This document shows positions 1 to 64,000 of a DNA stretch of 64,000 nt, in pieces (position 1 is the first letter of the stretch; the number at the start of each line of letters is the position of its first letter). Source of the stretch: a virus (Duplodnaviria > Caudoviricetes). The notes under the pieces are model-generated. The model searched no databases. It was not told the origin of the DNA and saw nothing but the letters and a program-made list of their open reading frames with translations. A program made the translations under genes and the position numbers. The stretch is from IMG/VR virus record IMGVR_UViG_3300020577_006545, positions 23,074 through 87,073 of that record. The stretch is one strand, 5' to 3'.

Positions 1-312
1 TTTAGAAAATTGATATCCACGAGAATTACTATATCTATTTTGATTTTTATTTTTACTTGTATTCATTCTTAAAAACGCAAAGGACATTCTGCGTTTATTT
101 ATACCGTTTGTAAATTTTGTTAATAACCAATGTGACACATAATGCTCTCTTGCAGAGAGCGTCACCAAATTTTCTTTTTTATTTGTCCCACCTAGACTTT
201 TAGGGATTATATGATGTTTTTCAAAATACTTATTTTGAAAAACATTTCTTTTAAGGGCATTATCTATAATTTTATTATACCAATTATAATATTTATTTTC
301 AATAAAATACAT
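1..312 (-). CDS. HNH homing endonuclease, truncated by the window edge (not in ORF track)
   Basis: Manual translation from ATG at 312: MYFIENKYYNWYNKII...EKHHIIPKSLGGTNKKENLVTLSAREHYVSHWLLTKF; same HHIIP...GG...NLV.L.AREH motif as ORF 57347. Confidence 0.85.
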   Translation of the reverse strand, partial: MYFIENKYYNWYNKIIDNALKRNVFQNKYFEKHHIIPKSLGGTNKKENLVTLSAREHYVSHWLLTKFTNGINKRRMSFAFLRMNTSKNKNQNRYSNSRGYQFSK

Positions 313-338
313 TGTAATAATATCTTGTGTAAAAATTA

Positions 339-386
339 AAATTTTGCCTAGTTAAAGTTCTTTATTGAATTCTCTAGGCAAAATTT
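339..386. repeat. 13-bp perfect inverted repeat AAATTTTGCCTAG/CTAGGCAAAATTT; possible terminator or processing hairpin after the Ro60 operon
   Basis: Arms at 339-351 and 374-386, overlapping the end of ORF 352-507. Confidence 0.55.
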
Positions 387-507
387 CCCACCCGTCATTG
401 AACTTACAAAGAGGGCAATTTTCTTCTTGTTGCCACTCTTCGTAAGTGTAGTGATGGTCGCATTCTGGACAGACCAGAGTTTTTGTATCTCTAATCTTAT
501 CCGTCAT
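352..507 (-). CDS. 51-aa zinc-ribbon protein (not in ORF track)
   Basis: MTDKIRDTKTLVCPECDHHYTYEEWQQEENCPLCKFNDGWEILPREFNKEL; two CxxC pairs; ATG 1 nt after the Ro60 stop. Confidence 0.65.
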   Translation of the reverse strand: MTDKIRDTKTLVCPECDHHYTYEEWQQEENCPLCKFNDGWEILPREFNKEL

Positions 508-508
508 A

Positions 509-1975
509 CTAAATCTCTACTTGATGAACTGCATTCAACAGTGCTTCTTTGTCTTGCTCAAGAAGTTTCATTACATCAAAAATCTTTTCACTGAAACCAG
601 CAAGTGCGAACACTTTGTTTTCAGGAAATTGAAGACTTCCATAACCTTGCAAGTCAAAACTATAGATGTAAGGGTCGCTTCCAACCGATTTCTTATAGTT
701 CTGGAAAGATGCATCTGGTCTGTTACTTCTGTAACCACCTGTCACCCACGCTTGCATGTCTGACAAGACAATAATTCTGTCAAACTTCAATTTCTTTTCT
801 GTAATCTTATCAAAGATACAGTTGAAGTTCGTTCCCCCACCGTGAAAACCAATTGCGTCTACAATTGATTTGAGGCTGTTGCCAGCGTCAATTCTTTTGA
901 TAGTTGCACTGTCGTCAAATGTTAGAACAACAGAAGTATCTGGATTTCTCTTGTGAATAGCGGCGGCAAATAGAGAACCAATTTCACTTGGCTTTCCACT
1001 CATTGAACCTGAAACATCAAGAGCGATTAAAGTTTCACCTTCAAGTTCTGGAACATTGTTCACAGAAATATCAAGTGCTTTACTCAATGCGTTCAAAACT
1101 TTTTTTGAAAGTTTCACATCTGCATCATAAACTTTTTCAATCTCTTTGATTGCTGTCATAAATCTAAATGGTAGAATTAAGGATTTCTTAATTGCTACTT
1201 CATTAGTTAATTGACGGCAAGCCTCATCAACCATTTCTGGTGCTTGAGTAATTATGTTTCTCAGGTTTCTAAGAAGAGCGAATATACCAAGTTTTTTAGT
1301 CTCAAGCAATTCTTTCCAAGCCTTACCTTTCAGTTCGGCTACTTCTTCTTCACCTTCTGCTTTACCAGCCTCACTCAACATTGCTTCCCAAGTATCAACA
1401 TTCTTGAGTTTTCCAGACATTAAGTCTTTGAACACTTGAACATTTTTTTCACTTGGCTTTGGGTGAATGAGGTTGAAAGCATCAACCATTCCAAGTTCTT
1501 TTCCAGAACCAGCGTATTTAGCAAGTTGATAACCATCAAACTTGTTCAACGCTCTTGCCAAACCATCTTTCAATGAATTTGGAAGTGGCTTACCATACTT
1601 ATTCATGTAATAAGCGAGAATTTCAGTAATATCGTCTGCACGATACACAACCTTTTCATAGAAAGGTCTTGTCCATTGCTCACCTTTTACTTGTTTTGCA
1701 ATCTCACCTGCTACTGCGTGTGTGATTGAGCGCATACCAAACTGTGTTCTTGCAAACACTGCGGCCTTTGCCGCAAATTTCTTGTCTTTCAACTGTGAAA
1801 TTAGTTGTGAAACTTTCTCAAGAGTTTCGTTAGAACCTCTATAAAATTGTTCACCTGCGAATGAAGTCAAGAGAATAGAAATTAATTCCAACTCTGCACT
1901 TTCTTGATGCGCGTCGCCACCAGCATAGTTTTGTATTGCTGGTGCCTTTTGTCTCGTTTTGTTAAACTTTGACAT
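509..1975 (-). CDS. rsr: Ro60/TROVE-domain RNA-binding protein with C-terminal vWA domain
   Basis: N-terminal NYAGGDA, motifs GMRS, LAKY, VDTWE, ALLRNLRN; MIDAS-like DVSGSM and IIVLSDMQ; GGAGGT Shine-Dalgarno. Confidence 0.93.
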   Translation of the reverse strand: MSKFNKTRQKAPAIQNYAGGDAHQESAELELISILLTSFAGEQFYRGSNETLEKVSQLISQLKDKKFAAKAAVFARTQFGMRSITHAVAGEIAKQVKGEQWTRPFYEKVVYRADDITEILAYYMNKYGKPLPNSLKDGLARALNKFDGYQLAKYAGSGKELGMVDAFNLIHPKPSEKNVQVFKDLMSGKLKNVDTWEAMLSEAGKAEGEEEVAELKGKAWKELLETKKLGIFALLRNLRNIITQAPEMVDEACRQLTNEVAIKKSLILPFRFMTAIKEIEKVYDADVKLSKKVLNALSKALDISVNNVPELEGETLIALDVSGSMSGKPSEIGSLFAAAIHKRNPDTSVVLTFDDSATIKRIDAGNSLKSIVDAIGFHGGGTNFNCIFDKITEKKLKFDRIIVLSDMQAWVTGGYRSNRPDASFQNYKKSVGSDPYIYSFDLQGYGSLQFPENKVFALAGFSEKIFDVMKLLEQDKEALLNAVHQVEI

Positions 1976-2022
1976 ATCTTACCTCCAGTTCCCTTTCGGG
2001 ACAAATTAGAACAAATAATAAT

Positions 2023-2086
2023 GTGGAGAAAACCAAGAAGGGGGTTTTTCTATTAATGGTTGAAGTATCCCTTCTTTCACTACCAC
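2023..2086 (-). ncRNA. Y-RNA-like unit 1 (short, minimal insert)
   Basis: Transcript GUGGUAGUGAAAGAAGGGAUACUUC...GAAAAACCCCCUUCUUGGUUUUCUCCAC; terminal stem plus internal stem; directly upstream of Ro60. Confidence 0.7.
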
Positions 2087-2103
2087 TTTTATTAGTGCAA
2101 AAT

Positions 2104-2194
2104 ACGGAGAAAATCTATAAGAGAATTTTTTAAGGAGTTGAACCTTAAACCATTATGAGTGGTTTAACCGAAGTATCTCTTATATTACTGCCGT
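2104..2194 (-). ncRNA. Y-RNA-like unit 2 with anticodon-arm-like (loop CUCAUAA) and T-arm-like inserts
   Basis: Same scaffold; insert UUAAACCA-CUCAUAA-UGGUUUAA then AAGG-UUCAACU-CCUU. Confidence 0.72.
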
Positions 2195-2220
2195 TTTATT
2201 TAGTACATTCACAAACTAAT

Positions 2221-2347
2221 GCGGAGAAAATTGTAAAGGAAATTTTTTAGGCGCTCTACCAACTGAGCTACATACCTTTCGGTATGACAGGACTTGAACC
2301 TGCGACTTCCCGCTTAATAGGCGATGAAATCCTTTACTTACTACCGT
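2221..2347 (-). ncRNA. yrlA: YrlA-like Y RNA containing a circularly permuted tRNA module
   Basis: Order on transcript: CGC-CUAUUAA-GCG, variable GAAGUC, T arm CAGG-UUCAAGU-CCUG, acceptor-like stem CAUACC-GAAA-GGUAUG, D arm GCUC-AGUUGGUA-GAGC, all enclosed by the shared scaffold. Confidence 0.85.
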
Positions 2348-2360
2348 CTTTAATTAGTGC

Positions 2361-2430
2361 ATTGCGAAGAAAAACGAGAAGAGAGTTTTTTTTCACCAAA
2401 TTGAAGTAACCCTTCTCTTACTGTCGCAAT
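2361..2430 (-). ncRNA. Y-RNA-like unit 4 (first transcribed, minimal insert)
   Basis: 7-bp terminal stem AUUGCGA/UCGCAAU, CAGUAA bulge, GAGAAGGG/CUCUCUUCUC stem, UACUUC motif. Confidence 0.7.
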
Positions 2431-2434
2431 TATT

Positions 2435-2463
2435 ATCTTACCCCATATGTAAGAATGCGTCAA
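2435..2463 (-). promoter_or_regulatory. sigma70-type promoter for the Y RNA array and Ro60
   Basis: TTGACG-17 nt-TAAGAT on the minus strand; predicted start site at about the 5' end of unit 4. Confidence 0.75.
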
Positions 2464-2598
2464 ATGAAATTTAATTTTTTTTATTTTTTTCTTTTAATTA
2501 AGGAAAATGCACATCACTTGACGAGAAATCAAAAAGCCCTTATAATTGAACCCGTCAGGGTGATAAGGAACAAGTGTACTGTACAGTACAGGAAAACT

Positions 2599-2835
2599 AT
2601 GAGCGAAAAACAGTTTAAAATAGGCGACAAAGTAATTGTGATAGGCAAATATGAAGCAGATAACTTTTGGGTTGGTGATATAGAACAAATAGATGAAAAT
2701 CAAATTTATATAAAAGTTGGAAATCAAGGATTGGGAGTTGATATAAATGATTTAGAACATTATGATAAGAATATCAATTGGGTAGAGTTTTATAAAAATA
2801 AATACCCTCACCCAGAATTCTGGGAAGGAGATTGA
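2599..2835 (+). CDS. hypothetical protein (likely start 2599 rather than 2455)
   Basis: AGGA SD before ATG 2599; FKIGDKVIVIG SH3/KOW-like start. Confidence 0.5.
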   Translation: MSEKQFKIGDKVIVIGKYEADNFWVGDIEQIDENQIYIKVGNQGLGVDINDLEHYDKNINWVEFYKNKYPHPEFWEGD

Positions 2836-2836
2836 A

Positions 2837-3142
2837 ATGAGTTTTGAAGAAAGAAAAATAATAAAATATGGAATTAAATTTTCTATAGATGTAACTGATA
2901 TGTCTATAGATGAGGATGGCACTCCTACAGCAAACATTGCTCTTAAAAAAGAGCAAATACCTATTTTATATATTACACCAAAACATCAAGAAGAAGTTCA
3001 TTTCATTAGAATGCAGTTAAAAGCGATTGCTGAAATGACCTGTGAAGGTAAAAAAGCACATAGAAAATATGAATTAGAATTGATGGATAGGTTAGCGGAG
3101 ATTACAGACACTATGTTTAATAAAAGAAAAGACTTGCAATAA
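2837..3142 (+). CDS. hypothetical protein
   Basis: ORF with GGAG SD, coupled to the upstream ORF. Confidence 0.5.
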   Translation: MSFEERKIIKYGIKFSIDVTDMSIDEDGTPTANIALKKEQIPILYITPKHQEEVHFIRMQLKAIAEMTCEGKKAHRKYELELMDRLAEITDTMFNKRKDLQ

Positions 3143-3162
3143 TTAAAACAATCATTTATAAT
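3134..3162 (+). promoter_or_regulatory. sigma70-type promoter, predicted leaderless primase mRNA
   Basis: TTGCAA-17-TATAAT, 7 nt before ATG 3170. Confidence 0.75.
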
Positions 3163-3169
3163 TTCCTTT

Positions 3170-4186
3170 ATGGGAATTGCTTGGGACAGAATTGTTGTTG
3201 AAAATGCACTCCAAGAAATTCTTGGCGAGCCGAAGATTTCTAAAAACGGTAAAGAATGGCAATATAACTCACATTACACAAGTGATAATAAAAGAAAACT
3301 TTATGTTAATGTGGAAAAGCACGGCGTATTCAACGATTTCAAATCAGGCGAAAAAGGTTCGTTTGAAAGATTGATCGCAGATTACAATGGCTGGTCAGAG
3401 GATGAAGCAATCCGTCATCTTATAGCAAATTTCGCCTCTAAAATGAATGGTGTAACAATGATTGGCACCACTATAAAGAAAAAAGACCCTGTTGTAAAAA
3501 ATGGTAATTTACCAGAACATTCCTACAAAATAAAACATAACGATAAGTATTCTCTTCCTTATATTAAGTATTTGCAGAGCAGAGGAATGCCAGATAGTTT
3601 CATCTATAATTGTTATTATTCTATTGCTAAAGTGATGAATGGCAAACCATTTGAAATGAAAAATTATGTAATTATTCCGTATCTTGATGAGTTTGATAAA
3701 GTGATTTATTGGACTGGAAGATGTATATATGAAAACAAACGGCCAAAATATTACAATTGTCCAGAAGCAGATGCATCACACTTTGTTTACAATGTGTTCA
3801 CTGATGTACTTGAAGTTGTTATCACAGAGGGTGTTCTTGATGCTATCAAGTTTGGTAAAAATGGTATAGCAACTGGTGGTAAATCAGTAAGTGATTTTCA
3901 AATTGACGCTATAGTGGCAAGAAATTTTAAGAGAATTATTCTTGTTCCAGACAATGAAGAATATGAGAAAGGACCAAAAGCAACTATTGAATTATTCAAA
4001 AAATTAAGAGAGCGTGGACAAAATGTATTCATCTTTAATTGGATTTCTTATGGTAAGAAGATTAGATTAAAAGTGAAAGACTTCGCTTCATTTACTGAGA
4101 TAGAACATTTTAAGGTTAAAGACCTTGAGAAACATTTGATTGATAATGATTTTGAAGCACAAACAATTTATATGGTGAGGGACTAA
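3170..4186 (+). CDS. DNA primase (Toprim, phage DnaG/gp61-like)
   Basis: YLQSRG, IIPY, WTGR, TEGVLDA and PDN Toprim motifs; N-terminal Zn-binding-like domain lacks cysteines. Confidence 0.85.
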   Translation: MGIAWDRIVVENALQEILGEPKISKNGKEWQYNSHYTSDNKRKLYVNVEKHGVFNDFKSGEKGSFERLIADYNGWSEDEAIRHLIANFASKMNGVTMIGTTIKKKDPVVKNGNLPEHSYKIKHNDKYSLPYIKYLQSRGMPDSFIYNCYYSIAKVMNGKPFEMKNYVIIPYLDEFDKVIYWTGRCIYENKRPKYYNCPEADASHFVYNVFTDVLEVVITEGVLDAIKFGKNGIATGGKSVSDFQIDAIVARNFKRIILVPDNEEYEKGPKATIELFKKLRERGQNVFIFNWISYGKKIRLKVKDFASFTEIEHFKVKDLEKHLIDNDFEAQTIYMVRD

Positions 4187-4188
4187 TT

Positions 4189-4407
4189 ATGATGCCGTGT
4201 TGCGATTTATGTTACAAAAAGTATTTAGAAGAAGATGGAAGTCTTGATGAGAAAGCATATCAAGACGCACTTGGAGAATTTGCTGTGTGGCTCTCTGAGC
4301 AAAGAAAAACAAAGAAAACTGTTGGATTTGACACAAGACTTGATGAAGCGAAGAATAGGAAGTGCAGATGTGCTTGTCATGTTAAGGGGAGAAATATTCT
4401 GCATTAA
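4189..4407 (+). CDS. small Cys-rich hypothetical protein
   Basis: CCDLC and CRCACH. Confidence 0.45.
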   Translation: MMPCCDLCYKKYLEEDGSLDEKAYQDALGEFAVWLSEQRKTKKTVGFDTRLDEAKNRKCRCACHVKGRNILH

Positions 4408-4589
4408 GGAGTAAATATGAAAATTACATTAACACATCAAGAAATTCAAGAAGCGTGTATTAGTTGGTTGAATGAAAAGAAAATTAATTTACCAAAAGAT
4501 GCTGTAGTTGATTTTACTGATACTAACTACGACGATAGAAAAGTTGAATACGGGTATTTGATTGCGTCTGTTGATACGGATTTGTAAAA

Positions 4590-4979
4590 ATGAAATTAAT
4601 ACAAAAAATTTTATATAAAAGAAAGAAATGGTATGTTAAGAGAAATCGTTATAAAAGAAAACGCAGGATGTCGTTTAGAGAAATAAAAGTGTTGTGGGAT
4701 AAAATCAATAATACGCAATATAATAATGACGAATACTATTATGGACTTAGAAGTGTGTCGGATATTCTAACACAAATTCTTATTTCAAATCAAAAAAGTT
4801 TTCGTATATATTATTTTGATGATAATGATGTTTTTGATATGATTAAGATTATAGAAACAGTTAGAAATAGAGATGTATTAAGAAAAACGCTTACTGGTGG
4901 TATGATTTGCTTTAAATTCATTAGTGATTTAAGAATCACTAATAGTGAATTGTATTTGAAATACAGGCTTTTATTATAA
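4590..4979 (+). CDS. YEKYKLL-family protein
   Basis: Ends SELYLKYRLLL. Confidence 0.65.
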   Translation: MKLIQKILYKRKKWYVKRNRYKRKRRMSFREIKVLWDKINNTQYNNDEYYYGLRSVSDILTQILISNQKSFRIYYFDDNDVFDMIKIIETVRNRDVLRKTLTGGMICFKFISDLRITNSELYLKYRLLL

Positions 4980-5356
4980 TGGTAAATCATAAAATTTTAA
5001 AAATAAAAGGAACGGAGAACTCATTTATTCTTTCATCTGATGACACTAATACAATAAAAGTATTAATAAATAATGCTAATGATATTGCACTTGTTATTAC
5101 AGATATGATGAAACGGTTTGAAGAAAGTAGATTTCAAACTGAAATTTTGGGGTTTAAGGCAGATGCAGATGGAGTAGTGAAGTTTACTATGGAGTTTACG
5201 ATAGGAGAGACATTTGGAGAAATGACAGAAGACAAATTTCTTGAGTATTTGAATATCTATAGTGATGTTAAATATAAAAATTTTGTAAGAGCAATTAGAA
5301 ATGCATCTGTGCAATTTGATAAAATGTGCGAGAAATATAAACTATTAATTGAGTGA
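4979..5356 (+). CDS. YEKYKLL-family protein
   Basis: MTEDKFLEYL ... MCEKYKLLIE. Confidence 0.65.
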   Translation: MVNHKILKIKGTENSFILSSDDTNTIKVLINNANDIALVITDMMKRFEESRFQTEILGFKADADGVVKFTMEFTIGETFGEMTEDKFLEYLNIYSDVKYKNFVRAIRNASVQFDKMCEKYKLLIE

Positions 5357-5735
5357 AATTATGATTAAAGGAATGACTATAAGAACTTTTAACGAACTTG
5401 AAAAAGTTGTAAAATCATATTCTTCATTTTATGGGGAAGATGTTGATTTTAGAGTTGAAGAAATAGGAATTGGACATATTGAATTAACTTTCATTTTTTA
5501 TGAATTTAAGAGTGTTGAACTAATTAAAGAAGTGATGAAGGCAGTTAAACCTAACATAGTTATTAGTGTTAGATGTGATTGGCGTTTGTTTTTAGTTGCA
5601 ACAGATTTTACAGAAGAAGATTTTATACAATTTCTTACTGAAGAAAAACCAGATGAATGGGTGTTAAAATCAATTGCAGAAAATAATAAAAGAGTTGCTC
5701 TTTTGTGTGAAAAGTATAAACTATTAGTGGGGTAA
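5349..5735 (+). CDS. YEKYKLL-family protein
   Basis: FTEEDFIQFL ... LCEKYKLLVG. Confidence 0.65.
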   Translation: MSEIMIKGMTIRTFNELEKVVKSYSSFYGEDVDFRVEEIGIGHIELTFIFYEFKSVELIKEVMKAVKPNIVISVRCDWRLFLVATDFTEEDFIQFLTEEKPDEWVLKSIAENNKRVALLCEKYKLLVG

Positions 5736-5738
5736 AAT

Positions 5739-6005
5739 ATGAAAAAAATAATTTTAGTAATAATTCTATTAACATCTTGTGGTCTACCAAAACCAGATTG
5801 TACTAAGATTGGTGATAGTTATGACGATGTTGTTAAGAACTGTGGTAGACCGGATAAAATTGAATATAGAAATAGGTATGTTTCTTTCATAAATTATTAT
5901 GAAGGAGTATATTATTTAACAATTGGTTTTGATAGAGACATTGTAAATCAAATTCGTTATGATAATGGTAAAACAAAAACTGTAGATTATGGTAAGGAGG
6001 AATAG
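5739..6005 (+). CDS. putative lipoprotein
   Basis: MKK plus hydrophobic stretch and lipobox LTSC. Confidence 0.55.
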   Translation: MKKIILVIILLTSCGLPKPDCTKIGDSYDDVVKNCGRPDKIEYRNRYVSFINYYEGVYYLTIGFDRDIVNQIRYDNGKTKTVDYGKEE

Positions 6006-6007
6006 AA

Positions 6008-6325
6008 ATGCATATGATAGAAGAAAAAACAAAAGAGCAATTTAAAAAACAATTACAACTTACGCAAACAAATCTTACAGAAGAAGAATTGGAAAGAATT
6101 TCCAATTTTGCTATAAATTATTTTAGTAATCATTTACAATGTGTTAGAGAGATAGACGGATTTTTGCAATATGCTTTTAGATGGGGAATGTTAGATAATC
6201 CTTGGAAGACATTTGAAGATGAAAGAATTGGTGAAGACCAAAAAAGAAGTTGGAAAAATATTGAAGAATTGAGTATTAAATGCAGACAAGTGCATACCCC
6301 AAGTAATGGATTTAGTATAATTTAA
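6008..6325 (+). CDS. hypothetical protein
   Basis: ORF with SD in a colinear gene run. Confidence 0.45.
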   Translation: MHMIEEKTKEQFKKQLQLTQTNLTEEELERISNFAINYFSNHLQCVREIDGFLQYAFRWGMLDNPWKTFEDERIGEDQKRSWKNIEELSIKCRQVHTPSNGFSII

Positions 6326-6335
6326 GGAGAATTAA

Positions 6336-6746
6336 ATGAACGCAATGGAAATGGAAAGTGCAATGATTGGTTATGAAGCCGCTCAACAAGTAGCGATGAT
6401 GCTTGGAAGAGATTTGATTGCTTATAAAAATAAAGAAAATGAAAATTTTAAAATTGAAAAATGGGATTGGGGTGGAGTTGAATACGATCAAGGCGATCAG
6501 CATGTTCAAGTATATATTGAGAGATATTGTTGTGGTGAAAGTGACACAGAATGGATTAATATTCCATTTGAATGGTTTGATATGAAAAGAGAAGACATTT
6601 ACGCTATTATTGATAAAGAAAGAGAAGAGAAAAAAAGAATAGAAAAAGAAAGAGTTGAAGCGATGAAAAAACAAATGGAAGAAGAAACGCTTGCTGGCGA
6701 GAGAAGATTATACGAAAGTTTAAAAAGGAAATTTGAAAATGTTTGA
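6336..6746 (+). CDS. hypothetical protein with C-terminal coiled coil
   Basis: AAGGAG SD; charged helical tail. Confidence 0.5.
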   Translation: MNAMEMESAMIGYEAAQQVAMMLGRDLIAYKNKENENFKIEKWDWGGVEYDQGDQHVQVYIERYCCGESDTEWINIPFEWFDMKREDIYAIIDKEREEKKRIEKERVEAMKKQMEEETLAGERRLYESLKRKFENV

Positions 6747-8061
6747 AAAATTATTGAGTTTGATTAACACAAACCAGTTTCTAACTGGTGGTTTTATATT
6801 AGGATTACTTGGAGGTATCGCCGTCTATCTGAGAAGCGTTCCTGCAAACATATTATATTTTATAAGAAGGAGAATTGTGTTCTCTGTTGAAATTGAGAAC
6901 CATTATGCTTCTTTCCATATGTTCTCATACTGGCTTCAAAAACAGAAACCAGTATTTAAGAATAAGAATTTCTTCTTGAGAGAAGAACAGAGGATTTCAA
7001 GAAATGTTGAATTTGATGATGACGATGACGATGAGTTTGGCAATACAACTGGAAAAGAAAAAAGAAAAAATAAAATTTTCTATGTTCCATCAAGTGGGCT
7101 TCATTTCTTTAAATACAACAAGAAACTTCTTATTATCTATTTCTATAGAAAAGAAGTGAATAACACGAACTCGTCTCCAGAATTTGAAAGCCCATTCCGT
7201 TATTCATATACAATTTATATGTTTGGTAAAAACGAAGAATGCCAAAAAACTATTGATATGATTGTTGAAGAGAGTGGGGCAGAACTATCTAAAAAGACAG
7301 ATGGAAAAATCAAAATCCGCGCATCTGCTAATATTATAAGATATGGAGAAAATACATTTAACTGGAAACTTTCTGCATACAAACACCCAAGAACAAAAGA
7401 AACACTTGTTTTTGATGATGGTTTCTATGAAGATATTGAAAGTGATATTGATAAATTTCTTCATAATAAACAATGGTATAAAGAGAAAGGAATTCCTTGG
7501 AGAAGAGGTTATCTCCTTCACGGTGTCCCAGGTGGTGGTAAGACTACTCTTATTGAAACTATTGCTGGTAGATTTAATTTCAACATCAATATTCTTGATT
7601 TAATGAATGATAAACTGACAGACCAATATTTAATTGAATTGTTTGCTTCTAATAAAGACAATTCAATTATTGTTGTTGAAGACATTGACACAATCTTTGA
7701 GAAAAGAACGCCGACAAGTGATAAAGTAAAAATAACTTTTAGCGGTTTGTTAAACGCTATTGATGGCATTGCGTCTAAAGATGGGCAGATTATTTTTATG
7801 ACCACAAATAACATTGAAGTCCTTGACGATGCACTCAAACGGTCAGGTCGCCTTGACAAACACATTGAATTTGATTATGCAAGTGAACAACAAAAGAGAA
7901 AGATGTTTCTTAAATTCTTTAAAGAGGATGAGTTGAATGCTAATAAATTTATGGATATAATGAAAGGGGTAAATATATCTATGGCTAAATTACAGGAACA
8001 TTTCGTTCTTTACTCTTATGATGTAAATGCTATTTTTGAAAACATTGGAGAATTAAAATGA
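6733..8061 (+). CDS. BCS1-like membrane-anchored AAA+ ATPase
   Basis: N-terminal TM helix; WYKEKGIPWRRGYLLHGVPGGGKT (Walker A in BCS1-type context), VEDID, FSGLLNAIDG, RSGRLD. Confidence 0.85.
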   Translation: MKMFEKLLSLINTNQFLTGGFILGLLGGIAVYLRSVPANILYFIRRRIVFSVEIENHYASFHMFSYWLQKQKPVFKNKNFFLREEQRISRNVEFDDDDDDEFGNTTGKEKRKNKIFYVPSSGLHFFKYNKKLLIIYFYRKEVNNTNSSPEFESPFRYSYTIYMFGKNEECQKTIDMIVEESGAELSKKTDGKIKIRASANIIRYGENTFNWKLSAYKHPRTKETLVFDDGFYEDIESDIDKFLHNKQWYKEKGIPWRRGYLLHGVPGGGKTTLIETIAGRFNFNINILDLMNDKLTDQYLIELFASNKDNSIIVVEDIDTIFEKRTPTSDKVKITFSGLLNAIDGIASKDGQIIFMTTNNIEVLDDALKRSGRLDKHIEFDYASEQQKRKMFLKFFKEDELNANKFMDIMKGVNISMAKLQEHFVLYSYDVNAIFENIGELK

Positions 8062-9119
8062 TTAAACTATATAAAACAAATGTAAATGGATCAACCCAAA
8101 TGTGGGAGGCTTTCTGTGAAGGAAATACTCTCACTGTTAGATGGGGGCAAGTAGATGGTAAAATTCAAGAGAAGGTTACTGTTTATAAAGAAGGGAAAAA
8201 TAAAAATCGTGCTAACGCCACGACGCCTGAGCAACAAGCTATCCTTGAAATGAATTCTACTGCTCAGAAAAAAAGAGATAAAGGATACAGTGAAAAGATT
8301 GGAGAGAGTTCAAGAAAAGTTCCTCTCCCAATGCTTGCTAAAGTTCTTGATGATAAAACTAAATTGACTAAAACAGTTTTTGTTCAACCTAAACTTGATG
8401 GCATTAGATGTCTTGCCGACCCAAAGACAGGAGAACTATTTACAAGAAACGGTAAGAAACTTGTTGGGCTTGAGCATATTGAAGAAGCAGTAAAATCATT
8501 GAAATCAAGAGTATGGTTGGATGGTGAACTTTACACTCATGGCATGACATTTCAAGAACTTGCGTCTGCCATCAAAAGAATTAAAACAGTATCAGAGAAA
8601 GCAAAAGATGTTAAGTATGTTTTATTTGATGCGATCAATGACGATAAATATCTTGATCGTCTTATGTATTTAAGAAGTATAGTAAATGGCGATTGTCTTG
8701 AAATAGTTGGTTGTAAAACAGTTAATGGAACAAGAGACGAAATAAACAAAGCTCATTCTGAATTTATTGAAGATGGATACGAAGGAACTATGGTTCGTCT
8801 TAACGATGAAACAGGATACGAAATAGCAAGAAGAAGTAAAACACTTCTAAAGAAAAAAGATTTTCTTGATGCTGAATTTACCGTTGTTGGAACAAAAGCG
8901 GAAGAGAACAGGGATGATATCCTTGGTTCTTTTATACTTGAAATGGAAGATGGTAAAACTTTTGATGGACGACCTGCTTGCACTATGGAAGAAAGAAAGA
9001 ATATGTGGAAAAATAGAAAAGACTATATAGGGCAGAGAATGACTGTGAAATTTCAGCAATTTTCAGATGATGGAATTCCCCGTTTCCCTGTGGTGATGGG
9101 TATTAGAGAAGTAGATTAG
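8058..9119 (+). CDS. ATP-dependent DNA ligase with N-terminal WGR-like domain
   Basis: QPKLDGIRC (KxDG), LDGELY, EGTMVR, LLKKK, PRFP; N-terminal TVRWGQV. Confidence 0.92.
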   Translation: MIKLYKTNVNGSTQMWEAFCEGNTLTVRWGQVDGKIQEKVTVYKEGKNKNRANATTPEQQAILEMNSTAQKKRDKGYSEKIGESSRKVPLPMLAKVLDDKTKLTKTVFVQPKLDGIRCLADPKTGELFTRNGKKLVGLEHIEEAVKSLKSRVWLDGELYTHGMTFQELASAIKRIKTVSEKAKDVKYVLFDAINDDKYLDRLMYLRSIVNGDCLEIVGCKTVNGTRDEINKAHSEFIEDGYEGTMVRLNDETGYEIARRSKTLLKKKDFLDAEFTVVGTKAEENRDDILGSFILEMEDGKTFDGRPACTMEERKNMWKNRKDYIGQRMTVKFQQFSDDGIPRFPVVMGIREVD

Positions 9120-9163
9120 TGAAAAAATGACAGTATACTAAGATTTCCATATAAGATAATATC

Positions 9164-10102
9164 ATGTATGTTTATGCACTTATGAATATAATAAACGGTA
9201 AATTATATGTTGGTAAGACTACTAATATTGTAGCAAGGTTAAGAGTGCATAAACATAATGGTAAAAACAAGTCTAAACATAAATTAAATATTTATTTATA
9301 TAACGCAATTCATAAATATGGGTGGGAAAATTTTAATTTTTGTATCCTTTCCGAATGTAAATCTGATAATGAATTATCTAAAAAAGAATTATTTTGGATT
9401 GATTATTTCTCATCATCCGATAGGAGTTTTGGATATAATATAGTCAAAAGCGATAGTGGGTTTTACAGACACTCTGCTGAAACAAAAAATAAAATAAGTA
9501 AAATAAACAAAGGTAGAAAACGTACAAAAGAACAATGTGATAAAAACAAATTATTGCAAAAAAATATATGGGATAATCTTTCTTCTTCAGAAAAAATGGA
9601 AAGGCAAATTAAGGCGTATGCTGGTAAAAAAATAAAAGTTAGAAAATTTTATATAAAAAAAATACATAGGATAAGACAATTTTTAAAACTTTTAAGTAAA
9701 GACGAAATCAAAATGATAGGCGGTGTTAAAAGAATAATTGCGTGGAGAAATGGAAATAAAAATCCATTTAGTAAAAATGAAGTATCACTTTTAATATCAA
9801 AATTAAAAAAAGGTAAACCATTGAAAATAAATACAAAAGAAAAAATAAGAAAGAAAATACTTGGCTCAAAAAGACCAAAACAAATGGTTCAAGTCTTAGA
9901 GTACGATAAAAATATGAATGTTATTAACAGTTATAGTTCTATAACAGAAGCAAGTCTTATGACTGGATGTTCCTCTTCAAAAATATGTGATGTGTGCAAA
10001 GGGAATAGAAAATCAACTAAGGGGAAAATATTTGGCTATGGAGATGGAGATGGAAAACCACGCTTTCCAGTAGTTCTTGGTATAAGGGAGATTGACAAAT
10101 GA
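9164..10102 (+). mobile_element. free-standing GIY-YIG homing endonuclease (NUMOD3/NUMOD1-like), fused to a relic ligase C-terminus
   Basis: YVY...LYVGKT, RLRVH, KELFWI; HSAETKNKISK; ends GDGKPRFPVVLGIREIDK. Confidence 0.88.
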
Positions 10103-10850
10103 AAGAAAAGTTTGACAAAAATAGTGGCAATGGTATTATGTTCGTTGCCTTTGGTTTTGTATTATTAGTTTCAGCTTTGTTAATTTTGTTAAAAATGAAT
10201 TAAAGTTACCAGTGTGTTCTGGAACTTATTTGAAGCAATACTCATAATATTCGCTGTTTGCTTTACATCTTATGAATTTGAGATGTTTCAACAGGCTTCA
10301 GTTAATATTATGGTATTGCTTTCTGTGTTTATATTCACATTTCCTGTAGTTCTGTTTTTTTATTTGGTTTATAGATTTTTGGTTAGAAAAATAAAAAGTT
10401 ATTAATAACAAAAGAGATGGAAGCGTTTATTTTATATATTATTATAGTAATGCACGGGTCAATTACAATTAATACTGAAAAGTATGATACATACGAAACT
10501 TGTGCAACCGCTAAAAAGTTTGCCGGTCAATTATTACGCGATATTGCTAAAAAAGAAGGCGAAAACAACGAAGTTTACACATTCTGCACAAAGAAATGAA
10601 ACCGTATCCAAAAACAAAATGGGAACATATAGTGTTTACATTTACTGACCACGATAGTTTTATTGGGTTTGTAAAAATTGCTGTATTAACATTACCGTTA
10701 TTAGGATCATTATATTTATTGTATTTTTTACTTGCTGTGTGGAAATTTTAATTAAAATTGAATAATCTGGCACGGTTATTGCCTTACCAATCTCAAAAAA
10801 AGTTAAAAAGTGACTTTACTTAGTTTATAATACGAAAGATAATAAATAGT

Positions 10851-11045
10851 ATGGAAAAGACTTTAAAAGTTTATGGATTTTGCCGTGAAAAATGCTGTCC
10901 TGTTGTTGTGGATAATGGAACAGAAATCGTTATTGGCGAAGAAAAAACTGAAAACGGGCTTGGTGGATTTACTGCTATGAGCAGACAACAATTTAAAGAC
11001 TTTGTTGACGCCGCTAAAGCCGGTAAGTTTGATGAGGTATTGTAA
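10851..11045 (+). CDS. small protein, weak DUF397-like pattern
   Basis: CCPVV...IVIGEEK...F..FVDAAKAGKFD. Confidence 0.4.
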   Translation: MEKTLKVYGFCREKCCPVVVDNGTEIVIGEEKTENGLGGFTAMSRQQFKDFVDAAKAGKFDEVL

Positions 11046-11112
11046 TAGTACTACAACATCTTGAACTAGCGTTAATTTCAGCGTTTGCAACTTTTATTTT
11101 TGTGAGGGGTTT

Positions 11113-11934
11113 ATGAACAAAAAGCCTTTCACAGAAAGAGAAAAAAAACAAATAATTGATTGGTATGTTAAAGACAATTTATCAATTAATAAAATAGTTG
11201 AAAAAACAAATATTTGGAAACCAAGAATAACTTCTTTATTAAAAGAGAATAATATTTTTATAAATTATGATAGAAAAAATCATAAATATAAATATAACGA
11301 AAATTTTTTTTCCAATATAGACACACAAGACAAGGCATATATTTTAGGTTTGTTATTTGCTGATGGATGTGTTCATTCAAAAAGAAACGCTGTTTCTTTA
11401 GGTCTTCAAGAAGTAGATAAAAATATTTTGGAACAAATTACTAAATGTTTAGTAGTTGGCAACAAAAATTTGAGGTTTACAAATAACACTATAAAAAATC
11501 ATAAAAATGTTGTTAGTAGAAAAAATACTTACATATTTGAAATAAATAATGAGAAAATAAAAGATGATTTAATTAGATTAGGATGCACACCAAAAAAAAG
11601 TTTTACATTGAAATTCCCAAACATTGATAAAAAATTACAAAATCATTTTATAAGAGGATATTTTGATGGTGATGGGTGTATGTGGGTTAGTAAAAAAAAT
11701 AAAATAGATTGTGTTTTTAGTATTTTAGGTACTTTTGAGTTTTTAGAAACTATCCAAAATATTTTATATACAGAATGCGGGTTAAATAAAACTAAAATAC
11801 AAAAACAAAGCAGTATTTTTAGATTACAATATGGAAGAAAAAAATCTTGTGATAAATTTAAAGATTATATTTATCAAGATGCTAATATGTTCTTAAAAAG
11901 AAAATATGATAAGTTTTTGGAGATTTCGGGATGA
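11113..11934 (+). mobile_element. free-standing LAGLIDADG homing endonuclease
   Basis: ILGLLFADGC and FIRGYFDGDG motifs. Confidence 0.88.
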
Positions 11935-12209
11935 GTATTTTTGATTTAAAATCATTAGAGATATTAGTTGTAACAGCGTGTGCAACTTTCATAGTCGTGT
12001 TCAGCAGACTATTCAAGCCTTTAAGAGAAAGAATTGAGTTTTTTAGATGTTCGCTTTGTGTAGCATTTTGGGTAGGCATTATATTTGCCGCGACAGACCT
12101 GATCTACTATAAATCGCCCTTTGACATACTTTATGTATTCAAAATGGGCATCGCCTCATCAGTTCTTTCTTTTTTAACTTACAATTTACTACACAAACTG
12201 GAGCGTTAA
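11931..12209 (+). CDS. small membrane protein with CxxC (DUF1360-like)
   Basis: Hydrophobic helices; FRCSLCVAFWVG. Confidence 0.55.
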   Translation: MSIFDLKSLEILVVTACATFIVVFSRLFKPLRERIEFFRCSLCVAFWVGIIFAATDLIYYKSPFDILYVFKMGIASSVLSFLTYNLLHKLER

Positions 12210-12264
12210 GAGCAGAATTAAATTCTGTACCCTTATCATATCTATTTGTTGGGAGGAAACGAAA

Positions 12265-13068
12265 ATGACAAAGACAATGAAGAAAGTAAAAAAACTAAAT
12301 CTTGGAAGGATATTTACAATCCCTTTTCTATTTATAGGACTTACATTTATGTATGCAAACCTATTTAGCCAGGATTTACAATTAAAAAATTATATTGCAG
12401 ATGTTAAAAACGATAAAACATCTATTGCATTTCCAAAAATAAGAGAAAGTATCACAAGAGATTGGGACAATGCCATAAGAAATGGTAGCGTTTCATCGTT
12501 GTCATATTCTGATGGAAATGTTAGTGAAGCAGAAGTTCGTGACGATTTAATTAGAACAATCAATTATCATGGTAATATGAATGCATGGAAATTATCAGAT
12601 ATTAAAGCAGTTACGCAGGCTTTACAATTTGGACATAACCATAAAGATTTTAGAATAAATTATAAGGTTGCATTGGCAATTATGTCTATTGAAAGTGAGA
12701 TGAACCCGTATGCAACAGGACACAACACAAATGGTACAACTGATTATGGTTTAGGGCAACATAATTCATGTTGCATTCTTACAAGGTATGCTCAAGCAGT
12801 AAGACTTGAAAGAGAATATAAAATCTCAACTGTTAGAAGTGCAACTATGGATAGATATGATCCATTAACAAACGCAATTTCTACGTTACTTTATTTAAGA
12901 GATAACCGAACTGCTTTTGAACAAGTCGCAAAAACAAATAAAAAATTCATTCCATTGAAAACTGTGGTTGTAGCATACAATAGAGGATTTAATGGTGCGT
13001 TGTATGTTGGTAATGAGCAGGTAAAATATTTTGACAAATTTATGGTCGTTTACTCAAGATTGAACTAA
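12265..13068 (+). CDS. lytic transglycosylase (SLT-like) with N-terminal TM anchor
   Basis: IMSIES (catalytic Glu), DYGLGQHN, AYNRG. Confidence 0.8.
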   Translation: MTKTMKKVKKLNLGRIFTIPFLFIGLTFMYANLFSQDLQLKNYIADVKNDKTSIAFPKIRESITRDWDNAIRNGSVSSLSYSDGNVSEAEVRDDLIRTINYHGNMNAWKLSDIKAVTQALQFGHNHKDFRINYKVALAIMSIESEMNPYATGHNTNGTTDYGLGQHNSCCILTRYAQAVRLEREYKISTVRSATMDRYDPLTNAISTLLYLRDNRTAFEQVAKTNKKFIPLKTVVVAYNRGFNGALYVGNEQVKYFDKFMVVYSRLN

Positions 13069-13151
13069 CAAAATTTTACTTTCCTTGCTTGATTTTTCCT
13101 CAATCAAATTATACAATATGATTGTAAGGTAAAATCAAGCAAAGGAGAGAG

Positions 13152-14480
13152 ATGAGTAATATTCAAAATGGACAAGTAGCTTTTGTTGTAGGGGATGGAT
13201 ACTTCGGTCTGTCAAACCCAGCGGCAATAAATAACAATCCTGCATTAGCAGTTGATAGCGGTCTAACAAAGATCGCAAAAAATATGAAACGAATACTTGA
13301 GAAGATGGGTTTCTCAAGAGTTGTGTATGTGTCAGTATCTGGACACCCACACGCTCCACTTGAAGGGATCGCTTATCACATTGGTAATCAACTAGGCAAC
13401 CCAAACCATCAAGACCCATTTGAAAGATTAAATCCAGTTGAAAAATTTGACAGACTTGTAGAACAATTCAGGCCGACACTAGTTGTATCTGTTCACGATC
13501 TATGGATGCTATTCACACCGTTCTTATCAGCATATAGAGAAAACTTTACGTGGGTTCAATATGATCCAGTAGAAGCAGATTATTATCCACAAACAGTAGT
13601 ATATTCTCTTCCAACTAACCCAGCAATACAACCAATTCCAATCGCAGACGTTTTGAAAAACGCAAACTATGTAATTGCATATAATACATTTGGCGCACAG
13701 GGATTAAAAGCGATGGGGAGAGAACCAAATAAATGTATTCATAATGGTTTAAATCCAAGAGAAATTTATGAAATAGAAAATAGACAGGTTTGTCTTGATA
13801 GAAGACGAGCGATTGGCATTCAAGATGATTGGACTATGTTTTTTCACATGGGGAGAAACTCGGTTAGAAAGCGTCCAGATATTATGTTAGAAGCATGGTT
13901 TAAATTTACTCAATTAGTTGAAAAAACTGGTAAACCACTTAAAGCAAAATTCTATGTTCATACAGACAGATATTCATTTAATGGATTTGATATTCCATCA
14001 ATCATAAAAAGACTTGGTATTGAAAAATCAGTAGTTATGCCAAGTGAATTGAATTTCAGTTTAGATGATTTGAATATCTTCTATAATGCAAGCGATATCT
14101 ATGTGGGTCTTCCAGGTGGCGAAGGGCACGGTCTTGGTTTTAGTGAAGCGATGTATCTTGGTAAACCATTAGTGTATGGGTGTTATGGTGGTCATATAAC
14201 TTATTGCAAAGGCGCTGGTATTGAAATTCCAGCGATACAATTTTTAAGTGAACAGAATATTGATGCACCAAGAGCAGTAATCAGTTCTACTAAAGCGGCT
14301 CAGGCTATGTTTGATTTATACAGTTCACCCGAATTAAGAAAACAATATGGAGATGTTGGCAGAGAAATTGCTAAGAAAGAATTAACATGGGATGTGTTGG
14401 ATAGCAAATTTGAAGAAGCGTTTAATGAAGCATTAAGTGGTGCAAGAAATTCTTCTATCTTTGCTAAGAAAGTTGTATGA
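13152..14480 (+). CDS. GT-B glycosyltransferase (GT4-like)
   Basis: GRNSVRKRPD, YNASDIYV, GEGHGLGFSEAM. Confidence 0.85.
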   Translation: MSNIQNGQVAFVVGDGYFGLSNPAAINNNPALAVDSGLTKIAKNMKRILEKMGFSRVVYVSVSGHPHAPLEGIAYHIGNQLGNPNHQDPFERLNPVEKFDRLVEQFRPTLVVSVHDLWMLFTPFLSAYRENFTWVQYDPVEADYYPQTVVYSLPTNPAIQPIPIADVLKNANYVIAYNTFGAQGLKAMGREPNKCIHNGLNPREIYEIENRQVCLDRRRAIGIQDDWTMFFHMGRNSVRKRPDIMLEAWFKFTQLVEKTGKPLKAKFYVHTDRYSFNGFDIPSIIKRLGIEKSVVMPSELNFSLDDLNIFYNASDIYVGLPGGEGHGLGFSEAMYLGKPLVYGCYGGHITYCKGAGIEIPAIQFLSEQNIDAPRAVISSTKAAQAMFDLYSSPELRKQYGDVGREIAKKELTWDVLDSKFEEAFNEALSGARNSSIFAKKVV

Positions 14481-14738
14481 AAGGTATTTTCAAATATCCC
14501 AAGAAATCAAGCGACGATAACGATAAGAAATGTAAAGATTTTCTAATGACGAATTATAATTGCAGTGATGATGATGCAAACAAGAGAACTGAGGCGATAA
14601 AAGAAATTTGTATTGACGTTATGAATAAATTGTTATTAACACAATTGAAGATTGAAACGAGAGCAGACTTAATAAATCTTGTTAAACAATACAACACAAT
14701 ATCTAATGCAAAGATTATAGAATATTTGGAGAGAGAAT

Positions 14739-14930
14739 TTGGCAAAGACTAAGAAATGTCCTGATTGTGATGGAAGAGGCGAGAAGTACATCGTTGGCTT
14801 TGGCTTAGTCAGTAGATTTGTTGATGAAGCTACTAAATGTGAGAAATGTAATGGGTCTGGTAAAGTATTATATAAAAATTCAATACTTGAATTTTGGAAG
14901 AGAATGAGAAATTTTGGGAGAAGTGAATGA
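14739..14930 (+). CDS. small DnaJ-type zinc-finger protein
   Basis: CPDCDGRG and CEKCNGSG. Confidence 0.5.
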   Translation: MAKTKKCPDCDGRGEKYIVGFGLVSRFVDEATKCEKCNGSGKVLYKNSILEFWKRMRNFGRSE

Positions 14931-15138
14931 TTGATAAAATATTTGAAGGGACACATATAGAAAAAATATTTGAAAAAATAGAACAGGATATAAATAGAAT
15001 AACATGCAATGTTACTGAACATGATTATGAAAAACCAGATTACATTAAAATGTTAGGAAGTGAACATTCAATTTATGGTAAAAAATGTAAGAGATGCAAT
15101 GCATTTGAATTTGTGGCAGACCCAAACAAGGAGACTAA

Positions 15139-16272
15139 ATGAAAAAAGTTTTATATATGGCAATTAAAGCGGATAACGGATACGGTATATCTGCTAAATC
15201 AATTTTGGATACTTTCTATAAAATGAAAGATGTTCAAGTTGACGTTCTTTATTTAAATGATCCGACATTCCGTAATCAGAAACTTGCAGATGAATATGAT
15301 ATAGCTGTTCATCATACAGCACCAAACAATTTAATTCAGGATTATCAAAATAATGGATACATCAAGATGGCTATGTCAAGAGCAAAAAAGAAATACCAAT
15401 ATATTCTTTGGGAAAGTGACAGACTTCCATCAGGATTAACGGAATTTTTTAAATCAGATGTTCTTGATGGTTTTATTTGTCCTTCGCATTTTACAGAAGG
15501 GTTGGTTAAAGGATTTGGAAAAGAAGTTCATTATATTCCGATCACACAGGACGATATAAATTATCATCCTGATAAAAGACCAAAGAATAGTCCTACATTT
15601 AATGTAGTAACAGTCGCACAACTATCTGTTAGAAAAGCGATAGATGTATCGGTTTGTGCTTTTGTAAATGCATTTAAAGACATTCCAGATAAAGTGAAGT
15701 ATTATATTAAGATTGGTGAGAAACTTGAGAACACTGACATCAATCAATTAATTAAAGGAAACATTGGGAGAAGTTTATTACCAAATAGAGGCAATATATA
15801 TGTCATTGATAGATTACTATCACAATCTGATTTAGAAAATCTATACCTCAATTCACATTGTTATCTTCATCTTTCTAGAGGCGAAGGATTTGGTATGACG
15901 CCGTTAACAGCGATCAATTACGGGCTTCCAGTTGTCTACAGTGATTGGTCTGCACATACAGAATTTTTAAGTAAAGACAAAAAGTCATTGCCAGTAGATG
16001 GTAGATTGGACTTTGCACATTCAATGGATGTTAGATTTGGATTTGAAGCAGGTATGAAATGGTATGAGTGTAATGTAAGCGATGCCGCTGATAAACTGAG
16101 GGCAATGTATGATAAATGGGCTGGTGGAAGATTAAAATTTAATGCTCCTGATGTAGTTAATGAATATAAAGAAGAGGCTGTAATCTCAAACATTGCTAAA
16201 TTAATCGGTATTGAAAAAGTAGAATTCAAAGCGATCCAAATGGTTGGTGGAATAAATATGGTGGAGGTTTAA
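15139..16272 (+). CDS. GT-B glycosyltransferase (GT4-like)
   Basis: LWESDRLP, RKAID, SRGEGFGMTPL. Confidence 0.85.
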   Translation: MKKVLYMAIKADNGYGISAKSILDTFYKMKDVQVDVLYLNDPTFRNQKLADEYDIAVHHTAPNNLIQDYQNNGYIKMAMSRAKKKYQYILWESDRLPSGLTEFFKSDVLDGFICPSHFTEGLVKGFGKEVHYIPITQDDINYHPDKRPKNSPTFNVVTVAQLSVRKAIDVSVCAFVNAFKDIPDKVKYYIKIGEKLENTDINQLIKGNIGRSLLPNRGNIYVIDRLLSQSDLENLYLNSHCYLHLSRGEGFGMTPLTAINYGLPVVYSDWSAHTEFLSKDKKSLPVDGRLDFAHSMDVRFGFEAGMKWYECNVSDAADKLRAMYDKWAGGRLKFNAPDVVNEYKEEAVISNIAKLIGIEKVEFKAIQMVGGINMVEV

Positions 16273-16962
16273 GATGACTATAAAAATAATAGACAAATGT
16301 AATGATTGTGGACATTATAGTAATGCTGAAAATTTTAGAATGATATTTGGTAATTTTTTAATCGGCAGAAGTAAATGTCCTAATTGTAAATCCAAAAATA
16401 TAGAACAAAATTGGTGTCCTCCAAAACCAAAAGCACCTCCGCCAGGCCAAGGAATTAAAAAAAATAAAAAAAAATAATGGAAAAACCAAAACCACCAATA
16501 GGTAAGGTTTTTTATGAAGGTGATGAGCCAAGAGTTTTAGCAAGATACATTTATGAAAATGAAATTCATATGTTTAGTACACTATGTCCAAAGTGTGGCT
16601 CTTCTTTAAAAAAGAAATTTTTATTTTTTCGTTCAAAACATTGCATACAATGGAGATGTAGTAACTATTATGGAAACCATCAAAGTAAATAAAAAGGTAT
16701 GGTTAGTGTTTGATAGATACCCACAATCACCAGAGTTAAGTGTTGTTTGCTTTACATCAAAAGTAAAAGCAAAGAAATGGATGGATGAAATGAATGGATT
16801 AGTTGATGATGATGAAAGAAATTTTTACAATTTAAAAGAAGATGAGATGCAATTTTATGGACCATTTCCATTTAAGTTAAAAGGCGAATAATTTTTAATA
16901 TCGCTTGCTTTATGGCGATGCTTATGATAAGATATATTATATTCTCATCAAACGCAAGTTGA

Positions 16963-17178
16963 ATGTCTGAAAGTAATTTCATAGATTATTATCGTATTCT
17001 TGAATTATTAGAAGATGAAGATAAGTTTGTTGATTTTCTTATAGAAAATCAAAAGCTACATCCGATAAGCGTTATCGTAATGAGTGCATTACGCCCACCC
17101 GATATAATTCCACTGAGTTTTTTCGTTGAACGACATAAACCGGAATTGTATGAGAAATATAAATTATTATTAACGTAA
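16963..17178 (+). CDS. YEKYKLL-family protein
   Basis: DEDKFVDFL ... KPELYEKYKLLLT; own promoter TTGCTT-17-TAAGAT at 16905-16933. Confidence 0.65.
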   Translation: MSESNFIDYYRILELLEDEDKFVDFLIENQKLHPISVIVMSALRPPDIIPLSFFVERHKPELYEKYKLLLT

Positions 17179-17358
17179 AATGATTAGTATTGTATTCACA
17201 ATTATATTGTTAAAAATTATTTTCTTTAGAGATTTGAACTATAAATGGTTTAATGGTGGTAATTGTCTTTGTGGCGGTAAATTTAAATTGCTTCATCAAA
17301 GTAAAATTAGAAAAGACTATCAATGTAATATTTGTAAAATGGTAGTAGTGAGGAACTT

Positions 17359-18495
17359 TTGAAAATTAGAATTATTGGCAACTATAGAAAAATTCCAGAT
17401 GGATACGGGACGATGTGCCTTGAATACATTAGGGCATTGATAGAAAACGACTTTAAGGATTTTACGTTGCATCAGGCATTTACAGGAAATTGGCCAGAAG
17501 CAGAAAAAGATATACAACAATACGAAAATAAAAATTTAGATTATGATGTTAATTTGATAATGTTGACTGCCGATAATGTCAACGTATTTTGTGAACCAAA
17601 TAAAAAAAATATTTTATTTACTATGTGGGAGACTGATCGCATACCGTCTCACTGGACAGAATTATGTAATAGATGTGATGCGGTTGTAGTTCCGTCAACA
17701 TTCTGTCAGGATGTGTTTAAAAAATCTGGTGTCACAGTCCCAGTTCATATCCTTCCAATTCCAACTGATGTACATAAATTTGAAAAAGTGCAGGTAAATC
17801 CAGACCTTGTTGAAATGACAGAGGGTAAACTAATCTTTTATTCAATTTTTCAATGGGGTGAGAGGAAAAATCCAAAAGCATTATTGAATTCTTATTATTC
17901 ATCTTTTGGTAGTAAAGATGATGTTCTTCTTATAATAAAAACACATATTAATGGAACTGATAACGAGCATCTTGAAGTAGAAAACAAGGTTAAATCAATT
18001 AGAAATAACATAAAAAGAAATGGTAGTGATTATCCTAAAGTAATGTTGATTTCAAATAATCTAAACGAAGATCAAATAGCACAAATGCATAAGGTTGGAA
18101 ATATATATCTTTCATCAACAAGAGGTGAAGGATGGAATTTGCCGGCGTTTGATGCAGCTCTTGCAGGTAATCATATAATAGCAACTGCTTTTAGTTCTCA
18201 TATGGATTTTATAGATACTTATAATCATTTTAAATATCAAATATATAATAGAGTTCCATTCCAATTAGAACACTGTCATAATGCTGGTCAACTATATACA
18301 GCAAATCAAAAATGGGCAAGTGTAAACATACATGAATTTTCAAACAGAATGAAAATGGCGTATGAAGATTGGAAACAAAATGGCAAATTAACCCTTCAAA
18401 ATAGAAGAGATGAATACTCAAATTACCTAAAAACTCGTTACTCACGAAAGGAAATAGGACAAAAATTACTTGCAATTATTAAAGAAATAGCATAG
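17359..18495 (+). CDS. GT-B glycosyltransferase (GT4-like)
   Basis: MWETDRIP, FQWGERKNP, TRGEGWNLPAFDA. Confidence 0.85.
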   Translation: MKIRIIGNYRKIPDGYGTMCLEYIRALIENDFKDFTLHQAFTGNWPEAEKDIQQYENKNLDYDVNLIMLTADNVNVFCEPNKKNILFTMWETDRIPSHWTELCNRCDAVVVPSTFCQDVFKKSGVTVPVHILPIPTDVHKFEKVQVNPDLVEMTEGKLIFYSIFQWGERKNPKALLNSYYSSFGSKDDVLLIIKTHINGTDNEHLEVENKVKSIRNNIKRNGSDYPKVMLISNNLNEDQIAQMHKVGNIYLSSTRGEGWNLPAFDAALAGNHIIATAFSSHMDFIDTYNHFKYQIYNRVPFQLEHCHNAGQLYTANQKWASVNIHEFSNRMKMAYEDWKQNGKLTLQNRRDEYSNYLKTRYSRKEIGQKLLAIIKEIA

Positions 18496-18505
18496 AATAT
18501 ACTTT

Positions 18506-19123
18506 ATGTTATACCGTGTAAACCTTGAATTTAAACCCACCAAAATTCAATTACTTTCTGGTGTAGTTAGTTTTAACACTAATTGGATTTTAGACAGACA
18601 AAAATTTATTGATTGGATTTATAAAGAACCAATTCTGGTTGATCCGATGAAGCCTAATTCATCTTATCAACATGATATTAGGCAAAAAATGAGGGACGCT
18701 GGCAGTAACGGGTACAGCCACAGCGGAATGTTTAAAGTAGATAGTATAGAAATCTCATCAAATATTGATGAGAAAGAACTGACTGCTGACAAATTGAAAA
18801 ATTTACAAGGTGAGTATGTTGAAATAGCGTGTAAATTAAATTCTAAGTGTGAAAAGGTGTATGTATCGTTTTTAATTAATGTTGATTTATATGAAGGTAT
18901 TCACCGTCTTTTTAGAAGTTTGTTTGTTATCCCTAATGATTGGCTGATTGAAGAAAAAGGTTTCCCTTTAAATGAATATTCTTTAAGAGAAGAATGTTAT
19001 CAAGAACTTATTGCGAAAGAAGTTAATTTGGTTGCGTATGGTTATGCAATCACACAAAAGGATACATTTTTGCAAATAATGAATCCATCGCTTTATGAAA
19101 AATATGCGTTATTGAGAAATTGA
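18506..19123 (+). CDS. YEKYKLL-family protein (long)
   Basis: Ends NPSLYEKYALLRN; leaderless promoter TTGCAA-17-TAGAAT at 18470-18498. Confidence 0.65.
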   Translation: MLYRVNLEFKPTKIQLLSGVVSFNTNWILDRQKFIDWIYKEPILVDPMKPNSSYQHDIRQKMRDAGSNGYSHSGMFKVDSIEISSNIDEKELTADKLKNLQGEYVEIACKLNSKCEKVYVSFLINVDLYEGIHRLFRSLFVIPNDWLIEEKGFPLNEYSLREECYQELIAKEVNLVAYGYAITQKDTFLQIMNPSLYEKYALLRN

Positions 19124-19124
19124 T

Positions 19125-19358
19125 ATGAACAAATATGTAAAAGAAACTATAGAATTGATTAAATCACTTGAAGAAGAAGAGATACTTGAAATTCTTCTCT
19201 CTGAAAAGAGAGACAATCCTGTTGAACTAATGCCATTTATCAACAGGGACAAAGTTACTTTAGGGATTATTGTTCATAAGTTTCGTCCAGAAGTTGTAGA
19301 GAAATATAAGTTACTAATAGATGAGAAAGAAGATGAAGAACAATACTACGACGATTGA
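19125..19358 (+). CDS. YEKYKLL-family protein
   Basis: LEEEEILEIL ... RPEVVEKYKLLID. Confidence 0.65.
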   Translation: MNKYVKETIELIKSLEEEEILEILLSEKRDNPVELMPFINRDKVTLGIIVHKFRPEVVEKYKLLIDEKEDEEQYYDD

Positions 19359-19602
19359 TGAATTTAATACTACTCCATCAAGATTGCTTAGAAATTGTCT
19401 TGAGAATTTTAATAGTGGGTCGTATCTTATTTATAGATTTGGTAGAGAATTTTTGTCTTTAAGCGAAGATGAGAAAATAGAATTTATTATTTTATTAAAT
19501 CAAACAGAAGATATTAAAAACACATATTTATCAAGTCTAACAGCATTGATTATGGCAAGCGATATGGAGTTTTATGAGAAATACAAAGTTATCATTAACT
19601 GA
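19321..19602 (+). CDS. YEKYKLL-family protein
   Basis: LSEDEKIEFI ... MEFYEKYKVII. Confidence 0.6.
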   Translation: MRKKMKNNTTTIDEFNTTPSRLLRNCLENFNSGSYLIYRFGREFLSLSEDEKIEFIILLNQTEDIKNTYLSSLTALIMASDMEFYEKYKVIIN

Positions 19603-19921
19603 TATTAAAAGATACGGATTTAAGTATTTTCTACTTGAGTCGGATCATCCTGAGAATAAGGAAGGAAGTTTTGCGTGGAGTAAACTAAAATTTGTTTATG
19701 CAAACAAAGGGAAGGTGTATGTGGAAAATCAAATAGATTTATTAGATTTTGAAAAAATGCTTAAAGAAGCAACAGAAGAAGAATTGATAGAGTTCGTCAC
19801 TACTGCGAAACTTGTTTTTATTAATCTAAAAGCAAGAGAGATGTATGGGGAAAGAGGTGAGAAATATTTTGCCGCTGTGATACCAAAGTTCTATAAAAAA
19901 TATAAGTTACTATTTGCATGA
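19574..19921 (+). CDS. YEKYKLL-family protein
   Basis: TEEELIEFV ... PKFYKKYKLLFA. Confidence 0.65.
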   Translation: MRNTKLSLTDIKRYGFKYFLLESDHPENKEGSFAWSKLKFVYANKGKVYVENQIDLLDFEKMLKEATEEELIEFVTTAKLVFINLKAREMYGERGEKYFAAVIPKFYKKYKLLFA

Positions 19922-20526
19922 TAGGAAACAACATAAAACTCGTTATATTTGATCTTTACAATACTCTTGTCGTCCCAGGGCGACAGGCTAATAGCCCATA
20001 TGAAAGACTATTTAAAGCCGCTGAATTGCCAAGAGAAGAAGCCACTAAACTTAGAACAGTATTACTAACACAAAAATTTCTATTTGATGATTTTGTTAAA
20101 AAATTTTTACCACAAATTCCACAACAACAGGTCTTGATGATTAGAGACTATCTTGAAAAAGAATTAGCCAATACAAAACTTTTTCCAGAAGTAAATGAAG
20201 TGTTGGAGAAATTATATACTAAATATGATCTTTGTTTGATATCAAATGCGTCAGCAGATTTTAAAAGACCTTTCTTTAGGTTAGGACTTGATAAATATTT
20301 TGATAAGGTTATATTTTCGTGTGACGTTGGTTACACGAAGCCAAATCCAGAAATATATAAAATGGGAATGATGGGACATAGACCTGACGAAATACTAATG
20401 ATTGGCGACAGTATTAAATCTGATTATAATGGACCAAAAGCTGTAGGGTTTCATGCAAAAGTTATTGACAGAAAAGGAGTTAAAGATGTCAAAAATAAAA
20501 TCACTAATTTAACAGAACTTACTTGA
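19918..20526 (+). CDS. HAD-superfamily hydrolase
   Basis: IFDLYNTL, ISN, KP, MIGDSIKSD. Confidence 0.85.
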   Translation: MIGNNIKLVIFDLYNTLVVPGRQANSPYERLFKAAELPREEATKLRTVLLTQKFLFDDFVKKFLPQIPQQQVLMIRDYLEKELANTKLFPEVNEVLEKLYTKYDLCLISNASADFKRPFFRLGLDKYFDKVIFSCDVGYTKPNPEIYKMGMMGHRPDEILMIGDSIKSDYNGPKAVGFHAKVIDRKGVKDVKNKITNLTELT

Positions 20527-20558
20527 TTTTACATACCTTTGCCGATATAATTTAAACG

Positions 20559-21695
20559 GTGAAGGTAATTGGAATAAAGTACTATGGGGCTTTCTATGAC
20601 AATAGCGGATATGGCGAAGCCGCTAGATATAATGTCAAAGCAATTAATGAATTAGGCATTCCAATTAAAATAACAAATGTTTCATTTGCGCCACAACCTT
20701 CCTTATTTAAGGAGGACGTTCAATTGTTTGAAGAACTTTCAAACAGAAACATAGAATATAATCTTTGTATTTATCATTTTACTCCTGAGAATGTCCCGCG
20801 TTTTCTTGAAAAAGACAAAATTAATGTTATACATACTACATGGGAAACGAATAGGTTACACCCACATTGGGTTCCTATTTGTAATTCAGTAAACGCAATT
20901 CTTGTTCCTTCTTCTTGGAATATTGAAGTGTTTAAAAATTCCGGTGTTACTGTCCCTATACTAAAATTCCCACATATATTTAATGTGAACAAATTTGATG
21001 GAGTTGAACCATTAAAAGCATTTGAACGATTTGATAATACTTTAAAATTTTATTCTGTATTTCAATGGAGCGAAAGAAAAAATCCGTATGGACTGATTAG
21101 AACATATTTGTCAGAGTTTGATGAAAAAGACGACGTTGTTCTTTTCCTTAAAACTTATGTTGTAAATGGGACAAGAAAAGATGCTCTGTGGGTTATTGAC
21201 GAAATTAATAATATTAAAAGTTCTATAACAAAAGATGTTGGGCAGGGTTTTCCAAAGATGGTTGCGCTTACGGATATAATGGATGAAAAGATGTTAAACT
21301 CTCTTCATAAATCTATGGATGTTTATCTTGCTCCTGTAAGGGGAGAGGGGTTTGGTATGCCAATTCTTGATGCTGTATTAGCAGAAAGAAATATAATAGC
21401 TACGGGATATTCAGCACAGACTGATTTTCTAAATAGAGACATTCATTCTCTATTAAATTACCAGTTAACAACTGTTTGCGACATGAATTGGATACCGTGG
21501 TATTTAAGCGATCAGTACTGGGCTGAACCTAACCTTGCACAATTTGCTGAAAAAATGAGGTGGTATTATATGTCTTGGAAAGATGGAGGTTTACCATTTA
21601 AAGAAGAAATAAAAGAATATGCAAAATTCATTAAGAATGTTTATTCAAAAGAAAGTATTATTGAAACATTACTATTACAATTGGAGGAAATTTAG
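20559..21695 (+). CDS. GT-B glycosyltransferase (GT4-like), paralog of 17359
   Basis: TWETNRLH, FQWSERKNP, RGEGFGMPILDA; promoter TTGATT-17-TATAAT 7 nt before GTG. Confidence 0.85.
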   Translation: MKVIGIKYYGAFYDNSGYGEAARYNVKAINELGIPIKITNVSFAPQPSLFKEDVQLFEELSNRNIEYNLCIYHFTPENVPRFLEKDKINVIHTTWETNRLHPHWVPICNSVNAILVPSSWNIEVFKNSGVTVPILKFPHIFNVNKFDGVEPLKAFERFDNTLKFYSVFQWSERKNPYGLIRTYLSEFDEKDDVVLFLKTYVVNGTRKDALWVIDEINNIKSSITKDVGQGFPKMVALTDIMDEKMLNSLHKSMDVYLAPVRGEGFGMPILDAVLAERNIIATGYSAQTDFLNRDIHSLLNYQLTTVCDMNWIPWYLSDQYWAEPNLAQFAEKMRWYYMSWKDGGLPFKEEIKEYAKFIKNVYSKESIIETLLLQLEEI

Positions 21696-22567
21696 TGTTA
21701 CCACTAGTTAAAAAATTTGAATATAACAAGGATAGTCAGAATAAAGTTCTGATTATATCTGGTGCCCACGGAGATGAATTAACGCCGTTAAGAACAGTGT
21801 GGCTTTTAAATGATTATTTCGGAAAAGAAAAAGATGCTAGATTTGTTAATATACATCATATAACAACTGTAATGGGGGCTAACCATACAGGTTTGAAAAA
21901 TAATGAAAGAAAATTAGTACCAGATAGTCATAAAGGTGATATGAATAGAATGTTTGATGAGGAATATGATTATGATGCTCACGAAGAATTAAAGAAACTA
22001 ATTGACGATCACAATATTATAATTGATGTTCACTCATCACCAAGAGTGAATGAGTTTGTATTGGTTGATATAGACGGCTATACGGAATTTATTCTAAAAT
22101 GGTTAAAGAAAGCCAATGTGAATTATGGGTGCAGGTTCCCAGTTTCAAACGGCACAATCAAGAAATATGCTTTAAAGAATAATAAAGTTGGGTTGACTAT
22201 TGAACTAAATGCACTGGATAAAATTGATTATTCATCTGCAAGTAAAGGTGAAATGATGATATTCAATCTTCTTGATAATATTAAATTTGAAATGAAAGAA
22301 GATTTTAAAATACCTTATAACATTGGTTATGTTGATGAAGCAATAGAGATGGAAGATATTAAAGCTGGATGCGAAGGTATCTTAATGGAAAAATTTCAAG
22401 GTGGCGAAATGGTTAAAAGAGGTACATTGCTTGCAGAAGTCGTTGACTATGAGATGAAACCTATAAGAGAAATTTTTGCTAAATACGATGCATTTATTGT
22501 ATCTTTACCGTCGTATCATTATGTCACTCCTAGTTCAGTTACATATACTTTAATGAGGATTAAGTAA
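21695..22567 (+). CDS. succinylglutamate desuccinylase/aspartoacylase-like (M14) zinc hydrolase
   Basis: GAHGDE, DMNR, IDVHS, TIE. Confidence 0.8.
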   Translation: MLPLVKKFEYNKDSQNKVLIISGAHGDELTPLRTVWLLNDYFGKEKDARFVNIHHITTVMGANHTGLKNNERKLVPDSHKGDMNRMFDEEYDYDAHEELKKLIDDHNIIIDVHSSPRVNEFVLVDIDGYTEFILKWLKKANVNYGCRFPVSNGTIKKYALKNNKVGLTIELNALDKIDYSSASKGEMMIFNLLDNIKFEMKEDFKIPYNIGYVDEAIEMEDIKAGCEGILMEKFQGGEMVKRGTLLAEVVDYEMKPIREIFAKYDAFIVSLPSYHYVTPSSVTYTLMRIK

Positions 22568-23239
22568 ATGCTTGAAATTTGTATGACATTATATAACCGT
22601 GTTGGGTACACAATGAAAGGAATTAATTCTCTTCATAAAGTAATCAATAATGAGATTAAAGTCAATTTTATTGACGATTGTTCTACACCAATGAATACAG
22701 GTGCAATAAAAGAGATCATTAAAGAATGCGGTATGACGAACTATTCATATTACTTAAATGAAAGAAATCTTGGTATTGAAAGAAATATATTTTTCGTGCC
22801 TTATGTAACGAATAGTGAGTATCTGTTTTTAACTGATAACGATATTGTATACAGTTCAAAGTTTCTAGAACAATTAAAGAAAGGTGTTGGGTTTATAGGT
22901 TCAGGCAATAACTCAATAATAACTTTTTTTGATACACCATCGCATAAAATTATTGATGAATATGACGAAAATTATAATCTAAAACAAAGTGTTGGGGGTG
23001 CGTCTTTATTATTAAAAACAAATACTATGTTTAACGCTTTAAAATATACCTTAAAAAATGGTTATACTGACAGTGCAAAAACTTCATGGGATTGGGGGAT
23101 GGTAAATTATTGTAAAGAAAACAACATTAAAATACTTTCAACAAAAAATAGTTATGTTCAACATATAGGAATTGATGGAGTACACTCACGAAGCAATTTG
23201 CCTAATTCGTTTGATGAGGCAAAAAATTTTATAGAATAA
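22568..23239 (+). CDS. GT-A glycosyltransferase (GT2-like)
   Basis: YNR, IDDCS, TDND, SWD, QHIG. Confidence 0.75.
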   Translation: MLEICMTLYNRVGYTMKGINSLHKVINNEIKVNFIDDCSTPMNTGAIKEIIKECGMTNYSYYLNERNLGIERNIFFVPYVTNSEYLFLTDNDIVYSSKFLEQLKKGVGFIGSGNNSIITFFDTPSHKIIDEYDENYNLKQSVGGASLLLKTNTMFNALKYTLKNGYTDSAKTSWDWGMVNYCKENNIKILSTKNSYVQHIGIDGVHSRSNLPNSFDEAKNFIE

Positions 23240-23283
23240 ATAAAAAATGCAATGCATTTTGAAATGCAATATAAGATAACAAT

Positions 23284-23445
23284 ATGGAGACTAAATTTTC
23301 AAAAAAACAAAAAAAAGAAAGACAAGTATCTTTCAGGATACAAGAAGAATTATATGAATGGTTGGAGGCTATTTCTAAAAAAGAAAAGAAAACTAAAACT
23401 CAATATATAATTGATTTACTCGCAAAAGAATGGAGTAAGAAATGA
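23284..23445 (+). CDS. 53-aa ribbon-helix-helix DNA-binding protein (not in ORF track)
   Basis: METKFSKKQKKERQVSFRIQEELYEWLEAISKKEKKTKTQYIIDLLAKEWSKK; ATGA overlap with the HNH start. Confidence 0.75.
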   Translation: METKFSKKQKKERQVSFRIQEELYEWLEAISKKEKKTKTQYIIDLLAKEWSKK

Positions 23446-24116
23446 ATACTTGTAAATATTGTAATCTTATTGGTGAAGAGAGTTTGTTTAGAAGTAAAAA
23501 TATTTGTAAAGAATGTAATAATAAAAATGCTGTAATTTTAAGCAGGCGGTACAGAAAAGATAATAAAGAAATAATATCTAACCGTGCTAAAATATATTAT
23601 GAACTAAACAAAGAAAAGAAAAGACAAAGTAAAAAGAAATATTATGAAAATAATAAAGAAAGGTTAAAAGAAAAACAAAGGGTTTATAACAAAACACATA
23701 AGGAACAAATATCAAAAAGTAAAAAATTATATACCCCCAAAAGAAACGAACTAAATAAAATTAAATACAAAACAGATAATCTGTTTAGAATAAACAGATT
23801 AATTAAAAGAGGTTTTTTAAAAGGTATAAAAACATATTCTAAAACTGGTAAAACGAAAGCGTTAAAGGAATATGGAATTAACATAAGAGCAATAGTAGAG
23901 AAATTAGGAGAACCACCAAAAGATGGTAAAGAATGGCATATAGACCACGTATTGCCTGTGTCTGCTTTTGACTTAACGAAGCCAGAACATATAAAAGCTT
24001 GCTGGCATCCAGACAATTTAAGATGGTTAGAGGCAAGTGAGAATATTAAGAAGAGTAATAAATATGATAAAGAAGAATTTGAGAAGTATTTAAATGAACA
24101 TATAGAGGTGAAGTAA
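23442..24116 (+). mobile_element. HNH endonuclease
   Basis: CKYC/CKEC N-terminus; WHIDHVLPVSAF...WHPDNLRWLEASENIKKSN. Confidence 0.88.
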
Positions 24117-24896
24117 ATGGCTTGGAAAGCGGTATATAGTGTATACAATGAAGCAAAGTTTTTAGAAAAATCAATTATGAATATAATTGATGAGATGGAT
24201 AAAATCATTATAGTTGAGGGGTGTTGGTTAAATGGGGAGAAAATTACTGGCAGTTTAAGAAGCACCGATGGTACTATAGAGATTTTAGAAAGACTAAAAA
24301 AAACATACCCAAATAAATTTGAAATTTGTTATGAAAATAAATTAAATGAACAACGACAACGAGATAACTATTTAGAAAAACTTGAAGATGGTGATAATGT
24401 TCTATGGCTTGATGGAGATGAAATTCTTATTAAGAAAGAATTAAAAGAAGCAAAGACGTATGTTGAACATATGTTCAAGATAGGGCATCAAATGTTATTT
24501 GCACATTACATAAATGTGTTTGATGCAGGTGCAGTCAAAGACACTCATTTACGTGGCTTGTTTTTTAAATTTAGAAGCGATATAAGGTATCTTGATAATG
24601 AAAGGGCTAAAGGAAGTCCTGGTGAAGTTTATCTATTTGAAAATTATGGTAAAGGAAATCTCTATAACAAATCAATGCCAGTAATTGATTGGGATATAGT
24701 TAAGGTTTTTCATTTTAAATATTGTAAAGACCTTGATAAACTTGTTGAAAGAAGATTGATGTATGAGAGTGTTTGGAGGCAGTTACCAGATGAAAAATTA
24801 GAAGAAACAAGGATTTCATTAGAAGAGGAATATAAAACAAAATATAAATCAGGGTTAAAATTTGAAAATGTATATGAAGGAGAACTACCTATATGA
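24117..24896 (+). CDS. GT-A glycosyltransferase-like protein
   Basis: SVYNE, IIVEG, STDGT, LDGDE. Confidence 0.7.
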   Translation: MAWKAVYSVYNEAKFLEKSIMNIIDEMDKIIIVEGCWLNGEKITGSLRSTDGTIEILERLKKTYPNKFEICYENKLNEQRQRDNYLEKLEDGDNVLWLDGDEILIKKELKEAKTYVEHMFKIGHQMLFAHYINVFDAGAVKDTHLRGLFFKFRSDIRYLDNERAKGSPGEVYLFENYGKGNLYNKSMPVIDWDIVKVFHFKYCKDLDKLVERRLMYESVWRQLPDEKLEETRISLEEEYKTKYKSGLKFENVYEGELPI

Positions 24897-25219
24897 TGAT
24901 TACAAGTATAAATAGAGCAACTGTTGAAATGAGATTGAATCCAGATGAATACGAAGCTTTAATGCAATTGTTTAGGAACTCATACAATGGGGCTATTGGC
25001 GGTATGGATTACAATAGTATAAAGTTTGCAAATTTTGTGACTAATACATTAACTGCTGATATTATTGAAAGTAATAAATGTAATGAAGATTTTCTATTAT
25101 CACTTTTAAATGGTTCAACATCAGTAATTGTTGATGGCAATACTGTTGATTTTAAATATTATGCAAAATCTCGTCTACCTGAATTTTCAGAGAAATACAA
25201 GTTATTATTGAATGAATAA
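24893..25219 (+). CDS. YEKYKLL-family protein
   Basis: CNEDFLLSL ... PEFSEKYKLLLNE. Confidence 0.65.
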   Translation: MMITSINRATVEMRLNPDEYEALMQLFRNSYNGAIGGMDYNSIKFANFVTNTLTADIIESNKCNEDFLLSLLNGSTSVIVDGNTVDFKYYAKSRLPEFSEKYKLLLNE

Positions 25220-25502
25220 TTTTAGTTTTACAACTTCCATATCGTCATCAGTAATTGATGGTATGGATGAGGACAGATTGTTAGAAGAAGTTTTATTAGC
25301 GATTAAAAATGACAATTTAAATCATTTTGCAGTTACAGTTGCCACATTAGTTGAATACGATAGTAATAACGATATTTATGAAAGGCAATCTGTTTTAGAA
25401 CATCACGATGAAAGTTTTGACATATCTTATTATGCCTTATCAGAGTATCTACAAAAATTTAGAAAAGAATTTTATGAAAAGTATAAATTATTATTGGAGT
25501 GA
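25212..25502 (+). CDS. YEKYKLL-family protein
   Basis: MDEDRLLEEV ... KEFYEKYKLLLE. Confidence 0.65.
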   Translation: MNNFSFTTSISSSVIDGMDEDRLLEEVLLAIKNDNLNHFAVTVATLVEYDSNNDIYERQSVLEHHDESFDISYYALSEYLQKFRKEFYEKYKLLLE

Positions 25503-25768
25503 CTATGTGGTTTAATGAAACGAAAAAACCAAAAGATATTTTGTCAAGTGTAAAAATAAGAGAGATTACAGAGGATAACTTTCTTTTATGGATAATGACG
25601 ATCAATAATCATCCAGAATTAGATATTAGAAAATATCAAGTTCAAATTGAAGATGTTGACGAAGTAATTGAACAAAAATTTTCATTATTTCAATTGGTAC
25701 CATTAGCAGAATATTTAAAAGAAAGCCGTCCTGATTTTTATGAAAAGTATAGACTATTATTGGAGTGA
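25499..25768 (+). CDS. YEKYKLL-family protein
   Basis: ITEDNFLLWI ... RPDFYEKYRLLLE. Confidence 0.65.
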   Translation: MTMWFNETKKPKDILSSVKIREITEDNFLLWIMTINNHPELDIRKYQVQIEDVDEVIEQKFSLFQLVPLAEYLKESRPDFYEKYRLLLE

Positions 25769-26535
25769 GTATGTTAAAAAATGACGTAATAATTGTAATT
25801 CCAACCTGGAATGCTAAAAATTTAATATTGAAAGCGGTTAATTCCGTTATTGCACAAGAAAGAAAGAACTTTAGTCTTGGTATTATTATTAGAGATGATT
25901 TAAGTGACGACGGGACGTATCAGGAATTAACAAATTTTTTCAAAATGGGTGCAATAAACGAAGAATACTTTAAAATAGATGACGTTGATTTTGTTTTCAA
26001 AAGAAATGCAGAAAAACTGTATGCTCCTGGTAACATTTATGAAAGTGTTTTAGACTATGTTGATAATGATGAGGCAATAATAGGAACATTAGATGGTGAT
26101 GATAGTCTTATTGGGACAACTGTTCTTAAAGAAATTTACGATATATATCAAAAACATAATCCATTAGTTGTTTATACACAATACAAAAACAATTCAGGTG
26201 GAATAGGACATTGTGCAAGAATAGAAGACACTGCAAATTATAGAAGCAGAGGACAATGGTGCAGTTCTCATTTTAGAACAGCAAAAGCGCACCTGTATAA
26301 GAAGATAATAAAAGAGGACTTGATGTATAACGGTGACTATTTTAAACAGGGTGGAGATTTGGCATTAGTATATCCACTGGTTGAGATGGCTGGCAATGAT
26401 AGAACAATATTCTACGATAAAGTTTGTTATTTATATAACAATAACCTACCAACAAATGACCATAATATGAATTTAAACGGTCAGAGACAAATGGCTAAAA
26501 TTATACAATCAAAAGAACCTTACGCCCAATTATGA
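25765..26535 (+). CDS. GT2-family glycosyltransferase
   Basis: VIPTWN, RDDLSDDGT, LDGDD. Confidence 0.85.
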   Translation: MSMLKNDVIIVIPTWNAKNLILKAVNSVIAQERKNFSLGIIIRDDLSDDGTYQELTNFFKMGAINEEYFKIDDVDFVFKRNAEKLYAPGNIYESVLDYVDNDEAIIGTLDGDDSLIGTTVLKEIYDIYQKHNPLVVYTQYKNNSGGIGHCARIEDTANYRSRGQWCSSHFRTAKAHLYKKIIKEDLMYNGDYFKQGGDLALVYPLVEMAGNDRTIFYDKVCYLYNNNLPTNDHNMNLNGQRQMAKIIQSKEPYAQL

Positions 26536-26843
26536 TAGAGACAGGACGAAAATATATATCAATATCTAAAAATTTAATGGTGTTACGTTTTGAGGTAACT
26601 CTGTATGATCCAGAAAACCTTGAACCAAAAGAAGTTAAAAGACTTCAAGTTTCGGACACACAATTGAACGAATGTAGTGAAGATGATTTTATAGCATTAG
26701 TGTCTTATTTTAATCAGAACCCAGGGTTCATTTATGAAATACATGAAATGTCTAGTCCATCAAGAAAAACTTTTTTTGCAGATTGGGTGAAAAAATATAA
26801 AATCAGTTGGTATGAAAAGTACCGATTGTTAATACCGGAGTAA
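26532..26843 (+). CDS. YEKYKLL-family protein
   Basis: CSEDDFIALV ... SWYEKYRLLIPE. Confidence 0.65.
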   Translation: MIETGRKYISISKNLMVLRFEVTLYDPENLEPKEVKRLQVSDTQLNECSEDDFIALVSYFNQNPGFIYEIHEMSSPSRKTFFADWVKKYKISWYEKYRLLIPE

Positions 26844-26847
26844 TACT

Positions 26848-27453
26848 ATGTCACAATTTGAATTAAAAAAATGGCAAATGATAGATGGGGACAACACTCT
26901 GTCATACAATTTTATTGATCTAAAAGATACTTCCGTTGTAGTTGACACAAGTGGAGTATCTGGAAATTGGGGATATAATATGCATAAGAAATATGGTTGT
27001 ACAGTTTATATATTTGAACCAGCTAGACGATATTTTAATGTAATTAAAAAGAAGTTTTTAGAAAATGATAAAATCATTCCTGTTAAGGCAATGTTGTCTA
27101 ATAGGAGTGAAAAAGGGATAATGTATTTAAAAGAAGAAGCGTCATCATCACATCTGGCAGTAAGTAATGTGCAAGAGGAAATAGATTTTCTTGACATATC
27201 AGAGTTTAGACGAAAGGAACAAATTGGTATTATTGATGTGTTAAGACTTAATGTAAATGGTGAGGAATATAATATTTTTGAAAGAATGTTTGAAAAAATG
27301 ATACATCATAAAGTAAAATACATTATGGTTCAGTTCGCACCTTATGTTGAAGGTGCGATTGAAAAGAGAGATAGTATCAGAAAAAGATTAGCGAAAACTC
27401 ACAAAGAAATTTACAATTATGAATTTATTTGGGAGTTGTGGCGGTTAAAATAG
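26848..27453 (+). CDS. FkbM-like methyltransferase (degenerate motifs)
   Basis: VVDTSGVSG, IFEP, IDVLRLNVNGEEY, VQF. Confidence 0.6.
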   Translation: MSQFELKKWQMIDGDNTLSYNFIDLKDTSVVVDTSGVSGNWGYNMHKKYGCTVYIFEPARRYFNVIKKKFLENDKIIPVKAMLSNRSEKGIMYLKEEASSSHLAVSNVQEEIDFLDISEFRRKEQIGIIDVLRLNVNGEEYNIFERMFEKMIHHKVKYIMVQFAPYVEGAIEKRDSIRKRLAKTHKEIYNYEFIWELWRLK

Positions 27454-28217
27454 TTTAGGTACATATAGTCTTCTGGAACAAGTAATTTATTCGCTCTTTC
27501 AAAATTATCATTTATAGCATTTATTTTTGATGCGTATAGTTCTGGTGTCAGCATATCTAAACTGAAATTATCATCTAGCATTATTATTCCATCCATATTA
27601 AAATACTTTCCAATGTCTGGAGTGCCAAAATAAATTGGGATAGTTCCTGTGGCAAAACAATCTGTGATTTTTTCTGTTATATTATAGTCGTAAACAGAAT
27701 TCTCCATAGCAAAAGAAAACATATAGTCCACCAATCCATCTTCTTTCCTATTTATTGGGTTTGATCCATGACCATACATATCCACTAGAGAAGAAAATTT
27801 CTTTATCCATTTTTGTCTTTCATATCCTTTATTAGACGCAATCATAGAAACTAATTTTGTTTTAGGATATACTTTTCTTTCAACCACCCAAGGTACTGCG
27901 TTTATAATAAATTTCATTTTGTCACCTAATTGTAACAATCGTTTATCGTGTGTGAAGATTGCTTCATAGTGTGGTGAAATTCTATCATAGTATTTTGTAA
28001 ATTCTGCTATTACTTGAGGGATAACAATGTCAGCTTCAAGTATCCAACCGTATTTTATTTTTGGCAAATTAAAATTAAAAATTCCGTGGTCAATATGAAC
28101 AGAAACTTCTGCACTTAAATCTTTTACCCATTCTACATATTGTGGATTTACATACTTAGCAGAACCAAGTTGATGCTGAAACCCGCCAGCAATCATATTC
28201 AATTTCATTTTATTCAC
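27417..28217 (-). CDS. GT10 (alpha-1,3-fucosyltransferase-like) glycosyltransferase
   Basis: YMFSFAMENS...ITEKITDCFATGTIPIYFG. Confidence 0.8.
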   Translation of the reverse strand: MNKMKLNMIAGGFQHQLGSAKYVNPQYVEWVKDLSAEVSVHIDHGIFNFNLPKIKYGWILEADIVIPQVIAEFTKYYDRISPHYEAIFTHDKRLLQLGDKMKFIINAVPWVVERKVYPKTKLVSMIASNKGYERQKWIKKFSSLVDMYGHGSNPINRKEDGLVDYMFSFAMENSVYDYNITEKITDCFATGTIPIYFGTPDIGKYFNMDGIIMLDDNFSLDMLTPELYASKINAINDNFERANKLLVPEDYMYLNYFNRHNSQINS

Positions 28218-28223
28218 GAAATA

Positions 28224-28264
28224 ATTCTATGTCATTTGACAGAAAAAATCAAGTAAAGTACAAT
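28224..28264. promoter_or_regulatory. overlapping divergent sigma70-type promoters
   Basis: + strand TTGACA(28236)-17-TACAAT; - strand TTGATT(28252)-17-TAGAAT, 6 nt before GTG 28217. Confidence 0.7.
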
Positions 28265-28275
28265 TAAAAGACCTG

Positions 28276-29031
28276 ATGAACAAAAAGAATATAATTGCCA
28301 ATATAGTAACACAAGCATACTTAAAGAAAGAAGGTCACATACCAAGTTCATTATCAATTTTAGATATTCTATTTATCCTATACGATGAAATCCTTGATAT
28401 ACAAAGCATTAAAGATGAAGCAGACGACAGGGACAGATTTGTCCTTAGTAAAGGACACGCATCACTTGGGTTGTATGCAGTTCTTAATGAATTTGGCCTT
28501 TTGAACGAGCCACTTGAAAATTTTGCCGACCCAACATCACTGCTTGGGGGACATCCGACAGATAAATTAAAATATGTTGAAGCATCAACAGGCTCTCTTG
28601 GACACGGATTACCTATGGCTGTTGGCATGGCATTAGGATATAAAATTCGTGGCTTTAAAAGTAAGGTCTATTGTTTGATAGGTGATGGCGAAGCAAATGA
28701 AGGGACTGTTTGGGAAAGTGCATTACTTGCGGCTCATCATAGATTAGATAATCTATATTGCATTATGGATCATAATCGCTCAGGTGACAGAGCTTTAATA
28801 ATAGATGACGTTGTTGAAAAGTTTAAAGCCTTTAACTGGCTTTCTGTTCCAATTGATGGGCACGACGATGTTCAAATAAGAACTGCTTTGAAAATCAAAA
28901 CACAATCACCACATTTTATTTGTGCTCATACAATCAAAGGGAAAGGAATTCCAATGATGGAAAACAATCCAGAATGGCACCACAAGATGCCTTCTAAAGA
29001 AGAGTTAGATTTTATTTTAAAAAATTTATAA
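28276..29031 (+). CDS. transketolase-like protein, N-terminal (TPP-binding) half
   Basis: FVLSKGHAS, STGSLGHGLP, GDGEANEG, TIKGKG, WHH. Confidence 0.92.
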   Translation: MNKKNIIANIVTQAYLKKEGHIPSSLSILDILFILYDEILDIQSIKDEADDRDRFVLSKGHASLGLYAVLNEFGLLNEPLENFADPTSLLGGHPTDKLKYVEASTGSLGHGLPMAVGMALGYKIRGFKSKVYCLIGDGEANEGTVWESALLAAHHRLDNLYCIMDHNRSGDRALIIDDVVEKFKAFNWLSVPIDGHDDVQIRTALKIKTQSPHFICAHTIKGKGIPMMENNPEWHHKMPSKEELDFILKNL

Positions 29032-29074
29032 AAATTAATCAAAAATTACAATGCCAATATAAGTTAATGATGGA

Positions 29075-29233
29075 ATGAGTAAAACAGATAAAACTGAAAT
29101 GATTAGAATAAATGTAGATATAGAAAAAAACAAACATAAGAGATTGAAATTGATATTGGTACAAAATGATAAATCAATTAAAGATTTTCTGCATGAAGCA
29201 GTAGAAAAATATTTATTAGAAAATGATGGCTGA
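29075..29233 (+). CDS. 52-aa ribbon-helix-helix (ParG/omega-like) protein (not in ORF track)
   Basis: MSKTDKTEMIRINVDIEKNKHKRLKLILVQNDKSIKDFLHEAVEKYLLENDG; overlaps the HNH start. Confidence 0.72.
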   Translation: MSKTDKTEMIRINVDIEKNKHKRLKLILVQNDKSIKDFLHEAVEKYLLENDG

Positions 29234-30038
29234 GTATAATACAACTATGAAAGAGTGTAGTAAATGTACGATTAAAAAAACATTTAATAATTTTTATAAT
29301 GATAAATCACATAATGACGGTTATATGTCTGTCTGTAAAGAATGTATTAAAAAAAATAAAAACAAAAGAACGAAAGAAAGAACTGCGATAAGATTGACGC
29401 TACAACCTGTAGTGCAGAAAATTTGTTCTACTTGCAAAATTAAAAAGCAAATTCTCCATTTTTATAAACTGGCATCTACAGTGGACGGGTATAACACCGA
29501 ATGCAAACAGTGTTCTAATAACAGAAGTAAAAAAATAATTATAAGGTTGGCAAATAATGGACCATCTATTATTAGGTTTGAAAAAATATGTTATAAATGT
29601 AAAGTTAAAAAACATATTAGCTCTTTCACAAAAAATAGATGCAGACCAGATGGATACCACACTAAATGTAAACAATGCAAATATTCAGAACAAAAAAAAG
29701 ATTTAAGAGAAAATTTACGAAATGCTGTGTACAAAGCAATAACTCAATATTCAGAGCGTGGTAAAGTTAAAACAATACTTGAATATGGTATAGATATAAA
29801 AAAAATTATTGATTATATTGGCGAAAGACCGTCAAAAGATCATCATCTTGACCATATAATACCTATTAGTGCTTTTAATTATAATTTAGATTGGCAAATC
29901 GCAGCTTCTTGGCATCCACAAAATTTACAATGGTTGTTAGCTGAACAAAATCTTAGTAAGCATAACAAATATGAGCAGGAAGAACTTTCATTATATTTAG
30001 AAAATTTTAAAATTCCCAGCAAACGAAGAAGAACTTAA
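29223..30038 (+). mobile_element. HNH endonuclease with repeated CxxC modules
   Basis: Three C..C...K...F repeats; HLDHIIPISAF...WHPQNLQWL.AEQNLSK. Confidence 0.88.
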
Positions 30039-30058
30039 CAAAATACTTGGAGAACTAA

Positions 30059-30802
30059 ATGATTAATTACGAAAACAAAAAGAATGATGACTTTGATTGG
30101 GAGACGTATTTCATAGAATACGGTAATCAAATTGAAGCAGAGAAAAATCACAAGCATATAATTGAAAAAGATCAATATCATTTTGATGGAACTACTTTAA
30201 GAAACACTCAAAGACTTGGTGTTCATCCAAATTGGAGGCTATTATACGAGACTATTCTTCAATTGAACCCAAAAACAGTTCTTGAATGTGGTTGTGGTTT
30301 TGGCGATAGTGTCGCAAATATAAAAGTATTAAAACCAGATATTCATATCGTTGGTAAGGATATTGGAGAAGGGCAATTATACAAAGCGAAGAAAAGACAT
30401 CCAGAAATTGATACATACCAGCATCAGGATATGACTGCACCTCTTCCAGACGGCCACGAAGTCTATGATCTTGTATACACACAAGCGGTTTTAATGCATA
30501 TGAATACAAATGAAAATTGGAAGGATGCTATGTTCAATGTATTTAAGTATTCTACAAAATATGTTCTTATGATGGAAAATTGGACTAAACACGAATTCTT
30601 TGACGATGCTCAAGAGATTATTTCTAAACTGCCTGAATGGAAAGATGCAAAATTCTATTTCAGGAGATCACCAGAATATAACAATAAACCACATCTAATG
30701 GTTGTATCAAAAAATATTCTTGAGTACGAGCCATTGTTAGACTACGACACATTACTTGGTACAGTAACGCAGACAATGACAGAATATAAAACCGAAATAT
30801 GA
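30059..30802 (+). CDS. class I SAM-dependent methyltransferase
   Basis: VLECGCGFG, GKDI, YDLVY, VLMH. Confidence 0.82.
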   Translation: MINYENKKNDDFDWETYFIEYGNQIEAEKNHKHIIEKDQYHFDGTTLRNTQRLGVHPNWRLLYETILQLNPKTVLECGCGFGDSVANIKVLKPDIHIVGKDIGEGQLYKAKKRHPEIDTYQHQDMTAPLPDGHEVYDLVYTQAVLMHMNTNENWKDAMFNVFKYSTKYVLMMENWTKHEFFDDAQEIISKLPEWKDAKFYFRRSPEYNNKPHLMVVSKNILEYEPLLDYDTLLGTVTQTMTEYKTEI

Positions 30803-31677
30803 GAAAACAATTTACAAAAACAATAGAGGAAATAGTAGCGACTGACGAAAAGTCTGTATTGCTTTTAGGTGATATAGGCGTGTTTGGTTTTCGTAATTCA
30901 TTAGAAAAGTACCCAGCCAGAGCATACAATATAGGTATATTAGAACAAGCGACAATAAGTATGGCCGCTGGATTGGCAAAAACAGGGTTAATACCTATTG
31001 TCCATACAATTGCACCTTTTATTGTTGAAAGAGCATTTGAACAATTAAAAGATGACTTTGGATATCAACAACTTGGTGGGAACTTTATAAGTGTTGGTGC
31101 GTCTTACGATTACACAGCACTTGGGGCAACACATCATTGTCCAGGGGATGTGGCATTAATGAATACGATCCCTGGAATGGAAATATTAGTTCCTGGAAAC
31201 TCAAATGAAGTAGACAAGTTGTTAAAAGCAACTTACAATAATGGAAAGCCTACATACACAAGATTGAGTGAGTATGAACATAAAGAAAATATTAATGTTG
31301 AATTTGGAAAAGCAAACGTAATAAAAAAAGGCGGGAATGTAACTATCGTTTGTTTTGGGAATATGTTAACAAATGTAATTGAGGCAACGAAAGACATAGA
31401 TTCGACTATTCTGTATTACTCTACGGTCAAACCATTTGATAGCGAGACATTAAAAGAAAATTGTAATGATATATTAATAGTTGTAGAACCATTTTACGAA
31501 GGCTCTGTAAATTATTTAATAACAAAAGCCTTAACAGATAAGGCAATTTTCGTTTACAATCTTGGTATTCCAAATGAGTTTATAAGAGAGTATGGTAAAA
31601 AAGAGGATCAAGACACTAAATTGAGACTTGATGTTAAATCTTTGAGAGAAGATATAATTAGAATATGTTCAGTATAA
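30799..31677 (+). CDS. transketolase-like protein, C-terminal half
   Basis: GDIG, NIGILEQA, RAFEQ, GATHH, YTRL. Confidence 0.92.
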   Translation: MRKQFTKTIEEIVATDEKSVLLLGDIGVFGFRNSLEKYPARAYNIGILEQATISMAAGLAKTGLIPIVHTIAPFIVERAFEQLKDDFGYQQLGGNFISVGASYDYTALGATHHCPGDVALMNTIPGMEILVPGNSNEVDKLLKATYNNGKPTYTRLSEYEHKENINVEFGKANVIKKGGNVTIVCFGNMLTNVIEATKDIDSTILYYSTVKPFDSETLKENCNDILIVVEPFYEGSVNYLITKALTDKAIFVYNLGIPNEFIREYGKKEDQDTKLRLDVKSLREDIIRICSV

Positions 31678-32684
31678 TTGAAGAAGACGTAATACCCACA
31701 GTAAACAAAATAGATTTTTCGCAACTGGAGAACAAGAATGTGCTTGTTACAGGCGCAACAGGGATTGTAGGGATTTATATGTTGGCTTGTCTTGCACAAG
31801 TTCAAAAGAAATATAATATCAAAATCTATATCTGGAATAAAAATGAAATTCCAGCATATCTAAGAAGTAGTTTCAGGTTTGAGCATGTTAAAATAACATA
31901 TGATTTAACAGAGGAAAAATCATTTGAAAATCTGATGAACTTTGATTACATAATTCATGCCGCAGGATATGGGCAACCTGCAAAATTTTTAGATGATAAA
32001 ATAAAAACTATAAAACTCAATACATCATCCACAATAGGATTATTAAATAAACTGAGTAAGGATGGCAAGTTCTTATTTGTAAGCACAAGTGAATTATATA
32101 ATGGATTAGAAAAAGAATTTGTAACTGAAAATGACATTGGGTCAACGTCACCTGATAACCCAAGAGCCTGTTACATAGAAGGTAAAAGAACTGGCGAAAC
32201 GATATGTCATTCTTATATAGAAAAAGGTTATAATGTTAAAATAGCAAGATTGAGTTTAGGGTATGGGCCAGGAACAAAAACTGGTGACGGTAGAGTTCTA
32301 AATTCGTTTATAGAAAAAGGCATTAAGAATAATAAAATAACTTTAATGGACGCTGGGCAGGCTATCAGAACTTATTGTTATATAACAGATGTTGTAGAAA
32401 TGTTTTGGAATATCCTACTATTTGGTAAAGAACATACTTATAATGTTGGTGGTAAAAGTGAAATTACGATTGATGGTCTTGCGAAAATGATTGGAAATAA
32501 AATGAATAAGGAAGTGATATTTCCAAAAGTAACTCAATCAATGAAAGGTGCCCCAGGAATTGTAAGAATTTCAATTGACAGATATTTAAAAGAATTTAAC
32601 AAAAAGGATTTTGTTTCTCTAGATTACGGACTTGATAGAACAATAGCGTGGCAAAAATACATTTATAACTATGACGGAATTTAA
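31665..32684 (+). CDS. NAD-dependent epimerase/dehydratase (nucleotide-sugar SDR)
   Basis: VTGATGIVG, HAAG, STSELY, YIEGK. Confidence 0.9.
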   Translation: MFSIIEEDVIPTVNKIDFSQLENKNVLVTGATGIVGIYMLACLAQVQKKYNIKIYIWNKNEIPAYLRSSFRFEHVKITYDLTEEKSFENLMNFDYIIHAAGYGQPAKFLDDKIKTIKLNTSSTIGLLNKLSKDGKFLFVSTSELYNGLEKEFVTENDIGSTSPDNPRACYIEGKRTGETICHSYIEKGYNVKIARLSLGYGPGTKTGDGRVLNSFIEKGIKNNKITLMDAGQAIRTYCYITDVVEMFWNILLFGKEHTYNVGGKSEITIDGLAKMIGNKMNKEVIFPKVTQSMKGAPGIVRISIDRYLKEFNKKDFVSLDYGLDRTIAWQKYIYNYDGI

Positions 32685-33543
32685 CAAAACATTACTAATA
32701 ATAGGAAGACACGCTGGCTTCTTTTCAAATGTTCTACACATTGTAGACAATTTGCAATATGCAGATAGAAATGGTTACAAGCCAGTAATTAATATGGATA
32801 GCGATAGACGTTTTCCATATTCAGATAGACGACAGGATATATGGAGCCATTACTTTAAACCAATTAATGATGGAGTTGAAGTAGGACAGGTTACTGTATC
32901 AAACATATTCAGCACAATTTCACCAAACATAAAACCGTCTCCAAATACTAATCTAAATGATTTTGTTTTGGGTTTTGATGGCAGATCAATGTTATGGAAT
33001 TTTAAACAAAGAAATGATATTGAAATGGAAAGATTCAATAGGCAAGAAATTGCAAAAGTAGTAAGCAAATACATAAAGTTATCAGATAATATGCAGGCTA
33101 TTGTTGATGATTTTTATAATAAAAATTTTGGACAAAAAACACTTGGCATTCATGTTAGAGGCACAGACTATCAATTCCACGACTTTATGTCTTATGTCAG
33201 TGCTGTTAACAAACATAAAGATCAATATGATAAAATATACCTTGCAACAGACAATAACGAAACAATAGTAAGAATGAAGGAATTATATGGGGATAAGATT
33301 TGTTTTTATGATACAACAATTAGAGCAAATAATTTTGTTGATAAGGTTGTAGTTTTTGACGATAGACTTATAAAAAACGATCAAGATAAGGTTAAACATG
33401 GAGAAGACGTTCTTATAGAGGCTTATTTATTGTCTAAGTGCGATCATTTGATTTGCATTAATTCAAATGTGCCATTGGCATCACTATACATAAACCCAAA
33501 TTCTACATTTGATCTATTAGGAAGGACAGCAATCGGAGGATAA
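32671..33543 (+). CDS. NodZ/GT23-like fucosyltransferase
   Basis: GFFSN, GIHVRGTD, YLATD, DVLIEAYLLSKCD. Confidence 0.8.
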   Translation: MTEFNKTLLIIGRHAGFFSNVLHIVDNLQYADRNGYKPVINMDSDRRFPYSDRRQDIWSHYFKPINDGVEVGQVTVSNIFSTISPNIKPSPNTNLNDFVLGFDGRSMLWNFKQRNDIEMERFNRQEIAKVVSKYIKLSDNMQAIVDDFYNKNFGQKTLGIHVRGTDYQFHDFMSYVSAVNKHKDQYDKIYLATDNNETIVRMKELYGDKICFYDTTIRANNFVDKVVVFDDRLIKNDQDKVKHGEDVLIEAYLLSKCDHLICINSNVPLASLYINPNSTFDLLGRTAIGG

Positions 33544-34404
33544 ATGGAAAAAACATTATTAATTACATCAAGGAACTGTGGTTTCTTTTCAAATTTTATG
33601 CACATTGTAGATAATCTACAATGGTGTGACGACAATGGGTATAAGCCGGTTATTCAGTTAGAGTACAGACCAGTTCTTCCACTACATCAAGGATGGCAAT
33701 ATTCTGACGGTAGACCAGATGTTTGGAATTATTTCTTTAAACCAGTGAGTGATAATATTGAAACTGGCAATGTTGAGTATTCTTATTTCTTTAAACTGTC
33801 AAACTATATTATGCATGATGGCTGGGACAATGGACAGAACAAGGGATATATTTGGGATTTAACACAACAAGGAAGGACGGACGAAATTCTTGCTAATAGA
33901 AAGAGAGTTCACGCAACTATAGAAAAATATATAAAACCGTCTGATATCACTGCACAAATAATAAATGATTTTAAAGCAAAACATTTTACTGGCAAAGTTC
34001 TTGGCGTTCATGTCAGAGGAACTGACTATCGTTTCCATGATTTTGATGCCTATGTAAATGCAATTAGACAATATGAAAAAGATTATGATAAGATTTATGT
34101 TGCCACAGATAATAAAGAAACAATTACAAGAATGAAAGAACTTTTTGGTGATAAAGTTTGTTATTATGAAACAGAATTAAGATCGGAAAAATTCATTGAT
34201 AAGGTTGTTGTATTTAATGGTGATGTTTTAAAAACAGGGGCAGATCATTTGAAACATGGGCAGGATGTGCTTGTTGAAGCATTATTGTGCTCCAGTTGCG
34301 ACAGATTTATATGTATTAACTCTGGTGTTGCCTGCTCAGTGCTGTACCTGTCAGACCCTGAAATGCCTTATACAATGGTAGGGAGAACAAGTATAGGAGG
34401 ATAA
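33544..34404 (+). CDS. NodZ/GT23-like fucosyltransferase, tandem paralog
   Basis: GFFSN, GVHVRGTD, YVATD, DVLVEALLCSSCD; same C-terminus GRT.IGG. Confidence 0.8.
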   Translation: MEKTLLITSRNCGFFSNFMHIVDNLQWCDDNGYKPVIQLEYRPVLPLHQGWQYSDGRPDVWNYFFKPVSDNIETGNVEYSYFFKLSNYIMHDGWDNGQNKGYIWDLTQQGRTDEILANRKRVHATIEKYIKPSDITAQIINDFKAKHFTGKVLGVHVRGTDYRFHDFDAYVNAIRQYEKDYDKIYVATDNKETITRMKELFGDKVCYYETELRSEKFIDKVVVFNGDVLKTGADHLKHGQDVLVEALLCSSCDRFICINSGVACSVLYLSDPEMPYTMVGRTSIGG

Positions 34405-35016
34405 ATGGAAATAAATTTACAAAGACAAAAAGTGCAAGGTGTAGACTTCTTATCAATAGATGGTAAAAGACATGCAATGCAATCATATAATGTATTGCAT
34501 GATTTAAAATTATTGAAAGAGCAGTATGACGCAGATTACATTATAGAAATAGGAACGTCGTTTGGTATATTGACATTGATATTAGCACAGATGTTTGATA
34601 AAGCAAAATTAATATCGTTTGATATTAACAATGGTATTTTTGACAAAGAGATAGAAGATGCACTTCACGCACAAGAAAATGTGGAATTGGTTATTGAAGA
34701 TTGTTTCACGGAGAACAGTGTAAAAAGGATCACAGATATTATAAACAGTCATAAAAAAGTTATCATTATGTGTGACGGTGGAGACAAACCAAGAGAATTC
34801 AACCTGTTCAGCAAACTAATGCAAAGTGGTCATATTATAATGGCTCACGATTATATCAAAGACCATAGTTTAAGTGGTGAATACAGAAATAAAATATGGA
34901 ATTGGTTTGAGACTACTGAAAGTGACATTACAAACGCCTGTAAAGAAAATAATTTGAAAGAATTTTTACAGGAAGATTTTTACGATTCCGTTTGGGCGAT
35001 AAGAGTTAAAGAATGA
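34405..35016 (+). CDS. SAM-dependent methyltransferase-like protein
   Basis: IIEIGTSFG, SFDI, CDGG, AHD. Confidence 0.65.
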   Translation: MEINLQRQKVQGVDFLSIDGKRHAMQSYNVLHDLKLLKEQYDADYIIEIGTSFGILTLILAQMFDKAKLISFDINNGIFDKEIEDALHAQENVELVIEDCFTENSVKRITDIINSHKKVIIMCDGGDKPREFNLFSKLMQSGHIIMAHDYIKDHSLSGEYRNKIWNWFETTESDITNACKENNLKEFLQEDFYDSVWAIRVKE

Positions 35017-35621
35017 GTATAGGTCATTATTATAATTATTTAAGAACAAACCAAATTATTGAAAATAATTTGGTTGTTAGTGGAGGGATACTATTAACAG
35101 AAGCAGAAGCAAAAAATATTTGTAAATTAATAGAAACAGTTTCGTCTATTGATGGCAATATTATTGAAGTAGGAACATTTAACGGTGGCAGTGCTTTTTT
35201 GATGAGTAAAGCTACTAATAAACAAATTTATACTATTGATACATTTGAAGGGTTAGCAGACGTTAATTCTAAAATTGATGGTGGTTTAAAAAATAAAACG
35301 ATTGCTTCAAAATACGAAAATACTATTTCGTTATTAAGTGATTGTAAAAATGTAGAAGTGATAAGAGGGTACTTTCCAGACGTTGTGAGAGAACGATTTC
35401 AAAATGAAAAATTTTCTTTTGTCCATTTAGATGTGGATACATTTCTATCAACACTAAACTCATTGAAATATTTGTATAGTAAAGTAACAAAAGGCGGGAT
35501 AATTTTAACACACGATTACAAAACATTATCTGGAGTTGCTAAAGCATTTGATTTCTTTTTTAGAAGAAGAGAAAAAATTCAAACAGGTTCAGATTCGCAG
35601 GCTTGGATTGTAAAAGAATAA
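35013..35621 (+). CDS. TylF/MycF/NovP-like O-methyltransferase
   Basis: IIEVGTFNGGS, DTFEG, RGYF, VHLDVD, GG...HDY. Confidence 0.82.
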   Translation: MSIGHYYNYLRTNQIIENNLVVSGGILLTEAEAKNICKLIETVSSIDGNIIEVGTFNGGSAFLMSKATNKQIYTIDTFEGLADVNSKIDGGLKNKTIASKYENTISLLSDCKNVEVIRGYFPDVVRERFQNEKFSFVHLDVDTFLSTLNSLKYLYSKVTKGGIILTHDYKTLSGVAKAFDFFFRRREKIQTGSDSQAWIVKE

Positions 35622-35634
35622 AAAAGGTAAATAT

Positions 35635-36549
35635 ATGAGTATAATAATAAACAGTGCAGATATAGAAGACATTTTAAGATTTAAAATAAGTAATAGATCA
35701 AGGGAAATGGCTTTAGATTTTGATATGAAGTTTGAGAATTTAACGGATGAAGAATACGTTCAATATATTTATAATGTTAGAGATGTTCTTTTAAAAGACA
35801 TCGTATACAGCGGTGAACATAGAGCAGGACAATGGGATGATGGATGGAGAGAAAATCTAAATTTATTTCTTGAGACAAAAGATTTAAATTTATTAATACC
35901 GAAGTATCACGGGAAATACAATCTGTTAAGATGGAAGGGAAATGTTGTAAGGGCAGTAACTAAAAATCTTGATTACAAATTGCATATCTGTTTTGTAGAC
36001 GCGATAACGGACCACTATCTAAAAGACTGTAATCATATTTGGGAATTTGGTTGTGGACCAGCATATCATTTAATCAGAAGACAATTAAGTGGAGACACAC
36101 GCAATCTTTATGGATGTGATTGGGCTAAGTCATCACAGGAAATAATTGAAGAAGTGAATAAAGCAATAGGCACTACAATTAAAGGACATAATCTTGATTT
36201 CTTTAAACCTGATTATTCTATAGAAGTTCCAGAGAATAGCGGGTTTTACACAGTAGCCGCACTTGAACAGGTGGGTGAAAAATACAAAGAGTTTGTAGAT
36301 TGGATATTGAAAAAGAAACCGTCTATTGTTGTTAACATTGAACCTATTGACGAACTTCTAAATCCAAGAAATCTTCTTGACTTTCTTTCTATAATGTATT
36401 TTAGAAAGAGAAAATATCTTGATAAATATTTACCGTATCTTGAGCAACTTGAGAAAGAAGGTAAAATAGAAATAATTAAAAAACAAAGAACGTTCACTGG
36501 ATCGTATTTTGTGGATGGTCATTCACTAATAGTATGGAGGGTAAAATGA
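35635..36549 (+). CDS. SAM-dependent methyltransferase-like protein
   Basis: WEFGCGPA, YGCDW. Confidence 0.65.
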   Translation: MSIIINSADIEDILRFKISNRSREMALDFDMKFENLTDEEYVQYIYNVRDVLLKDIVYSGEHRAGQWDDGWRENLNLFLETKDLNLLIPKYHGKYNLLRWKGNVVRAVTKNLDYKLHICFVDAITDHYLKDCNHIWEFGCGPAYHLIRRQLSGDTRNLYGCDWAKSSQEIIEEVNKAIGTTIKGHNLDFFKPDYSIEVPENSGFYTVAALEQVGEKYKEFVDWILKKKPSIVVNIEPIDELLNPRNLLDFLSIMYFRKRKYLDKYLPYLEQLEKEGKIEIIKKQRTFTGSYFVDGHSLIVWRVK

Positions 36550-37469
36550 GAGTATTAATAACTGGTGGAGCTGGGTACAAAGGAGTTGTATTAACAAAAA
36601 AATTATTAGACGCAGGGCATGATGTGACTATCCTTGATAACTTTATGTATGGATACAGTAGTGTTATGCACCTTGTTAACCATCCTAAATTTTCAGTATT
36701 GAAAGTTGATGTAAGAAATTTAAAAGAGAAAGATATAAGTGGTTATGATGTTGTCTATCACCTTGCTGGTATTTCTGGTATGCCTGCATGTGCCGCCAAC
36801 CCTGCTTCGGCTGAAGCAATTAATGTTCACTCAACAAGACAGCTAGTAAAATTTCTCTCAAAAGATCAAATTCTGATTAACGCATCAACAACATCAATGT
36901 ATGGTGCTAATGATAAAATATGTGACGAGAACACAAATATTGAACCAGAGAAACTAAGCCTTTATGGTAAAACAAAGTATGAAGCAGAAAGGATTGTTCA
37001 AGAAAGAGAAGGGAGCATTTCTTTAAGATTTGCTACTGTATTTGGCGTTTCACCAAGGATGAGAAATGAACTCCTCCCAAATGACTTTGTTTATAAGGCA
37101 ATTAATGATAGAAGTATTGTTATGTTTGCAAGTAATTCAAAGAGAACATTCGTTCATATTACAGATGCTATCAACGCTTATGCTTTCGCTCTTGAAAACT
37201 ACGATAAAATGAAAGGCGAAGTATATAATGTCGGAACAGCAAAAATGAATTTGTCAAAAATGGACATTGCTCTTGAGATTAGCAAATACATTAAATGCGA
37301 ATTGATTGACAGTTCGCTTCCAGATGCTGATATTAGAAACTTTGAAATCTCGTTTGACAAATTACATTCTTTAGGGTATGATGTTAAGTACACATTTGAA
37401 GATGGTATAAAGGAATTGGTAAAACTTTATTCATTCTATGTGCAATATCTACCTTACCAAATAATTTAG
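36534..37469 (+). CDS. NAD-dependent epimerase/dehydratase
   Basis: ITGGAGYKG, HLAG, YGKTK, RFATVFG. Confidence 0.9.
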   Translation: MEGKMRVLITGGAGYKGVVLTKKLLDAGHDVTILDNFMYGYSSVMHLVNHPKFSVLKVDVRNLKEKDISGYDVVYHLAGISGMPACAANPASAEAINVHSTRQLVKFLSKDQILINASTTSMYGANDKICDENTNIEPEKLSLYGKTKYEAERIVQEREGSISLRFATVFGVSPRMRNELLPNDFVYKAINDRSIVMFASNSKRTFVHITDAINAYAFALENYDKMKGEVYNVGTAKMNLSKMDIALEISKYIKCELIDSSLPDADIRNFEISFDKLHSLGYDVKYTFEDGIKELVKLYSFYVQYLPYQII

Positions 37470-37470
37470 A

Positions 37471-37983
37471 ATGGTTTATTACAGTAGCAACGGGAACATA
37501 TCACATATAGATTTAGAAAGAGAAAGTTCCCCTGACTACATTTTAGAAGCAGTTAAAAGCGGATACAAAGTAAGATTTTGTATCCGCTTAATGAGTGACG
37601 ATAATCTCTGGATAGGTGAACATGAGGCAAAGTATAAAATAGAAGACATTGATTTTCTATTTAAAAATTCAAAACATTTCTTAATACATTGTAAGAACAT
37701 AAGTTCATTACATAAATTACGTGAGATTGATTTAAAAAAACAGTTGCATTATTATTATCATGCAACAGATAATGTATCAATTTCTTCAAAAGGATATTTC
37801 TTAATAGATTATGGTAAACGGCCTCTTGGAGAAAATGTTATTGCGATGTTTCCAGAAGACACAGATTATCAGATAAGTGATTTGAAAAAATGTTTTGGTG
37901 TATGTTCAGGCAACATAGAATTCTATAAGAAATTAATTGAAAATGAAACATCTGGAAGTAATACAAAATCAATATCTGCCTGA
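37471..37983 (+). CDS. degenerate glycerophosphodiesterase-like protein
   Basis: Follows the ISHRGN..EN.P.YI..A...GYDVEID pattern, but those residues are replaced (SNGN, KVRFC). Confidence 0.45.
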   Translation: MVYYSSNGNISHIDLERESSPDYILEAVKSGYKVRFCIRLMSDDNLWIGEHEAKYKIEDIDFLFKNSKHFLIHCKNISSLHKLREIDLKKQLHYYYHATDNVSISSKGYFLIDYGKRPLGENVIAMFPEDTDYQISDLKKCFGVCSGNIEFYKKLIENETSGSNTKSISA

Positions 37984-38440
37984 AAATTTAGAAGAAGTGA
38001 TGGAGGTAGTTATTGATACTATTCCTAAATTATCATTTCTTGATAAAACGACAAAAATTGATGTTAAATTTGACGCGCAAGCGATTAGAGCATCAGTGTT
38101 TAAAAGTAATAATATGGACACATTTATGTCAAAAATTGTAGTTAATCTATATCCATATTTGAACGATTTAAAATTATATTTTGCAAGAAGAAGAGTTGGA
38201 GAACACTTTACTCTTTCTATTGAGGATGTAGCGGATTACCATAGATTTCATATTATAGTTCCTTATTATCTTCTTGATTTTAAAGCATTAACAGAAGAAG
38301 AAAAAATTTACTGTGTTGAACAAATAGGTAAACACTACAAGTTTAATCTAACATTAGACCCGCACGACATTGGTAATGTTATGTGGATAAAGGAACATGA
38401 TTTTGAATTCTATCACAAATACAGGTTACTATTACAATGA
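37937..38440 (+). CDS. YEKYKLL-family protein
   Basis: FKALTEEEKIYCV ... FEFYHKYRLLLQ. Confidence 0.65.
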   Translation: MKMKHLEVIQNQYLPENLEEVMEVVIDTIPKLSFLDKTTKIDVKFDAQAIRASVFKSNNMDTFMSKIVVNLYPYLNDLKLYFARRRVGEHFTLSIEDVADYHRFHIIVPYYLLDFKALTEEEKIYCVEQIGKHYKFNLTLDPHDIGNVMWIKEHDFEFYHKYRLLLQ

Positions 38441-39051
38441 ATATAAATTTTACAAATGAGAAGACTTTACAAGGTCTTAAGCTATCAAACTTTCTTCATA
38501 TCAAAGAAAGGAGGTTTGTCAATTCTGTTAAAGAAAAAATAGTAAGTGTTATTAATGATAAACTACAAAAACAGGAATTATTTACTTTATGTGAAATTGA
38601 GTTTGATAATGATTTTACTAAATTAGAAAGTTTATCAAATGAGAAAAAAATGATTTTGTCAGTGTTTCACGAAACAGAAGTTGAAAATAACATACTCCCA
38701 ATCTATGTGACGTTGCATCTGTTTACAAAAAATTTGAAAATGTATTTGTTTAATAGAACACTGTTAAAAGAACAAATTGCAAGATTTTTTACATACGAAG
38801 AAAAATTTTTTTATGAAAAAACTGAATACCTTCTAACTATGATGACAGGGGCATTCTGCCTTGATTTTAAAGAATTGCCAGAAGAAGAAAAATTAACTGC
38901 ACTTGATATATGCAAAGATACCCCATTGTTTTTATATCCTCCTAATATTGGCTCTCCAGTTTTTCATAATGTAAGACCCACTCTTGATATAGATTGGGTA
39001 AGACAAAATGATACCCTATTTTATCAAAAATACCGATTATTATTTGAGTAA
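38437..39051 (+). CDS. YEKYKLL-family protein (long)
   Basis: FKELPEEEKLTAL ... LFYQKYRLLFE. Confidence 0.65.
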   Translation: MNINFTNEKTLQGLKLSNFLHIKERRFVNSVKEKIVSVINDKLQKQELFTLCEIEFDNDFTKLESLSNEKKMILSVFHETEVENNILPIYVTLHLFTKNLKMYLFNRTLLKEQIARFFTYEEKFFYEKTEYLLTMMTGAFCLDFKELPEEEKLTALDICKDTPLFLYPPNIGSPVFHNVRPTLDIDWVRQNDTLFYQKYRLLFE

Positions 39052-39072
39052 TCTTAAAAGATAGTAGAGACA

Positions 39073-39978
39073 ATGAAACTCCTATGGATTGTGTCCTACA
39101 AACAAGAAGATAGCTTTGAAAAAGCAATCTTCGATCTCCCTTTCAAAAACTATTTAGATAAAAATAAAATAGAATATGTTAGATACGACTACTATACTCA
39201 AGAAAAAACATTAAAGAAGTTCGTAAATGAATATTCAAAAGATGAAAGTTTTGACTTCATTGTAATACCAGTTAGTGAAAATGATTTTCAACAAGTAGAC
39301 CTCTCTAATAAAAAGGCTAATTCACACACAAAGATCATCTATGTTGTTACGGGTGAAGGTGAGAAACTTGTAGACGAGTTTGCCGGTATAACATTAAGAG
39401 ACGCAGAAGACACAACTATTGTTACTCTTGAAGCAACACAAGGAAGATACTTGAAACATACTGTCTTTACTGAAAAAGTAAAACTTAATTATTTTGTAAA
39501 TGAGTATGTTTTTGAAAAAGACAATAATGACTACAAAAATAAAAACGTAGACGTTTCTTTCTTTGGTTCAAAGAATAAGAAGAGAGAAAAAATCATTCAA
39601 GAGTTGAAAAATAATAATATAAATGTTGTATGTTATGGTGATGGGTGGGAATTTCCAAGGCATAACTTGAATTTCCAGAAAAATGTATTAAACCGTTCGT
39701 GGTTAACGGTTGTCACAGACAATAGACTTAAACCATTACATCTTGAAGCTATAGCGTGTGGTTCATTACCAATTGCTAAGAAATGCGCCCAATATATCAA
39801 AATGTTCAATAAAATAGATAATCTTCCTATATATAAGGATGAAGAAGAATTAGTCAAAATCGTAAAAGAGTATCTGAGTAATAAAGATAAGATCAAGCAG
39901 ACCGAAATCCTGCTTGGGATTACGAACAAGAAATATGTCTCAGATTTGTTTTTTAAAAGACTTTTCAAAAAACTATGA
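39073..39978 (+). CDS. CgeB-like glycosyltransferase
   Basis: DVSFFGS...R, VCYGDGW, LEAIACG. Confidence 0.6.
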   Translation: MKLLWIVSYKQEDSFEKAIFDLPFKNYLDKNKIEYVRYDYYTQEKTLKKFVNEYSKDESFDFIVIPVSENDFQQVDLSNKKANSHTKIIYVVTGEGEKLVDEFAGITLRDAEDTTIVTLEATQGRYLKHTVFTEKVKLNYFVNEYVFEKDNNDYKNKNVDVSFFGSKNKKREKIIQELKNNNINVVCYGDGWEFPRHNLNFQKNVLNRSWLTVVTDNRLKPLHLEAIACGSLPIAKKCAQYIKMFNKIDNLPIYKDEEELVKIVKEYLSNKDKIKQTEILLGITNKKYVSDLFFKRLFKKL

Positions 39979-40297
39979 TGACGTATTATTTTATCATTTT
40001 GGCGAATTAGAAATACACTCACCGTATAAGAATTTATATGAAGCAAACGGGTTCATATTTAAGAAAGATAAACTATATATATTTAGGGCAGAGGTTTATT
40101 TATTTCAGGGTGTTAACATACAATTGGATGTCTATCTCGTTATAGAAGACAGAACACATCCAGCAAAGACATTTAATGATTTTGATGAAGATGAATATTT
40201 TGATACGATAAATTATGAAGAATATCTTCTACCATTTATTATCAAGACGATTGACAATGAAAACTTGCCCTGATATAATAAACAAATTGGAGGAATA

Positions 40298-41221
40298 ATG
40301 AAAAAGATATTGATTACCGGAACTTCAGGATTTTTAGGACGAAATGTTTTAAAAGAATTCAAGGAAACAGAATATGATCTACTTGTGCCTAAAAGTAAGC
40401 AGTTGAACTTATTAGATGAAAATAAAACGAAGAAGTATCTACAGAAATTTAAACCAGATACGGTTATCCATCTTGCCGGTTCCGTAGGCGGAATTGGTGC
40501 TAATAAAGTAAACCCAGGGAAATTCTTTTACGAAAATATGAAAATGGGTATGAACCTAATTCACCTATCAAAAGAATGTGGTGTTAAACATTTTGTTATG
40601 ACAGGAACTATCTGTTCGTATCCTGGAAATACTCCAGTGCCATTTAAAGAAGACAATCTATGGAATGGATACCCTGAGCCAACTAATGCTCCTTACGGAA
40701 TTGCAAAAAAAGCATTATTAGTTATGTTGCAATCATATAAACAACAATATGATTTTAATTTCGTTAATATTCTTCCAGTGAATATGGCTGGTGAATACGA
40801 TCACTTTGATCTTGAAAATTCTCATGTTATTCCAGCGATGATTAGAAAAATTCAATCAGCAATTGATGCTGGTGAACAATACATTACTCTTTGGGGTGAC
40901 GGAAGTCCAACAAGAGAATTTATTGATGCAAGAGATACTGCTAGAGCAATTAGAATGATTGTTGATAAAGAGATTTCGTATAATGAACCAATTAACATTG
41001 GTTCTGGAAAAGAAATTTCTATCAAAGACCTTGCTGTAAAGATTGCTGATCTCATGGGATATAAAGGAGAGATACATTGGGATGTTAGTAAAAGCAATGG
41101 GCAGATGAGGAGATGTTTGGATATTACCAAAGCAAAAGAGATAATTGGGTTTGAACCAGAAATTCCTTTAGAAGATACTCTTAAGAAGGTAATCAAATAT
41201 TGGAACAGAGTAAAAGAATAA
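40298..41221 (+). CDS. fcl: GDP-L-fucose synthase
   Basis: ITGTSGFLG, HLAGSVGGIGAN, GTICSYP, YGIAK, SHVIPAMIRK, WGDGSPTREF. Confidence 0.9.
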   Translation: MKKILITGTSGFLGRNVLKEFKETEYDLLVPKSKQLNLLDENKTKKYLQKFKPDTVIHLAGSVGGIGANKVNPGKFFYENMKMGMNLIHLSKECGVKHFVMTGTICSYPGNTPVPFKEDNLWNGYPEPTNAPYGIAKKALLVMLQSYKQQYDFNFVNILPVNMAGEYDHFDLENSHVIPAMIRKIQSAIDAGEQYITLWGDGSPTREFIDARDTARAIRMIVDKEISYNEPINIGSGKEISIKDLAVKIADLMGYKGEIHWDVSKSNGQMRRCLDITKAKEIIGFEPEIPLEDTLKKVIKYWNRVKE

Positions 41222-42496
41222 ATACAGATATTAATAGAAAGATGACTGAAGAAGAATATCTTGAGATATTAAAAAAAGAAGCGGAAATATTGATAATTAA
41301 ACCACAAGAGAAAAAATGCTCTTGTGGTAATTGTAAGTGTAAAAAATGACAATAGAACAATTAGCAAGCGCATTATCACTGGCATCTTCAGTAGATAAAA
41401 TGTTGAAGGATATAGAAATTGATTTGTCACATCTAGGAACTAAAATAGTTTTTGACTATAACCCTAAAGACAAAGTTTATATTTATAAGAGATACAACAT
41501 AGACAATGATTTTAAACTCGTTGCTGTAGGTGCTGGCGTGACTACATTTGTTGCGTGGGCTAACCGTGTATTCAAAAATGATAATGAACAAAAATTCAAT
41601 GAATTAAAACAGAAATATGAAGACATTCTTGATATTGCAAATGTCAGAATTTCATTTGACCAAACCTGAAATGTACGATATAGTACATATATGTTTAAAG
41701 CATCACTAACGGCTTTTAAAGCCTACAAACAGTTAGATAATTTATTCAAAAGTTTTTATTATGAAAACGATTTCAGGTTTAATTAATGCAAGTGCAAAAC
41801 AAAATAACAGAGCAGACTATTGACATTGATGAAAATACAATAGTCTATATTCAACGACGAGATGTAAATAACAAACTTCCTTACGCAAAAGATTTTGATA
41901 AAATCAAAATAAAAGAAGCGGTTAAGGGGGAAACTGTAAGGACATTTATATACGCTGATGGTGATAAAATTCCTGAAATCTATAAAATATTATGACTGAA
42001 ACTCAAGGAAAAAATCCACACGAAATTACAAATGCTCTTAAGCATTCAAAACCTGTTATTGAAGCATTCGCAAACAAAAAAATAAAAGAGATGACTGTAA
42101 TTGTTCAATTTGAAGATATGGAACAACTTCTTATGATGAGGTTTTCAGGTGAAGAATTAAATGGGTGATAAAGAATTAATCCCGATATCAGATTGGCAAG
42201 TTTGTGTTGTTAAAACACTTGATGATGTAAATTATCAAGAAGCAATGTATAGAAGAGTTGGCGATCATATAGAGATTAAATACTCATACAATTATTATGC
42301 ACAAGATTTTAAATTTAATTAAAAGTTGGATTTTTAGAAAGGTTATTGGAGATTATTTAACGGTAACTGGAAATACTATATATATTAAAGATTGTACAAT
42401 AGATGGAATAGGTTTGACTTTAATGGCAAAAAATGTTAATATTAGTGGTTGCGTGTTTAAAAACTGTGATACAGGAATAAAAGGACTTTAATTATA

Positions 42497-43837
42497 ATGT
42501 GGCAATTTGAAGCAATAGAAGACAAAATCATTCATTTGATTATTAAAGATCGTGAGTTTGCGATTTTAGTTCTTAACGAACTTGACGCAAATCTTTTTAC
42601 GAATGTTACCTGTGAAAGAATGATAAAAGTAATTAAACAATATCATAATAAATATAATGGTATTCCAGAACTTGACGAAGTAAAAACTCTTATTTCAGGT
42701 TCACCAATTCTTTCAAAGAATTTTGATTTCATTGAAGCAGAAAGAATTTATGGAGATATGGAATTAAAACCAAGTGAAATAGACTTCGTTAAAGACGCAG
42801 TTCCTAAGTTTATCAAACATAGCAATTTTAAGAAACTCATTACTATGGCATCGGCAGAGATATACAAGAACGATACCCCTGATACACAAGAAGAAATTTA
42901 TTCATCTTTTGAAGAGAAATTTAAAAAGATTAGACGCTATAATATGGATAGGGATATTGGGCATAAATTGTTTGATGTTAAAGGTAGGTATGCAAGATTA
43001 AAAAATAAGTTTACAGGCGGTATTAAACCATCGCTTGAAAATTTACAAAAAATCATTAAGGGATATTTTAAGAAAGAAGCATATGCATACATGGGCGACA
43101 CTGGAGCAGGAAAATCTATTCTCTTAATAAACGATGCTCTATCTGCTGTAAAACAAGGATTTAATGTTGTTTATGTTTCGCTTGAACTTGAACCGCAAGA
43201 TTTAGCGTTAAGAATAGACCAAAATGTTTCTTCTAAAGAAAGTTATACTCTTTTAAAAGATATTGGGACAGTTGATTACTTAGAGAAGAAGTATGCTGAT
43301 ATTAAAAAACTTACTGGCGCTGGAGAGATGTTTTTAAAAGAATATCCCAACGGTTCTGCTACCTGTAACACAATACAAGCATATCTTGAACTTTTAGAAA
43401 TGTATGAAGATTTTAAATGTGATTTTCTTATTATTGATTATATGGATATTATGAAACCAAATGAAGGGTTCACTAACAGTGATTACAGAGATCAGGCAAA
43501 AATAGCAAATGAAATTTCTGCTCTCGCTAAAGAACTTGATATTCCAATTCTTTCTGCTATGCAAGCAAACAGAGCAGGTAGAGAAGAAGACGGTGTAAAG
43601 AAAGTTCTTGATAAAAATAGAGTTGCTGATAGTTATGGTAAATTAAGACCTCTATACGGCGTGTATTCAATTAATTCAAAAGGTGGTAATGATGTGATAT
43701 TGAATAAACATTTCTTATTTGTCAATAAGAATAGAAATGGCCCAGCAGATGTTAGAGCAAACTTTATAATGAACAAGATGTTGATGCAAGTAAAAGATGA
43801 TGTTGAGATTGAGGATGAAGAAGAACAATTTGAGTAA
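42497..43837 (+). CDS. replicative DNA helicase (DnaB/T4 gp41-like)
   Basis: GDTGAGKS, VSLE, IIDYMD, AMQANR, KNRNG. Confidence 0.9.
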   Translation: MWQFEAIEDKIIHLIIKDREFAILVLNELDANLFTNVTCERMIKVIKQYHNKYNGIPELDEVKTLISGSPILSKNFDFIEAERIYGDMELKPSEIDFVKDAVPKFIKHSNFKKLITMASAEIYKNDTPDTQEEIYSSFEEKFKKIRRYNMDRDIGHKLFDVKGRYARLKNKFTGGIKPSLENLQKIIKGYFKKEAYAYMGDTGAGKSILLINDALSAVKQGFNVVYVSLELEPQDLALRIDQNVSSKESYTLLKDIGTVDYLEKKYADIKKLTGAGEMFLKEYPNGSATCNTIQAYLELLEMYEDFKCDFLIIDYMDIMKPNEGFTNSDYRDQAKIANEISALAKELDIPILSAMQANRAGREEDGVKKVLDKNRVADSYGKLRPLYGVYSINSKGGNDVILNKHFLFVNKNRNGPADVRANFIMNKMLMQVKDDVEIEDEEEQFE

Positions 43838-44714
43838 GAATAGTTTCAACATTGTTAAGTTCAGTATATGGAATTCTAATTAGTTGAATTCCATATACTT
43901 TTGCGAATTGAGTTTTAATTGCATCTCTTTTTTGTAATTTAATAAATTCTTTTTCCCCGCCAAATTTTTCTTTTGGTATAAAATGTTGTATGCCGTCATA
44001 TTCAATTAAAATATTGAAATCATTTAAGTAAAAGTCATAATGTAATGGAAATATATTTTTACATTCACTAAATGTTTTTTGCGGTTCAAATGAGATGTTG
44101 TTTGATTTCAAATAATTTGCTATTTTAATTTCACCTTTTGAAAGCAATGAACAAGAATTACATCCATTGTTCCCACTTAATAATGAATGTGGCGTTATTT
44201 TAAATTCGTTATTGCATATCAAACATTTAACTTTTAATTTAGTAAAGGCATTTTTATATCTATCAATCACTTCAATGTTTTTATTAATTATAACTAATTC
44301 ATTAATGAATTGTTTATGCGTTTTTGTTCTTTTTGCTAAAGAACATTTTGGACATTTATTACCACTTAATAATGAACTTGGAGTTGATTTCCATTCGTTT
44401 GAACATTCATTACATTTTACATCTATTTTATTAAAATAGCCATTATAAACACCTGTAATATTTACAAATTTATTTTTAATTGACATTTCTTTAATAAATT
44501 GTTCATGTGTTTTTTCCTTACTTTTAAAATAGCATTTTGGACATCCAGTTCCACTCAACAAACGATTTGGCGTTGCTAACCAAATATTTTCGCATATACA
44601 GCATTTTGCTTTTGTTTTGATAGCATTATTTCTATAACTACCAAGTATTTTAATTAATGGATTAATTAGCAACATTTCTTGAAGAAATTGTTTTTTAGTT
44701 TTTCTTTTCATCAA
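43764..44714 (-). mobile_element. DUF559/PD-(D/E)xK-type endonuclease with three CxxC repeats
   Basis: Repeats C..C...W..TP..LLSG..CP.C; GEIKI, YDFYL...LIEYDGIQH. Confidence 0.82.
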
Positions 44715-44847
44715 TATACTCCTTTATAAAATTTACAATAGTATAAGAAGCATTAGTGTCATTTTCTTTTACAACCTTTTTAAACTCTTCCCATAGTTCT
44801 TTCCTTATATTAAAATTTGCTTTAAACATTTCTTTTTGCTTCTTCAT
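44695..44847 (-). CDS. 50-aa ribbon-helix-helix protein (not in ORF track)
   Basis: MKKQKEMFKANFNIRKELWEEFKKVVKENDTNASYTIVNFIKEYIDEKKN; overlaps the endonuclease start. Confidence 0.75.
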   Translation of the reverse strand: MKKQKEMFKANFNIRKELWEEFKKVVKENDTNASYTIVNFIKEYIDEKKN

Positions 44848-44887
44848 ATACTTATCTTATAGGTATTATTAAAAACAGAGGCTTAAT

Positions 44888-44916
44888 TTGACATTTTATT
44901 AAAAAAATAGTACAAT
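44888..44916 (+). promoter_or_regulatory. sigma70-type promoter
   Basis: TTGACA-17-TACAAT. Confidence 0.75.
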
Positions 44917-44927
44917 AATCCAAGGCC

Positions 44928-45533
44928 ATGAAAAAAGAAGTAATTAAATGTCCAGCATGTCTTAAAAATTCAGGTTATACAACAGAAACTGACTTTCTTG
45001 AAAATCAATTTGAAAGTATTTATGAAAATAGATTTGCTACTAAAAACACAAATGGATATATAAATGATGGGTTTGAAGTGATGTGTGATAGATGTGGGTT
45101 TGAATTTCATATCTATGGGTATGTCCCTGAGCCTCTGATAGAAATACAAAAAACTATAGATGGCAGAGCATTTCTTGAAGCAAGAAATATTAAATGGCCT
45201 TCTTTTATAAAAGATTTTTATGATTTAAAAGCATTTGAAAGTGTATTAACTCATCTTGTTAATGATGGCTATGAAAAAACGAAGAAATATTATAGTGGTT
45301 CAAAAGGCACTTGGTTAAAAGCACTTAAATTTTTGAAAGACAAAATCAAACCAGTCAAAGTAAAGAAAGAAACAGAGGAAGAGGAATTTGAAAATTTTGA
45401 TGCCACTAAAGCATTAAGAAATTTCAGCGAAGGACAAAAGCCAGTTGAAATTGAAAACTATCTTGCGTTTCCTCCTGTAGTATTGCCTAAAGAACCTTGG
45501 TATAAAAGAATATGGAATAAAATAAAGGAGTGA
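44928..45533 (+). CDS. hypothetical protein with CxxC pairs
   Basis: CPAC and CDRC. Confidence 0.5.
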   Translation: MKKEVIKCPACLKNSGYTTETDFLENQFESIYENRFATKNTNGYINDGFEVMCDRCGFEFHIYGYVPEPLIEIQKTIDGRAFLEARNIKWPSFIKDFYDLKAFESVLTHLVNDGYEKTKKYYSGSKGTWLKALKFLKDKIKPVKVKKETEEEEFENFDATKALRNFSEGQKPVEIENYLAFPPVVLPKEPWYKRIWNKIKE

Positions 45534-45729
45534 GTATGAAGTATATAACACTAATAGAGGTAACAGATCATGGAGAAAAGTTGCTTATATTACCGTTAAA
45601 CAAACATTTCATAGCAGAAGAGTACAAGATGCAGGGCAAAGCCCGTTCAAAGATTTATTTGAAAGATAGAGAATATTTAGTAAAAGAAGAAGTGAGTACA
45701 ATAGAGAAAAGAATAATAGAAGGACATAG

Positions 45730-45930
45730 ATGAGAGTAAAGATTTATTACACTAATTGGAAAGGCGAAACTGCTGAACGCATAATTGAACCGTTGAACAT
45801 ATATTTTGGTCATAACGAATGGCATCCAAAAGGACAGTGGTTGTTAGAAGCAACTGACTGTATAAAAGGCGAGAAAAGAAGTTTTGCTATGAAAGACATT
45901 CATTATTGGGAGCAGATTGAAAAGAAATGA
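45730..45930 (+). CDS. stand-alone WYL-like domain protein
   Basis: YTNWKGE...RIIEP...QWLLEA.D..K...RSFAMKDI. Confidence 0.7.
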   Translation: MRVKIYYTNWKGETAERIIEPLNIYFGHNEWHPKGQWLLEATDCIKGEKRSFAMKDIHYWEQIEKK

Positions 45931-46089
45931 AAGTTAGAAAATTACCATTATATATAAGATTACAAGAATGGTGGTTTTATAAAGTTCGTTTTCCATTCAT
46001 TATGTGGTGGCATGGAGTAACACTAAAACAAATACAAAAAAGAAACGATAGAATAGAGAAATTATACAGGGTACTAAAGTTAATAGAAA

Positions 46090-46647
46090 ATGAAACTCCA
46101 AAATCTATTAGAAAACCTGACAGAAAGAAAAACTGATTACGAGTTTATTTCACTTTCAAGTCCAAGTGGTCAGTACATTGAAAGAATAGCAGACGCTATT
46201 GAACAAGGTGGGCAGATAAAAACTTCCAGAGATATGTTGATTGAAAATCTCAAAAAATGTAAAGCAATCGCAATTGTTCTAAAGGATGAAGAAGTTGTTG
46301 GAGTTGGAGCATTAAAAGTCCCAAGAGACACATATAAACAGGATGTGTTTCGTAAAATAGGTAAGCCAGAATTAGCAGAGCATTTTACCTATGAGATGGG
46401 CTATTTCTATGTAAACCCCTCCTACAGAAAGGACATAGCAGTTATAAAGGGTATAATGAGAGAATTATACAAACACAGAAGCGACAAAAACAATATTTTT
46501 ATGACTATACGAGAAGGCGGACACACAGACCGTCCTGAACTTTTACGATTATTGGGGTTCTCATATCTTGGTCGTTACGATGCGATTAAAGTGTTCCAAT
46601 TAGTGAATTGGGAAGTATTAAGAAAGAAGGTTGGATTGAATGGATAA
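46090..46647 (+). CDS. GNAT-like acetyltransferase
   Basis: VVGVGAL, EMGYFYVNPSYRK, LGFSYLG. Confidence 0.55.
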   Translation: MKLQNLLENLTERKTDYEFISLSSPSGQYIERIADAIEQGGQIKTSRDMLIENLKKCKAIAIVLKDEEVVGVGALKVPRDTYKQDVFRKIGKPELAEHFTYEMGYFYVNPSYRKDIAVIKGIMRELYKHRSDKNNIFMTIREGGHTDRPELLRLLGFSYLGRYDAIKVFQLVNWEVLRKKVGLNG

Positions 46648-46660
46648 ATGTAATTTAGAA

Positions 46661-46689
46661 TTGACATAATTTGATAAATAGAATACAAT
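46661..46689 (+). promoter_or_regulatory. sigma70-type promoter
   Basis: TTGACA-17-TACAAT. Confidence 0.7.
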
Positions 46690-47020
46690 AGATACTTAAA
46701 AGTAGGACTAAATGAACAATTCTATTCAGAGAGTTTTAGAAACAGATGAAAATGGGATAGCGACTATAATGATAGAAAGAGAAGTTTCTTTTAAAGAAGC
46801 AATTTCTATCTTCTTAAATAGACGATTGAAAGAAATAGTATTCGTGGATGTTAAAGAATGTACACAGTTAAATTCGGAAAAACAGTAAAAGATAAATTTA
46901 GGTTTATCATATTAGAAAACGACAAATCTTTTCTCATATCAAGAGAGTTTGATACAGAAGAAGAGTGTAAGCGTTATATTAGAAAAATAAAAACAAGTAA
47001 AAGGGTGGAGAGTAACAATT

Positions 47021-47833
47021 TTGAGCAAATTAAGGATGTCGGCATCACAAGCAAGCCTCTTCAATGAATGCCCTTTACAGTGGAATTTTAAATACGCAAT
47101 TAAAGCAAAGCCTGATAAATTAGTTACTTATGATGCTACCATTTATGGTAGTGCTTTACATAGCACCCTTGAAGAAATTTTATTATTAGAAGCGACCACC
47201 GAAGAAAAAATTGAAGTAACACCTTCCATCTTCTTGAGAGAATTCAAAAAACATTTTAGCAAGAGTAAGGAAGATGGATTTCATGTTATCGTTGCAGGCG
47301 GAGATTTAAAAAAAGCAATACAGAACCACATATATTCTGCAAAACTTGGAGTGCAGAAGATACTGAACAGTGATTTGATAAAAGGATATGACAAATTAAT
47401 TTGTGAAGGCGAGTTCAACTACAGCAGTGAGCATTTTGAAATCGTTGCAAAGATTGACCTTGTTGGTATGTATGAAGATGGAACATATGATGTTGTTGAC
47501 TTTAAAACAGGTAAGCATTTCCATTTCAAAGGAATTAAAGATGAATTACAAGCATTATTCTACATTATGGTTTGTTATGATAGATTTAAGATTTTACCAA
47601 ACACATTCAAATTCCTTAAATATGACAAAGCCAATTTCTCTCTTAAAGAAATTGAGATAGAAGAAGAGATTACTCTTGATACTATTGAGTATTTTAAAGA
47701 TGCTACAAAAAAATTAGATGCTGAAATCACTACATCAATTGAAAATAAACATTTTAGAAAACACGATCCAACTCAAAAAGCGCAATACTGTCAGTGGTGC
47801 GCTTACAAGACTGCTTGTTCAAAGGTGAAATAA
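47021..47833 (+). CDS. PD-(D/E)xK RecB/Cas4-like nuclease
   Basis: SASQ...CP, GSALH, KIDLV, VVDFKTG, C-terminal CQWC...C. Confidence 0.85.
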   Translation: MSKLRMSASQASLFNECPLQWNFKYAIKAKPDKLVTYDATIYGSALHSTLEEILLLEATTEEKIEVTPSIFLREFKKHFSKSKEDGFHVIVAGGDLKKAIQNHIYSAKLGVQKILNSDLIKGYDKLICEGEFNYSSEHFEIVAKIDLVGMYEDGTYDVVDFKTGKHFHFKGIKDELQALFYIMVCYDRFKILPNTFKFLKYDKANFSLKEIEIEEEITLDTIEYFKDATKKLDAEITTSIENKHFRKHDPTQKAQYCQWCAYKTACSKVK

Positions 47834-47834
47834 A

Positions 47835-48821
47835 ATGAAGGTTGATTTACTTGTAATAGGCGCAGGGATAACTGGAACTTGGGTTGCGCTAACAGCGGCA
47901 AGAAAAGGTTTATTTGTTGTTGTTTACGATGATGGTAAAGAAGGGATTACCGCAAGAAATTCAGGTGTGCTACACGCAGGTCTTTATTATCCACAAAATA
48001 ACAAAGCGTTTCATTGTGTGCGTGGGAGAGAATGGACAGTTGGCTTTTTACATCAGCATAATGTCCCATATAATCTTTGTGGAAAATTAGTTGTTGGTGA
48101 TGAAGATAGCGTGCAGAAACTTGAAGCAAATGCAAGAACGAACGGTGTTCAAAATTTAGAGATTGTAAATCCACAAAAATTCTCAGATAATATAGTTGGT
48201 AAGTATGCGTTACATTCTAAAGACACTGGTATAGTTGATGTCCCATCTTATATGAAAAGATTAAGAGCGGTAGCGGAAACAGAAGGAGTTATATTTTTAA
48301 GAAATAAAGAAGAAGAACTTGAACCGACATATGTGGTAAATGCGGCTGGACTTTACAGTGATGAGATCGCTAAGGAGTTAGGTTTGCAGGGGTATGAAAT
48401 ACGACCAAACAAAGGAGAATATTATAGATTGAAAAGAACATTCCCTTTAAAGAAATTGGTTTATCCTGTTCCAAACCCAAAAGAGAAGGGAGCATTAGGT
48501 GTTCATTTTACTTTCAATATGAATGATGAATGTTATGCTGGACCATCAACAAGAGATGCTAAAAATAAAACAGATTATGAAATTGAGACTGATGCTGAAA
48601 CATTTCACAATTCTCTTTCTCGTATTTTGAATTATTATACAATTGAAGATTTTGTAGAAGGTTATGTTGGGTTAAGACCACGACTATATTTTAATGGAGA
48701 ACATTTTACTGATTTTGCGATTGTAGAATTTAATAAAGCAATTCATTTACTTGGCATTGAAAGCCCTGGGCTTACGTCAGCACCATCAATTGCATTTTCA
48801 GTTGTAGAGAGACTTGTATGA
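47835..48821 (+). CDS. FAD-dependent oxidoreductase, L-2-hydroxyglutarate oxidase-like
   Basis: IGAGITG, TARNSGVLHAG, VNAAGL, KGEY, GLRP, GIESPGLT. Confidence 0.85.
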   Translation: MKVDLLVIGAGITGTWVALTAARKGLFVVVYDDGKEGITARNSGVLHAGLYYPQNNKAFHCVRGREWTVGFLHQHNVPYNLCGKLVVGDEDSVQKLEANARTNGVQNLEIVNPQKFSDNIVGKYALHSKDTGIVDVPSYMKRLRAVAETEGVIFLRNKEEELEPTYVVNAAGLYSDEIAKELGLQGYEIRPNKGEYYRLKRTFPLKKLVYPVPNPKEKGALGVHFTFNMNDECYAGPSTRDAKNKTDYEIETDAETFHNSLSRILNYYTIEDFVEGYVGLRPRLYFNGEHFTDFAIVEFNKAIHLLGIESPGLTSAPSIAFSVVERLV

Positions 48822-49180
48822 TAGCAGAAAGAAATGAAATAGAGGAAAAAATACAGGCATTATATCCGCGTTTTGTAAAAGAAATGCCGTCACAAATTAA
48901 ACAGCAAATAGTCAACAATTATTTCAATAAAATTGAAAATGATTACAGAGGAACTCCGTCATATCCTAACTATATTAAATATACAGATTTAACAGAACTT
49001 GACAAACTAAAATATATAGATCAAAAGATTTATGTAGATGAACAAGTGTTGGTGTTAGTTGAAGACCCAGGGAAAGGAACCAAATTTTCTGTTATGATGA
49101 ATTTAGTATTCAACGATTTTGTTAAATACAGAGATAGAGAATTTTTTGAAAAATACAAACTACTTTTTGAGTATTACTAA
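48818..49180 (+). CDS. YEKYKLL-family protein
   Basis: YTDLTELDKLKYI ... DREFFEKYKLLFE. Confidence 0.65.
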   Translation: MIAERNEIEEKIQALYPRFVKEMPSQIKQQIVNNYFNKIENDYRGTPSYPNYIKYTDLTELDKLKYIDQKIYVDEQVLVLVEDPGKGTKFSVMMNLVFNDFVKYRDREFFEKYKLLFEYY

Positions 49181-49351
49181 AGATAGTATTATTAGTGGCT
49201 TTAGGCCATTTACGAAAATGAGGAAACGAAAATGAAAACAAATTTATCCATCTTAAACCCAATTCCAAAAAACTACGGAAATCAAATAACTTAAGCCCTC
49301 TTAAAACAGAGGGCATTGGGCGAAAGTTTATAAAAATGAGAATTAAAATGT

Positions 49352-50011
49352 ATGACAGAAGAACAAAAACAACGTAAAAAAGAATATCAAAAAGAATACT
49401 ATAAGAAGAATAAAAAATCTTTAACAGAAAAACAAAAAGTCTATTACAAAAATAATAGAAATGATATTTTAGAGTACAAAAAAAATTCATATAACCCTAT
49501 TAAGAAGGGCGAATACAATAAATCATACTATGCTCAGAAAAAAGATTTCCTGATTAACAACCAAAAAGAAAATTATCTCGTCAATAGAAATGATATTCTA
49601 AAATACAAAAAAGAATTTTACCAACAAAATAAAGATAAGATTAATCAAAGAAATATTAAACTTGAGAGAAAAAAATATCATACAAACCAATCTTTTAGAA
49701 TAAACCGCTTAATAAGAAGACGATTTAAGTTAGCTTTAGAATTGTATTCTAAGAATGGTAAAACTCAAGCGTTGAAAGAATACGGTATTGATATCAAATC
49801 TATTGTTGAGCACTTGGGTAATCCTCCACAGGATGGAAAAGTCTATCATATAGATCATATATTTCCTGTATCCGCATTTGATTTAAATAATCCTGAACAT
49901 ATAAAACTATGCTGGCACCCAAATAATTTGCAATGGTTAGAGGCAAGTGAAAATATGTCAAAGGGTGATAATTATGACGAAATAGAATTTAAAAAATATT
50001 TACTGTTCTAA
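49352..50011 (+). mobile_element. HNH endonuclease, paralog of 23442
   Basis: K/Y-rich helical repeats; YHIDHIFPVSAF...WHPNNLQWLEASEN. Confidence 0.88.
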
Positions 50012-50012
50012 T

Positions 50013-50041
50013 TTGATTGTCTCTATCTATTGTTATACAAT
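50013..50041 (+). promoter_or_regulatory. sigma70-type promoter for ssb
   Basis: TTGATT-17-TACAAT. Confidence 0.65.
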
Positions 50042-50099
50042 AGGGATAGATTGTTAGAAGTAACAAACGAAAATTAAAATGAAAATGAGGTAACGAAAA

Positions 50100-50966
50100 A
50101 TGGCAAAAGCGAGCGGAAAAAGTTTAGATGAATTGTTTGGTGGCAAGGGCAGTTCTTTAGAAAAACTAGCCCAACTAAAAGAAAGAGGCGACCGTGTAGG
50201 CGGTGGGGGTGGTGGAAACTACTTCAAATTAACGGAAGGGACTACAGAAGTCAGAATTCTTCCAGCAATTAATGATGAAGATGCATTTTACTATGCGACT
50301 GCTTATCATTATGTAAACAACAAATATGTTTATTGTAGAAAATATTTGGATGAAGATGCGTCTTGTCCAGTATGTTCTCACGCTTCCAAAATCTGGAAGA
50401 AATATAAAGACACTGGAGATGAAAGAATTGCAGAAGAAGCAAAATCTCTTTTCGCAAAACAACAATTTATTTATAATGCTCTTGTGAGAAATCAAGAGGG
50501 TGATAAAGTTGTTGTTCTTCAAACTGGTAAAGGTGTAAAAGACGACCTTATCGGTGTTTGTCTTGATGACAATTACGGAGATATCACAAATCCAGTAAAA
50601 GGAAGAGATGTTGGTATCCGTAGAAAAGGGAAAGGAAAAGCAACCTCTTATCAAATTATGGTAAGAGACAGAAGTATTCTTGCTGGTGACGAAAGTGATC
50701 CAAAAGAAGCGGCTGAGTTAATCAGTGCTATCCTTGAAAAAAGAAAATCACTTCACGAACTTGTGAAGTATCCAACCGAGGAAGAAGCAGAAAAAGAAAT
50801 CAAGAAATATCTTGATGCAGATAGCAGTGGAGATGCTGATGAAACTCCAACTCCTAGAAAATCAAATGTCGCAGAAGCTGAAGAAGATAGTGATGAAGAT
50901 AAAGACACTTTTGACGAAATTGAAAAACAACTAAGTGCCGCTAAGAAAAAAAGAGGCGGTAAGTAA
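50100..50966 (+). CDS. single-stranded DNA-binding protein (T4 gp32-like)
   Basis: YFKL...VRILP, C...CPVC, NPVKGRD, acidic tail. Confidence 0.8.
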   Translation: MAKASGKSLDELFGGKGSSLEKLAQLKERGDRVGGGGGGNYFKLTEGTTEVRILPAINDEDAFYYATAYHYVNNKYVYCRKYLDEDASCPVCSHASKIWKKYKDTGDERIAEEAKSLFAKQQFIYNALVRNQEGDKVVVLQTGKGVKDDLIGVCLDDNYGDITNPVKGRDVGIRRKGKGKATSYQIMVRDRSILAGDESDPKEAAELISAILEKRKSLHELVKYPTEEEAEKEIKKYLDADSSGDADETPTPRKSNVAEAEEDSDEDKDTFDEIEKQLSAAKKKRGGK

Positions 50967-50978
50967 TAAGACTAAAAG

Positions 50979-51010
50979 GGCGGCTATCGTACGATAGCCG
51001 TCTGTCTTTT
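50979..51010 (+). terminator. hairpin/terminator between ssb and the recombinase
   Basis: 20-bp perfect palindrome CGGCTATCGTACGATAGCCG followed by TCTGTCTTTT. Confidence 0.7.
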
Positions 51011-51032
51011 GAAATCTAAACAAAGGAGTATT

Positions 51033-52367
51033 ATGGCAAAAGCAACAAAAGAAAAAAAGGCTTCTAAAACAAAAGAAAGCGCGTCAGTTAAACAACCAAC
51101 ACCACCAAAGAAAAAATCAAAAGTTGAAAAACTTCACGTTAAGAAAACTTTTGAAGATGACATCATCAAATTTCTAAAAGATGATAAGAAACTAAACATT
51201 GACATCGGATTTATGACAGAAACTGGTTCCACAGTTTCAAGATGGTTAGATACAAATTCATATACATGGAATTTCTTATCTTCTGGAAGATTAGATGGTG
51301 GTCTACCTTATGGTAGAGTTATTGAAGTGTTTGGAGATAACTTTACTGGTAAATCATTACTCGCGTGTCAATTAGCAGTTCAAGGACAAATAGATGATGC
51401 AATAGTTATATACTTTGACCCTGAGCGTTCTATTGATGAAGTAACTATTGAAAGGCTTGGTGGTGATCCATCAGTAATTATCGCACCAAAATCAGTAAAA
51501 ACTATTGAGAAATTTAACGATACATTTGTTAAGATTGTAGAAAGAATTGCATCTGAAAAGGATAATGCAAGGCCAGTAGTCGTAATTCTTGATAGTCTAG
51601 CGATGCTTTCTACAGACCATGAAATGAAAGCACCAGATAAAGTTGACTACACTAAACAAAAGAAAATTCGTCAGTTCTTCCGTATGTATATGGATGATTG
51701 TGCGAGATATAATATTCTATTGTTTGTAGTAAATCAGGTTTATGACAACATTGGTGTAATGTTTGGTCCAAAGACAAAGGCTTCCGGTGGGCAGGGACTA
51801 ACATACGCTTGTTCTCAAAGATACGGGTTACTTTCTCCGGTAATTGAAAAGAGTGAAACAGATAGTGATGTGTTTGCTACTAAAGTAAAGGCAAAGGCAT
51901 ATAAGAATAGAAATTCAATTCCGTTCCGTTCTGTATTTATTCGTTCAACTTACAAAACAGGTTTTGATAGATATGGTGGTCTATGGGAATTACTTACAGA
52001 TGGCGATGCTGGAAAAGCAACTGGATTTAATATCATCACAAAAGTAAAAAGAGATGAAAAAACTAAAGAATGGGTTGAAAGTAAAACTGGTAGTAAGTAT
52101 ATGATTAAAGGTGTATTCCTTGATGAAGAAGGTAAGGATATCGCTTTTTCTCAAAAAGAGTTTATTCCACTTCTCCAACAAAACGAAAAGAAAGCTATAA
52201 AGAAAATTCAAGAGTTGATTGATACAAGAAATGATGAAGCACCCGGAATTGACAGCTTAACCGAAGAAGAAAAAATCATTATCGGAGTTGATGACGGTGG
52301 AAATCTTTTAACAGATAAAGAATTGATGGCTAAAGAAATAGAAGATTTAAAAAGCAAAGATGATTAA
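51033..52367 (+). CDS. RecA/UvsX-like recombinase (likely start 51033)
   Basis: GGLPYGRVIEVFG...TGKS, DPE, LDSLA, VNQ, ASGG; AAGGAG SD before 51033. Confidence 0.92.
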   Translation: MAKATKEKKASKTKESASVKQPTPPKKKSKVEKLHVKKTFEDDIIKFLKDDKKLNIDIGFMTETGSTVSRWLDTNSYTWNFLSSGRLDGGLPYGRVIEVFGDNFTGKSLLACQLAVQGQIDDAIVIYFDPERSIDEVTIERLGGDPSVIIAPKSVKTIEKFNDTFVKIVERIASEKDNARPVVVILDSLAMLSTDHEMKAPDKVDYTKQKKIRQFFRMYMDDCARYNILLFVVNQVYDNIGVMFGPKTKASGGQGLTYACSQRYGLLSPVIEKSETDSDVFATKVKAKAYKNRNSIPFRSVFIRSTYKTGFDRYGGLWELLTDGDAGKATGFNIITKVKRDEKTKEWVESKTGSKYMIKGVFLDEEGKDIAFSQKEFIPLLQQNEKKAIKKIQELIDTRNDEAPGIDSLTEEEKIIIGVDDGGNLLTDKELMAKEIEDLKSKDD

Positions 52368-52378
52368 GATAATACAGT

Positions 52379-52744
52379 ATGGCGCACAATACCGCAATAT
52401 TGGGTAAAGTTTTATTAGAACTTATCAAAAAGTTCTTTTCAGATCAGGCAATTCTGAAAAGGGAGGAAGACACAGCCTCATTACAGGCAGAATTCACTCC
52501 CCTTTCAGATGCTCTGAAAGTAAAATGTGAAGCATATAATAAACAACAAGAAGAAGCCAACGGAGACGAAATTTTAATAGCGAAATTGGATTGCAATGAT
52601 CCAGTTGCTGTAGCTAAAATATTTCCAGACGAAGCAAAAGCTATAGCTGAAATACAAAAGAAGATAGATGATATAAACAAACCACCTGACCTATCACAAT
52701 TAGAAAAGATAATCAAACTCTTAATTCAGAGTGCTAAAAAATAG
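52379..52744 (+). CDS. hypothetical protein, homologous to the N-terminus of the next ORF
   Basis: FFSDQ...KCEAYN...DCND shared with 52767. Confidence 0.65.
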   Translation: MAHNTAILGKVLLELIKKFFSDQAILKREEDTASLQAEFTPLSDALKVKCEAYNKQQEEANGDEILIAKLDCNDPVAVAKIFPDEAKAIAEIQKKIDDINKPPDLSQLEKIIKLLIQSAKK

Positions 52745-52766
52745 ACCTTAACATAAGGTAACAGTA

Positions 52767-55700
52767 ATGTCATTATTATTTGGTATACCTGATTGGGTAC
52801 TTTCTCCTCAAGACATGAAAAATGATTTCGGTTTTTCGCAGGATAAACTGAAAGCGATGAATGAGTATTTGCAGAATTTTTATTCAGATCAACAAGTAAT
52901 ATTAAGAGAAGCAGAAAAAGCAGTATTAAATGACGCTCTACTTGCGGCATCAGGTGACATAAAGTCAAAGTGTGAAGCGTATAATACTAGTTTAGAAGCA
53001 CAAAATCAGAACAGTGATGTAATTCTTCAAGGAAGAATAGATTGTGATGACTTAAACTCTATAGCTACTGTTTTTTCAGGCGAAGTAGCTAATTATAACA
53101 ACATAGTAAATAAACTTGCAACTGTTGACGATGTTGATGCTTCATTCATTCCAGTTTTAACTGAATTACAAATGGATAAAGGAATAGTTGAAGGTCATAA
53201 AAAACTTTTGAGAAAGTTTCTTTTGCATGTTATGATAAACGGCGTATACATATTTGATTTTCTTGGCATCCCAATAAGAATTGATCTTGGGAAATATGTA
53301 AATTCTGTATTGTCTGTAGCCGCTGGTATCATTCAATTAATATCACTTATATCAATGTTTTCTGGACAATTTAACCCACCATTTGGTTCTTACACTATTC
53401 CAATTCCGACAGCATTAAGTCAAGCAAATCTGACTACTACTTGTCAGGAAATGTATTATCTTGGTATAAAGACATACAACAAACTACACAGTGCATATTT
53501 AAAAAAACTGAACGAACAAATAACTGAACATAACTCTGATGAAAATGTCGCTGCAAGAACTGCTGAATACGAACAAATAAAAGATCAATATGAACAACAA
53601 TTGAAAGATTTGGTAGCACAAATTGATGCAGAGATAAAAAAATTAGAAGCGCAATTAGGTGTTGATTTAGGGAACATATCAACACAACAAGAAGCGAATG
53701 ATGAAATACTTGTTAGTAAAGTGTTTTTCTTTCCTCCAGGTGGCGAACAAATAACGTATTCTGGTGAGTGCTATAATGGCATAATAAAAGAATTGGATTA
53801 TTTGGATGCGTATTGTTCTGGTGCGATTGATTTAATCAAACCTAATACTGATCTTATTCAATTATATAATGATTTTGTGAGAAACAATATTGTAAAAAGT
53901 TATGCAGATTATATAGCGTTAAAAACAGCATCAGAAGATGCCGTAATAGATGCAGAGACTTTTAATTCAATAAACAATAATAGTGGCATGGTAAAGATAA
54001 GCGAAAGTTATACTGGCATGTTTTTAGGAACGTCATACTTAAGTACAACTGATGTTTATGACAGTGGTATTTTAAAAAACTCACTTGACATTATTTTTAA
54101 TAAAACAAAAACAGATCAAATAAAAGATTTTTTCCCATACTATGAAGCGTATACTGATATAAATCAAAAAGCGGCAGTTGATACTGCTATCAAAACTTTT
54201 AAACCTTATGTTGATACACCTGTATACGACACACTAACTGAACTATCAAATGTAATTGATGAAATAGGTAGTGATTTTAATCCACAAAGAACAAATAATT
54301 ATGAAGCAAGGGTTATGTTCAGTGACTACAATGTTGGTTTTGTAATGGCCAGAGTACCAATAGTTGAGTTGGCTGTTACCCCTATTGTTAGTAAGTTAGA
54401 GACAGAAATAAACGATTTAAAATCACAGATATCGGTTGCAGACTCTGAAGATATTCCGTCATTACAATCGCAACTTGATAATGTTGTAGCAATATATAAT
54501 GTAAATAAAGAGGTAGTTAATAAATTAGAAAGAATTAGATTATATTATGAGAAGAAGCCGTTACAGTATTTGATTGACGCAACAACTTTTATGATTGATC
54601 TAACAAATTTTCAATTAAAGTTAGGCGGAATTATTACTGATGAATTCGGTAATCAAACAGAAGCGCCAATCACTGATGACGTTATTGTTAATATGACAGA
54701 AGTTGAAAAATTGTATGCAGATGATAAAAGAACATATGATAACATGGTTGATAAAAAAATAATTGCAACTGAATTTACAAAATCAATAAAGAATTTCTCA
54801 GGGTCAGAAATTGTTACAGTTGCTAATGGTCAAACAGTCGTAACAAGTGAGTTTGAGTCTGAGTATTTTCAAATTGACTATAATATAACTAAGTTAGGCG
54901 ATGTAGATAAAGAAACTCAGAATTTGATAGACCAGAGTATTGCAGAAAATCAAGAACAATCACAATTGGCATTGTCTAATTCTCAAACATTAGCAATTCA
55001 AGCAAATGAAGCGAGTAAGAATGTTATATACACTTATTCAAAAAATGCTGTATTGAAAATAATTAAGTATTATATGAATGAAGAAGAAGAGATAAATAAG
55101 AAATTAGATGCTAGAAGATTATTCATAACAACTACGATTAAAACATTACAAGATCAAATAGCGGATTTGCAAAACCAATTAATAAACAATGCGTCAGCAG
55201 ACGTTTCTTTAATTGCAAATGTTCAGGCTAGAGTTGATACAGAAAGGGCAACTCTTCAAGAAAAAATAATAGTATTGCAAACTGAACTGGACGCGTTACC
55301 TGTTAAACTAGATTTGAAATCGTATTATATGTATTTGATATGTTCACCTATAATAAGATTGCAAACTCAGTTAGCAGAAGCACAGGCACAACTAAATGCT
55401 GGGCAAGACGGTTTTAAAGCGTTTAAAATACCAATTGATCCATTTGATGAATTATATAATGGATGTTATCATATTATAAAAGCATATATGAAACATCTAT
55501 ATACTTATTTTAGAGGTATTTCATTGCTTTATAATTTTGGATTTCCTTGGACAACGATTGTCAGATTTAAGCCAGAATTTTTAAGTCATTCGTTCATAAG
55601 TATATCAGCTAAAAATTTAGCTGATGACATAAACAGTGGAGGCGGCGGAAACTTTTTTGACCAATTAATAAATTTCTTTGTTGGTAATAAATTGAAAAAA

Positions 55701-55865
55701 CATTTGGCACTTCATTTGATGAGGTTTGCTACATTGAAGCCGGTTACAGAGCCAATTCCTAATCCGATATTCTGGTTTGGGCTTCCGCCATTCATTCCTC
55801 CGTTTGAAGTGCCGCCAACATTCATACCAGGACCAGGAATTTTAACAACGGGGTACATATATTAA
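52767..55865 (+). CDS. 1032-aa protein with coiled coils and Pro-rich C-terminus, possibly virion-associated
   Basis: Long ORF; heptad-like QL..L..QI segments; hydrophobic stretch near aa 180; ends PIPNPIFWFGLPPFIPPFEVPP. Confidence 0.6.
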   Translation: MSLLFGIPDWVLSPQDMKNDFGFSQDKLKAMNEYLQNFYSDQQVILREAEKAVLNDALLAASGDIKSKCEAYNTSLEAQNQNSDVILQGRIDCDDLNSIATVFSGEVANYNNIVNKLATVDDVDASFIPVLTELQMDKGIVEGHKKLLRKFLLHVMINGVYIFDFLGIPIRIDLGKYVNSVLSVAAGIIQLISLISMFSGQFNPPFGSYTIPIPTALSQANLTTTCQEMYYLGIKTYNKLHSAYLKKLNEQITEHNSDENVAARTAEYEQIKDQYEQQLKDLVAQIDAEIKKLEAQLGVDLGNISTQQEANDEILVSKVFFFPPGGEQITYSGECYNGIIKELDYLDAYCSGAIDLIKPNTDLIQLYNDFVRNNIVKSYADYIALKTASEDAVIDAETFNSINNNSGMVKISESYTGMFLGTSYLSTTDVYDSGILKNSLDIIFNKTKTDQIKDFFPYYEAYTDINQKAAVDTAIKTFKPYVDTPVYDTLTELSNVIDEIGSDFNPQRTNNYEARVMFSDYNVGFVMARVPIVELAVTPIVSKLETEINDLKSQISVADSEDIPSLQSQLDNVVAIYNVNKEVVNKLERIRLYYEKKPLQYLIDATTFMIDLTNFQLKLGGIITDEFGNQTEAPITDDVIVNMTEVEKLYADDKRTYDNMVDKKIIATEFTKSIKNFSGSEIVTVANGQTVVTSEFESEYFQIDYNITKLGDVDKETQNLIDQSIAENQEQSQLALSNSQTLAIQANEASKNVIYTYSKNAVLKIIKYYMNEEEEINKKLDARRLFITTTIKTLQDQIADLQNQLINNASADVSLIANVQARVDTERATLQEKIIVLQTELDALPVKLDLKSYYMYLICSPIIRLQTQLAEAQAQLNAGQDGFKAFKIPIDPFDELYNGCYHIIKAYMKHLYTYFRGISLLYNFGFPWTTIVRFKPEFLSHSFISISAKNLADDINSGGGGNFFDQLINFFVGNKLKKHLALHLMRFATLKPVTEPIPNPIFWFGLPPFIPPFEVPPTFIPGPGILTTGYIY

Positions 55866-56251
55866 TGGAAGTTTTAAATTTCAAAATGACAGAACAGGTA
55901 AAGCAAAATTTAGATTTCACTCTAAAAAACAAGGTTCAAAAAGCTGATCTTGAAGAAAGATTGAAAACAGAATTTTTTCGTGAGAGAAACGATCTAAATC
56001 CAGACGATTACACGATTGAGATTTCATTCAATAAAATGGCGAATACTTATGATATCATTATAAAAAAGATTTGACTTATTTGGTAAATAAGAGTAAGATT
56101 AAAAGACTATGAGAAATTTCCTTAATTCATTATATATTTATTCGGCAGTTTTTCTTGTTCTAGGGTCATTTTATATAATGAGAGGAATTGAATTTGCTTT
56201 AACAAAAGCACATCCTTTTATACATCTAATCTTTAATGCTTTTGGTTTAAG

Positions 56252-56527
56252 GTGCCCGATATGAAAACACAAAAAAGAGAAATTTTAATTTTAAATGAAG
56301 GTCAGAGTGGAAAGACAATAAGTGAAGAAGAATTTATTGGGTTGGCAACTAACCCAAAGAAAGGAGTTCGTCAACGTATCCATACAAAAGATGGCAAAGA
56401 AATATACGTTGTATTTGATAGGGATTATATTTTCAGTCAGAGAAAAGACCTTGTTGAAAAATACAAACTTTTAATTGATGAGAATGTAATAGCAAAAGAC
56501 GAAGAAGACGATGAGGAATTTTTTTGA
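56252..56527 (+). CDS. YEKYKLL-family protein
   Basis: ISEEEFIGLA ... DLVEKYKLLID. Confidence 0.65.
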   Translation: MPDMKTQKREILILNEGQSGKTISEEEFIGLATNPKKGVRQRIHTKDGKEIYVVFDRDYIFSQRKDLVEKYKLLIDENVIAKDEEDDEEFF

Positions 56528-56820
56528 TGACAGGTGGAATTAAAAGACAGTTCATTTTTGATAATTACGAAGATTTTACAGAAGAGGAAAAACTTCTTTA
56601 TCTTCAAGAAGGAGATGACGGTGTTCATAATCAAGTAACAGAGAAAGGTGGAAAACTAATTGATTTTGATTTATACATCTTCAAATATGATAGAGAATTT
56701 TACGAAAAATATAAATTGTTATTTAATGAAGAAGAAATTAAAAAGAAATATCTAATGAATGAATTAATGAACGGTGCTAAATGGGAGTTGTATGGTATAA
56801 CAGATGCGTACAAGTTCTAA
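56524..56820 (+). CDS. YEKYKLL-family protein
   Basis: FTEEEKLLYL ... DREFYEKYKLLFN. Confidence 0.65.
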   Translation: MMTGGIKRQFIFDNYEDFTEEEKLLYLQEGDDGVHNQVTEKGGKLIDFDLYIFKYDREFYEKYKLLFNEEEIKKKYLMNELMNGAKWELYGITDAYKF

Positions 56821-57082
56821 TATTAATATGTCTCTTGAAATATTAAAAGCAAGTGAGTATGTCTTCTTAACAGAAGAAGAGAAATTGAAATATGTTGGTC
56901 TTTGGGAATTGATGTATGACGATTTGAAGATTAAAAATTATGTCGTAATTGACTACTATATCTATCTAAACGACAGAGAGTTTTATGACAAGTATCTTTT
57001 GTTGTTTGACCAGAATAAAATAGCAGAGATGGAAAGACTGGAGCCAGAAAAATGGTTAATAGGAATTGATGTAAATGAATAA
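56804..57082 (+). CDS. YEKYKLL-family protein
   Basis: LTEEEKLKYV ... DREFYDKYLLLFD. Confidence 0.65.
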   Translation: MRTSSNINMSLEILKASEYVFLTEEEKLKYVGLWELMYDDLKIKNYVVIDYYIYLNDREFYDKYLLLFDQNKIAEMERLEPEKWLIGIDVNE

Positions 57083-57350
57083 AATAATAAAAGAATATGC
57101 TTATAAAAACTTAACAGAAGAAGAGAAGATTGGTTTAATTGGAGATTACAATAATCTTGGTGATATGTTTTCTTCTGGAATTTCTGTTCAAGTAGACTTT
57201 TCAGAAAATAGATTTATGGTCATTGACTTAATTGAATATATGAATGACAATGATAGTCAATTTTATGAAAAGTATAAATTACTATTTCAAGAAAGAGGAT
57301 TTGTTTTTAATATGGATTGTATAATTATTGACGACAAAGGAGTTAAATGA
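57075..57350 (+). CDS. YEKYKLL-family protein
   Basis: LTEEEKIGLI ... SQFYEKYKLLFQ. Confidence 0.65.
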   Translation: MNKIIKEYAYKNLTEEEKIGLIGDYNNLGDMFSSGISVQVDFSENRFMVIDLIEYMNDNDSQFYEKYKLLFQERGFVFNMDCIIIDDKGVK

Positions 57351-58072
57351 AAAAAACTAAAAACAAATACAGTAACTGGTATTTCAAAATTATTGAAAAT
57401 GCTGTTAGTAAAAACAGAAAGAAAGGTGTTGAGTATTATGAACAACACCATATTATTCCAAGAAGTATTGGTGGAAACAATAGTAAAGAAAATTTAGTGT
57501 TATTGACAGCAAGAGAACATTATATTTGCCATTGGTTGTTAGTGAAATTTACTGATGGAAATGATAAGAAAAATATGACATACGCTTTTAGAGGTATGAA
57601 CAATCAAAAAAATAAACATCAAAAAAGATATGTAAATTCTTATGGTTATGAATATAGTAGAAATGAATTTAATAAGATTAACACTGGAAAAGCACACGCA
57701 AGTTTTGGTAAAAAGACACCAATTGAGAAGAGAAAAGAGCAAAGTGAAAGATTGAAGGGAAATAAAAATCCTTTTTATGGTAAAAGACATAGTGAAGAAA
57801 CTAAAAAGAAAATAAGTGAAAAAAATTCTAAACCAAGACCAAAGACAAGTGGTAAAAACAATCCGATGTATGGTAGAACGCCACATAATTACATAGATAT
57901 TCAAATAAATGAAGTGGTTAATGTTATATTAAATAATAACGAAATTAAAATGATTGAACTTAGCAAATTTTTTGATGTCGGTGAAAGTACGATGTTAAAG
58001 AAAATACACAATTTTGGGTATAAGGGTATTAATGAATTGAAACAAAAGGTAATTAATGAAAAAAACAAATGA
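57347..58072 (+). mobile_element. HNH homing endonuclease with NUMOD3 repeats
   Basis: HHIIPRSIGGNNSKENLVLLTAREH; NPFYGKRHSEETKKKISE; NPMYGR. Confidence 0.9.
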
Positions 58073-59513
58073 AATTAAAACTATAAGAATTGTTTGCGGG
58101 GGTAGTTTTATAAAATTGTACGATATAGACGATGAAAGACGGGATAAAATACACAAATATTTTCGTTTTGTAGATGATAAAAAAAAGAATTCGCCAGCCT
58201 ACAGAAATAAACCTTATATGGATTTTCATTTCTATGCTTTGGATAGGCGTTCAAATACTATCGGCATAGGATTTTTAGATTATTTAATAGCATTTATAGA
58301 ACAAAATGGCTGGGGATACGAATTAGACGATTTAAGAGAATATGAAAAAGAATTTAATGAAGAAGAGTTTAATAAAATAGATTGGAAAAAGGAATTTAAT
58401 GTAAATGTTAGAGACTATCAAATAGAAGCAGTAAAAACTGCTCTTATTGAGAGAAGTGGACTTATTCAGGCTCCTACTGGTGCAGGCAAAAGTTTGATAA
58501 TGTGTATGTTAGTTAGATTATTAGACACTCCAACTTTAATTTTATTTGATAAAGTTGGACTTGTACATCAGACGCATAAAGAATTTTTAAAATTTGGTTT
58601 CTCTCCCAAAGATTTAGGAGTGGTTCAGGGTCCAAATAATTTACCAAAAAAAATAACTTTTGCCACAATTCAGAGTAAGGATAAGTTATATGATTTTATT
58701 GAACTGTTTAAATGCGTAGTTGTAGATGAATGTCATTCAATTCGTGCTGATGGGTATCAGGAGTTGTTAACAGTGTTCAAAGGTTCTTTAAGATATGGGC
58801 TATCAGCAACGCCGTTAAGTGCCGAAAACCCTGCCGAGAAAGCAAAAGTAATAAGATATGTAGGTAGAATTATATATCAAGAACAAAATACTAACACATT
58901 AGTTGAAAAGGGTATTTTAGCAAAACCTAAAATATATTTTATTCGTTGCGATAGAGGCGATGACCAAACTGTGGTATGGGAGAATTCAGGTAGAGATTAT
59001 GCAAATCTTTATAAACAAGAAATTGTAGATAATGAATATAGAAATGCTCTTATAGTAAAAATATGCTCTATTAAAAAAAATAAAAAAATAATTGTATTAC
59101 ACGAAATAATAGAACATGGAGAAACTCTTTTAAAAACTTTTGAAAAATTACTTCCAAATAGAAAAATTCATTTACTTTCTGGTAAAGACAATGTTAAAAC
59201 AAGAAGTGATATAATTGATATTTTTGAAAAAAGCGGAAATGATATTATCATAGCAAGTAAAATCTTTAATGTTGGTGTGAATGTTGTTACAGTAGATGTA
59301 GTTATAAATACATCAGCATCTAAAGGGGAAATATCTGCTTTGCAAAAACTTGGCCGTGGGCTTCGCACAACTAAAGATAAAGATACTATGGAGTATTGGG
59401 ACATTCTTGATGAAAATTCTCGTGTTTTTCAAAGACAGGCTAAAAGAAGAATTGCAATATATAAGAAAGAAGGCCATGTTGTTGAGACAATAGAACCTGA
59501 ACAGTTGAAATGA
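58056..59513 (+). CDS. SF2 DNA helicase (UvsW-like)
   Basis: RDYQ, APTGAGKS, VVDECH, GLSATP, QKLGRGLR. Confidence 0.9.
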   Translation: MKKTNEIKTIRIVCGGSFIKLYDIDDERRDKIHKYFRFVDDKKKNSPAYRNKPYMDFHFYALDRRSNTIGIGFLDYLIAFIEQNGWGYELDDLREYEKEFNEEEFNKIDWKKEFNVNVRDYQIEAVKTALIERSGLIQAPTGAGKSLIMCMLVRLLDTPTLILFDKVGLVHQTHKEFLKFGFSPKDLGVVQGPNNLPKKITFATIQSKDKLYDFIELFKCVVVDECHSIRADGYQELLTVFKGSLRYGLSATPLSAENPAEKAKVIRYVGRIIYQEQNTNTLVEKGILAKPKIYFIRCDRGDDQTVVWENSGRDYANLYKQEIVDNEYRNALIVKICSIKKNKKIIVLHEIIEHGETLLKTFEKLLPNRKIHLLSGKDNVKTRSDIIDIFEKSGNDIIIASKIFNVGVNVVTVDVVINTSASKGEISALQKLGRGLRTTKDKDTMEYWDILDENSRVFQRQAKRRIAIYKKEGHVVETIEPEQLK

Positions 59514-60367
59514 TAGCGCAAATACTTGACATATATTTACCAAGAGCAGATTTTAAACTGTTTAAGATGAAAGATTACGAGTTGCATAATGGCAGAATTG
59601 ATAAACATTCATTGGATATTAAAAATTATCGTTTTAAAAGTAGAATATTGTACACAAAATACTTTGGCATTTCAATAGAATATGAAGGGTATTTCTGGAA
59701 AAGATTTAAATACAGAAAACACCACTATCCAAATGTATTTAATGAAAAATCTTGGACTTTTCAATTCTTAGGTTTTACAATAATATTTCAAACAATGCTC
59801 GAAAGAGAAGAAGAATTTTACACACACGACTTTGACTTTAATTAAAAGACTTGACTTTAACAAGTCAGTATAGTATCATATGTTATGACTATGTTTGGCA
59901 AGAAAAAAGAAGAAGAAAAAAAGCCATATAAAAGATATCTCGTTATTGCAACAGATGGGGATGTTGTAAGGTTTATGCAGTCTGTTTCAAATGAAATTGA
60001 AGGAAACGACCTTGCGAAAAAATGGAAAATGGAATTACCAAATACAAGAGTTTTATTATTGAAAGTTCTTAGTGAAGCAATGTTTCCAAAGGACATAAAT
60101 ATTACAATGGAAGACTTTGAAGGATTTTAAATAAAGGAGAAGAAAAATGATTTTTACTTGGCTTGGGTTAACTGGAGAGACACTACTAATGTCACAAATA
60201 TTTGCTACCATATTGAGTGCTTTTACATTGATTATGATGGTTGTATTTTACTTTATGTATTCAACTAATGTAAATGAAAACAGAAGGCTCGCAAGAAGTT
60301 ATATGAGAGTTTCAGCAATGTTCGGAATTGCTATGGGTGTTTTTGGGCTTTTTGGAACTGGATCAAT

Positions 60368-60730
60368 GTGGTATCTAGATATTTTCATTATCGCTATGAA
60401 TTCACTTACATATTATGTAAACAGGGATTGAAATATATGCTTCTGCCTGACAGCCATAATATCGTTACTATTAATACGGTAGACGGACAGAGGTACTGGT
60501 ATGAACACGATGAGTTTAAAGAGGCAATTATTGTTAGAGAAAAGCCGTGTGATAACAATACATCAGTATATTCTGTTTCTTTTGAAACAATGCAATTAGC
60601 GTTTAATAAAAAAGAAGATTATTTTTTGGATTCATATATAAATGGGATATGGGATAAAGAACATTTGAAATTATTTGTCAAATTTTTTAAACCTGAAATC
60701 TACCAAAAATACAAATTATTATTCACATGA
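60368..60730 (+). CDS. YEKYKLL-family protein
   Basis: Ends FVKFFKPEIYQKYKLLFT. Confidence 0.65.
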   Translation: MVSRYFHYRYEFTYILCKQGLKYMLLPDSHNIVTINTVDGQRYWYEHDEFKEAIIVREKPCDNNTSVYSVSFETMQLAFNKKEDYFLDSYINGIWDKEHLKLFVKFFKPEIYQKYKLLFT

Positions 60731-61038
60731 TTACTTTATATAATTTACCAAAAAATCATGTGTTTATTGATGGTCGTGAATACTGGTATGAAAAAGAAAC
60801 TCGTCATAAGCAAGGCGATGGTGTTGTAAGGATATACGAAGAAAAAAATGATAAAAGATTTCATCAAGTGTTTTACATAACAGAGATGGTTCTTGACATT
60901 TTATCTAATTTAGACGAAGATGATATTCTTTATTTTGCAATGAAAAAGAAAAAAACATTTCTTATCACTGATTTTAATTCTTATGTTAAATTTTTCCGTC
61001 CAGAGACTTATGAGAAATATAGATTGCTATTTGAATAA
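60727..61038 (+). CDS. YEKYKLL-family protein
   Basis: LDEDDILYF ... YVKFFRPETYEKYRLLFE. Confidence 0.65.
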   Translation: MITLYNLPKNHVFIDGREYWYEKETRHKQGDGVVRIYEEKNDKRFHQVFYITEMVLDILSNLDEDDILYFAMKKKKTFLITDFNSYVKFFRPETYEKYRLLFE

Positions 61039-61094
61039 ATTACTTGCATAAATTCTTAGTCTTTGTTATACTTTATTATAATTGAGAGATTGAT

Positions 61095-61355
61095 ATGTAT
61101 TTTACTGTTCAACCAACAAAGGAAGAGTCTATAACTATACATTTTGATTATGATGATATTGAACAGGCTATATTTGAATTATCAAACGAAGGAGATGATA
61201 TTTTAGTATATCAATCTTATATCGTTAATGGATTACAACAACAAAGATTAAAAGCGTCATATAGAAAAAGTGTTTTTGTAATAATGTTAAAACAATTTAA
61301 GCCTGAACTTTATGAGAAATATAAATTATTATTAACGGAGTATGAAATTGCATAA
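61095..61355 (+). CDS. YEKYKLL-family protein
   Basis: Ends LKQFKPELYEKYKLLLTE. Confidence 0.65.
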   Translation: MYFTVQPTKEESITIHFDYDDIEQAIFELSNEGDDILVYQSYIVNGLQQQRLKASYRKSVFVIMLKQFKPELYEKYKLLLTEYEIA

Positions 61356-62125
61356 TTTAAATAAAACAGTATTATCGTTATCAATCTATACGGCATTTCT
61401 TGCCTATGCATTAGGGAATGATTGGCTGTATGTCCCAGCAGGATGTATGTTTCTCGCTTCTGTTATAAGTGAGATTGGTGGAAGGCTTCTTGACAATAGA
61501 AGATTGCCAATTAAGACGCTTGCAGAAATAGAAGAAAGTAAAATTGAACCTGTTGTCAGGGAACAGAAAGAGGAAGAAGTAAAACAACCAGAAGTAAGAG
61601 TTCTTAAAATTCAAAAAGATGACAGTGAATTTATTGAACAGAAAAAAGCATTAATTAAAAAAGCGATAGATAATGGTTATAAACTTATTAAAGAAGAGTT
61701 TATACCGGAGGAATTAAACCAATGAGAAAATTAATAGTGTTCGCATTAGTGTTAACTGGATGTTTTCAATCTACTAAATATGACTGCACAAAAACAGATT
61801 TGGATAAGACATTAAAAGTCTATGAGATATGTATGAAGAAGGTTGAGGGTTTTGTTAATGAACTTAGTAACAAAGGGACACTGACTTACAGTCTAAGTCC
61901 TGCCTGTATGCAACAGGCTAAAGAACTTACTTGTATTCCAATGGAGAAATGAAAATGATTTTAGCAAAATTTGTTCTAATAATTGTGTGGTGGAGTGGCA
62001 ATTCAATAGTGGCACCATTTCATTCTGCTGATGCGTGTGAAGCGGCATTGAAAGAAATAGTTTATAGTACAAAGTCTGTTCGCGCTCCGCTTTCTGCTAA
62101 GTGTCATTGGACGGGACTATAATAT

Positions 62126-62497
62126 ATGAAAGAAATTAAAATTAAAAAAGAACACATCGCTCTACTTAATAGAGCCTATGTAAGATGGGAAGATGGCGAA
62201 TTTGGCGCACCTGCTATTGATTGTAAAAGACCATATGGGAATAGTAGTGTTGTAGAGGACATTATTGAAATTATAAAACCCAAGATACCTGCAAAAGTAA
62301 AAGAATTACTTGATGATGGTTCAATAGATTTAGAACAAGCCTTCACAAGTAAAGAAATTGAACAATTTGAAAAACTACATCAAGAAACTGAATTTGTTCT
62401 TCAAATCATTTTACGAAATGTTAATAAATCGCCAAAGAGTTTGATAGGTAAAACTTTTGTTATTAATGATAGTTATCAATGGGTAGAGAAAAAATAG
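62126..62497 (+). CDS. hypothetical phage protein
   Basis: EFGAPAIDCKRPYGNS motif, recalled from phage hypotheticals but not verified. Confidence 0.5.
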   Translation: MKEIKIKKEHIALLNRAYVRWEDGEFGAPAIDCKRPYGNSSVVEDIIEIIKPKIPAKVKELLDDGSIDLEQAFTSKEIEQFEKLHQETEFVLQIILRNVNKSPKSLIGKTFVINDSYQWVEKK

Positions 62498-62507
62498 GAG
62501 AAATGAT

Positions 62508-63008
62508 ATGGGCGCAGATATCCATTTTTACACAGAAATTAAAATAGAAAACGAGTGGCATCCGATTTATATGCCGATGCCAGAAGATGCTTTTAAAACA
62601 GAATTGAAAAGACACGAAGGATATTTTAATAATCTTACTAATACTTATTGGGAAGATTATTATTCAAAGAAGAACTACGCTAATTATTCTGGAAGAAATT
62701 ATTATCTCTTTACATTCCTTGCTGGAGTAAGAGGAAATGAAAACCCTCTTATTGAACCAAGAGGATTACCAGAAGACTGCTCAAAACTTATTAGAAGAGT
62801 TTGTGAGAAATGGGGGAGTGACGGACATTCCCATACTTATTACTATTTAAGTGAATTGATGGAATGTGATTGGAAAGATTGGTTTCAAGATGATGCCGAA
62901 GATAACAAATATGGTCATCCACTTGCTGGATTTTTTGAAGAATATCTTCCAAGACTTTATGGACTTGACCCTGACAGAACGAGATTTGTAATGTTTTGGG
63001 ATAATTGA
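62508..63008 (+). CDS. conserved-type hypothetical phage protein
   Basis: MGADIH...RNYYLF..LAGVR...PRGLPED...HSH pattern; GGAG SD. Confidence 0.6.
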   Translation: MGADIHFYTEIKIENEWHPIYMPMPEDAFKTELKRHEGYFNNLTNTYWEDYYSKKNYANYSGRNYYLFTFLAGVRGNENPLIEPRGLPEDCSKLIRRVCEKWGSDGHSHTYYYLSELMECDWKDWFQDDAEDNKYGHPLAGFFEEYLPRLYGLDPDRTRFVMFWDN

Positions 63009-63163
63009 TTGAGGTAATTTATGAGTAGAATAATTTGGACATTAATAGGAATTTCAATAGGAATACTTATTTACTTATACATTGGCGAAAAGGCGGTGAT
63101 GTGGTTTTGTGGTGGATACTTATTTGGAGCATTTAGACAACAATACTATAATAGTTTTGAAAA

Positions 63164-63505
63164 ATGAAAACAAAGATTTACAAAAATAGATTTTGTGATT
63201 TAAATACAAGACCAAATCCAGAACTTCTTAAAGATTGTTTCTTTCCAGAAGAGATAAAAGGATTGGTAAGTATTTATCAAATGTCTTATGTTGAAATAGT
63301 TGAAGAAACGGAATTATGGGCAAGTATTCAAAGTGAATTAGATTTCATTAATCTAATTAATTCTAAAATTTATGTGATTAGTAGGCACAGCGTTGGTTTT
63401 GAACATTCAGAGCGCCCATATTCTGGTGGTGTGATAATGAATATATATCTAAAACTTCATTATTCAAGATTGTACGATAAGTATAAATTGTTATTTGATA
63501 ATTAG
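63164..63505 (+). CDS. YEKYKLL-family protein
   Basis: SELDFINLI ... SRLYDKYKLLFDN. Confidence 0.65.
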   Translation: MKTKIYKNRFCDLNTRPNPELLKDCFFPEEIKGLVSIYQMSYVEIVEETELWASIQSELDFINLINSKIYVISRHSVGFEHSERPYSGGVIMNIYLKLHYSRLYDKYKLLFDN

Positions 63506-63737
63506 TCAAATCTATGCTACAATAAATAATGAGAATTATCTCCGTTCTTTCTATCCTTTCTCTTTTGGTTTGCACTGGCAACAGTATTGAAAAACCAAAA
63601 GAGAAACCTGTTTTAAAGCGGGATAATTCTTTCTTTTGTGAATGTAGAAATATATCATATTATTCAGAATTACCACCAGTATGTAGATGTAAATGCAGTG
63701 ATGGAAGTATTGACACTGAACATTTTTGTGAGGGAAG

Positions 63738-64000
63738 ATGAAAAAAATAAACGAATTATGTCTTAATAAACTTAAAGAATTAAAAATCACAGACAAGGCA
63801 TACACTGATGCTCTTGCAGAAGAGATGAAGTATGTTCTTATGTTTGATAGAGAAGATTTCATTCTTGATAAATTGAAGAAGATTGAAAGTGGTGAAATTG
63901 AAAAGAATAAAAGAAACAAGAACGGTCTTGTATTTGCATATTTATTAGGTATTACTGATGTTGACCCGATTAAAAATAACATTCCTCATATTTTTTCTCT
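63738..64000 (+). CDS. probable DNA polymerase III alpha (DnaE)-like protein, N-terminal part, truncated by the window edge
   Basis: Manual translation MKKINELC...EEMKYV...GLVFAYLLGITDVDPIK resembles the DnaE SLVAY.LGIT..DP motif. Confidence 0.6.
   Translation, partial: MKKINELCLNKLKELKITDKAYTDALAEEMKYVLMFDREDFILDKLKKIESGEIEKNKRNKNGLVFAYLLGITDVDPIKNNIPHIFS

What the first reader, a model, noticed from the sequence alone, without database searches (positions are those of the whole stretch)
509..2463. Phage Ro60 operon headed by a tandem array of four Y-RNA-like units with a shared scaffold and variable inserts
Seen: four units (2023-2086, 2104-2194, 2221-2347, 2361-2430) share, on the transcript, terminal stem / (U/C)AGU(A/G)A opposite UUUUCU / 8-9 bp stem / UACUUC (AUUUC in unit 3) / insert / A-rich tract. 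The 8-9 bp stem differs in sequence in every unit yet keeps pairing (AAGAAGGG:CCCCUUCUU, UAUAAGAGA:UCUCUUAUA, GUAAAGGA:UCCUUUAC, GAGAAGGG:CUCUCUUCUC), which is covariation. Inserts range from about 10 nt to a whole permuted tRNA. One TTGACG-17-TAAGAT promoter drives array then protein. Known: Ro60 with YrlA/YrlB RNAs occurs in bacteria and some phages. Inference: a modular RNP in which one Ro60 is loaded with four interchangeable RNAs carrying different payloads.
Basis: partly seen in the sequence, partly recalled or inferred. Interest (0 to 1): 0.85.

Follow-up and report, generated by a model that had tools for sequence, protein, structure and literature searches.

The report
Four Y RNAs beside phage Ro60
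A large uncultured phage encodes the ring-shaped RNA-binding protein Ro60 and, just ahead of the gene, four small partner RNAs ("Y RNAs") with one common docking handle and different tRNA-like inserts; the pairing is already known, and this is an expanded, uncatalogued branch that also occurs in several hundred other phage and bacterial loci.

Summary

A covariance model built from the four units finds the same handle next to Ro60 relatives:
- 67 of 68 non-duplicate IMG/VR loci have it, with 1-6 units each.
- 186 more hits lie in 80 loci from prokaryote genome assemblies (GTDB species set).
- Every hit is on the Ro60 strand, and most lie within 600 nt upstream.
- Both helices covary: 97.7% of cells are paired, and 13 of 14 pairs show double changes.

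The handle consensus is: end stem, bulged U, AG:CU, YGA, an 8-9 bp stem, UUACUUC, payload, an A-rich tract, return stem, RA-UUUU-CU.

In the window, unit 3 is a YrlA-type permuted tRNA mimic (Rfam YrlA 44.8 bits, below the threshold of 69). Unit 2 carries an anticodon-like arm plus a T arm. Units 1 and 4 are minimal.

UUACUUC handles also occur in Streptomyces, Gordonia, Caulobacter, Bacillus and crAss001 phages. These are therefore bacterial-type Y RNAs, and I class them as a new variant of a known kind. Four-unit arrays are common in this clade.

This scan has found the same handle family before in other genomes.

The parts
2435..2463 (-). Sigma-70-like promoter TTGACG-17-TAAGAT. The predicted start falls at or within a few bases of the 5' end of unit 4.
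   Evidence: 9 of 12 matches. The hexamers and spacing are kept in L008 while the spacer letters differ.
2361..2430 (-). Unit 4, first in the transcript: a minimal Y RNA consisting of the handle plus a loop of about 22 nt.
   Evidence: R1 81.8 bits and R2 70.6 bits. Fold z-score -3.4. A near-identical orthologue is at L008:384-444.
2348..2363 (-). Spacer carrying UGCACUAA followed by an A-rich run. Similar spacers lie at 2195-2220 and 2087-2103. Candidate processing site.
   Evidence: The UGCAMUA-plus-A-rich spacer also precedes units in L008.
2221..2347 (-). Unit 3: a YrlA-type Y RNA. The handle carries a short V hairpin (CGC-CUAUUAA-GCG), a T arm, a closed acceptor-like stem and a D arm, which together form a circularly permuted tRNA mimic.
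   Evidence: Rfam YrlA 44.8 bits, E 1e-8, below the gathering score of 69. R2 62.6 bits. Fold. Orthologue at L008:1302-1440.
2104..2194 (-). Unit 2: the handle carries GGUU, an anticodon-like hairpin (7-nt loop CUCAUAA) and a T-like arm (loop UUCAACU). It has no acceptor or D stem.
   Evidence: The orthologue L008:460-550 keeps the loop while the stem letters change in a compensatory way.
2023..2086 (-). Unit 1: a minimal Y RNA consisting of the handle plus a loop of about 25 nt.
   Evidence: R1 82.3 bits and R2 70.1 bits. Orthologue at L008:1709-1771.
1982..2002 (-). Small CCC-GAAA-GGG hairpin followed directly by the GGAGG ribosome-binding site. Possibly the protected 5' end of the processed Ro60 mRNA.
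   Evidence: Sequence. Identical in L008. The function is inferred.
509..1975 (-). Ro60/Rsr-type protein, 488 aa: TROVE domain plus a vWA domain with a DxSGS metal-site motif.
   Evidence: Pfam TROVE 63.2 bits against a cut-off of 23. PDB 9KOP/9L5Y (phiLo Ro60) E 9e-22 over residues 14-481; also Xenopus Ro60, human Ro60 and Deinococcus Rsr. The D-S-G-S columns are invariant in the clade alignment.
352..507 (-). 51-aa CxxC...CxxC zinc-ribbon ORF directly after Ro60. It is not conserved beside Ro60 in relatives, so it is probably not a core part.
1..312 (-). HNH endonuclease ORF that runs off the window. Probably a mobile insertion and not part of the system.
   Evidence: Pfam HNH. A different HNH ORF splits the array in L008.

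Best explanation
The locus is a phage Ro60-Y RNA operon.

Transcription and processing. One promoter transcribes four small RNAs and then the Ro60 mRNA. The precursor is probably cut in the short AU-rich spacers. That would give four discrete Y RNAs and an mRNA that begins with a small protective hairpin.

The shared handle. Each RNA closes its 5' and 3' ends into the same handle: end stem, bulged U, AG:CU, YGA opposite UUUU, an 8-9 bp stem, then UUACUUC and an A-rich strand flanking the insert. The handle is the Ro60 docking site. It is a diverged form of the bacterial GNCGAA/CGAA stem and of the animal bulged helix.

The inserts. Each insert points away from the protein, and the four differ:
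- unit 3: a full permuted tRNA look-alike of the YrlA type;
- unit 2: an anticodon-like arm plus a T arm;
- units 1 and 4: two short loops.

Consequence. The phage would make four kinds of Ro60 particle. By analogy with characterised systems, the RNAs gate the Ro60 ring and tether it to other proteins, here most likely tRNA-recognising enzymes or an exoribonuclease such as host PNPase. This would let the phage reshape or protect RNA, and the tRNA pool in particular, during infection.

What is shown: the gene family, the RNA architecture, its covariation, and its near-obligate, same-strand linkage to Ro60.
What is inferred: processing, Ro60 binding, the partners of the inserts, and the role in infection.
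For: Ro60 identity.

Architecture of the four units.

Family and covariation: (97.7% paired; 13 of 14 pairs with double changes; slid controls about 55%).

Linkage to Ro60:
- 67 of 68 non-duplicate IMG/VR Ro60 loci carry units. The one exception has only 98 nt of upstream sequence.
- Across all 78 fetched IMG/VR loci, all 206 hits are on the Ro60 strand.
- Of the 171 units in the 68 non-duplicate loci, 160 are upstream, and 92.5% of those lie within 600 nt of the start codon.
- All 186 hits in genome-assembly loci are also on the Ro60 strand.
- The 87-kb record that holds the window has only these four hits.

Polycistronic layout: the median spacer between units is 19 nt. The promoter, spacer motif and pre-start hairpin are conserved in L008. 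No terminator lies in between.

Unit 3 as a YrlA-type RNA. Accepted phage YrlA-type RNAs score the same 42-44 bits.

Handle shared with cultured phages.

Published precedent:
- YrlA and YrlB cut from one precursor upstream of rsr in M. smegmatis, and tRNA-like modules (PMC4201824).
- phiLo Ro60 binds two upstream Y-like RNAs and assembles with PNPase (PMC12135203).
- Y RNAs are modular tethers (10.1101/312249).
Against: The strict published motif GNCGAAN0-1G is absent from all four units, and occurs near the 5' end in only 2 of 352 family members.

No unit reaches an Rfam gathering score.

Unit 1 alone does not fold better than shuffles (z -1.0).

In one 476-kb phage, two units lie about 135-160 kb from the Ro60 gene, inside tRNA arrays. 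Adjacency is therefore not absolute.

The proposed extra G.U and A-U pairs that would mimic the animal Ro site are compatible with the data but show no covariation.
Confidence: 0.8

Rival explanations
1. The units are a cis-acting leader of the Ro60 mRNA, not free-standing RNAs. In this reading they stabilise the message, attenuate it, or serve as autoregulatory operator sites to which Ro60 binds to control its own synthesis.
For: They lie in the 5' leader on the same strand, with no terminator before the gene. 92.5% of upstream units in relatives lie within 600 nt of the start codon.
Against: The copy number varies from 1 to 6 or more, with unrelated inserts. In 11 of 171 cases the units lie downstream of the gene, as they also do in crAss001. 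Two units in a 476-kb phage sit in distant tRNA arrays. HNH genes can sit between units and the gene. tRNA-like inserts have no obvious role in a leader. Characterised homologues are discrete RNAs (PMC4201824).
Confidence: 0.06
2. The handle is real but docks a different protein, for example a host RNase, a tRNA enzyme or another phage protein. Ro60 would then be only a co-regulated neighbour.
For: Binding was not tested. The most invariant element, UUACUUC, is not the published Ro60 motif. Some units lie far from Ro60.
Against: Ro60 is the only gene consistently next to the units. Downstream genes differ between relatives, and so do the chromosomal neighbours in bacteria. The handle type changes with the Ro60 clade: UUUUCU in this clade, UGGUUAA in actinophages. 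The position of YGA near the 5' end matches the CGA of the published Ro-binding motif (PMC4201824). phiLo Ro60 binds its upstream RNAs (PMC12135203).
Confidence: 0.07
3. The units are decaying or rearranged tRNA genes and repeat debris left by recombination in a tRNA region. In this reading they have no function of their own.
For: Relatives often have tRNA clusters on the same strand next to the array. Unit 3 gives a weak tRNA hit. Some units in relatives overlap annotated tRNAs.
Against: ARAGORN finds no tRNA in the window. Two units have no tRNA-like part at all yet keep the handle. The handle helices covary across 352 units while single-stranded motifs stay 95-100% invariant, which indicates purifying selection on an RNA structure. 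Orthologous units are kept between the window and L008 at 75% Ro60 identity.
Confidence: 0.02

Closest known systems
Bacterial Rsr (Ro60) with YrlA and YrlB Y RNAs (Salmonella Typhimurium; Mycobacterium smegmatis; Chen et al. 2014, PMC4201824; Rfam RF02553)
   Same: Small RNAs are encoded within a few hundred bases of the Ro60 gene on the same strand. In M. smegmatis two are cut from one precursor upstream of rsr. A 5'/3' closing stem carries the protein site. One RNA has a permuted T arm, closed acceptor stem and D arm, with a V hairpin. A second RNA is simpler.
   Different: There are four RNAs here, not two. The handle reads RGYRA ... UUACUUC ... UUUUCU and lacks the strict GNCGAAN0-1G motif (0 of 4 units). 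Unit 3 scores 44.8 bits against a gathering score of 69. Unit 2 carries an anticodon-like arm plus a T arm, a payload not described in that paper.
Thermus phage phiLo Ro60 with Yrl1 and Yrl2 (PMC12135203; PDB 9KOP, 9L5Y)
   Same: This is the closest solved relative of the protein (E 9e-22 over the full length). It is a phage Ro60 with Y-like RNAs just upstream, shown there to bind the protein and to assemble with host PNPase. The phiLo upstream region also contains UUUACUUCGG.
   Different: About 25% protein identity. Two RNAs, identified through CGAA motifs. My handle model finds nothing in that locus. No tRNA-like payloads are described.
Deinococcus radiodurans Rsr with Yrn1/Yrn2 and PNPase (the RYPER complex), and animal Ro60 with 2-4 Y RNAs
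   Same: One ring protein is served by several Y RNAs. The RNAs are modular: the stem binds Ro60 and the loop binds an effector. Near the 5' end there is a bulged pyrimidine within a helix, followed by G-A (GGUCCGA in animals, from my own knowledge of Green 1998 and Stein 2005; G-U-AG-YGA here).
   Different: No sequence match, and Rfam Y_RNA does not hit. The inserts here are parts of tRNA, not pyrimidine-rich loops. The host partner is unknown.
Unannotated handle arrays in cultured phages, seen here: Streptomyces phage Quantum, Gordonia phage Neville, Caulobacter phage CcrColossus, Bacillus phage G, Bacteroides phage crAss001
   Same: A stem ending in G/A followed by UUACUUC (UUUCUUC in CcrColossus), then a payload that is often YrlA-like, next to a TROVE gene on the same strand. 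Quantum has three units in tandem.
   Different: Actinophage handles read UGCGAAG on the 5' side and UGGUUAA on the 3' side, and are not found by my model. In crAss001 the units lie downstream of the gene, and one is a tRNA-shaped RNA with the handle in the anticodon position.

Membership tests
Ro60 / Rsr protein (TROVE + vWA ring) | TROVE domain over Pfam's curated cut-off | tested here: met
   PF05731, 63.2 bits against a cut-off of 23.
Ro60 / Rsr protein (TROVE + vWA ring) | C-terminal vWA domain with a metal-ion site (DxSxS) | tested here: met
   PF25045 vWA_Ro60 scores 25.3 bits, just under its cut-off of 27.7. The D-S-G-S columns (D320, S322, G323, S324) are invariant in 11 clade members.
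Ro60 / Rsr protein (TROVE + vWA ring) | Full-length similarity to Ro60 proteins of solved structure | tested here: met
   phiLo Ro60 9KOP/9L5Y at E 9e-22 over residues 14-481. Xenopus, human and Deinococcus Ro60 match over the C-terminal half.
Ro60 / Rsr protein (TROVE + vWA ring) | NCBIfam equivalog of bacterial Rsr (NF041674) | tested here: not met
   40.9 bits against a cut-off of 900. It is a diverged clade and not an equivalog of Rsr from well-studied bacteria.
Y RNA (general definition) | The 5' and 3' ends pair into a long stem with a conserved site, interrupted by an internal loop, and a variable second module | tested here: met
   Folds; covariation; consensus.
Y RNA (general definition) | Bound and stabilised by Ro60 | not testable with these tools
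   Only genomic linkage could be tested: 67 of 68 loci, always on the same strand.
YrlA (Rfam RF02553; Chen et al. 2014) | Score at or above the Rfam gathering threshold | tested here: not met
   Unit 3 scores 44.8 bits against 69, and the other units give no hit. YrlA-type RNAs of Gordonia, Streptomyces and Caulobacter phages also score only 42-44 bits.
YrlA (Rfam RF02553; Chen et al. 2014) | T arm, closed acceptor-like stem and D arm in permuted order, with a V hairpin upstream of T | tested here: met
   Unit 3 only. Unit 2 has a T-like arm only.
YrlA (Rfam RF02553; Chen et al. 2014) | GNCGAAN0-1G motif near the 5' end | tested here: not met
   0 of 4 window units, and 2 of 352 family members within the first 30 nt. 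A relaxed RGYRA (AGUGA, AGCGA, AGUAA) occupies that place.
YrlA (Rfam RF02553; Chen et al. 2014) | Encoded within 4 kb of the Ro60 gene on the same strand | tested here: met
   48-455 nt upstream, on the same strand.

The most novel reading that the evidence does not exclude
The array is a display panel. A common Ro60 handle presents different parts of tRNA: the elbow, an anticodon arm with a defined 'anticodon' (CAU in unit 2), and in relatives whole tRNAs or tRNA bodies without an acceptor stem. In this reading the Ro60 particles act as decoys, sensors or recruiters aimed at particular tRNA-targeting host defences or tRNA repair and modification enzymes. Swapping payloads between phages would then track an arms race over the tRNA pool.
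Probability: 0.2. Interest if true: 0.85.

Novelty: new variant of a known kind. Interest (0 to 1): 0.55.

Why it matters
What bacterial and phage Ro60 particles do is still largely unknown, and catalogues recognise only the YrlA tRNA-like body.

This locus and its relatives show that one branch of Ro60 comes with sets of 1-6 or more RNAs built on a single, sharply conserved handle (UUACUUC is 95-100% invariant). None of the 4227 Rfam families detects this handle. Some RNAs annotated as phage tRNAs in GenBank (csAssE-Sib, cr111_1) lie inside such units.

The payload list gives concrete, testable guesses about what Ro60 is brought to. It includes the tRNA elbow, an anticodon-like arm, whole tRNAs and 200-290 nt domains.

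A cultured phage that has the handle, crAss001, offers a system in which to test these guesses.

Tried and rejected
- Rfam at gathering scores on the window and on 20 related loci found no Y RNA family, only tRNAs. At relaxed thresholds only unit 3 matches YrlA.
- ARAGORN found no tRNA in the window.
- Near and distant DNA search of the phage collection gave no close relative; the best was a 635-kb uncultured phage at 63%.
- Search for a conserved protein partner downstream of Ro60: none. The zinc-ribbon and HNH ORFs of the window are not shared by relatives.
- Supplementary tables of Chen et al. 2014 are not held and the 2020 Annual Review is not held. I therefore could not check whether any member of this clade was already listed.
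- Full-text searches for the UUACUUC motif together with Y RNA returned only unrelated papers.
- Extending the handle by G.U and A-U pairs to mimic the animal Ro site: 70% and 89% of units can form them, but there is no covariation. I keep this as an analogy only.
- Consensus fold of the 205-290 nt payloads of relatives: the alignment is poor and no structure was found.
- Strict kink-turn reading of the GA/RA loop: rejected from the sequence, because the unpaired U run lies on the wrong strand.
- I did not test whether the three abundant RNAs of the Listeria phage CKA15 (PMC12282133) carry this handle.
Full report
THE LOCUS

On the minus strand, window 1975-509 is a 488-aa ORF with a Pfam TROVE domain (63.2 bits against a cut-off of 23) and a Ro60-type vWA domain just under its cut-off. 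Its best solved relative is the Ro60 of Thermus phage phiLo (9KOP/9L5Y, E 9e-22, residues 14-481). Xenopus Ro60, human Ro60 and Deinococcus Rsr follow. It is not an equivalog of NCBI's bacterial Rsr model (40.9 bits against 900).

The window belongs to an 87-kb IMG/VR virus record that CheckV rates 36% complete. GC content is 31%. The surrounding module is a replication module: DNA ligase, DnaB-like helicase, UvsX-like recombinase, primase. The element is therefore a large phage.

THE FOUR UNITS

Each folds alone into the following shape:
- an end stem;
- one bulged pyrimidine;
- a 2-bp AG:CU step;
- an asymmetric loop (URA opposite NNUUUU);
- an 8-9 bp stem;
- a loop that begins (W)UACUUC (UUUCAUC in unit 3) and ends in an A run.

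Folding energies are only moderately better than shuffles (z -1.0 to -3.4). The case for the units rests on comparison with relatives.

COMPARISON WITH RELATIVES

A covariance model made from only these four sequences (R1) found units next to Ro60 relatives in viral and metagenome contigs. On the 31 units collected:
- 97.7% of cells form standard pairs, against 68% in shuffles and about 55% when partners are slid;
- 13 of 14 pairs show changes on both sides.

This alignment was fitted to the model, which favours pairing. The size of the effect and the slid controls leave little doubt all the same.

A second model (R2) was run over 78 Ro60 loci fetched from IMG/VR. A search with a clade alignment had found 160 relatives there. 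R2 gave 206 hits at E<0.01, all on the Ro60 strand. After duplicates were removed:
- 67 of 68 loci carry at least one unit; the exception has only 98 nt of upstream sequence;
- 160 of 171 units lie upstream, and 92.5% of those are within 600 nt of the start codon.

Over the 79 loci tallied (these 67 plus the window and 11 loci fetched earlier), units per locus run 1 (18 loci), 2 (25), 3 (18), 4 (11), 5 (6), 6 (1).

In the window's own 87-kb record, the four units are the only hits.

The consensus handle is NNNG-U-AG-YGA-[8-9 bp]-(U/A)UACUUC-(G/A) ... payload ... A-rich-[return strand]-RA-UUUU-CU-CNNN. UACUUC is 95-100% invariant and the A of YGA is 100% invariant.

NOT RESTRICTED TO PHAGES

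The same Ro60 clade has 216 relatives in the GTDB species genomes. In the 80 loci fetched, R2 gave 186 hits, again all on the Ro60 strand, with up to 6-7 per locus.

Several of these loci lie on megabase contigs of Saprospiraceae, Verrucomicrobiales and Sericytochromatia. Their neighbours are ordinary chromosomal genes such as HtpG, peptidases and a beta-lactamase-fold protein.

PAYLOADS

Among the 202 units from phage and metagenome loci:
- 35 carry T and D arms in permuted (YrlA) order;
- about 24 carry a T arm only;
- 4 carry tRNA parts in normal order;
- 23 carry 205-290 nt inserts, with no Rfam match in the six such loci scanned and, in a sample of twelve, no common fold that I could find;
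- the rest are minimal.

Three GenBank 'tRNAs' lie inside units: Tyr and Lys of phage csAssE-Sib, and Gln of cr111_1.

The four units in the window:
- Unit 3 is the YrlA type. It scores 44.8 bits on Rfam YrlA (E 1e-8), below the gathering score of 69. The YrlA-type RNAs of Gordonia phage Neville, Streptomyces phage Quantum and Caulobacter phage CcrColossus score the same 42-44 bits. Its short hairpin with the 7-nt loop CUAUUAA sits where Chen et al. place the V arm, which begins with YUAY (PMC4201824, section read).
- Unit 2 carries GGUU, a hairpin with loop CUCAUAA and a T-like arm. The orthologue in the closest relative (L008, 75% Ro60 identity) keeps the loop while the stem changes in a compensatory way.
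- Units 1 and 4 are minimal. Both have orthologues in L008 with conserved loops.

The order of units differs between the window (4-3-2-1) and L008 (4-2-3-1). In L008 a 203-aa HNH ORF and a 76-aa ORF split the array.

RELATION TO KNOWN Y RNAs

The published bacterial motif GNCGAAN0-1G is absent from the four units. Near the 5' end it occurs in only 2 of 352 family members. At that place the family reads RGYRA: AGUGA 165, AGCGA 56, AGUAA 37.

I read YGA as the counterpart of the CGA in GNCGAA, and of GGUCCGA in animal Y RNAs. AG:CU, a bulged Y, G.U and A-U could together copy the animal bulged helix. However, the last two pairs show no covariation, so this stays an analogy.

UUACUUC is not peculiar to this clade:
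- Streptomyces phage Quantum has three tandem units reading UGCGA(A/C)(G/A)-stem-GGUUACUUC ... UGGUUAA upstream of its Ro-like gene.
- Gordonia phage Neville has two.
- CcrColossus has a unit with UUUCUUC, matched by both R2 and Rfam YrlA.
- Bacillus phage G has a stem followed by UUACUUC.
- phiLo has UUUACUUCGG upstream of its Ro60.
- crAss001 has several units in the 900-nt gap downstream of its TROVE gene. One is a tRNA-shaped RNA with the handle in the anticodon position.

The window's RNAs are therefore bacterial-type Y RNAs with a clade-specific version of a very widespread handle.

OPERON MODEL

The TTGACG-17-TAAGAT site is conserved in L008 as TTGACA-17-TAAGAT, with different spacer letters. 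The predicted start falls at the first base or so of unit 4.

Spacers between units are short: the median across arrays is 19 nt. In both the window and L008 they carry UGCAMUA followed by an A run. A CCC-GAAA-GGG hairpin directly before GGAGG-N8-ATG is identical in both. No terminator-like site lies between the promoter and the gene.

This fits one precursor that is cut into Y RNAs and an mRNA, as shown for M. smegmatis YrlA and YrlB (PMC4201824). Processing itself is inferred.

FUNCTION

The following is known from experiment elsewhere:
- Y RNAs tether Ro60 to effectors and gate its cavity (10.1101/312249).
- phiLo Ro60 binds its two upstream RNAs and assembles with host PNPase (PMC12135203).
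- A structurally Ro60-like protein of coliphage Bas63 counters the Ppl defence system, and its authors suspect that neighbouring 'tRNAs' are Y RNAs (PMC11482910).
- A Listeria phage makes three very abundant RNAs upstream of an Rsr-like gene (PMC12282133).

By analogy, I propose four alternative Ro60 particles whose payloads engage tRNA-recognising proteins or an exoribonuclease. The frequent placement of arrays beside or inside phage tRNA clusters fits a role tied to the tRNA pool. None of this was tested here.

RIVAL EXPLANATIONS

I weighed three rivals and find each unlikely:
- a cis-acting leader of the Ro60 mRNA;
- a handle that docks a protein other than Ro60;
- tRNA debris.
The reasons are given under the rival explanations.

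NOVELTY

The pairing of Ro60 with Y RNAs, the modular design, tRNA mimicry and co-transcription are all published. I found three things described in no paper and in no Rfam family:
- this handle, in particular UUACUUC;
- arrays of up to six or more units;
- the payload range beyond the YrlA elbow.

A four-unit array is common within the clade. Earlier follow-ups in this scan reported the same handle family in at least 14 other genomes. I count this window as one more good example and not as a first sighting.

TOOLS NOT AVAILABLE

Noticed in passing
L005:2641-2765 and 2787-2912 (phage csAssE-Sib, OR575929.1); L006:1892-2017 (cr111_1, MT774387.1); L106:4010-4120: RNAs annotated or called as tRNA-Tyr, tRNA-Lys, tRNA-Gln and tRNA-Leu lie inside complete Y RNA handles. 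The handle strands flank the whole tRNA. The 'Tyr' has G where the universal U33 should be. They may be Y RNA payloads and not decoding tRNAs.
   Followed up: partly
L193:3670-4500 (Bacteroides phage crAss001, between gp96 TROVE and gp95): The 900-nt 'empty' gap downstream of the TROVE gene holds several UUACUUC handle units. At 3947-4090 there is a tRNA-shaped RNA (acceptor, D and T arms) whose anticodon region is replaced by a handle hairpin, which is the inverse permutation of YrlA. crAss001 is cultured, so this can be tested at the bench.
   Followed up: partly
34 of 352 family units, e.g. L075:2490-2617, L099:2468-2591, L167:2451-2579; window 2303-2321 (unit 3): In YrlA-type units the hairpin before the T arm is usually UUCGA, a 7-nt loop, then UCGAG. 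The loop reads C/A-U-NNN-A-A, and NNN varies freely (GCU, UGU, UAU, GAU, UCU, GUU, UUU, GUC, GUG, CAU). The T stem follows 3-5 nt later. By position and shape it resembles an anticodon arm more than a variable arm.
   Followed up: partly
L030, L033, L036, L039, L042, L052, L061, L072, L079, L082, L009, L010 (second unit before Ro60): Many relatives pair one minimal unit with one unit whose payload is 205-290 nt. In the six of these loci that I scanned, the payloads have no Rfam match. MAFFT plus RNAalifold on twelve of them found no common fold.
   Followed up: partly
G001:C1:233465-233602 and 257509-257619 (L105, L106; 476-kb phage that also holds L030): Two handle units sit inside large tRNA arrays about 135-160 kb from that phage's Ro60 gene. 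Units are therefore not always next to Ro60.
   Followed up: partly
L008:678-1289; window 1-312: HNH endonuclease genes keep turning up inside or beside these arrays. One splits the array in the closest relative, and one follows the zinc-ribbon gene in the window. L002 and L169 also have HNH ORFs next to Ro60.
   Followed up: no
window 13152-21695 (+): Four paralogous glycosyltransferase genes (phrog_2170), each 377-442 aa, lie within 8.5 kb in a replication module. This may be a DNA or surface sugar-modification cluster.
   Followed up: no
window 2455-2835 (+) and 2518-2546: A strong divergent promoter-like site (TTGACG-17-TATAAT, 11 of 12 matches) faces away from the Ro60 operon. It precedes a 126-aa ORF with a weak match to a phage ProQ C-terminal-like domain (E 0.007, below the cut-off), which would be a possible second RNA-binding protein next to the array.
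   Followed up: no
L003:2755-2800: Just after its single diverged unit, this 205-kb phage encodes a mini tRNA-like hairpin (acceptor stem plus T arm) that ends in an encoded ACCA.
   Followed up: no

Follow-up and report, generated by a model that had tools for sequence, protein, structure and literature searches.

A short leader shared by the internal units of a four-unit Y-RNA array upstream of a phage rsr gene

The analyzed stretch of 64,000 nucleotides (hereafter, the window) forms the right-hand part of a phage contig that measures 87,073 nt (31% G+C); the phage occurs in sludge and wastewater. A scan against PHROGs revealed a T4-like replication set on this contig, including a primase, a DnaB-like helicase, a UvsX-like recombinase, SSB, a ligase, and endonuclease VII, and the contig further encodes a ribonucleotide reductase, a thymidylate synthase, and many homing endonucleases. 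The rsr gene encodes a Ro60-like protein with recognizable TROVE and vWA_Ro60 domains (Table 1), the match to the latter scoring 25.3 bits, slightly below the cut-off of 27.7. This Ro60 ortholog lies directly downstream of, and on the same strand as, an array of four Y-RNA units (2427-2023, minus strand), which sits between one sigma70-like promoter and rsr. The sequence TTGACG-17-TAAGAT was the sole minus-strand promoter-like site detected in 1800-2700 by a sigma70 consensus scan, and no terminator-like sites were found by consensus scan in the same interval. Megablast of window positions 1-6000 against phage records gave no match, and the top tblastn match obtained with Rsr, 53% identical, belongs to an uncultured 635-kb phage; these searches detected no close cultured relative.

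Several features surrounding the array deserve a brief description. The hairpin GUCCCGAAAGGGAAC and the GGAGG that follows it directly before the rsr start codon (2002-1982, minus strand) are identical in the one close relative found, contig L004 (~1793-1813), although the flanks vary; the hairpin could serve to stabilize the rsr mRNA at its 5′ end once the last Y RNA has been removed. A search of viral contigs for the pattern of this hairpin plus the Shine-Dalgarno sequence gave 0 matches. A 51-aa zinc-ribbon ORF (CxxC...CxxC; 352-507, minus strand) begins 1-2 nt past the rsr stop codon, and likewise at 325-480 of L013, a fragment that carries only the 3′ end of an rsr gene with an 89% identical product. 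The sole Pfam match of this ORF is to an unrelated zinc finger and it has no PHROG; it may encode a small protein that partners with the Ro60-like one. Genes for homing and HNH endonucleases are abundant in the contig (1-312 on the minus strand, 9164-10102, 29223-30038, and 57347-58072 of the window; 1034-1822 and 2684-3385 of L294), and one of them is located immediately downstream of the rsr operon.

Table 1. Coordinates of the elements of the rsr locus in the window and of the genes interposed in the array of contig L004
Feature	Coordinates	Strand	Remarks
Promoter-like site of the array	2435..2463	-	TTGACG (2463-2458), 17 nt, TAAGAT (2440-2435); 9/12 consensus matches
Unit A (unit 4 of the sequence-only reading), Y-RNA-like	2364..2427	-	64-nt hairpin type; lacks the leader motif; ~95% identical to L004 384-444
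Leader 1, AAUGCACUAAUUAAA	2349..2363	-	8-mer at 2361-2354; occupies the entire A-to-B spacer
Unit B (unit 3), YrlA-like	2221..2348	-	tRNA-like T and D arms; RF02553, 44.8 bits
Leader 2, AAUGUACUAAAUAAA	2195..2209	-	8-mer at 2207-2200; preceded by the 11-nt unit B trailer (2220-2210)
Unit C (unit 2)	2104..2194	-	91 nt; T-arm-like hairpin AAGGUUCAACUCCUU; ortholog at L004 460-550
Leader 3, UUUGCACUAAUAAAA	2087..2101	-	8-mer at 2099-2092; precedes unit D
Unit D (unit 1)	2023..2086	-	64-nt hairpin type; has the common build
rsr 5′ UTR	1976..2022	-	one-mismatch motif copy; hairpin GUCCCGAAAGGGAAC (2002-1988); Shine-Dalgarno GGAGG (1986-1982)
rsr, Ro60-like protein, 488 aa	509..1975	-	TROVE, E 3.4e-17; vWA_Ro60, E 1.7e-5
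L004 HNH endonuclease gene	678-1289		own promoter-like site at 631-659
L004 76-codon ORF between Y-RNA units	1458-1688		

All four units share a common build, consisting of a 4-bp basal helix, a loop with YAGURA opposite UUUUCU, and a helix of 8-10 bp, and the basal helix and loop of units A, C, and D are built as in the units adjoining rsr homologs. Unit B aligned to the Rfam YrlA model (RF02553) with an E value of 1.4e-8 in a 901-nt search, its bit score (Table 1) not reaching the gathering score of 69, at which the array in the window has no match to this model; in this alignment, the segments GCAGGUUCAAGUCCUGU and GUAGCUCAGUUGGUAGAGC of the unit correspond to the T arm and the D arm of YrlA, and its score against the tRNA model was 21.6 bits. 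Unit C displays compensatory changes in the basal helix when compared with its ortholog in L004. The premise of the sequence-only reading that these are Y RNA units is thus borne out by the adjacent gene with TROVE and Ro60-type vWA domains, by the YrlA match of unit B, albeit below the gathering score, and by the common build.

To place the array among its relatives, a regular expression describing the build was run on 179 sources, namely the first 6 kb of the window and 178 loci around Rsr homologs. The search identified 172 units, distributed over 90 locus-strands; most were arranged in tandem, and almost all lay on the strand of rsr. These totals cover some contigs that are present in overlapping copies, and also one miscall in which unit B was fused with the end of unit C. 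In a consensus fold of 25 short units, 11 of the 12 pairs had changed on both sides, a figure that is partly circular because the regular expression selects for pairing. Tandem Y-RNA arrays beside rsr are ordinary, and only the leader described below is new. Other arrangements were encountered among these loci. In a Sericytochromatia chromosome (L238, 820-1960), tRNA genes are interleaved with YrlA-like units upstream of rsr, and each Y unit is preceded by one ~70-nt repeat ending in ...UUUUAACUAAUUACUUUUAACUAAAAAA, in which no sigma70-like or other promoter-like site was reported. In L135, L142, L146, L154, L163, and L220, the Y unit nearest to rsr is flanked by a long complementary leader and trailer, e.g., CCCUUGCAAAGAUAUUA ... 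UAACUUAUUUGCAAGGG, which points to a lower stem of far greater length in these relatives, or to a stalk used in processing.

The leader was first perceived as an 8-mer, TTAGT(G/A)CA, at 2092, 2200, and 2354, and these positions proved exact: on the plus strand, TTAGTRCA reads TTAGTGCA at 2092-2099, TTAGTACA at 2200-2207, and TTAGTGCA at 2354-2361, corresponding to UGCACUAA, UGUACUAA, and UGCACUAA on the transcribed minus strand (UGYACUAA). The 8-mer can be extended, being the core of a 15-nt block, WWUGYACUAAWWAAA, that directly abuts the opening base of units B, C, and D. The reported spacing of 5-6 nt upstream of units 1, 2, and 3 holds as well, with 5 nt separating the 8-mer from the basal helix of unit C (ACGG at 2194) and of unit D (GUGG at 2086), and, for unit B, 5 or 6 nt depending on whether one counts to G2348 or to ACGG at 2347. 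The leader motif is missing solely before unit A, where the promoter can set the 5′ end; this unit begins 7 nt past the −10 hexamer TAAGAT of the only promoter-like site on that strand. A one-mismatch version of the 8-mer, UGUUCUAA, follows unit D at 2013-2006 (minus strand) without the remainder of the block.

The number of 8-mers as such is ordinary, with 5 in the window on both strands compared to 5.86 ± 2.31 expected (73 of 100 shuffles contained at least 5), and outside the array 1+1 copies were found against 3.8+3.4 expected; there, it is not enriched, nor is it clearly avoided. What is unusual is the clustering of three copies on one strand within 270 nt, as well as the agreement of the surrounding block: 10 of the 15 leader columns are invariant, a value reached in 0 of 200,000 within-spacer shuffles (mean 2.16, maximum 9), and a search of the entire 87,073-nt contig, both strands included, for the 13-mer G[CT]ACTAA[AT][AT]AAA gave 3 hits, all of them within the array. 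The distance from the leader to the downstream unit is constant, whereas that from the motif to the upstream unit is 2, 13, or 4 nt. Pairwise identity among the leaders (0.67-0.87) exceeds that among the 5′ helix strands of the three units they precede (0.50-0.58), the unit helices having diverged with compensatory changes while the leaders stayed alike. It is very unlikely that the leader is a product of chance. The leaders can also be read as mini-ORFs (AUG CAC UAA, AUG UAC UAA, and UUG CAC UAA at 2362-2354, 2208-2200, and 2100-2092, minus strand), and so can those of L004 (AUG CAA UAC UAA; AUG CAA UAC AAA AAG UAG); none of these has a Shine-Dalgarno sequence, and mini-ORFs in such A/U-rich leaders are probably a coincidence.

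The only close relative that we found, L004, is a 3.3-kb metagenome contig with a 75% identical Rsr. It carries the same promoter (348-376) and unit A (384-444), followed by unit C, a 203-codon HNH endonuclease gene, unit B, a 76-codon ORF, unit D, the hairpin with the Shine-Dalgarno sequence, and rsr, with units C, B, and D orthologous to those of the window and the two interposed genes lying within 551-1300 and 1441-1707, respectively; compared with the A-B-C-D order of the window, units B and C are thus swapped. At ~597-640 lies a partial sequence (GAUAGUAGUGAGAC...) that is similar to a unit's 5′ half. The sequence-only reading had proposed looking for the motif in homologous arrays; in L004, leaders of the same build precede all three internal units: AAUGCAAUACAAAAA|G, UAAGUACUAAUAAAA|G, and AAUGCAAUACUAAAA|G, the second abutting the HNH stop codon and the third coming after the 76-codon ORF. 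The retention of leaders in front of units despite the inserted protein genes indicates that the leader belongs to the downstream unit. Consensus scans detected neither a promoter-like site directly ahead of units B or D of L004 nor a terminator on the plus strand, and these two units would consequently need to be cut from longer transcripts. When the six leaders are aligned by distance, they have in common a G at −12, an A at −10, and a U at −8 nt from the unit start, and their last seven bases are A-rich. Identity between the leaders of the window and those of L004, as counted on the alignment, is ~73-79%, which is not above that of the units, and the cross-genome evidence for conservation is accordingly weak. 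Two of the L004 leaders are 15/16 identical to each other and differ from those of the window at the same places, a likeness that could reflect concerted evolution or covariation with a shared reader.

Beyond this lineage, the outcome was different, and none of ten other distinct arrays contained a comparable shared leader. The best case, L222, had 6 of 12 columns in common (p about 0.02); the array of the window was left out of this ten-array test, the regular expression having run unit B together with unit C at the 3′ end of the latter, and the figure given above for the window comes from a separate shuffle test. Locus L133 is particularly informative, because its Rsr is 56% identical and its array has the same four-unit build (short, YrlA-like, T-arm, and short, with a score of 34.8 bits for its unit B against the YrlA model); its three spacers have 0 of 12 columns in common, although the first keeps UGCAC. 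The existence of comparable arrays without the leader implies that Y RNA release does not need it. Two further candidates for a wider distribution were rejected. The combination of the leader with a unit start (ACTAAWWAAAN{2,3}GGNAGTRA) matched at least 114 loci in viral contigs, and none of those listed precedes a Y-RNA-like unit, as expected of chance matches in A-rich DNA. The ACUAA found before the units of L238 belongs to three copies of one long repeat and, by our estimate, one such lineage per 140 leaders is at the level of chance.

This distribution raises the question of whether the leaders are functionless relics, copied along with the units during tandem duplication or homogenized by recombination and persisting by chance in an A/U-rich spacer. 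Such an origin would agree with the confinement of the motif to the lineage of the window and L004, L133 and nine other arrays having no shared leader; with the different unit order in the two genomes, which shows that the region recombines; and with the near identity of two L004 leaders, as concerted evolution would produce. However, the adjoining units are far more diverged than the leaders, and the similarity stops sharply at both edges of a block of 15-16 nt, which appears short for gene conversion. Moreover, neutral sequence would be expected neither to keep a fixed distance to the downstream unit nor to persist through two independent insertions of genes, as the leader did in L004, and we regard a relic as unlikely. 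The leader is probably under selection, yet specific to one phage lineage, and the best explanation of the observations is that a selected, lineage-specific leader of 15-16 nt marks the 5′ boundary of every internal unit.

Such a boundary mark matches the distribution of a 5′-end determinant, and both ideas put forward in the sequence-only reading, namely, a processing signal that releases individual RNAs and an internal promoter element, fit that distribution. Under the latter, the leader would be a −10-type element needing no −35, read by a phage polymerase or sigma factor or by a modified host one, and units B, C, and D would also be primary transcripts. The hexamers TGCACT, TGTACT, and TGCACT in the window and TGCAAT, AGTACT, and TGCAAT in L004 are indeed positioned 7 nt before the purine that opens the unit, the same spacing as from TAAGAT to the G of unit A, and all six leaders comply with it; the absence of the motif only at unit A, which already has a promoter, points in the same direction. 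Sigma70-type −10 elements, however, need a conserved A at the second position of the hexamer, where all six have G. There is no −35, its position falling within the pyrimidine-rich 3′ strand of the preceding unit, and the consensus scans of the window and L004 reported no site at any leader. The promoters that are visible in this phage conform to TTGACA-17-TAnAAT, and nowhere in the 87 kb does the 13-mer precede a gene, with no enrichment of the 8-mer outside the array. Given the confinement of the 13-mer to the array and the ordinary TTGACA/TAnAAT promoters elsewhere, the leader is not a general transcription signal of the phage. A sigma54 reading of UUGCA was also considered and discarded, no GG being seen by eye at −24.

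A more specific version of the promoter idea is suggested by T4, whose late promoter, TATAAATA, is an eight-letter element located ~5 nt before the start and has no −35. The 8-mer followed by 5 nt recalls this arrangement, and the phage has a T4-like replication module. The two elements are alike in length, position, and the lack of a −35, but they coincide in only 3-4 of the 8 letters, the contig yielded no gp55-like factor, and no protein gene has the motif in front of it. Nor was any sigma factor or RNA polymerase detected among 72 ORFs of this incomplete contig scanned against PHROGs. We consider an internal promoter quite unlikely. The two-part proposal is partly supported: the motif is linked to the unit downstream of it, is conserved, and is missing only where a promoter can set the 5′ end; its generality is not supported, and its fit to a sigma70 promoter is poor.

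The leader might instead be structural, i.e., the 5′ strand of a lower stem formed with the trailer of the same unit, either as a part of the mature RNA or as an RNase III-type stalk. In the minimum-energy fold, leader 1 (CAC and AAUUAA) pairs with the trailer of unit B (UUAGUU and GUG), and unit B of L004 can, as judged by eye, form a 7-bp helix with other letters (UAAUAAA with UUUAUUG). Furthermore, in a set of 140 distinct units taken from rsr loci, leader and trailer pair more strongly than shuffled sequences do (mean z −1.6, with 42% falling below −1.64), and long flanking helices do exist in some relatives, such as L135, L142, and L154. Against this, pairing in the window is at the level of chance (z −0.8 for unit B, +0.9 for C, and +0.15 for D), as it is for units B and D of L004 (z 0.0 and +0.2). 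The copies also differ in predicted accessibility: the unpaired probability is 0.58-0.83 for copy 2, which is thus predicted to be unpaired, compared to 0.01-0.31 for five of the eight bases of copy 1, which are paired with the unit B trailer, and the pairing of copy 3 is intermediate or ambiguous. Finally, the trailers differ and fail to explain why three leaders are alike, which leaves a structural strand with a small probability in our assessment.

We tentatively favor the interpretation of the leader as an RNA-level signal for 5′-end maturation of units B, C, and D, a reading of the sequences to which we assign somewhat less than an even chance. The array and rsr would be transcribed together from the single promoter, and a host or phage endoribonuclease would cut in or beside the A/U-rich leader with its invariant G. 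Exonucleases would then shorten the products as far as the helix that the Ro60-like protein holds, which would yield single Y RNAs together with an rsr mRNA whose new 5′ end would bear the conserved hairpin. Here, we infer the single transcript, its cutting, and the identity of the enzyme. In favor of this route are the excess conservation and fixed position of the leader, its uniqueness within the contig, the lone promoter and the lack of terminator-like sites in 1800-2700, the two L004 units that would have to be excised from transcripts with protein genes, and the precedent of YrlA and YrlB in Mycobacterium smegmatis. Counted against the maturation signal are the absence of the leader from the distant arrays, the uneven predicted accessibility of its copies, and the lack of a known nuclease consensus that fits.

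Polycistronic tRNA and rRNA operons illustrate how such a route could operate: their stable RNAs are separated by RNase E, P, Z, or III in short A/U-rich spacers or stems and trimmed by exonucleases. The proposed route resembles these operons in that several structured RNAs would be obtained from one transcript with short A/U-rich spacers. The spacers of tRNA and rRNA operons are generally devoid of a shared 15-nt sequence, recognition being mostly structural. With respect to nucleases that do respond to sequence, the available part of a study on Bacillus subtilis describes RNase Y as preferring A/U-rich unstructured RNA with a G directly before the cut and the MazF-type EndoA as recognizing the strict six-letter word U/ACAUA (bioRxiv 10.1101/2023.03.12.532304). 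The leaders, too, are rich in A and U and combine a fixed word with a single invariant G, although these rules come from B. subtilis, which is perhaps not the host of the phage. The EndoA word is unmatched, the leaders having UACUAA or CACUAA in its place, and the RNase Y consensus is too weak for comparison with the leaders.

A stricter variant of maturation would make the leader the word of one sequence-specific endoribonuclease, either encoded by the phage or supplied by the host as a MazF-type enzyme, that dices the Y-RNA operon in a manner similar to the reading of CRISPR repeats by Cas6, with the word and the enzyme changing together between lineages. The words would then be UGCACUAAU in the window and UGCAAUACU in L004. 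This variant we consider very unlikely.

Sequencing data covering the locus were also inspected. Twenty sequencing entries contain at least part of the region; five of them are recorded as RNA, and the four containing 97-99% of its words were mapped on window positions 1000-4000. The depth in the four "metatranscriptome" runs was flat over rsr, the array, and their neighbors (240, 156, and 253 for X4), and their contigs reached up to 105 kb. Flat depth together with long contigs indicates that these "RNA" runs behave as phage DNA. In one run, a contig variant diverges upstream of 2422, inside the 5′ end of unit A. Another variant diverges before 2510, and two alleles with four linked substitutions were seen at 1844-1897, in the 5′ end of rsr.

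Bacterial Y RNAs resemble the array described here in being small RNAs located beside or upstream of a Ro60 ortholog on the same strand (the Salmonella rsr-yrlBA-rtcBA locus, Mycobacterium smegmatis, and RF02553), as far as the portions of the sources at hand describe them, and in that one of the RNAs has a domain resembling tRNA. For M. smegmatis, the part of the report at hand states that YrlA and YrlB, which lie upstream of rsr, are "processed from a single precursor" (PMC4201824). The accessible portions of this literature describe no release signal or conserved spacer for bacterial Y RNAs, and the array considered here differs in having four units behind one promoter in a phage. The Thermus phage phiLo encodes a Ro60 homolog with the Y-RNA-like genes Yrl1 and Yrl2 directly upstream, and the available part of its description reports no shared leader (PMC12135203); it has two RNAs compared to four here, and its Ro60 is 25.5% identical to that of the window. 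The literature searched, represented by parts of the sources, contained no description of the release of bacterial or phage Y RNAs from precursors.

If the leader proves to be a relic or one strand of a stem, it would be no more than a small detail in a Ro60/Y-RNA locus that is ordinary in other respects. As a short and fixed sequence, it offers a concrete, mutable handle on Y RNA release in a phage system, and it could show which nuclease the phage relies on.

Follow-up and report, generated by a model that had tools for sequence, protein, structure and literature searches.

A multigene family of small phage proteins that share a predicted α/β domain with a conserved C-terminal motif

Over a 64,000-nucleotide stretch of phage DNA (here called the window, part of an 87-kb contig), 23 small open reading frames (ORFs) end in closely similar residues. 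This raises the question of whether the common ending is a C-terminal tag or docking helix attached to a variety of payloads, as a preliminary description of the locus had proposed, or part of a larger conserved unit.

Results

All 23 ORFs lie on the + strand of the window and carry the sequence x-K-Y-[KRAL]-[LV]-[LI] at or close to the C-terminus, with K and Y invariant, and the general form of the ending is [PRDK][ED]-[FL]-Y-E-K-Y-[KR]-L-L-[FLI]. The set is real: KY[KRAL][LV][LI] matches the + strand ORFs 23 times, whereas 500 residue-shuffled controls average 0.67 matches and never exceed 4. The − strand of the window has none. The motif had been placed at or near the end of the chain, which holds to within four residues for 17 of the 23 members, but the other six (19125, 56252, 56524, 56804, 57075 and 61095) carry tails of 7–32 aa beyond it.

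Within the 10-residue motif, different codons are used in 49% of identical residue pairs (AAA/AAG, TAT/TAC and TTA/CTA/TTG/CTT), and the nucleotide identity is only 66%. Such synonymous variation places selection on the peptide and not on a DNA site, as had been suggested, and makes the recurrence a peptide-level feature, not a DNA repeat. A conserved DNA element that is merely read as peptide (a repeat, terminator, promoter or homing site) would have the recurrence itself in its favour and nothing else. It is refuted by the codon variation together with the dN/dS values of orthologs (0.09–0.44, see below), every copy is read in frame, on the coding strand and at the end of an ORF, and we give this explanation practically no credence.

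To define membership, a profile built from the last ~70 aa was searched against the 87-kb contig. It found exactly 25 members, cleanly separated from all other ORFs, with E-values ≤ 3e-6 for the wider profile (A3) and ≤ 2e-4 for the first seed profile. These are the 23 listed ORFs and two more on the − strand, upstream of the window; inside the window the profile search found no others. Eight of the listed starts are probably a few codons early, and the corrected starts rest on database orthologs and on gene calls in the near-identical contig L023. The members are as follows, in window coordinates except for the first two lines, with the E-values of profile A3.

contig 7591–8049, − strand: additional family member upstream of the window, profile match
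contig 19106–19405, − strand: additional family member upstream of the window, profile match
4590–4979, + strand: 129 aa, strongly basic N-terminal 27 aa followed by the domain, motif ELYLKYRLLL at the end, E 2.4e-7; ortholog in L015 with 59% identity
4979–5356, + strand: 125 aa, motif KMCEKYKLLIE, E 4.5e-8
5349–5735, + strand: 128 aa (start probably 5361, giving 124 aa; from P0035), motif LLCEKYKLLVG, E 2.8e-6
16963–17178, + strand: 71 aa, domain only, motif PELYEKYKLLLT, E 6.7e-13
18506–19123, + strand: 205 aa with an extension of ~140 aa, most divergent domain (KYALLRN), no Pfam match, E 4.5e-8
19125–19358, + strand: 77 aa, domain and 13-aa acidic tail, motif PEVVEKYKLLI, E 9.6e-17
19321–19602, + strand: 93 aa, motif MEFYEKYKVIIN, E 7.6e-15
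19574–19921, + strand: 115 aa, motif PKFYKKYKLLFA, E 6.6e-11
24893–25219, + strand: 108 aa (start probably 24896), overlaps the stop of a GT2 glycosyltransferase gene, motif PEFSEKYKLLLNE, E 1.5e-15
25212–25502, + strand: 96 aa, motif KEFYEKYKLLLE, E 1.6e-12
25499–25768, + strand: 89 aa (start probably 25505), motif PDFYEKYRLLLE, E 1.3e-18
26532–26843, + strand: 103 aa, overlaps the stop of a GT2 gene, motif SWYEKYRLLIPE, E 5.7e-17
37937–38440, + strand: 167 aa (start probably 37943, giving 165 aa), motif FEFYHKYRLLLQ, E 2e-14
38437–39051, + strand: 204 aa with an extension of ~135 aa, motif TLFYQKYRLLFE, E 7.3e-12
48818–49180, + strand: 120 aa, overlaps the stop of a DAO-type FAD oxidoreductase gene, motif REFFEKYKLLFEYY, E 1.9e-14
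56252–56527, + strand: 91 aa (start probably 56261), acidic tail with last residues EEDDEEFF, motif KDLVEKYKLLI, E 1.8e-14
56524–56820, + strand: 98 aa (start probably 56527), 32-aa tail, motif REFYEKYKLLF, E 8.1e-18
56804–57082, + strand: 92 aa (start probably 56828), 25-aa tail, motif REFYDKYLLLF, E 1.4e-14
57075–57350, + strand: 91 aa, modelled domain at residues 1–71, motif SQFYEKYKLLF, E 2e-19
60368–60730, + strand: 120 aa as listed (start probably 60440, giving 96 aa; the counterpart in L023 is a 96-aa gene call), motif PEIYQKYKLLFT, E 3.4e-8
60727–61038, + strand: 103 aa, motif PETYEKYRLLFE, E 3.7e-14
61095–61355, + strand: 86 aa, 7-aa tail, motif PELYEKYKLLLTEYEIA, E 2.2e-13
63164–63505, + strand: 113 aa, motif SRLYDKYKLLFDN, E 5.7e-12

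The conservation spans ~55–70 residues in two blocks, [LM][TS]E[ED][ED]x[LI] and [FY][IV]Kxx[DR]PE[FL]YEKY[KR]LL[LIF][ED], which are 35–60 aa apart in the 87 domains that were aligned. The N-terminal parts had been called unrelated, and by BLAST they are, except for the extensions of 37937 and 38437, which are related to each other (E 4e-5); the conserved block ~35–60 aa upstream of the motif had, however, been overlooked. Conservation peaks in the last 10 residues, which are usually terminal. Near-invariant columns (E in 75/87 domains, E/D in 83/87, K in 86/87, Y in 87/87 and K/R in 81/87) are found in paralogs that are otherwise ~20% identical.

An AlphaFold2 (AF2) model of the 57075 domain, built on a shallow 42-row alignment in which paralogs of a single genome are numerous, predicts a compact α/β structure (pLDDT 91, pTM 0.77). 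The predicted order of elements is β-α-α-β-β-α-α (E4-6, H7-11, H15-27, E37-43, E46-51, H52-59 and H61-66), with the motif in the last two helices, and residues 51–70, which include the motif, reach a mean pLDDT of 95–96. The near-invariant charges sit at the predicted start of helix 2 (E-E) and in the predicted last helix (K-Y-K/R). According to this model, the shared unit is an undescribed α/β domain of ~65 residues, with the EFYEKYKLL helix as part of its predicted fold. The proposed tag or docking helix thus gives way to a two-block domain with the motif inside it, and we are confident that this is a domain family and not a family of tagged proteins.

The idea of diverse payloads is not supported either. 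At most 16 residues precede the domain in 12 of the 25 members, which therefore consist of the bare domain and have no payload, while the remaining members have unrelated N-terminal extensions of 23–143 aa or short, often acidic, C-terminal tails. The longer N-terminal extensions match no Pfam domain, do not recur in any paralog without the domain, and have homologs only among close orthologs; that of 38437, for which only close orthologs were found, is modelled by AF2 with a pLDDT of 39.

The preliminary description had not recognised the family, and our searches agree. Comparison of all 23 members with Pfam-A, PHROGs v4, NCBIfam 20 and PADLOC-DB 2 revealed no recurrent family, and the isolated library matches (E ≥ 7e-4) have scores under the curated cut-offs. 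Searches of PDB sequences, Foldseek and VIA-align gave no clear match, by sequence or by predicted fold, to a known structure in the PDB or BFVD. Among 1.84 billion proteins, the profile has only 38 matches, all metagenomic, none longer than 206 aa and none of them fused to a known domain; a separate search for longer proteins bearing the domain also found no such fusion, which is weak evidence.

Relatives of the phage carry the family in the same layout, which recurs in four phage lineages, with dense tandem arrays in every lineage that has enough DNA to judge. The 25 copies of the 87-kb contig are arranged in runs of 2–4, compared with 18 copies in 17 kb (13 consecutive) in L021 and 17 copies in 12.9 kb (8 consecutive) in L027; the short contigs L019, L020 and L022 also have tandem copies. 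L023 (356,254 bp) has 13 copies in 20 kb and is syntenic and nearly identical to the window at 51–64 kb, which indicates that the host phage is huge. The phages of this clade are huge, uncultured and of ~31–35% G+C.

Orthologs of single paralogs were found at 92, 79, 63 and 35% identity. The dN/dS is 0.09–0.44 in the 9 of 11 orthologous pairs for which dS could be estimated; in the other two, synonymous sites are saturated and pN < pS. The relation pN < pS also applies upstream of the motif block. The paralogs are individually kept under purifying selection in related phages. Syntenic copies from the same phage pair range from 100% down to 35% identity, an uneven divergence that is typical of accessory genes.

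The genes are tightly packed into tandem runs with translational coupling, interspersed with genes for replication and glycosylation. The neighbours are heterogeneous (primase, GT2, GT1, FkbM methyltransferase, HAD and DAO oxidoreductase) and give no functional hint, and no gene is consistently adjacent. A BCS1-like AAA+ ATPase is encoded at 6733–8061. The domains have a median pI of 5.0. Of the 23 window members, 22 have a negative GRAVY and the remaining one has +0.04, and hydrophobic segments are absent.

Discussion

The genes described here have the marks of a viral multigene family, with many tandem paralogs of one domain that are individually retained under purifying selection. Our preferred reading is that they form a new family of paralogs built on one domain, whose small acidic members would bind proteins. 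These members would be soluble and mostly acidic, reside in the cytoplasm and act through binding to other proteins, a mechanism we propose tentatively, and may serve as a diversified accessory, host-takeover or counter-defence family on one scaffold. The hydrophobic residues of both conserved blocks would form the core, and the specificity of each paralog would come from the length-variable β2-β3 hairpin and the appendages; this division between buried and exposed conserved residues is drawn from the sequence pattern alone. The near-invariant charges may lock the fold or form a shared contact surface for one partner. The invariant charges (K, K/R, E and E/D) exceed what a plain scaffold usually needs, a point against this reading that favours a shared ligand or partner over fully independent targets.

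In a weaker form of the hub idea, the near-invariant charges would fit one common partner. In a family of hub-docking adaptors, likewise a softened version of the earlier idea, a conserved face (the acidic start of helix 2 and the K-Y-K/R-L-L helix) would dock all members onto one phage or host protein, the hairpin, extensions and tails would recruit or block different targets, and the bare-domain members would be competitors or regulators. The charges are near-invariant despite the ~20% identity among paralogs, 17 of the window's 23 members end no more than four residues from the motif, the domain carries unrelated extensions as long as ~200 aa, and the layout recurs in four lineages. However, no hub candidate or consistently adjacent gene was found, half of the members lack a payload, the extensions resemble no known domain and were not found without this one, and the charges might just as well form salt bridges inside the fold; we consider such docking unlikely. 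Slightly more doubtful is a docking module in which the K-Y-K/R-L-L helix, together with an invariant acidic patch, would connect dozens of small proteins to one phage or host hub, where a large array of fast-evolving adaptors would re-target one machine, such as a protease, an AAA+ ATPase (for example the BCS1-like protein), the replisome or RNA polymerase.

Paralogous inner-body proteins build an internal-virion structure in phiKZ-like phages, and a self-associating family could form oligomers through the conserved helices in a phage-specific intracellular or internal-virion structure. The many presumably co-expressed paralogs with one conserved helical end are consistent with this, as are the huge phage and the tubulin encoded next to the arrays in L021, but the proteins are very small and acidic and look neither coiled-coil nor repetitive, the nearby DNA examined encodes no structural proteins and no prohead protease, and syntenic divergence is far more uneven than parts of one assembly would show, which makes this reading improbable. 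Even less probable is a literal portable tag of ~10 residues, an address for capsid packaging, export or degradation that is movable onto any cargo. The strong conservation of the last 10 residues and their usually terminal position are what such a tag would show, but conservation extends over 55–70 aa, AF2 folds the motif into the predicted domain, six members have 7–32 residues after the motif, and the genes lie among replication and glycosylation genes and not structural ones. In addition, no protein with a known domain carries the motif, either among the 1.84 billion proteins or in the search for longer ones, and the 12 FYEKYKLL matches in IMG/VR all proved to be chance matches without the domain.

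Large viruses are known to carry small, diverged paralog families, such as the poxvirus Bcl-2-like proteins A49, A46 and N1 and the ASFV MGF. The phage family resembles these in its tandem diverged paralogs, single small fold, kept orthologs and uneven rates, and in the presumed binding of different targets. The PRANC / F-box-like module (Pfam PF09372) stands at the C-terminus of poxvirus ankyrin proteins and docks variable N-termini onto Skp1. As a short conserved helical C-terminal module in many paralogs, it is the closest working analogue of the earlier docking idea, and the docking-module reading would make the family the phage equivalent of adaptor families of the F-box/PRANC or SOCS-box type. 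PRANC, however, as far as we know always follows a large ankyrin-repeat payload, whereas half of the phage members are payload-free; no phage member has a PRANC match in Pfam, and the phage domain is predicted to be α/β and ~65 aa long.

Clamp-binding C-terminal peptides (QL[SD]LF in bacteria; the tails of T4 gp43, gp33 and gp55, which bind gp45) also place a hydrophobic ending of the L-L-F type on otherwise unrelated proteins of one phage. These tails are disordered, belong to proteins of known function and conserve Q or S/T-L-D-F-L, whereas the phage ending belongs to a 65-aa domain and is predicted to be helical and ordered; compared with QL[SD]LF / QLxLxL, it has no Q, K/R where L is required, and an invariant K-Y. 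The capsid targeting sequence of T4 internal proteins is likewise a short common peptide that addresses diverse small phage proteins, but it is N-terminal, ~10 aa long and cleaved by the prohead protease, whereas the common part here is C-terminal, much longer and predicted to be folded. Small acidic phage inhibitors (anti-CRISPR and anti-restriction proteins, such as AcrIIA4 with its αβββαα fold) are similar in being acidic, soluble small α/β sandwiches of 70–130 aa with rapid turnover in accessory regions, although to our knowledge they are not amplified to dozens per genome.

Small genes without a name abound in huge phages. Here ~25 of them from a single 87-kb piece, with dozens more from relatives, are united in a definable family that has a confidently predicted fold, a clear sequence signature and no counterpart in curated libraries. 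The dense amplification (up to 13 consecutive copies) and uneven divergence form a pattern known from viral families engaged in host–virus conflict, which makes the family a promising candidate source of new host-takeover or counter-defence activities. Should the conserved face prove to bind one common partner, the phage would possess a modular adaptor system, and we know of no earlier example. In practice, the profile can also serve as a metagenome marker for this clade of huge phages.

A multigene family with a conserved C-terminal motif

The window carries members of a new multigene family from a clade of huge phages, in which it has been amplified very densely; we only infer its functional role. 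As claimed in the preliminary description, 23 small ORFs share a C-terminal motif: each of them is present, with ...[FL]YEKY[KR]LL[FLI] at or close to its end. A profile of the last ~70 residues sets 25 ORFs of the contig apart from the rest, namely these 23 and two - strand ORFs that lie upstream of the window. The pattern KY[KRAL][LV][LI] was observed 23 times in + strand ORFs, compared with a mean of 0.67 (maximum 4) expected from 500 residue shuffles, and was absent from the window's - strand. For eight ORFs the start given is probably too early by a few codons, and six members run on for 7-32 residues past the motif.

Across the ten motif codons, identical residue pairs use different codons in 49% of cases, and nucleotide identity is 66%. 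The constraint thus acts on the peptide and not on a DNA site, as had been proposed, and a DNA-level artefact is excluded. Profile scans against Pfam, PHROGs, NCBIfam and PADLOC gave no match to any family member; the preliminary description did not recognise the family either. A literature search on the motif strings found nothing relevant, and a general one on paralog families in jumbo phages found nothing useful.

Predicted fold of the shared domain

In the alignments, the terminal block reads [VI]-x-[FL]-x-[ED]-[YF]-[IVL]-K-x-x-[DR]-P-E-[FL]-Y-E-K-Y-[KR]-L-L-[LIF]-[ED], and another conserved block, [LM]-[TS]-E-[ED]-[ED]-x-[LI]-x-[LFY]-[ILV], lies 35-60 residues upstream of it. We ran AlphaFold2 on residues 1-71 of the protein starting at 57075, with a 42-row family alignment, and obtained a compact fold (pLDDT 91, pTM 0.77) with the elements β(4-6), α(7-11), α(15-27), β(37-43), β(46-51), α(52-59) and α(61-66 plus 68-70). 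The motif-bearing residues 51-70 have a mean pLDDT of 95-96. Taken together, the model and the two conserved blocks place the motif as the predicted final helical element of a roughly 65-residue domain, in which the first conserved block along the chain would begin helix 2. The region of variable length is the predicted β2-β3 hairpin. An internal domain duplication in the longer members was rejected, second-domain matches having i-E values of at least 40.

The family profile had no match below E 0.5 among PDB sequences, the best Foldseek E values were 0.85 (PDB) and 0.22 (BFVD), and the ESM Atlas gave no usable match. The domain is treated here as undescribed; we do not claim novelty of the fold, which cannot be concluded from weak or absent matches.

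Extensions and the tag hypothesis

The preliminary description interpreted the motif as a shared tag or docking helix fused to diverse payloads. The residues ahead of the domain number 16 or fewer in 12 of the 25 members, 23-54 in seven and 67-143 in six. These N-terminal parts are unrelated by BLAST, as had been noted by eye, apart from those of the neighbours 37937 and 38437 (E 4e-5). For none of the extensions was a contig paralog lacking the domain found, the extension of 38437 (135 aa) is matched by close orthologs alone among 5.8 billion proteins, and the longer members of the window and of the metagenome contig L027 have no significant Pfam match. A full-length AlphaFold2 model of the 204-aa protein 38437, built from a 5-row alignment, reached a pLDDT of 39 and is uninformative on the N-terminal extension. 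The longest domain match among 1.84 billion representatives is 206 aa, and a word-based search for longer proteins found none, which is weak evidence.

The architecture is that of a small domain to which lineage-specific appendages may be added, not of a tag on cargo. With a predicted folded domain as the shared element, and almost nothing ahead of it (<=16 residues) in the 12 shortest cases, a portable address tag is not borne out, and a literal tag of ten residues is very improbable. What stands of the original interpretation is that the family is real and undescribed.

Distribution and genome setting

A profile search of 1.84 billion proteins gave only 38 matches at E <= 1e-3. A word-based search returned 12 proteins; all come from metagenomes, and none has a name or a Pfam domain. 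About half of the proteins found are the window's own or come from near-identical strains; the others are orthologs with 92-35% identity. The family is multi-copy and tandem in every locus with enough DNA: L021 (a 115-kb contig, 35% G+C) has 18 copies within 17 kb, including 13 in a row; L027 (21 kb) has 17 matches in 12.9 kb, eight consecutive, with members of up to 273 aa; L023 has 13 copies in 20 kb, two of them past the window's end; and the very short contigs L019, L020 and L022 carry adjacent copies. Tubulin, SbcCD and a split Pol III alpha are also encoded on L021, where the tubulin-family protein (PF00091; 11042-12157) lies between two family arrays, beside Mre11- and SbcC-like genes. 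Twelve IMG/VR loci matching a degenerate FYEKYKLL DNA pattern proved to be chance matches, none of the 12 having the domain.

The contig of the window (bases 23074-87073) is 87,073 bp long with 31% G+C; nearly all genes are on the + strand, and no tRNA genes were found. Recognisable phage-like genes encode a UvsX/RecA-type recombinase, DnaB-type and SNF2-type helicases and a primase, alongside several glycosyltransferases, a Ro60/TROVE protein and a BCS1-like AAA ATPase. Ribonucleotide reductase (RNR; 820 aa) and peptidase/lysin genes are located upstream of the window. Three features of the window are:

509-1975 (-): Ro60/TROVE gene (E 3e-17), kept in L015 at 4618-6090
6733-8061: BCS1-like AAA ATPase with BCS1_N, AAA and BCS1 lid domains (E 1e-10 to 3e-20)
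52767-55865: 1032-aa ORF with no Pfam or PHROG match, of the same length and position in L023 (1241-4339)

The BCS1-like gene follows the first family cluster at a distance of about 1 kb; in mitochondria, BCS1 translocates folded proteins.

A megablast search with window 50100-55865 gave no match among cultured phages, and no counterpart of the UvsX-like protein in them exceeds about 37% identity; none of these phages is close. L023 (ENA ERZ4216102 NODE_1), a metagenome contig of 356,254 bp, is syntenic with window 51-64 kb and partly identical to it, and the 183-kb contig L015, also syntenic, is more distantly related. The size of L023 and the synteny with both contigs show that the window is a fragment of a huge phage genome. 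At 11215-13983 of L015, the RNR large subunit contains an intein (PF14890) and is followed by a second RNR fragment.

Evolution of the copies

In 11 orthologous pairs between the window and L015, L022 or L023, pN is lower than pS both upstream of and within the terminal block. The dN/dS ratio is 0.09-0.44 in nine of these pairs, the other two being saturated at synonymous sites so that no ratio is computable. The genes compared are real and under constraint.

Copies differ greatly in how far they have diverged. Compared with L023, the window has some identical copies and another at 61% identity, and three adjoining copies shared with L015 are at 89, 59 and 42%. In L022, identity to window 56252 is 75% for the copy at 544-816, and to window 56524 it is 82% for the copy at 777-1112; the copy at 1116-1418 has only 35% identity to window 56804-57082, which holds the same third position in an otherwise orthologous four-gene array. 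This suggests that single copies have been replaced or have changed very fast. A tree built from 56 domains leaves most of the branching unresolved (median terminal branch 1.06, two well-supported forks), with only partial clustering of the L021 copies, and does not give the order of duplication; old paralogs with local duplications would be consistent with this tree, which does not prove them.

Possible role of the family

Members of the family are soluble proteins, most of them acidic (the domains have a median pI of 5.0), and have no hydrophobic segments. Their genes form translationally coupled runs amid replication and sugar-modification genes, and no neighbour is constant. Eight lie in a glycosylation island (window 13152-40927) amid glycosyltransferase, methyltransferase and HAD genes, and 24893, 26532 and 48818 overlap by 4 nt the stop codon of the upstream enzyme gene, a glycosyltransferase in the case of 24893 and 26532 and a DAO oxidoreductase in that of 48818. 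A glycosylation link was rejected as a general explanation, since the L021 and L027 arrays have other neighbours, and the association may be incidental.

From the solubility, acidity, coupled runs and lack of a constant neighbour, together with the amplification and the rate pattern, we tentatively infer cytoplasmic protein binders built on one scaffold, possibly accessory, host-takeover or counter-defence proteins, a reading to which we give somewhat less than an even chance. A softened form of the hub idea, with a shared contact surface in place of a tag, seems rather unlikely. It would be kept alive by the near-invariant residues of the 87 domains (E 75/87, E/D 83/87, K 86/87, Y 87/87, K/R 81/87), in which conservation of charge exceeds the needs of a hydrophobic core; these charges would form either such a common surface or an internal salt-bridge lock.

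The 4590 protein opens with an extremely basic stretch of 27 residues (window 4590-4670; KILYKRKKWYVKRNRYKRKRR), and the whole protein (pI 10.1, net charge +16) contrasts with the mostly acidic remainder of the family. Two members have acidic, aromatic-ended tails after the motif, ...DEEDDEEFF at window 56456-56527 and ...DEKEDEEQYYDD at 19299-19358, and an ortholog (P0009) retains a ...DDEEEEEFF tail. The tails of these two members resemble the acidic, aromatic-ended C-terminal tails with which the single-stranded DNA-binding proteins E. coli SSB and T7 gp2.5 dock partner proteins.
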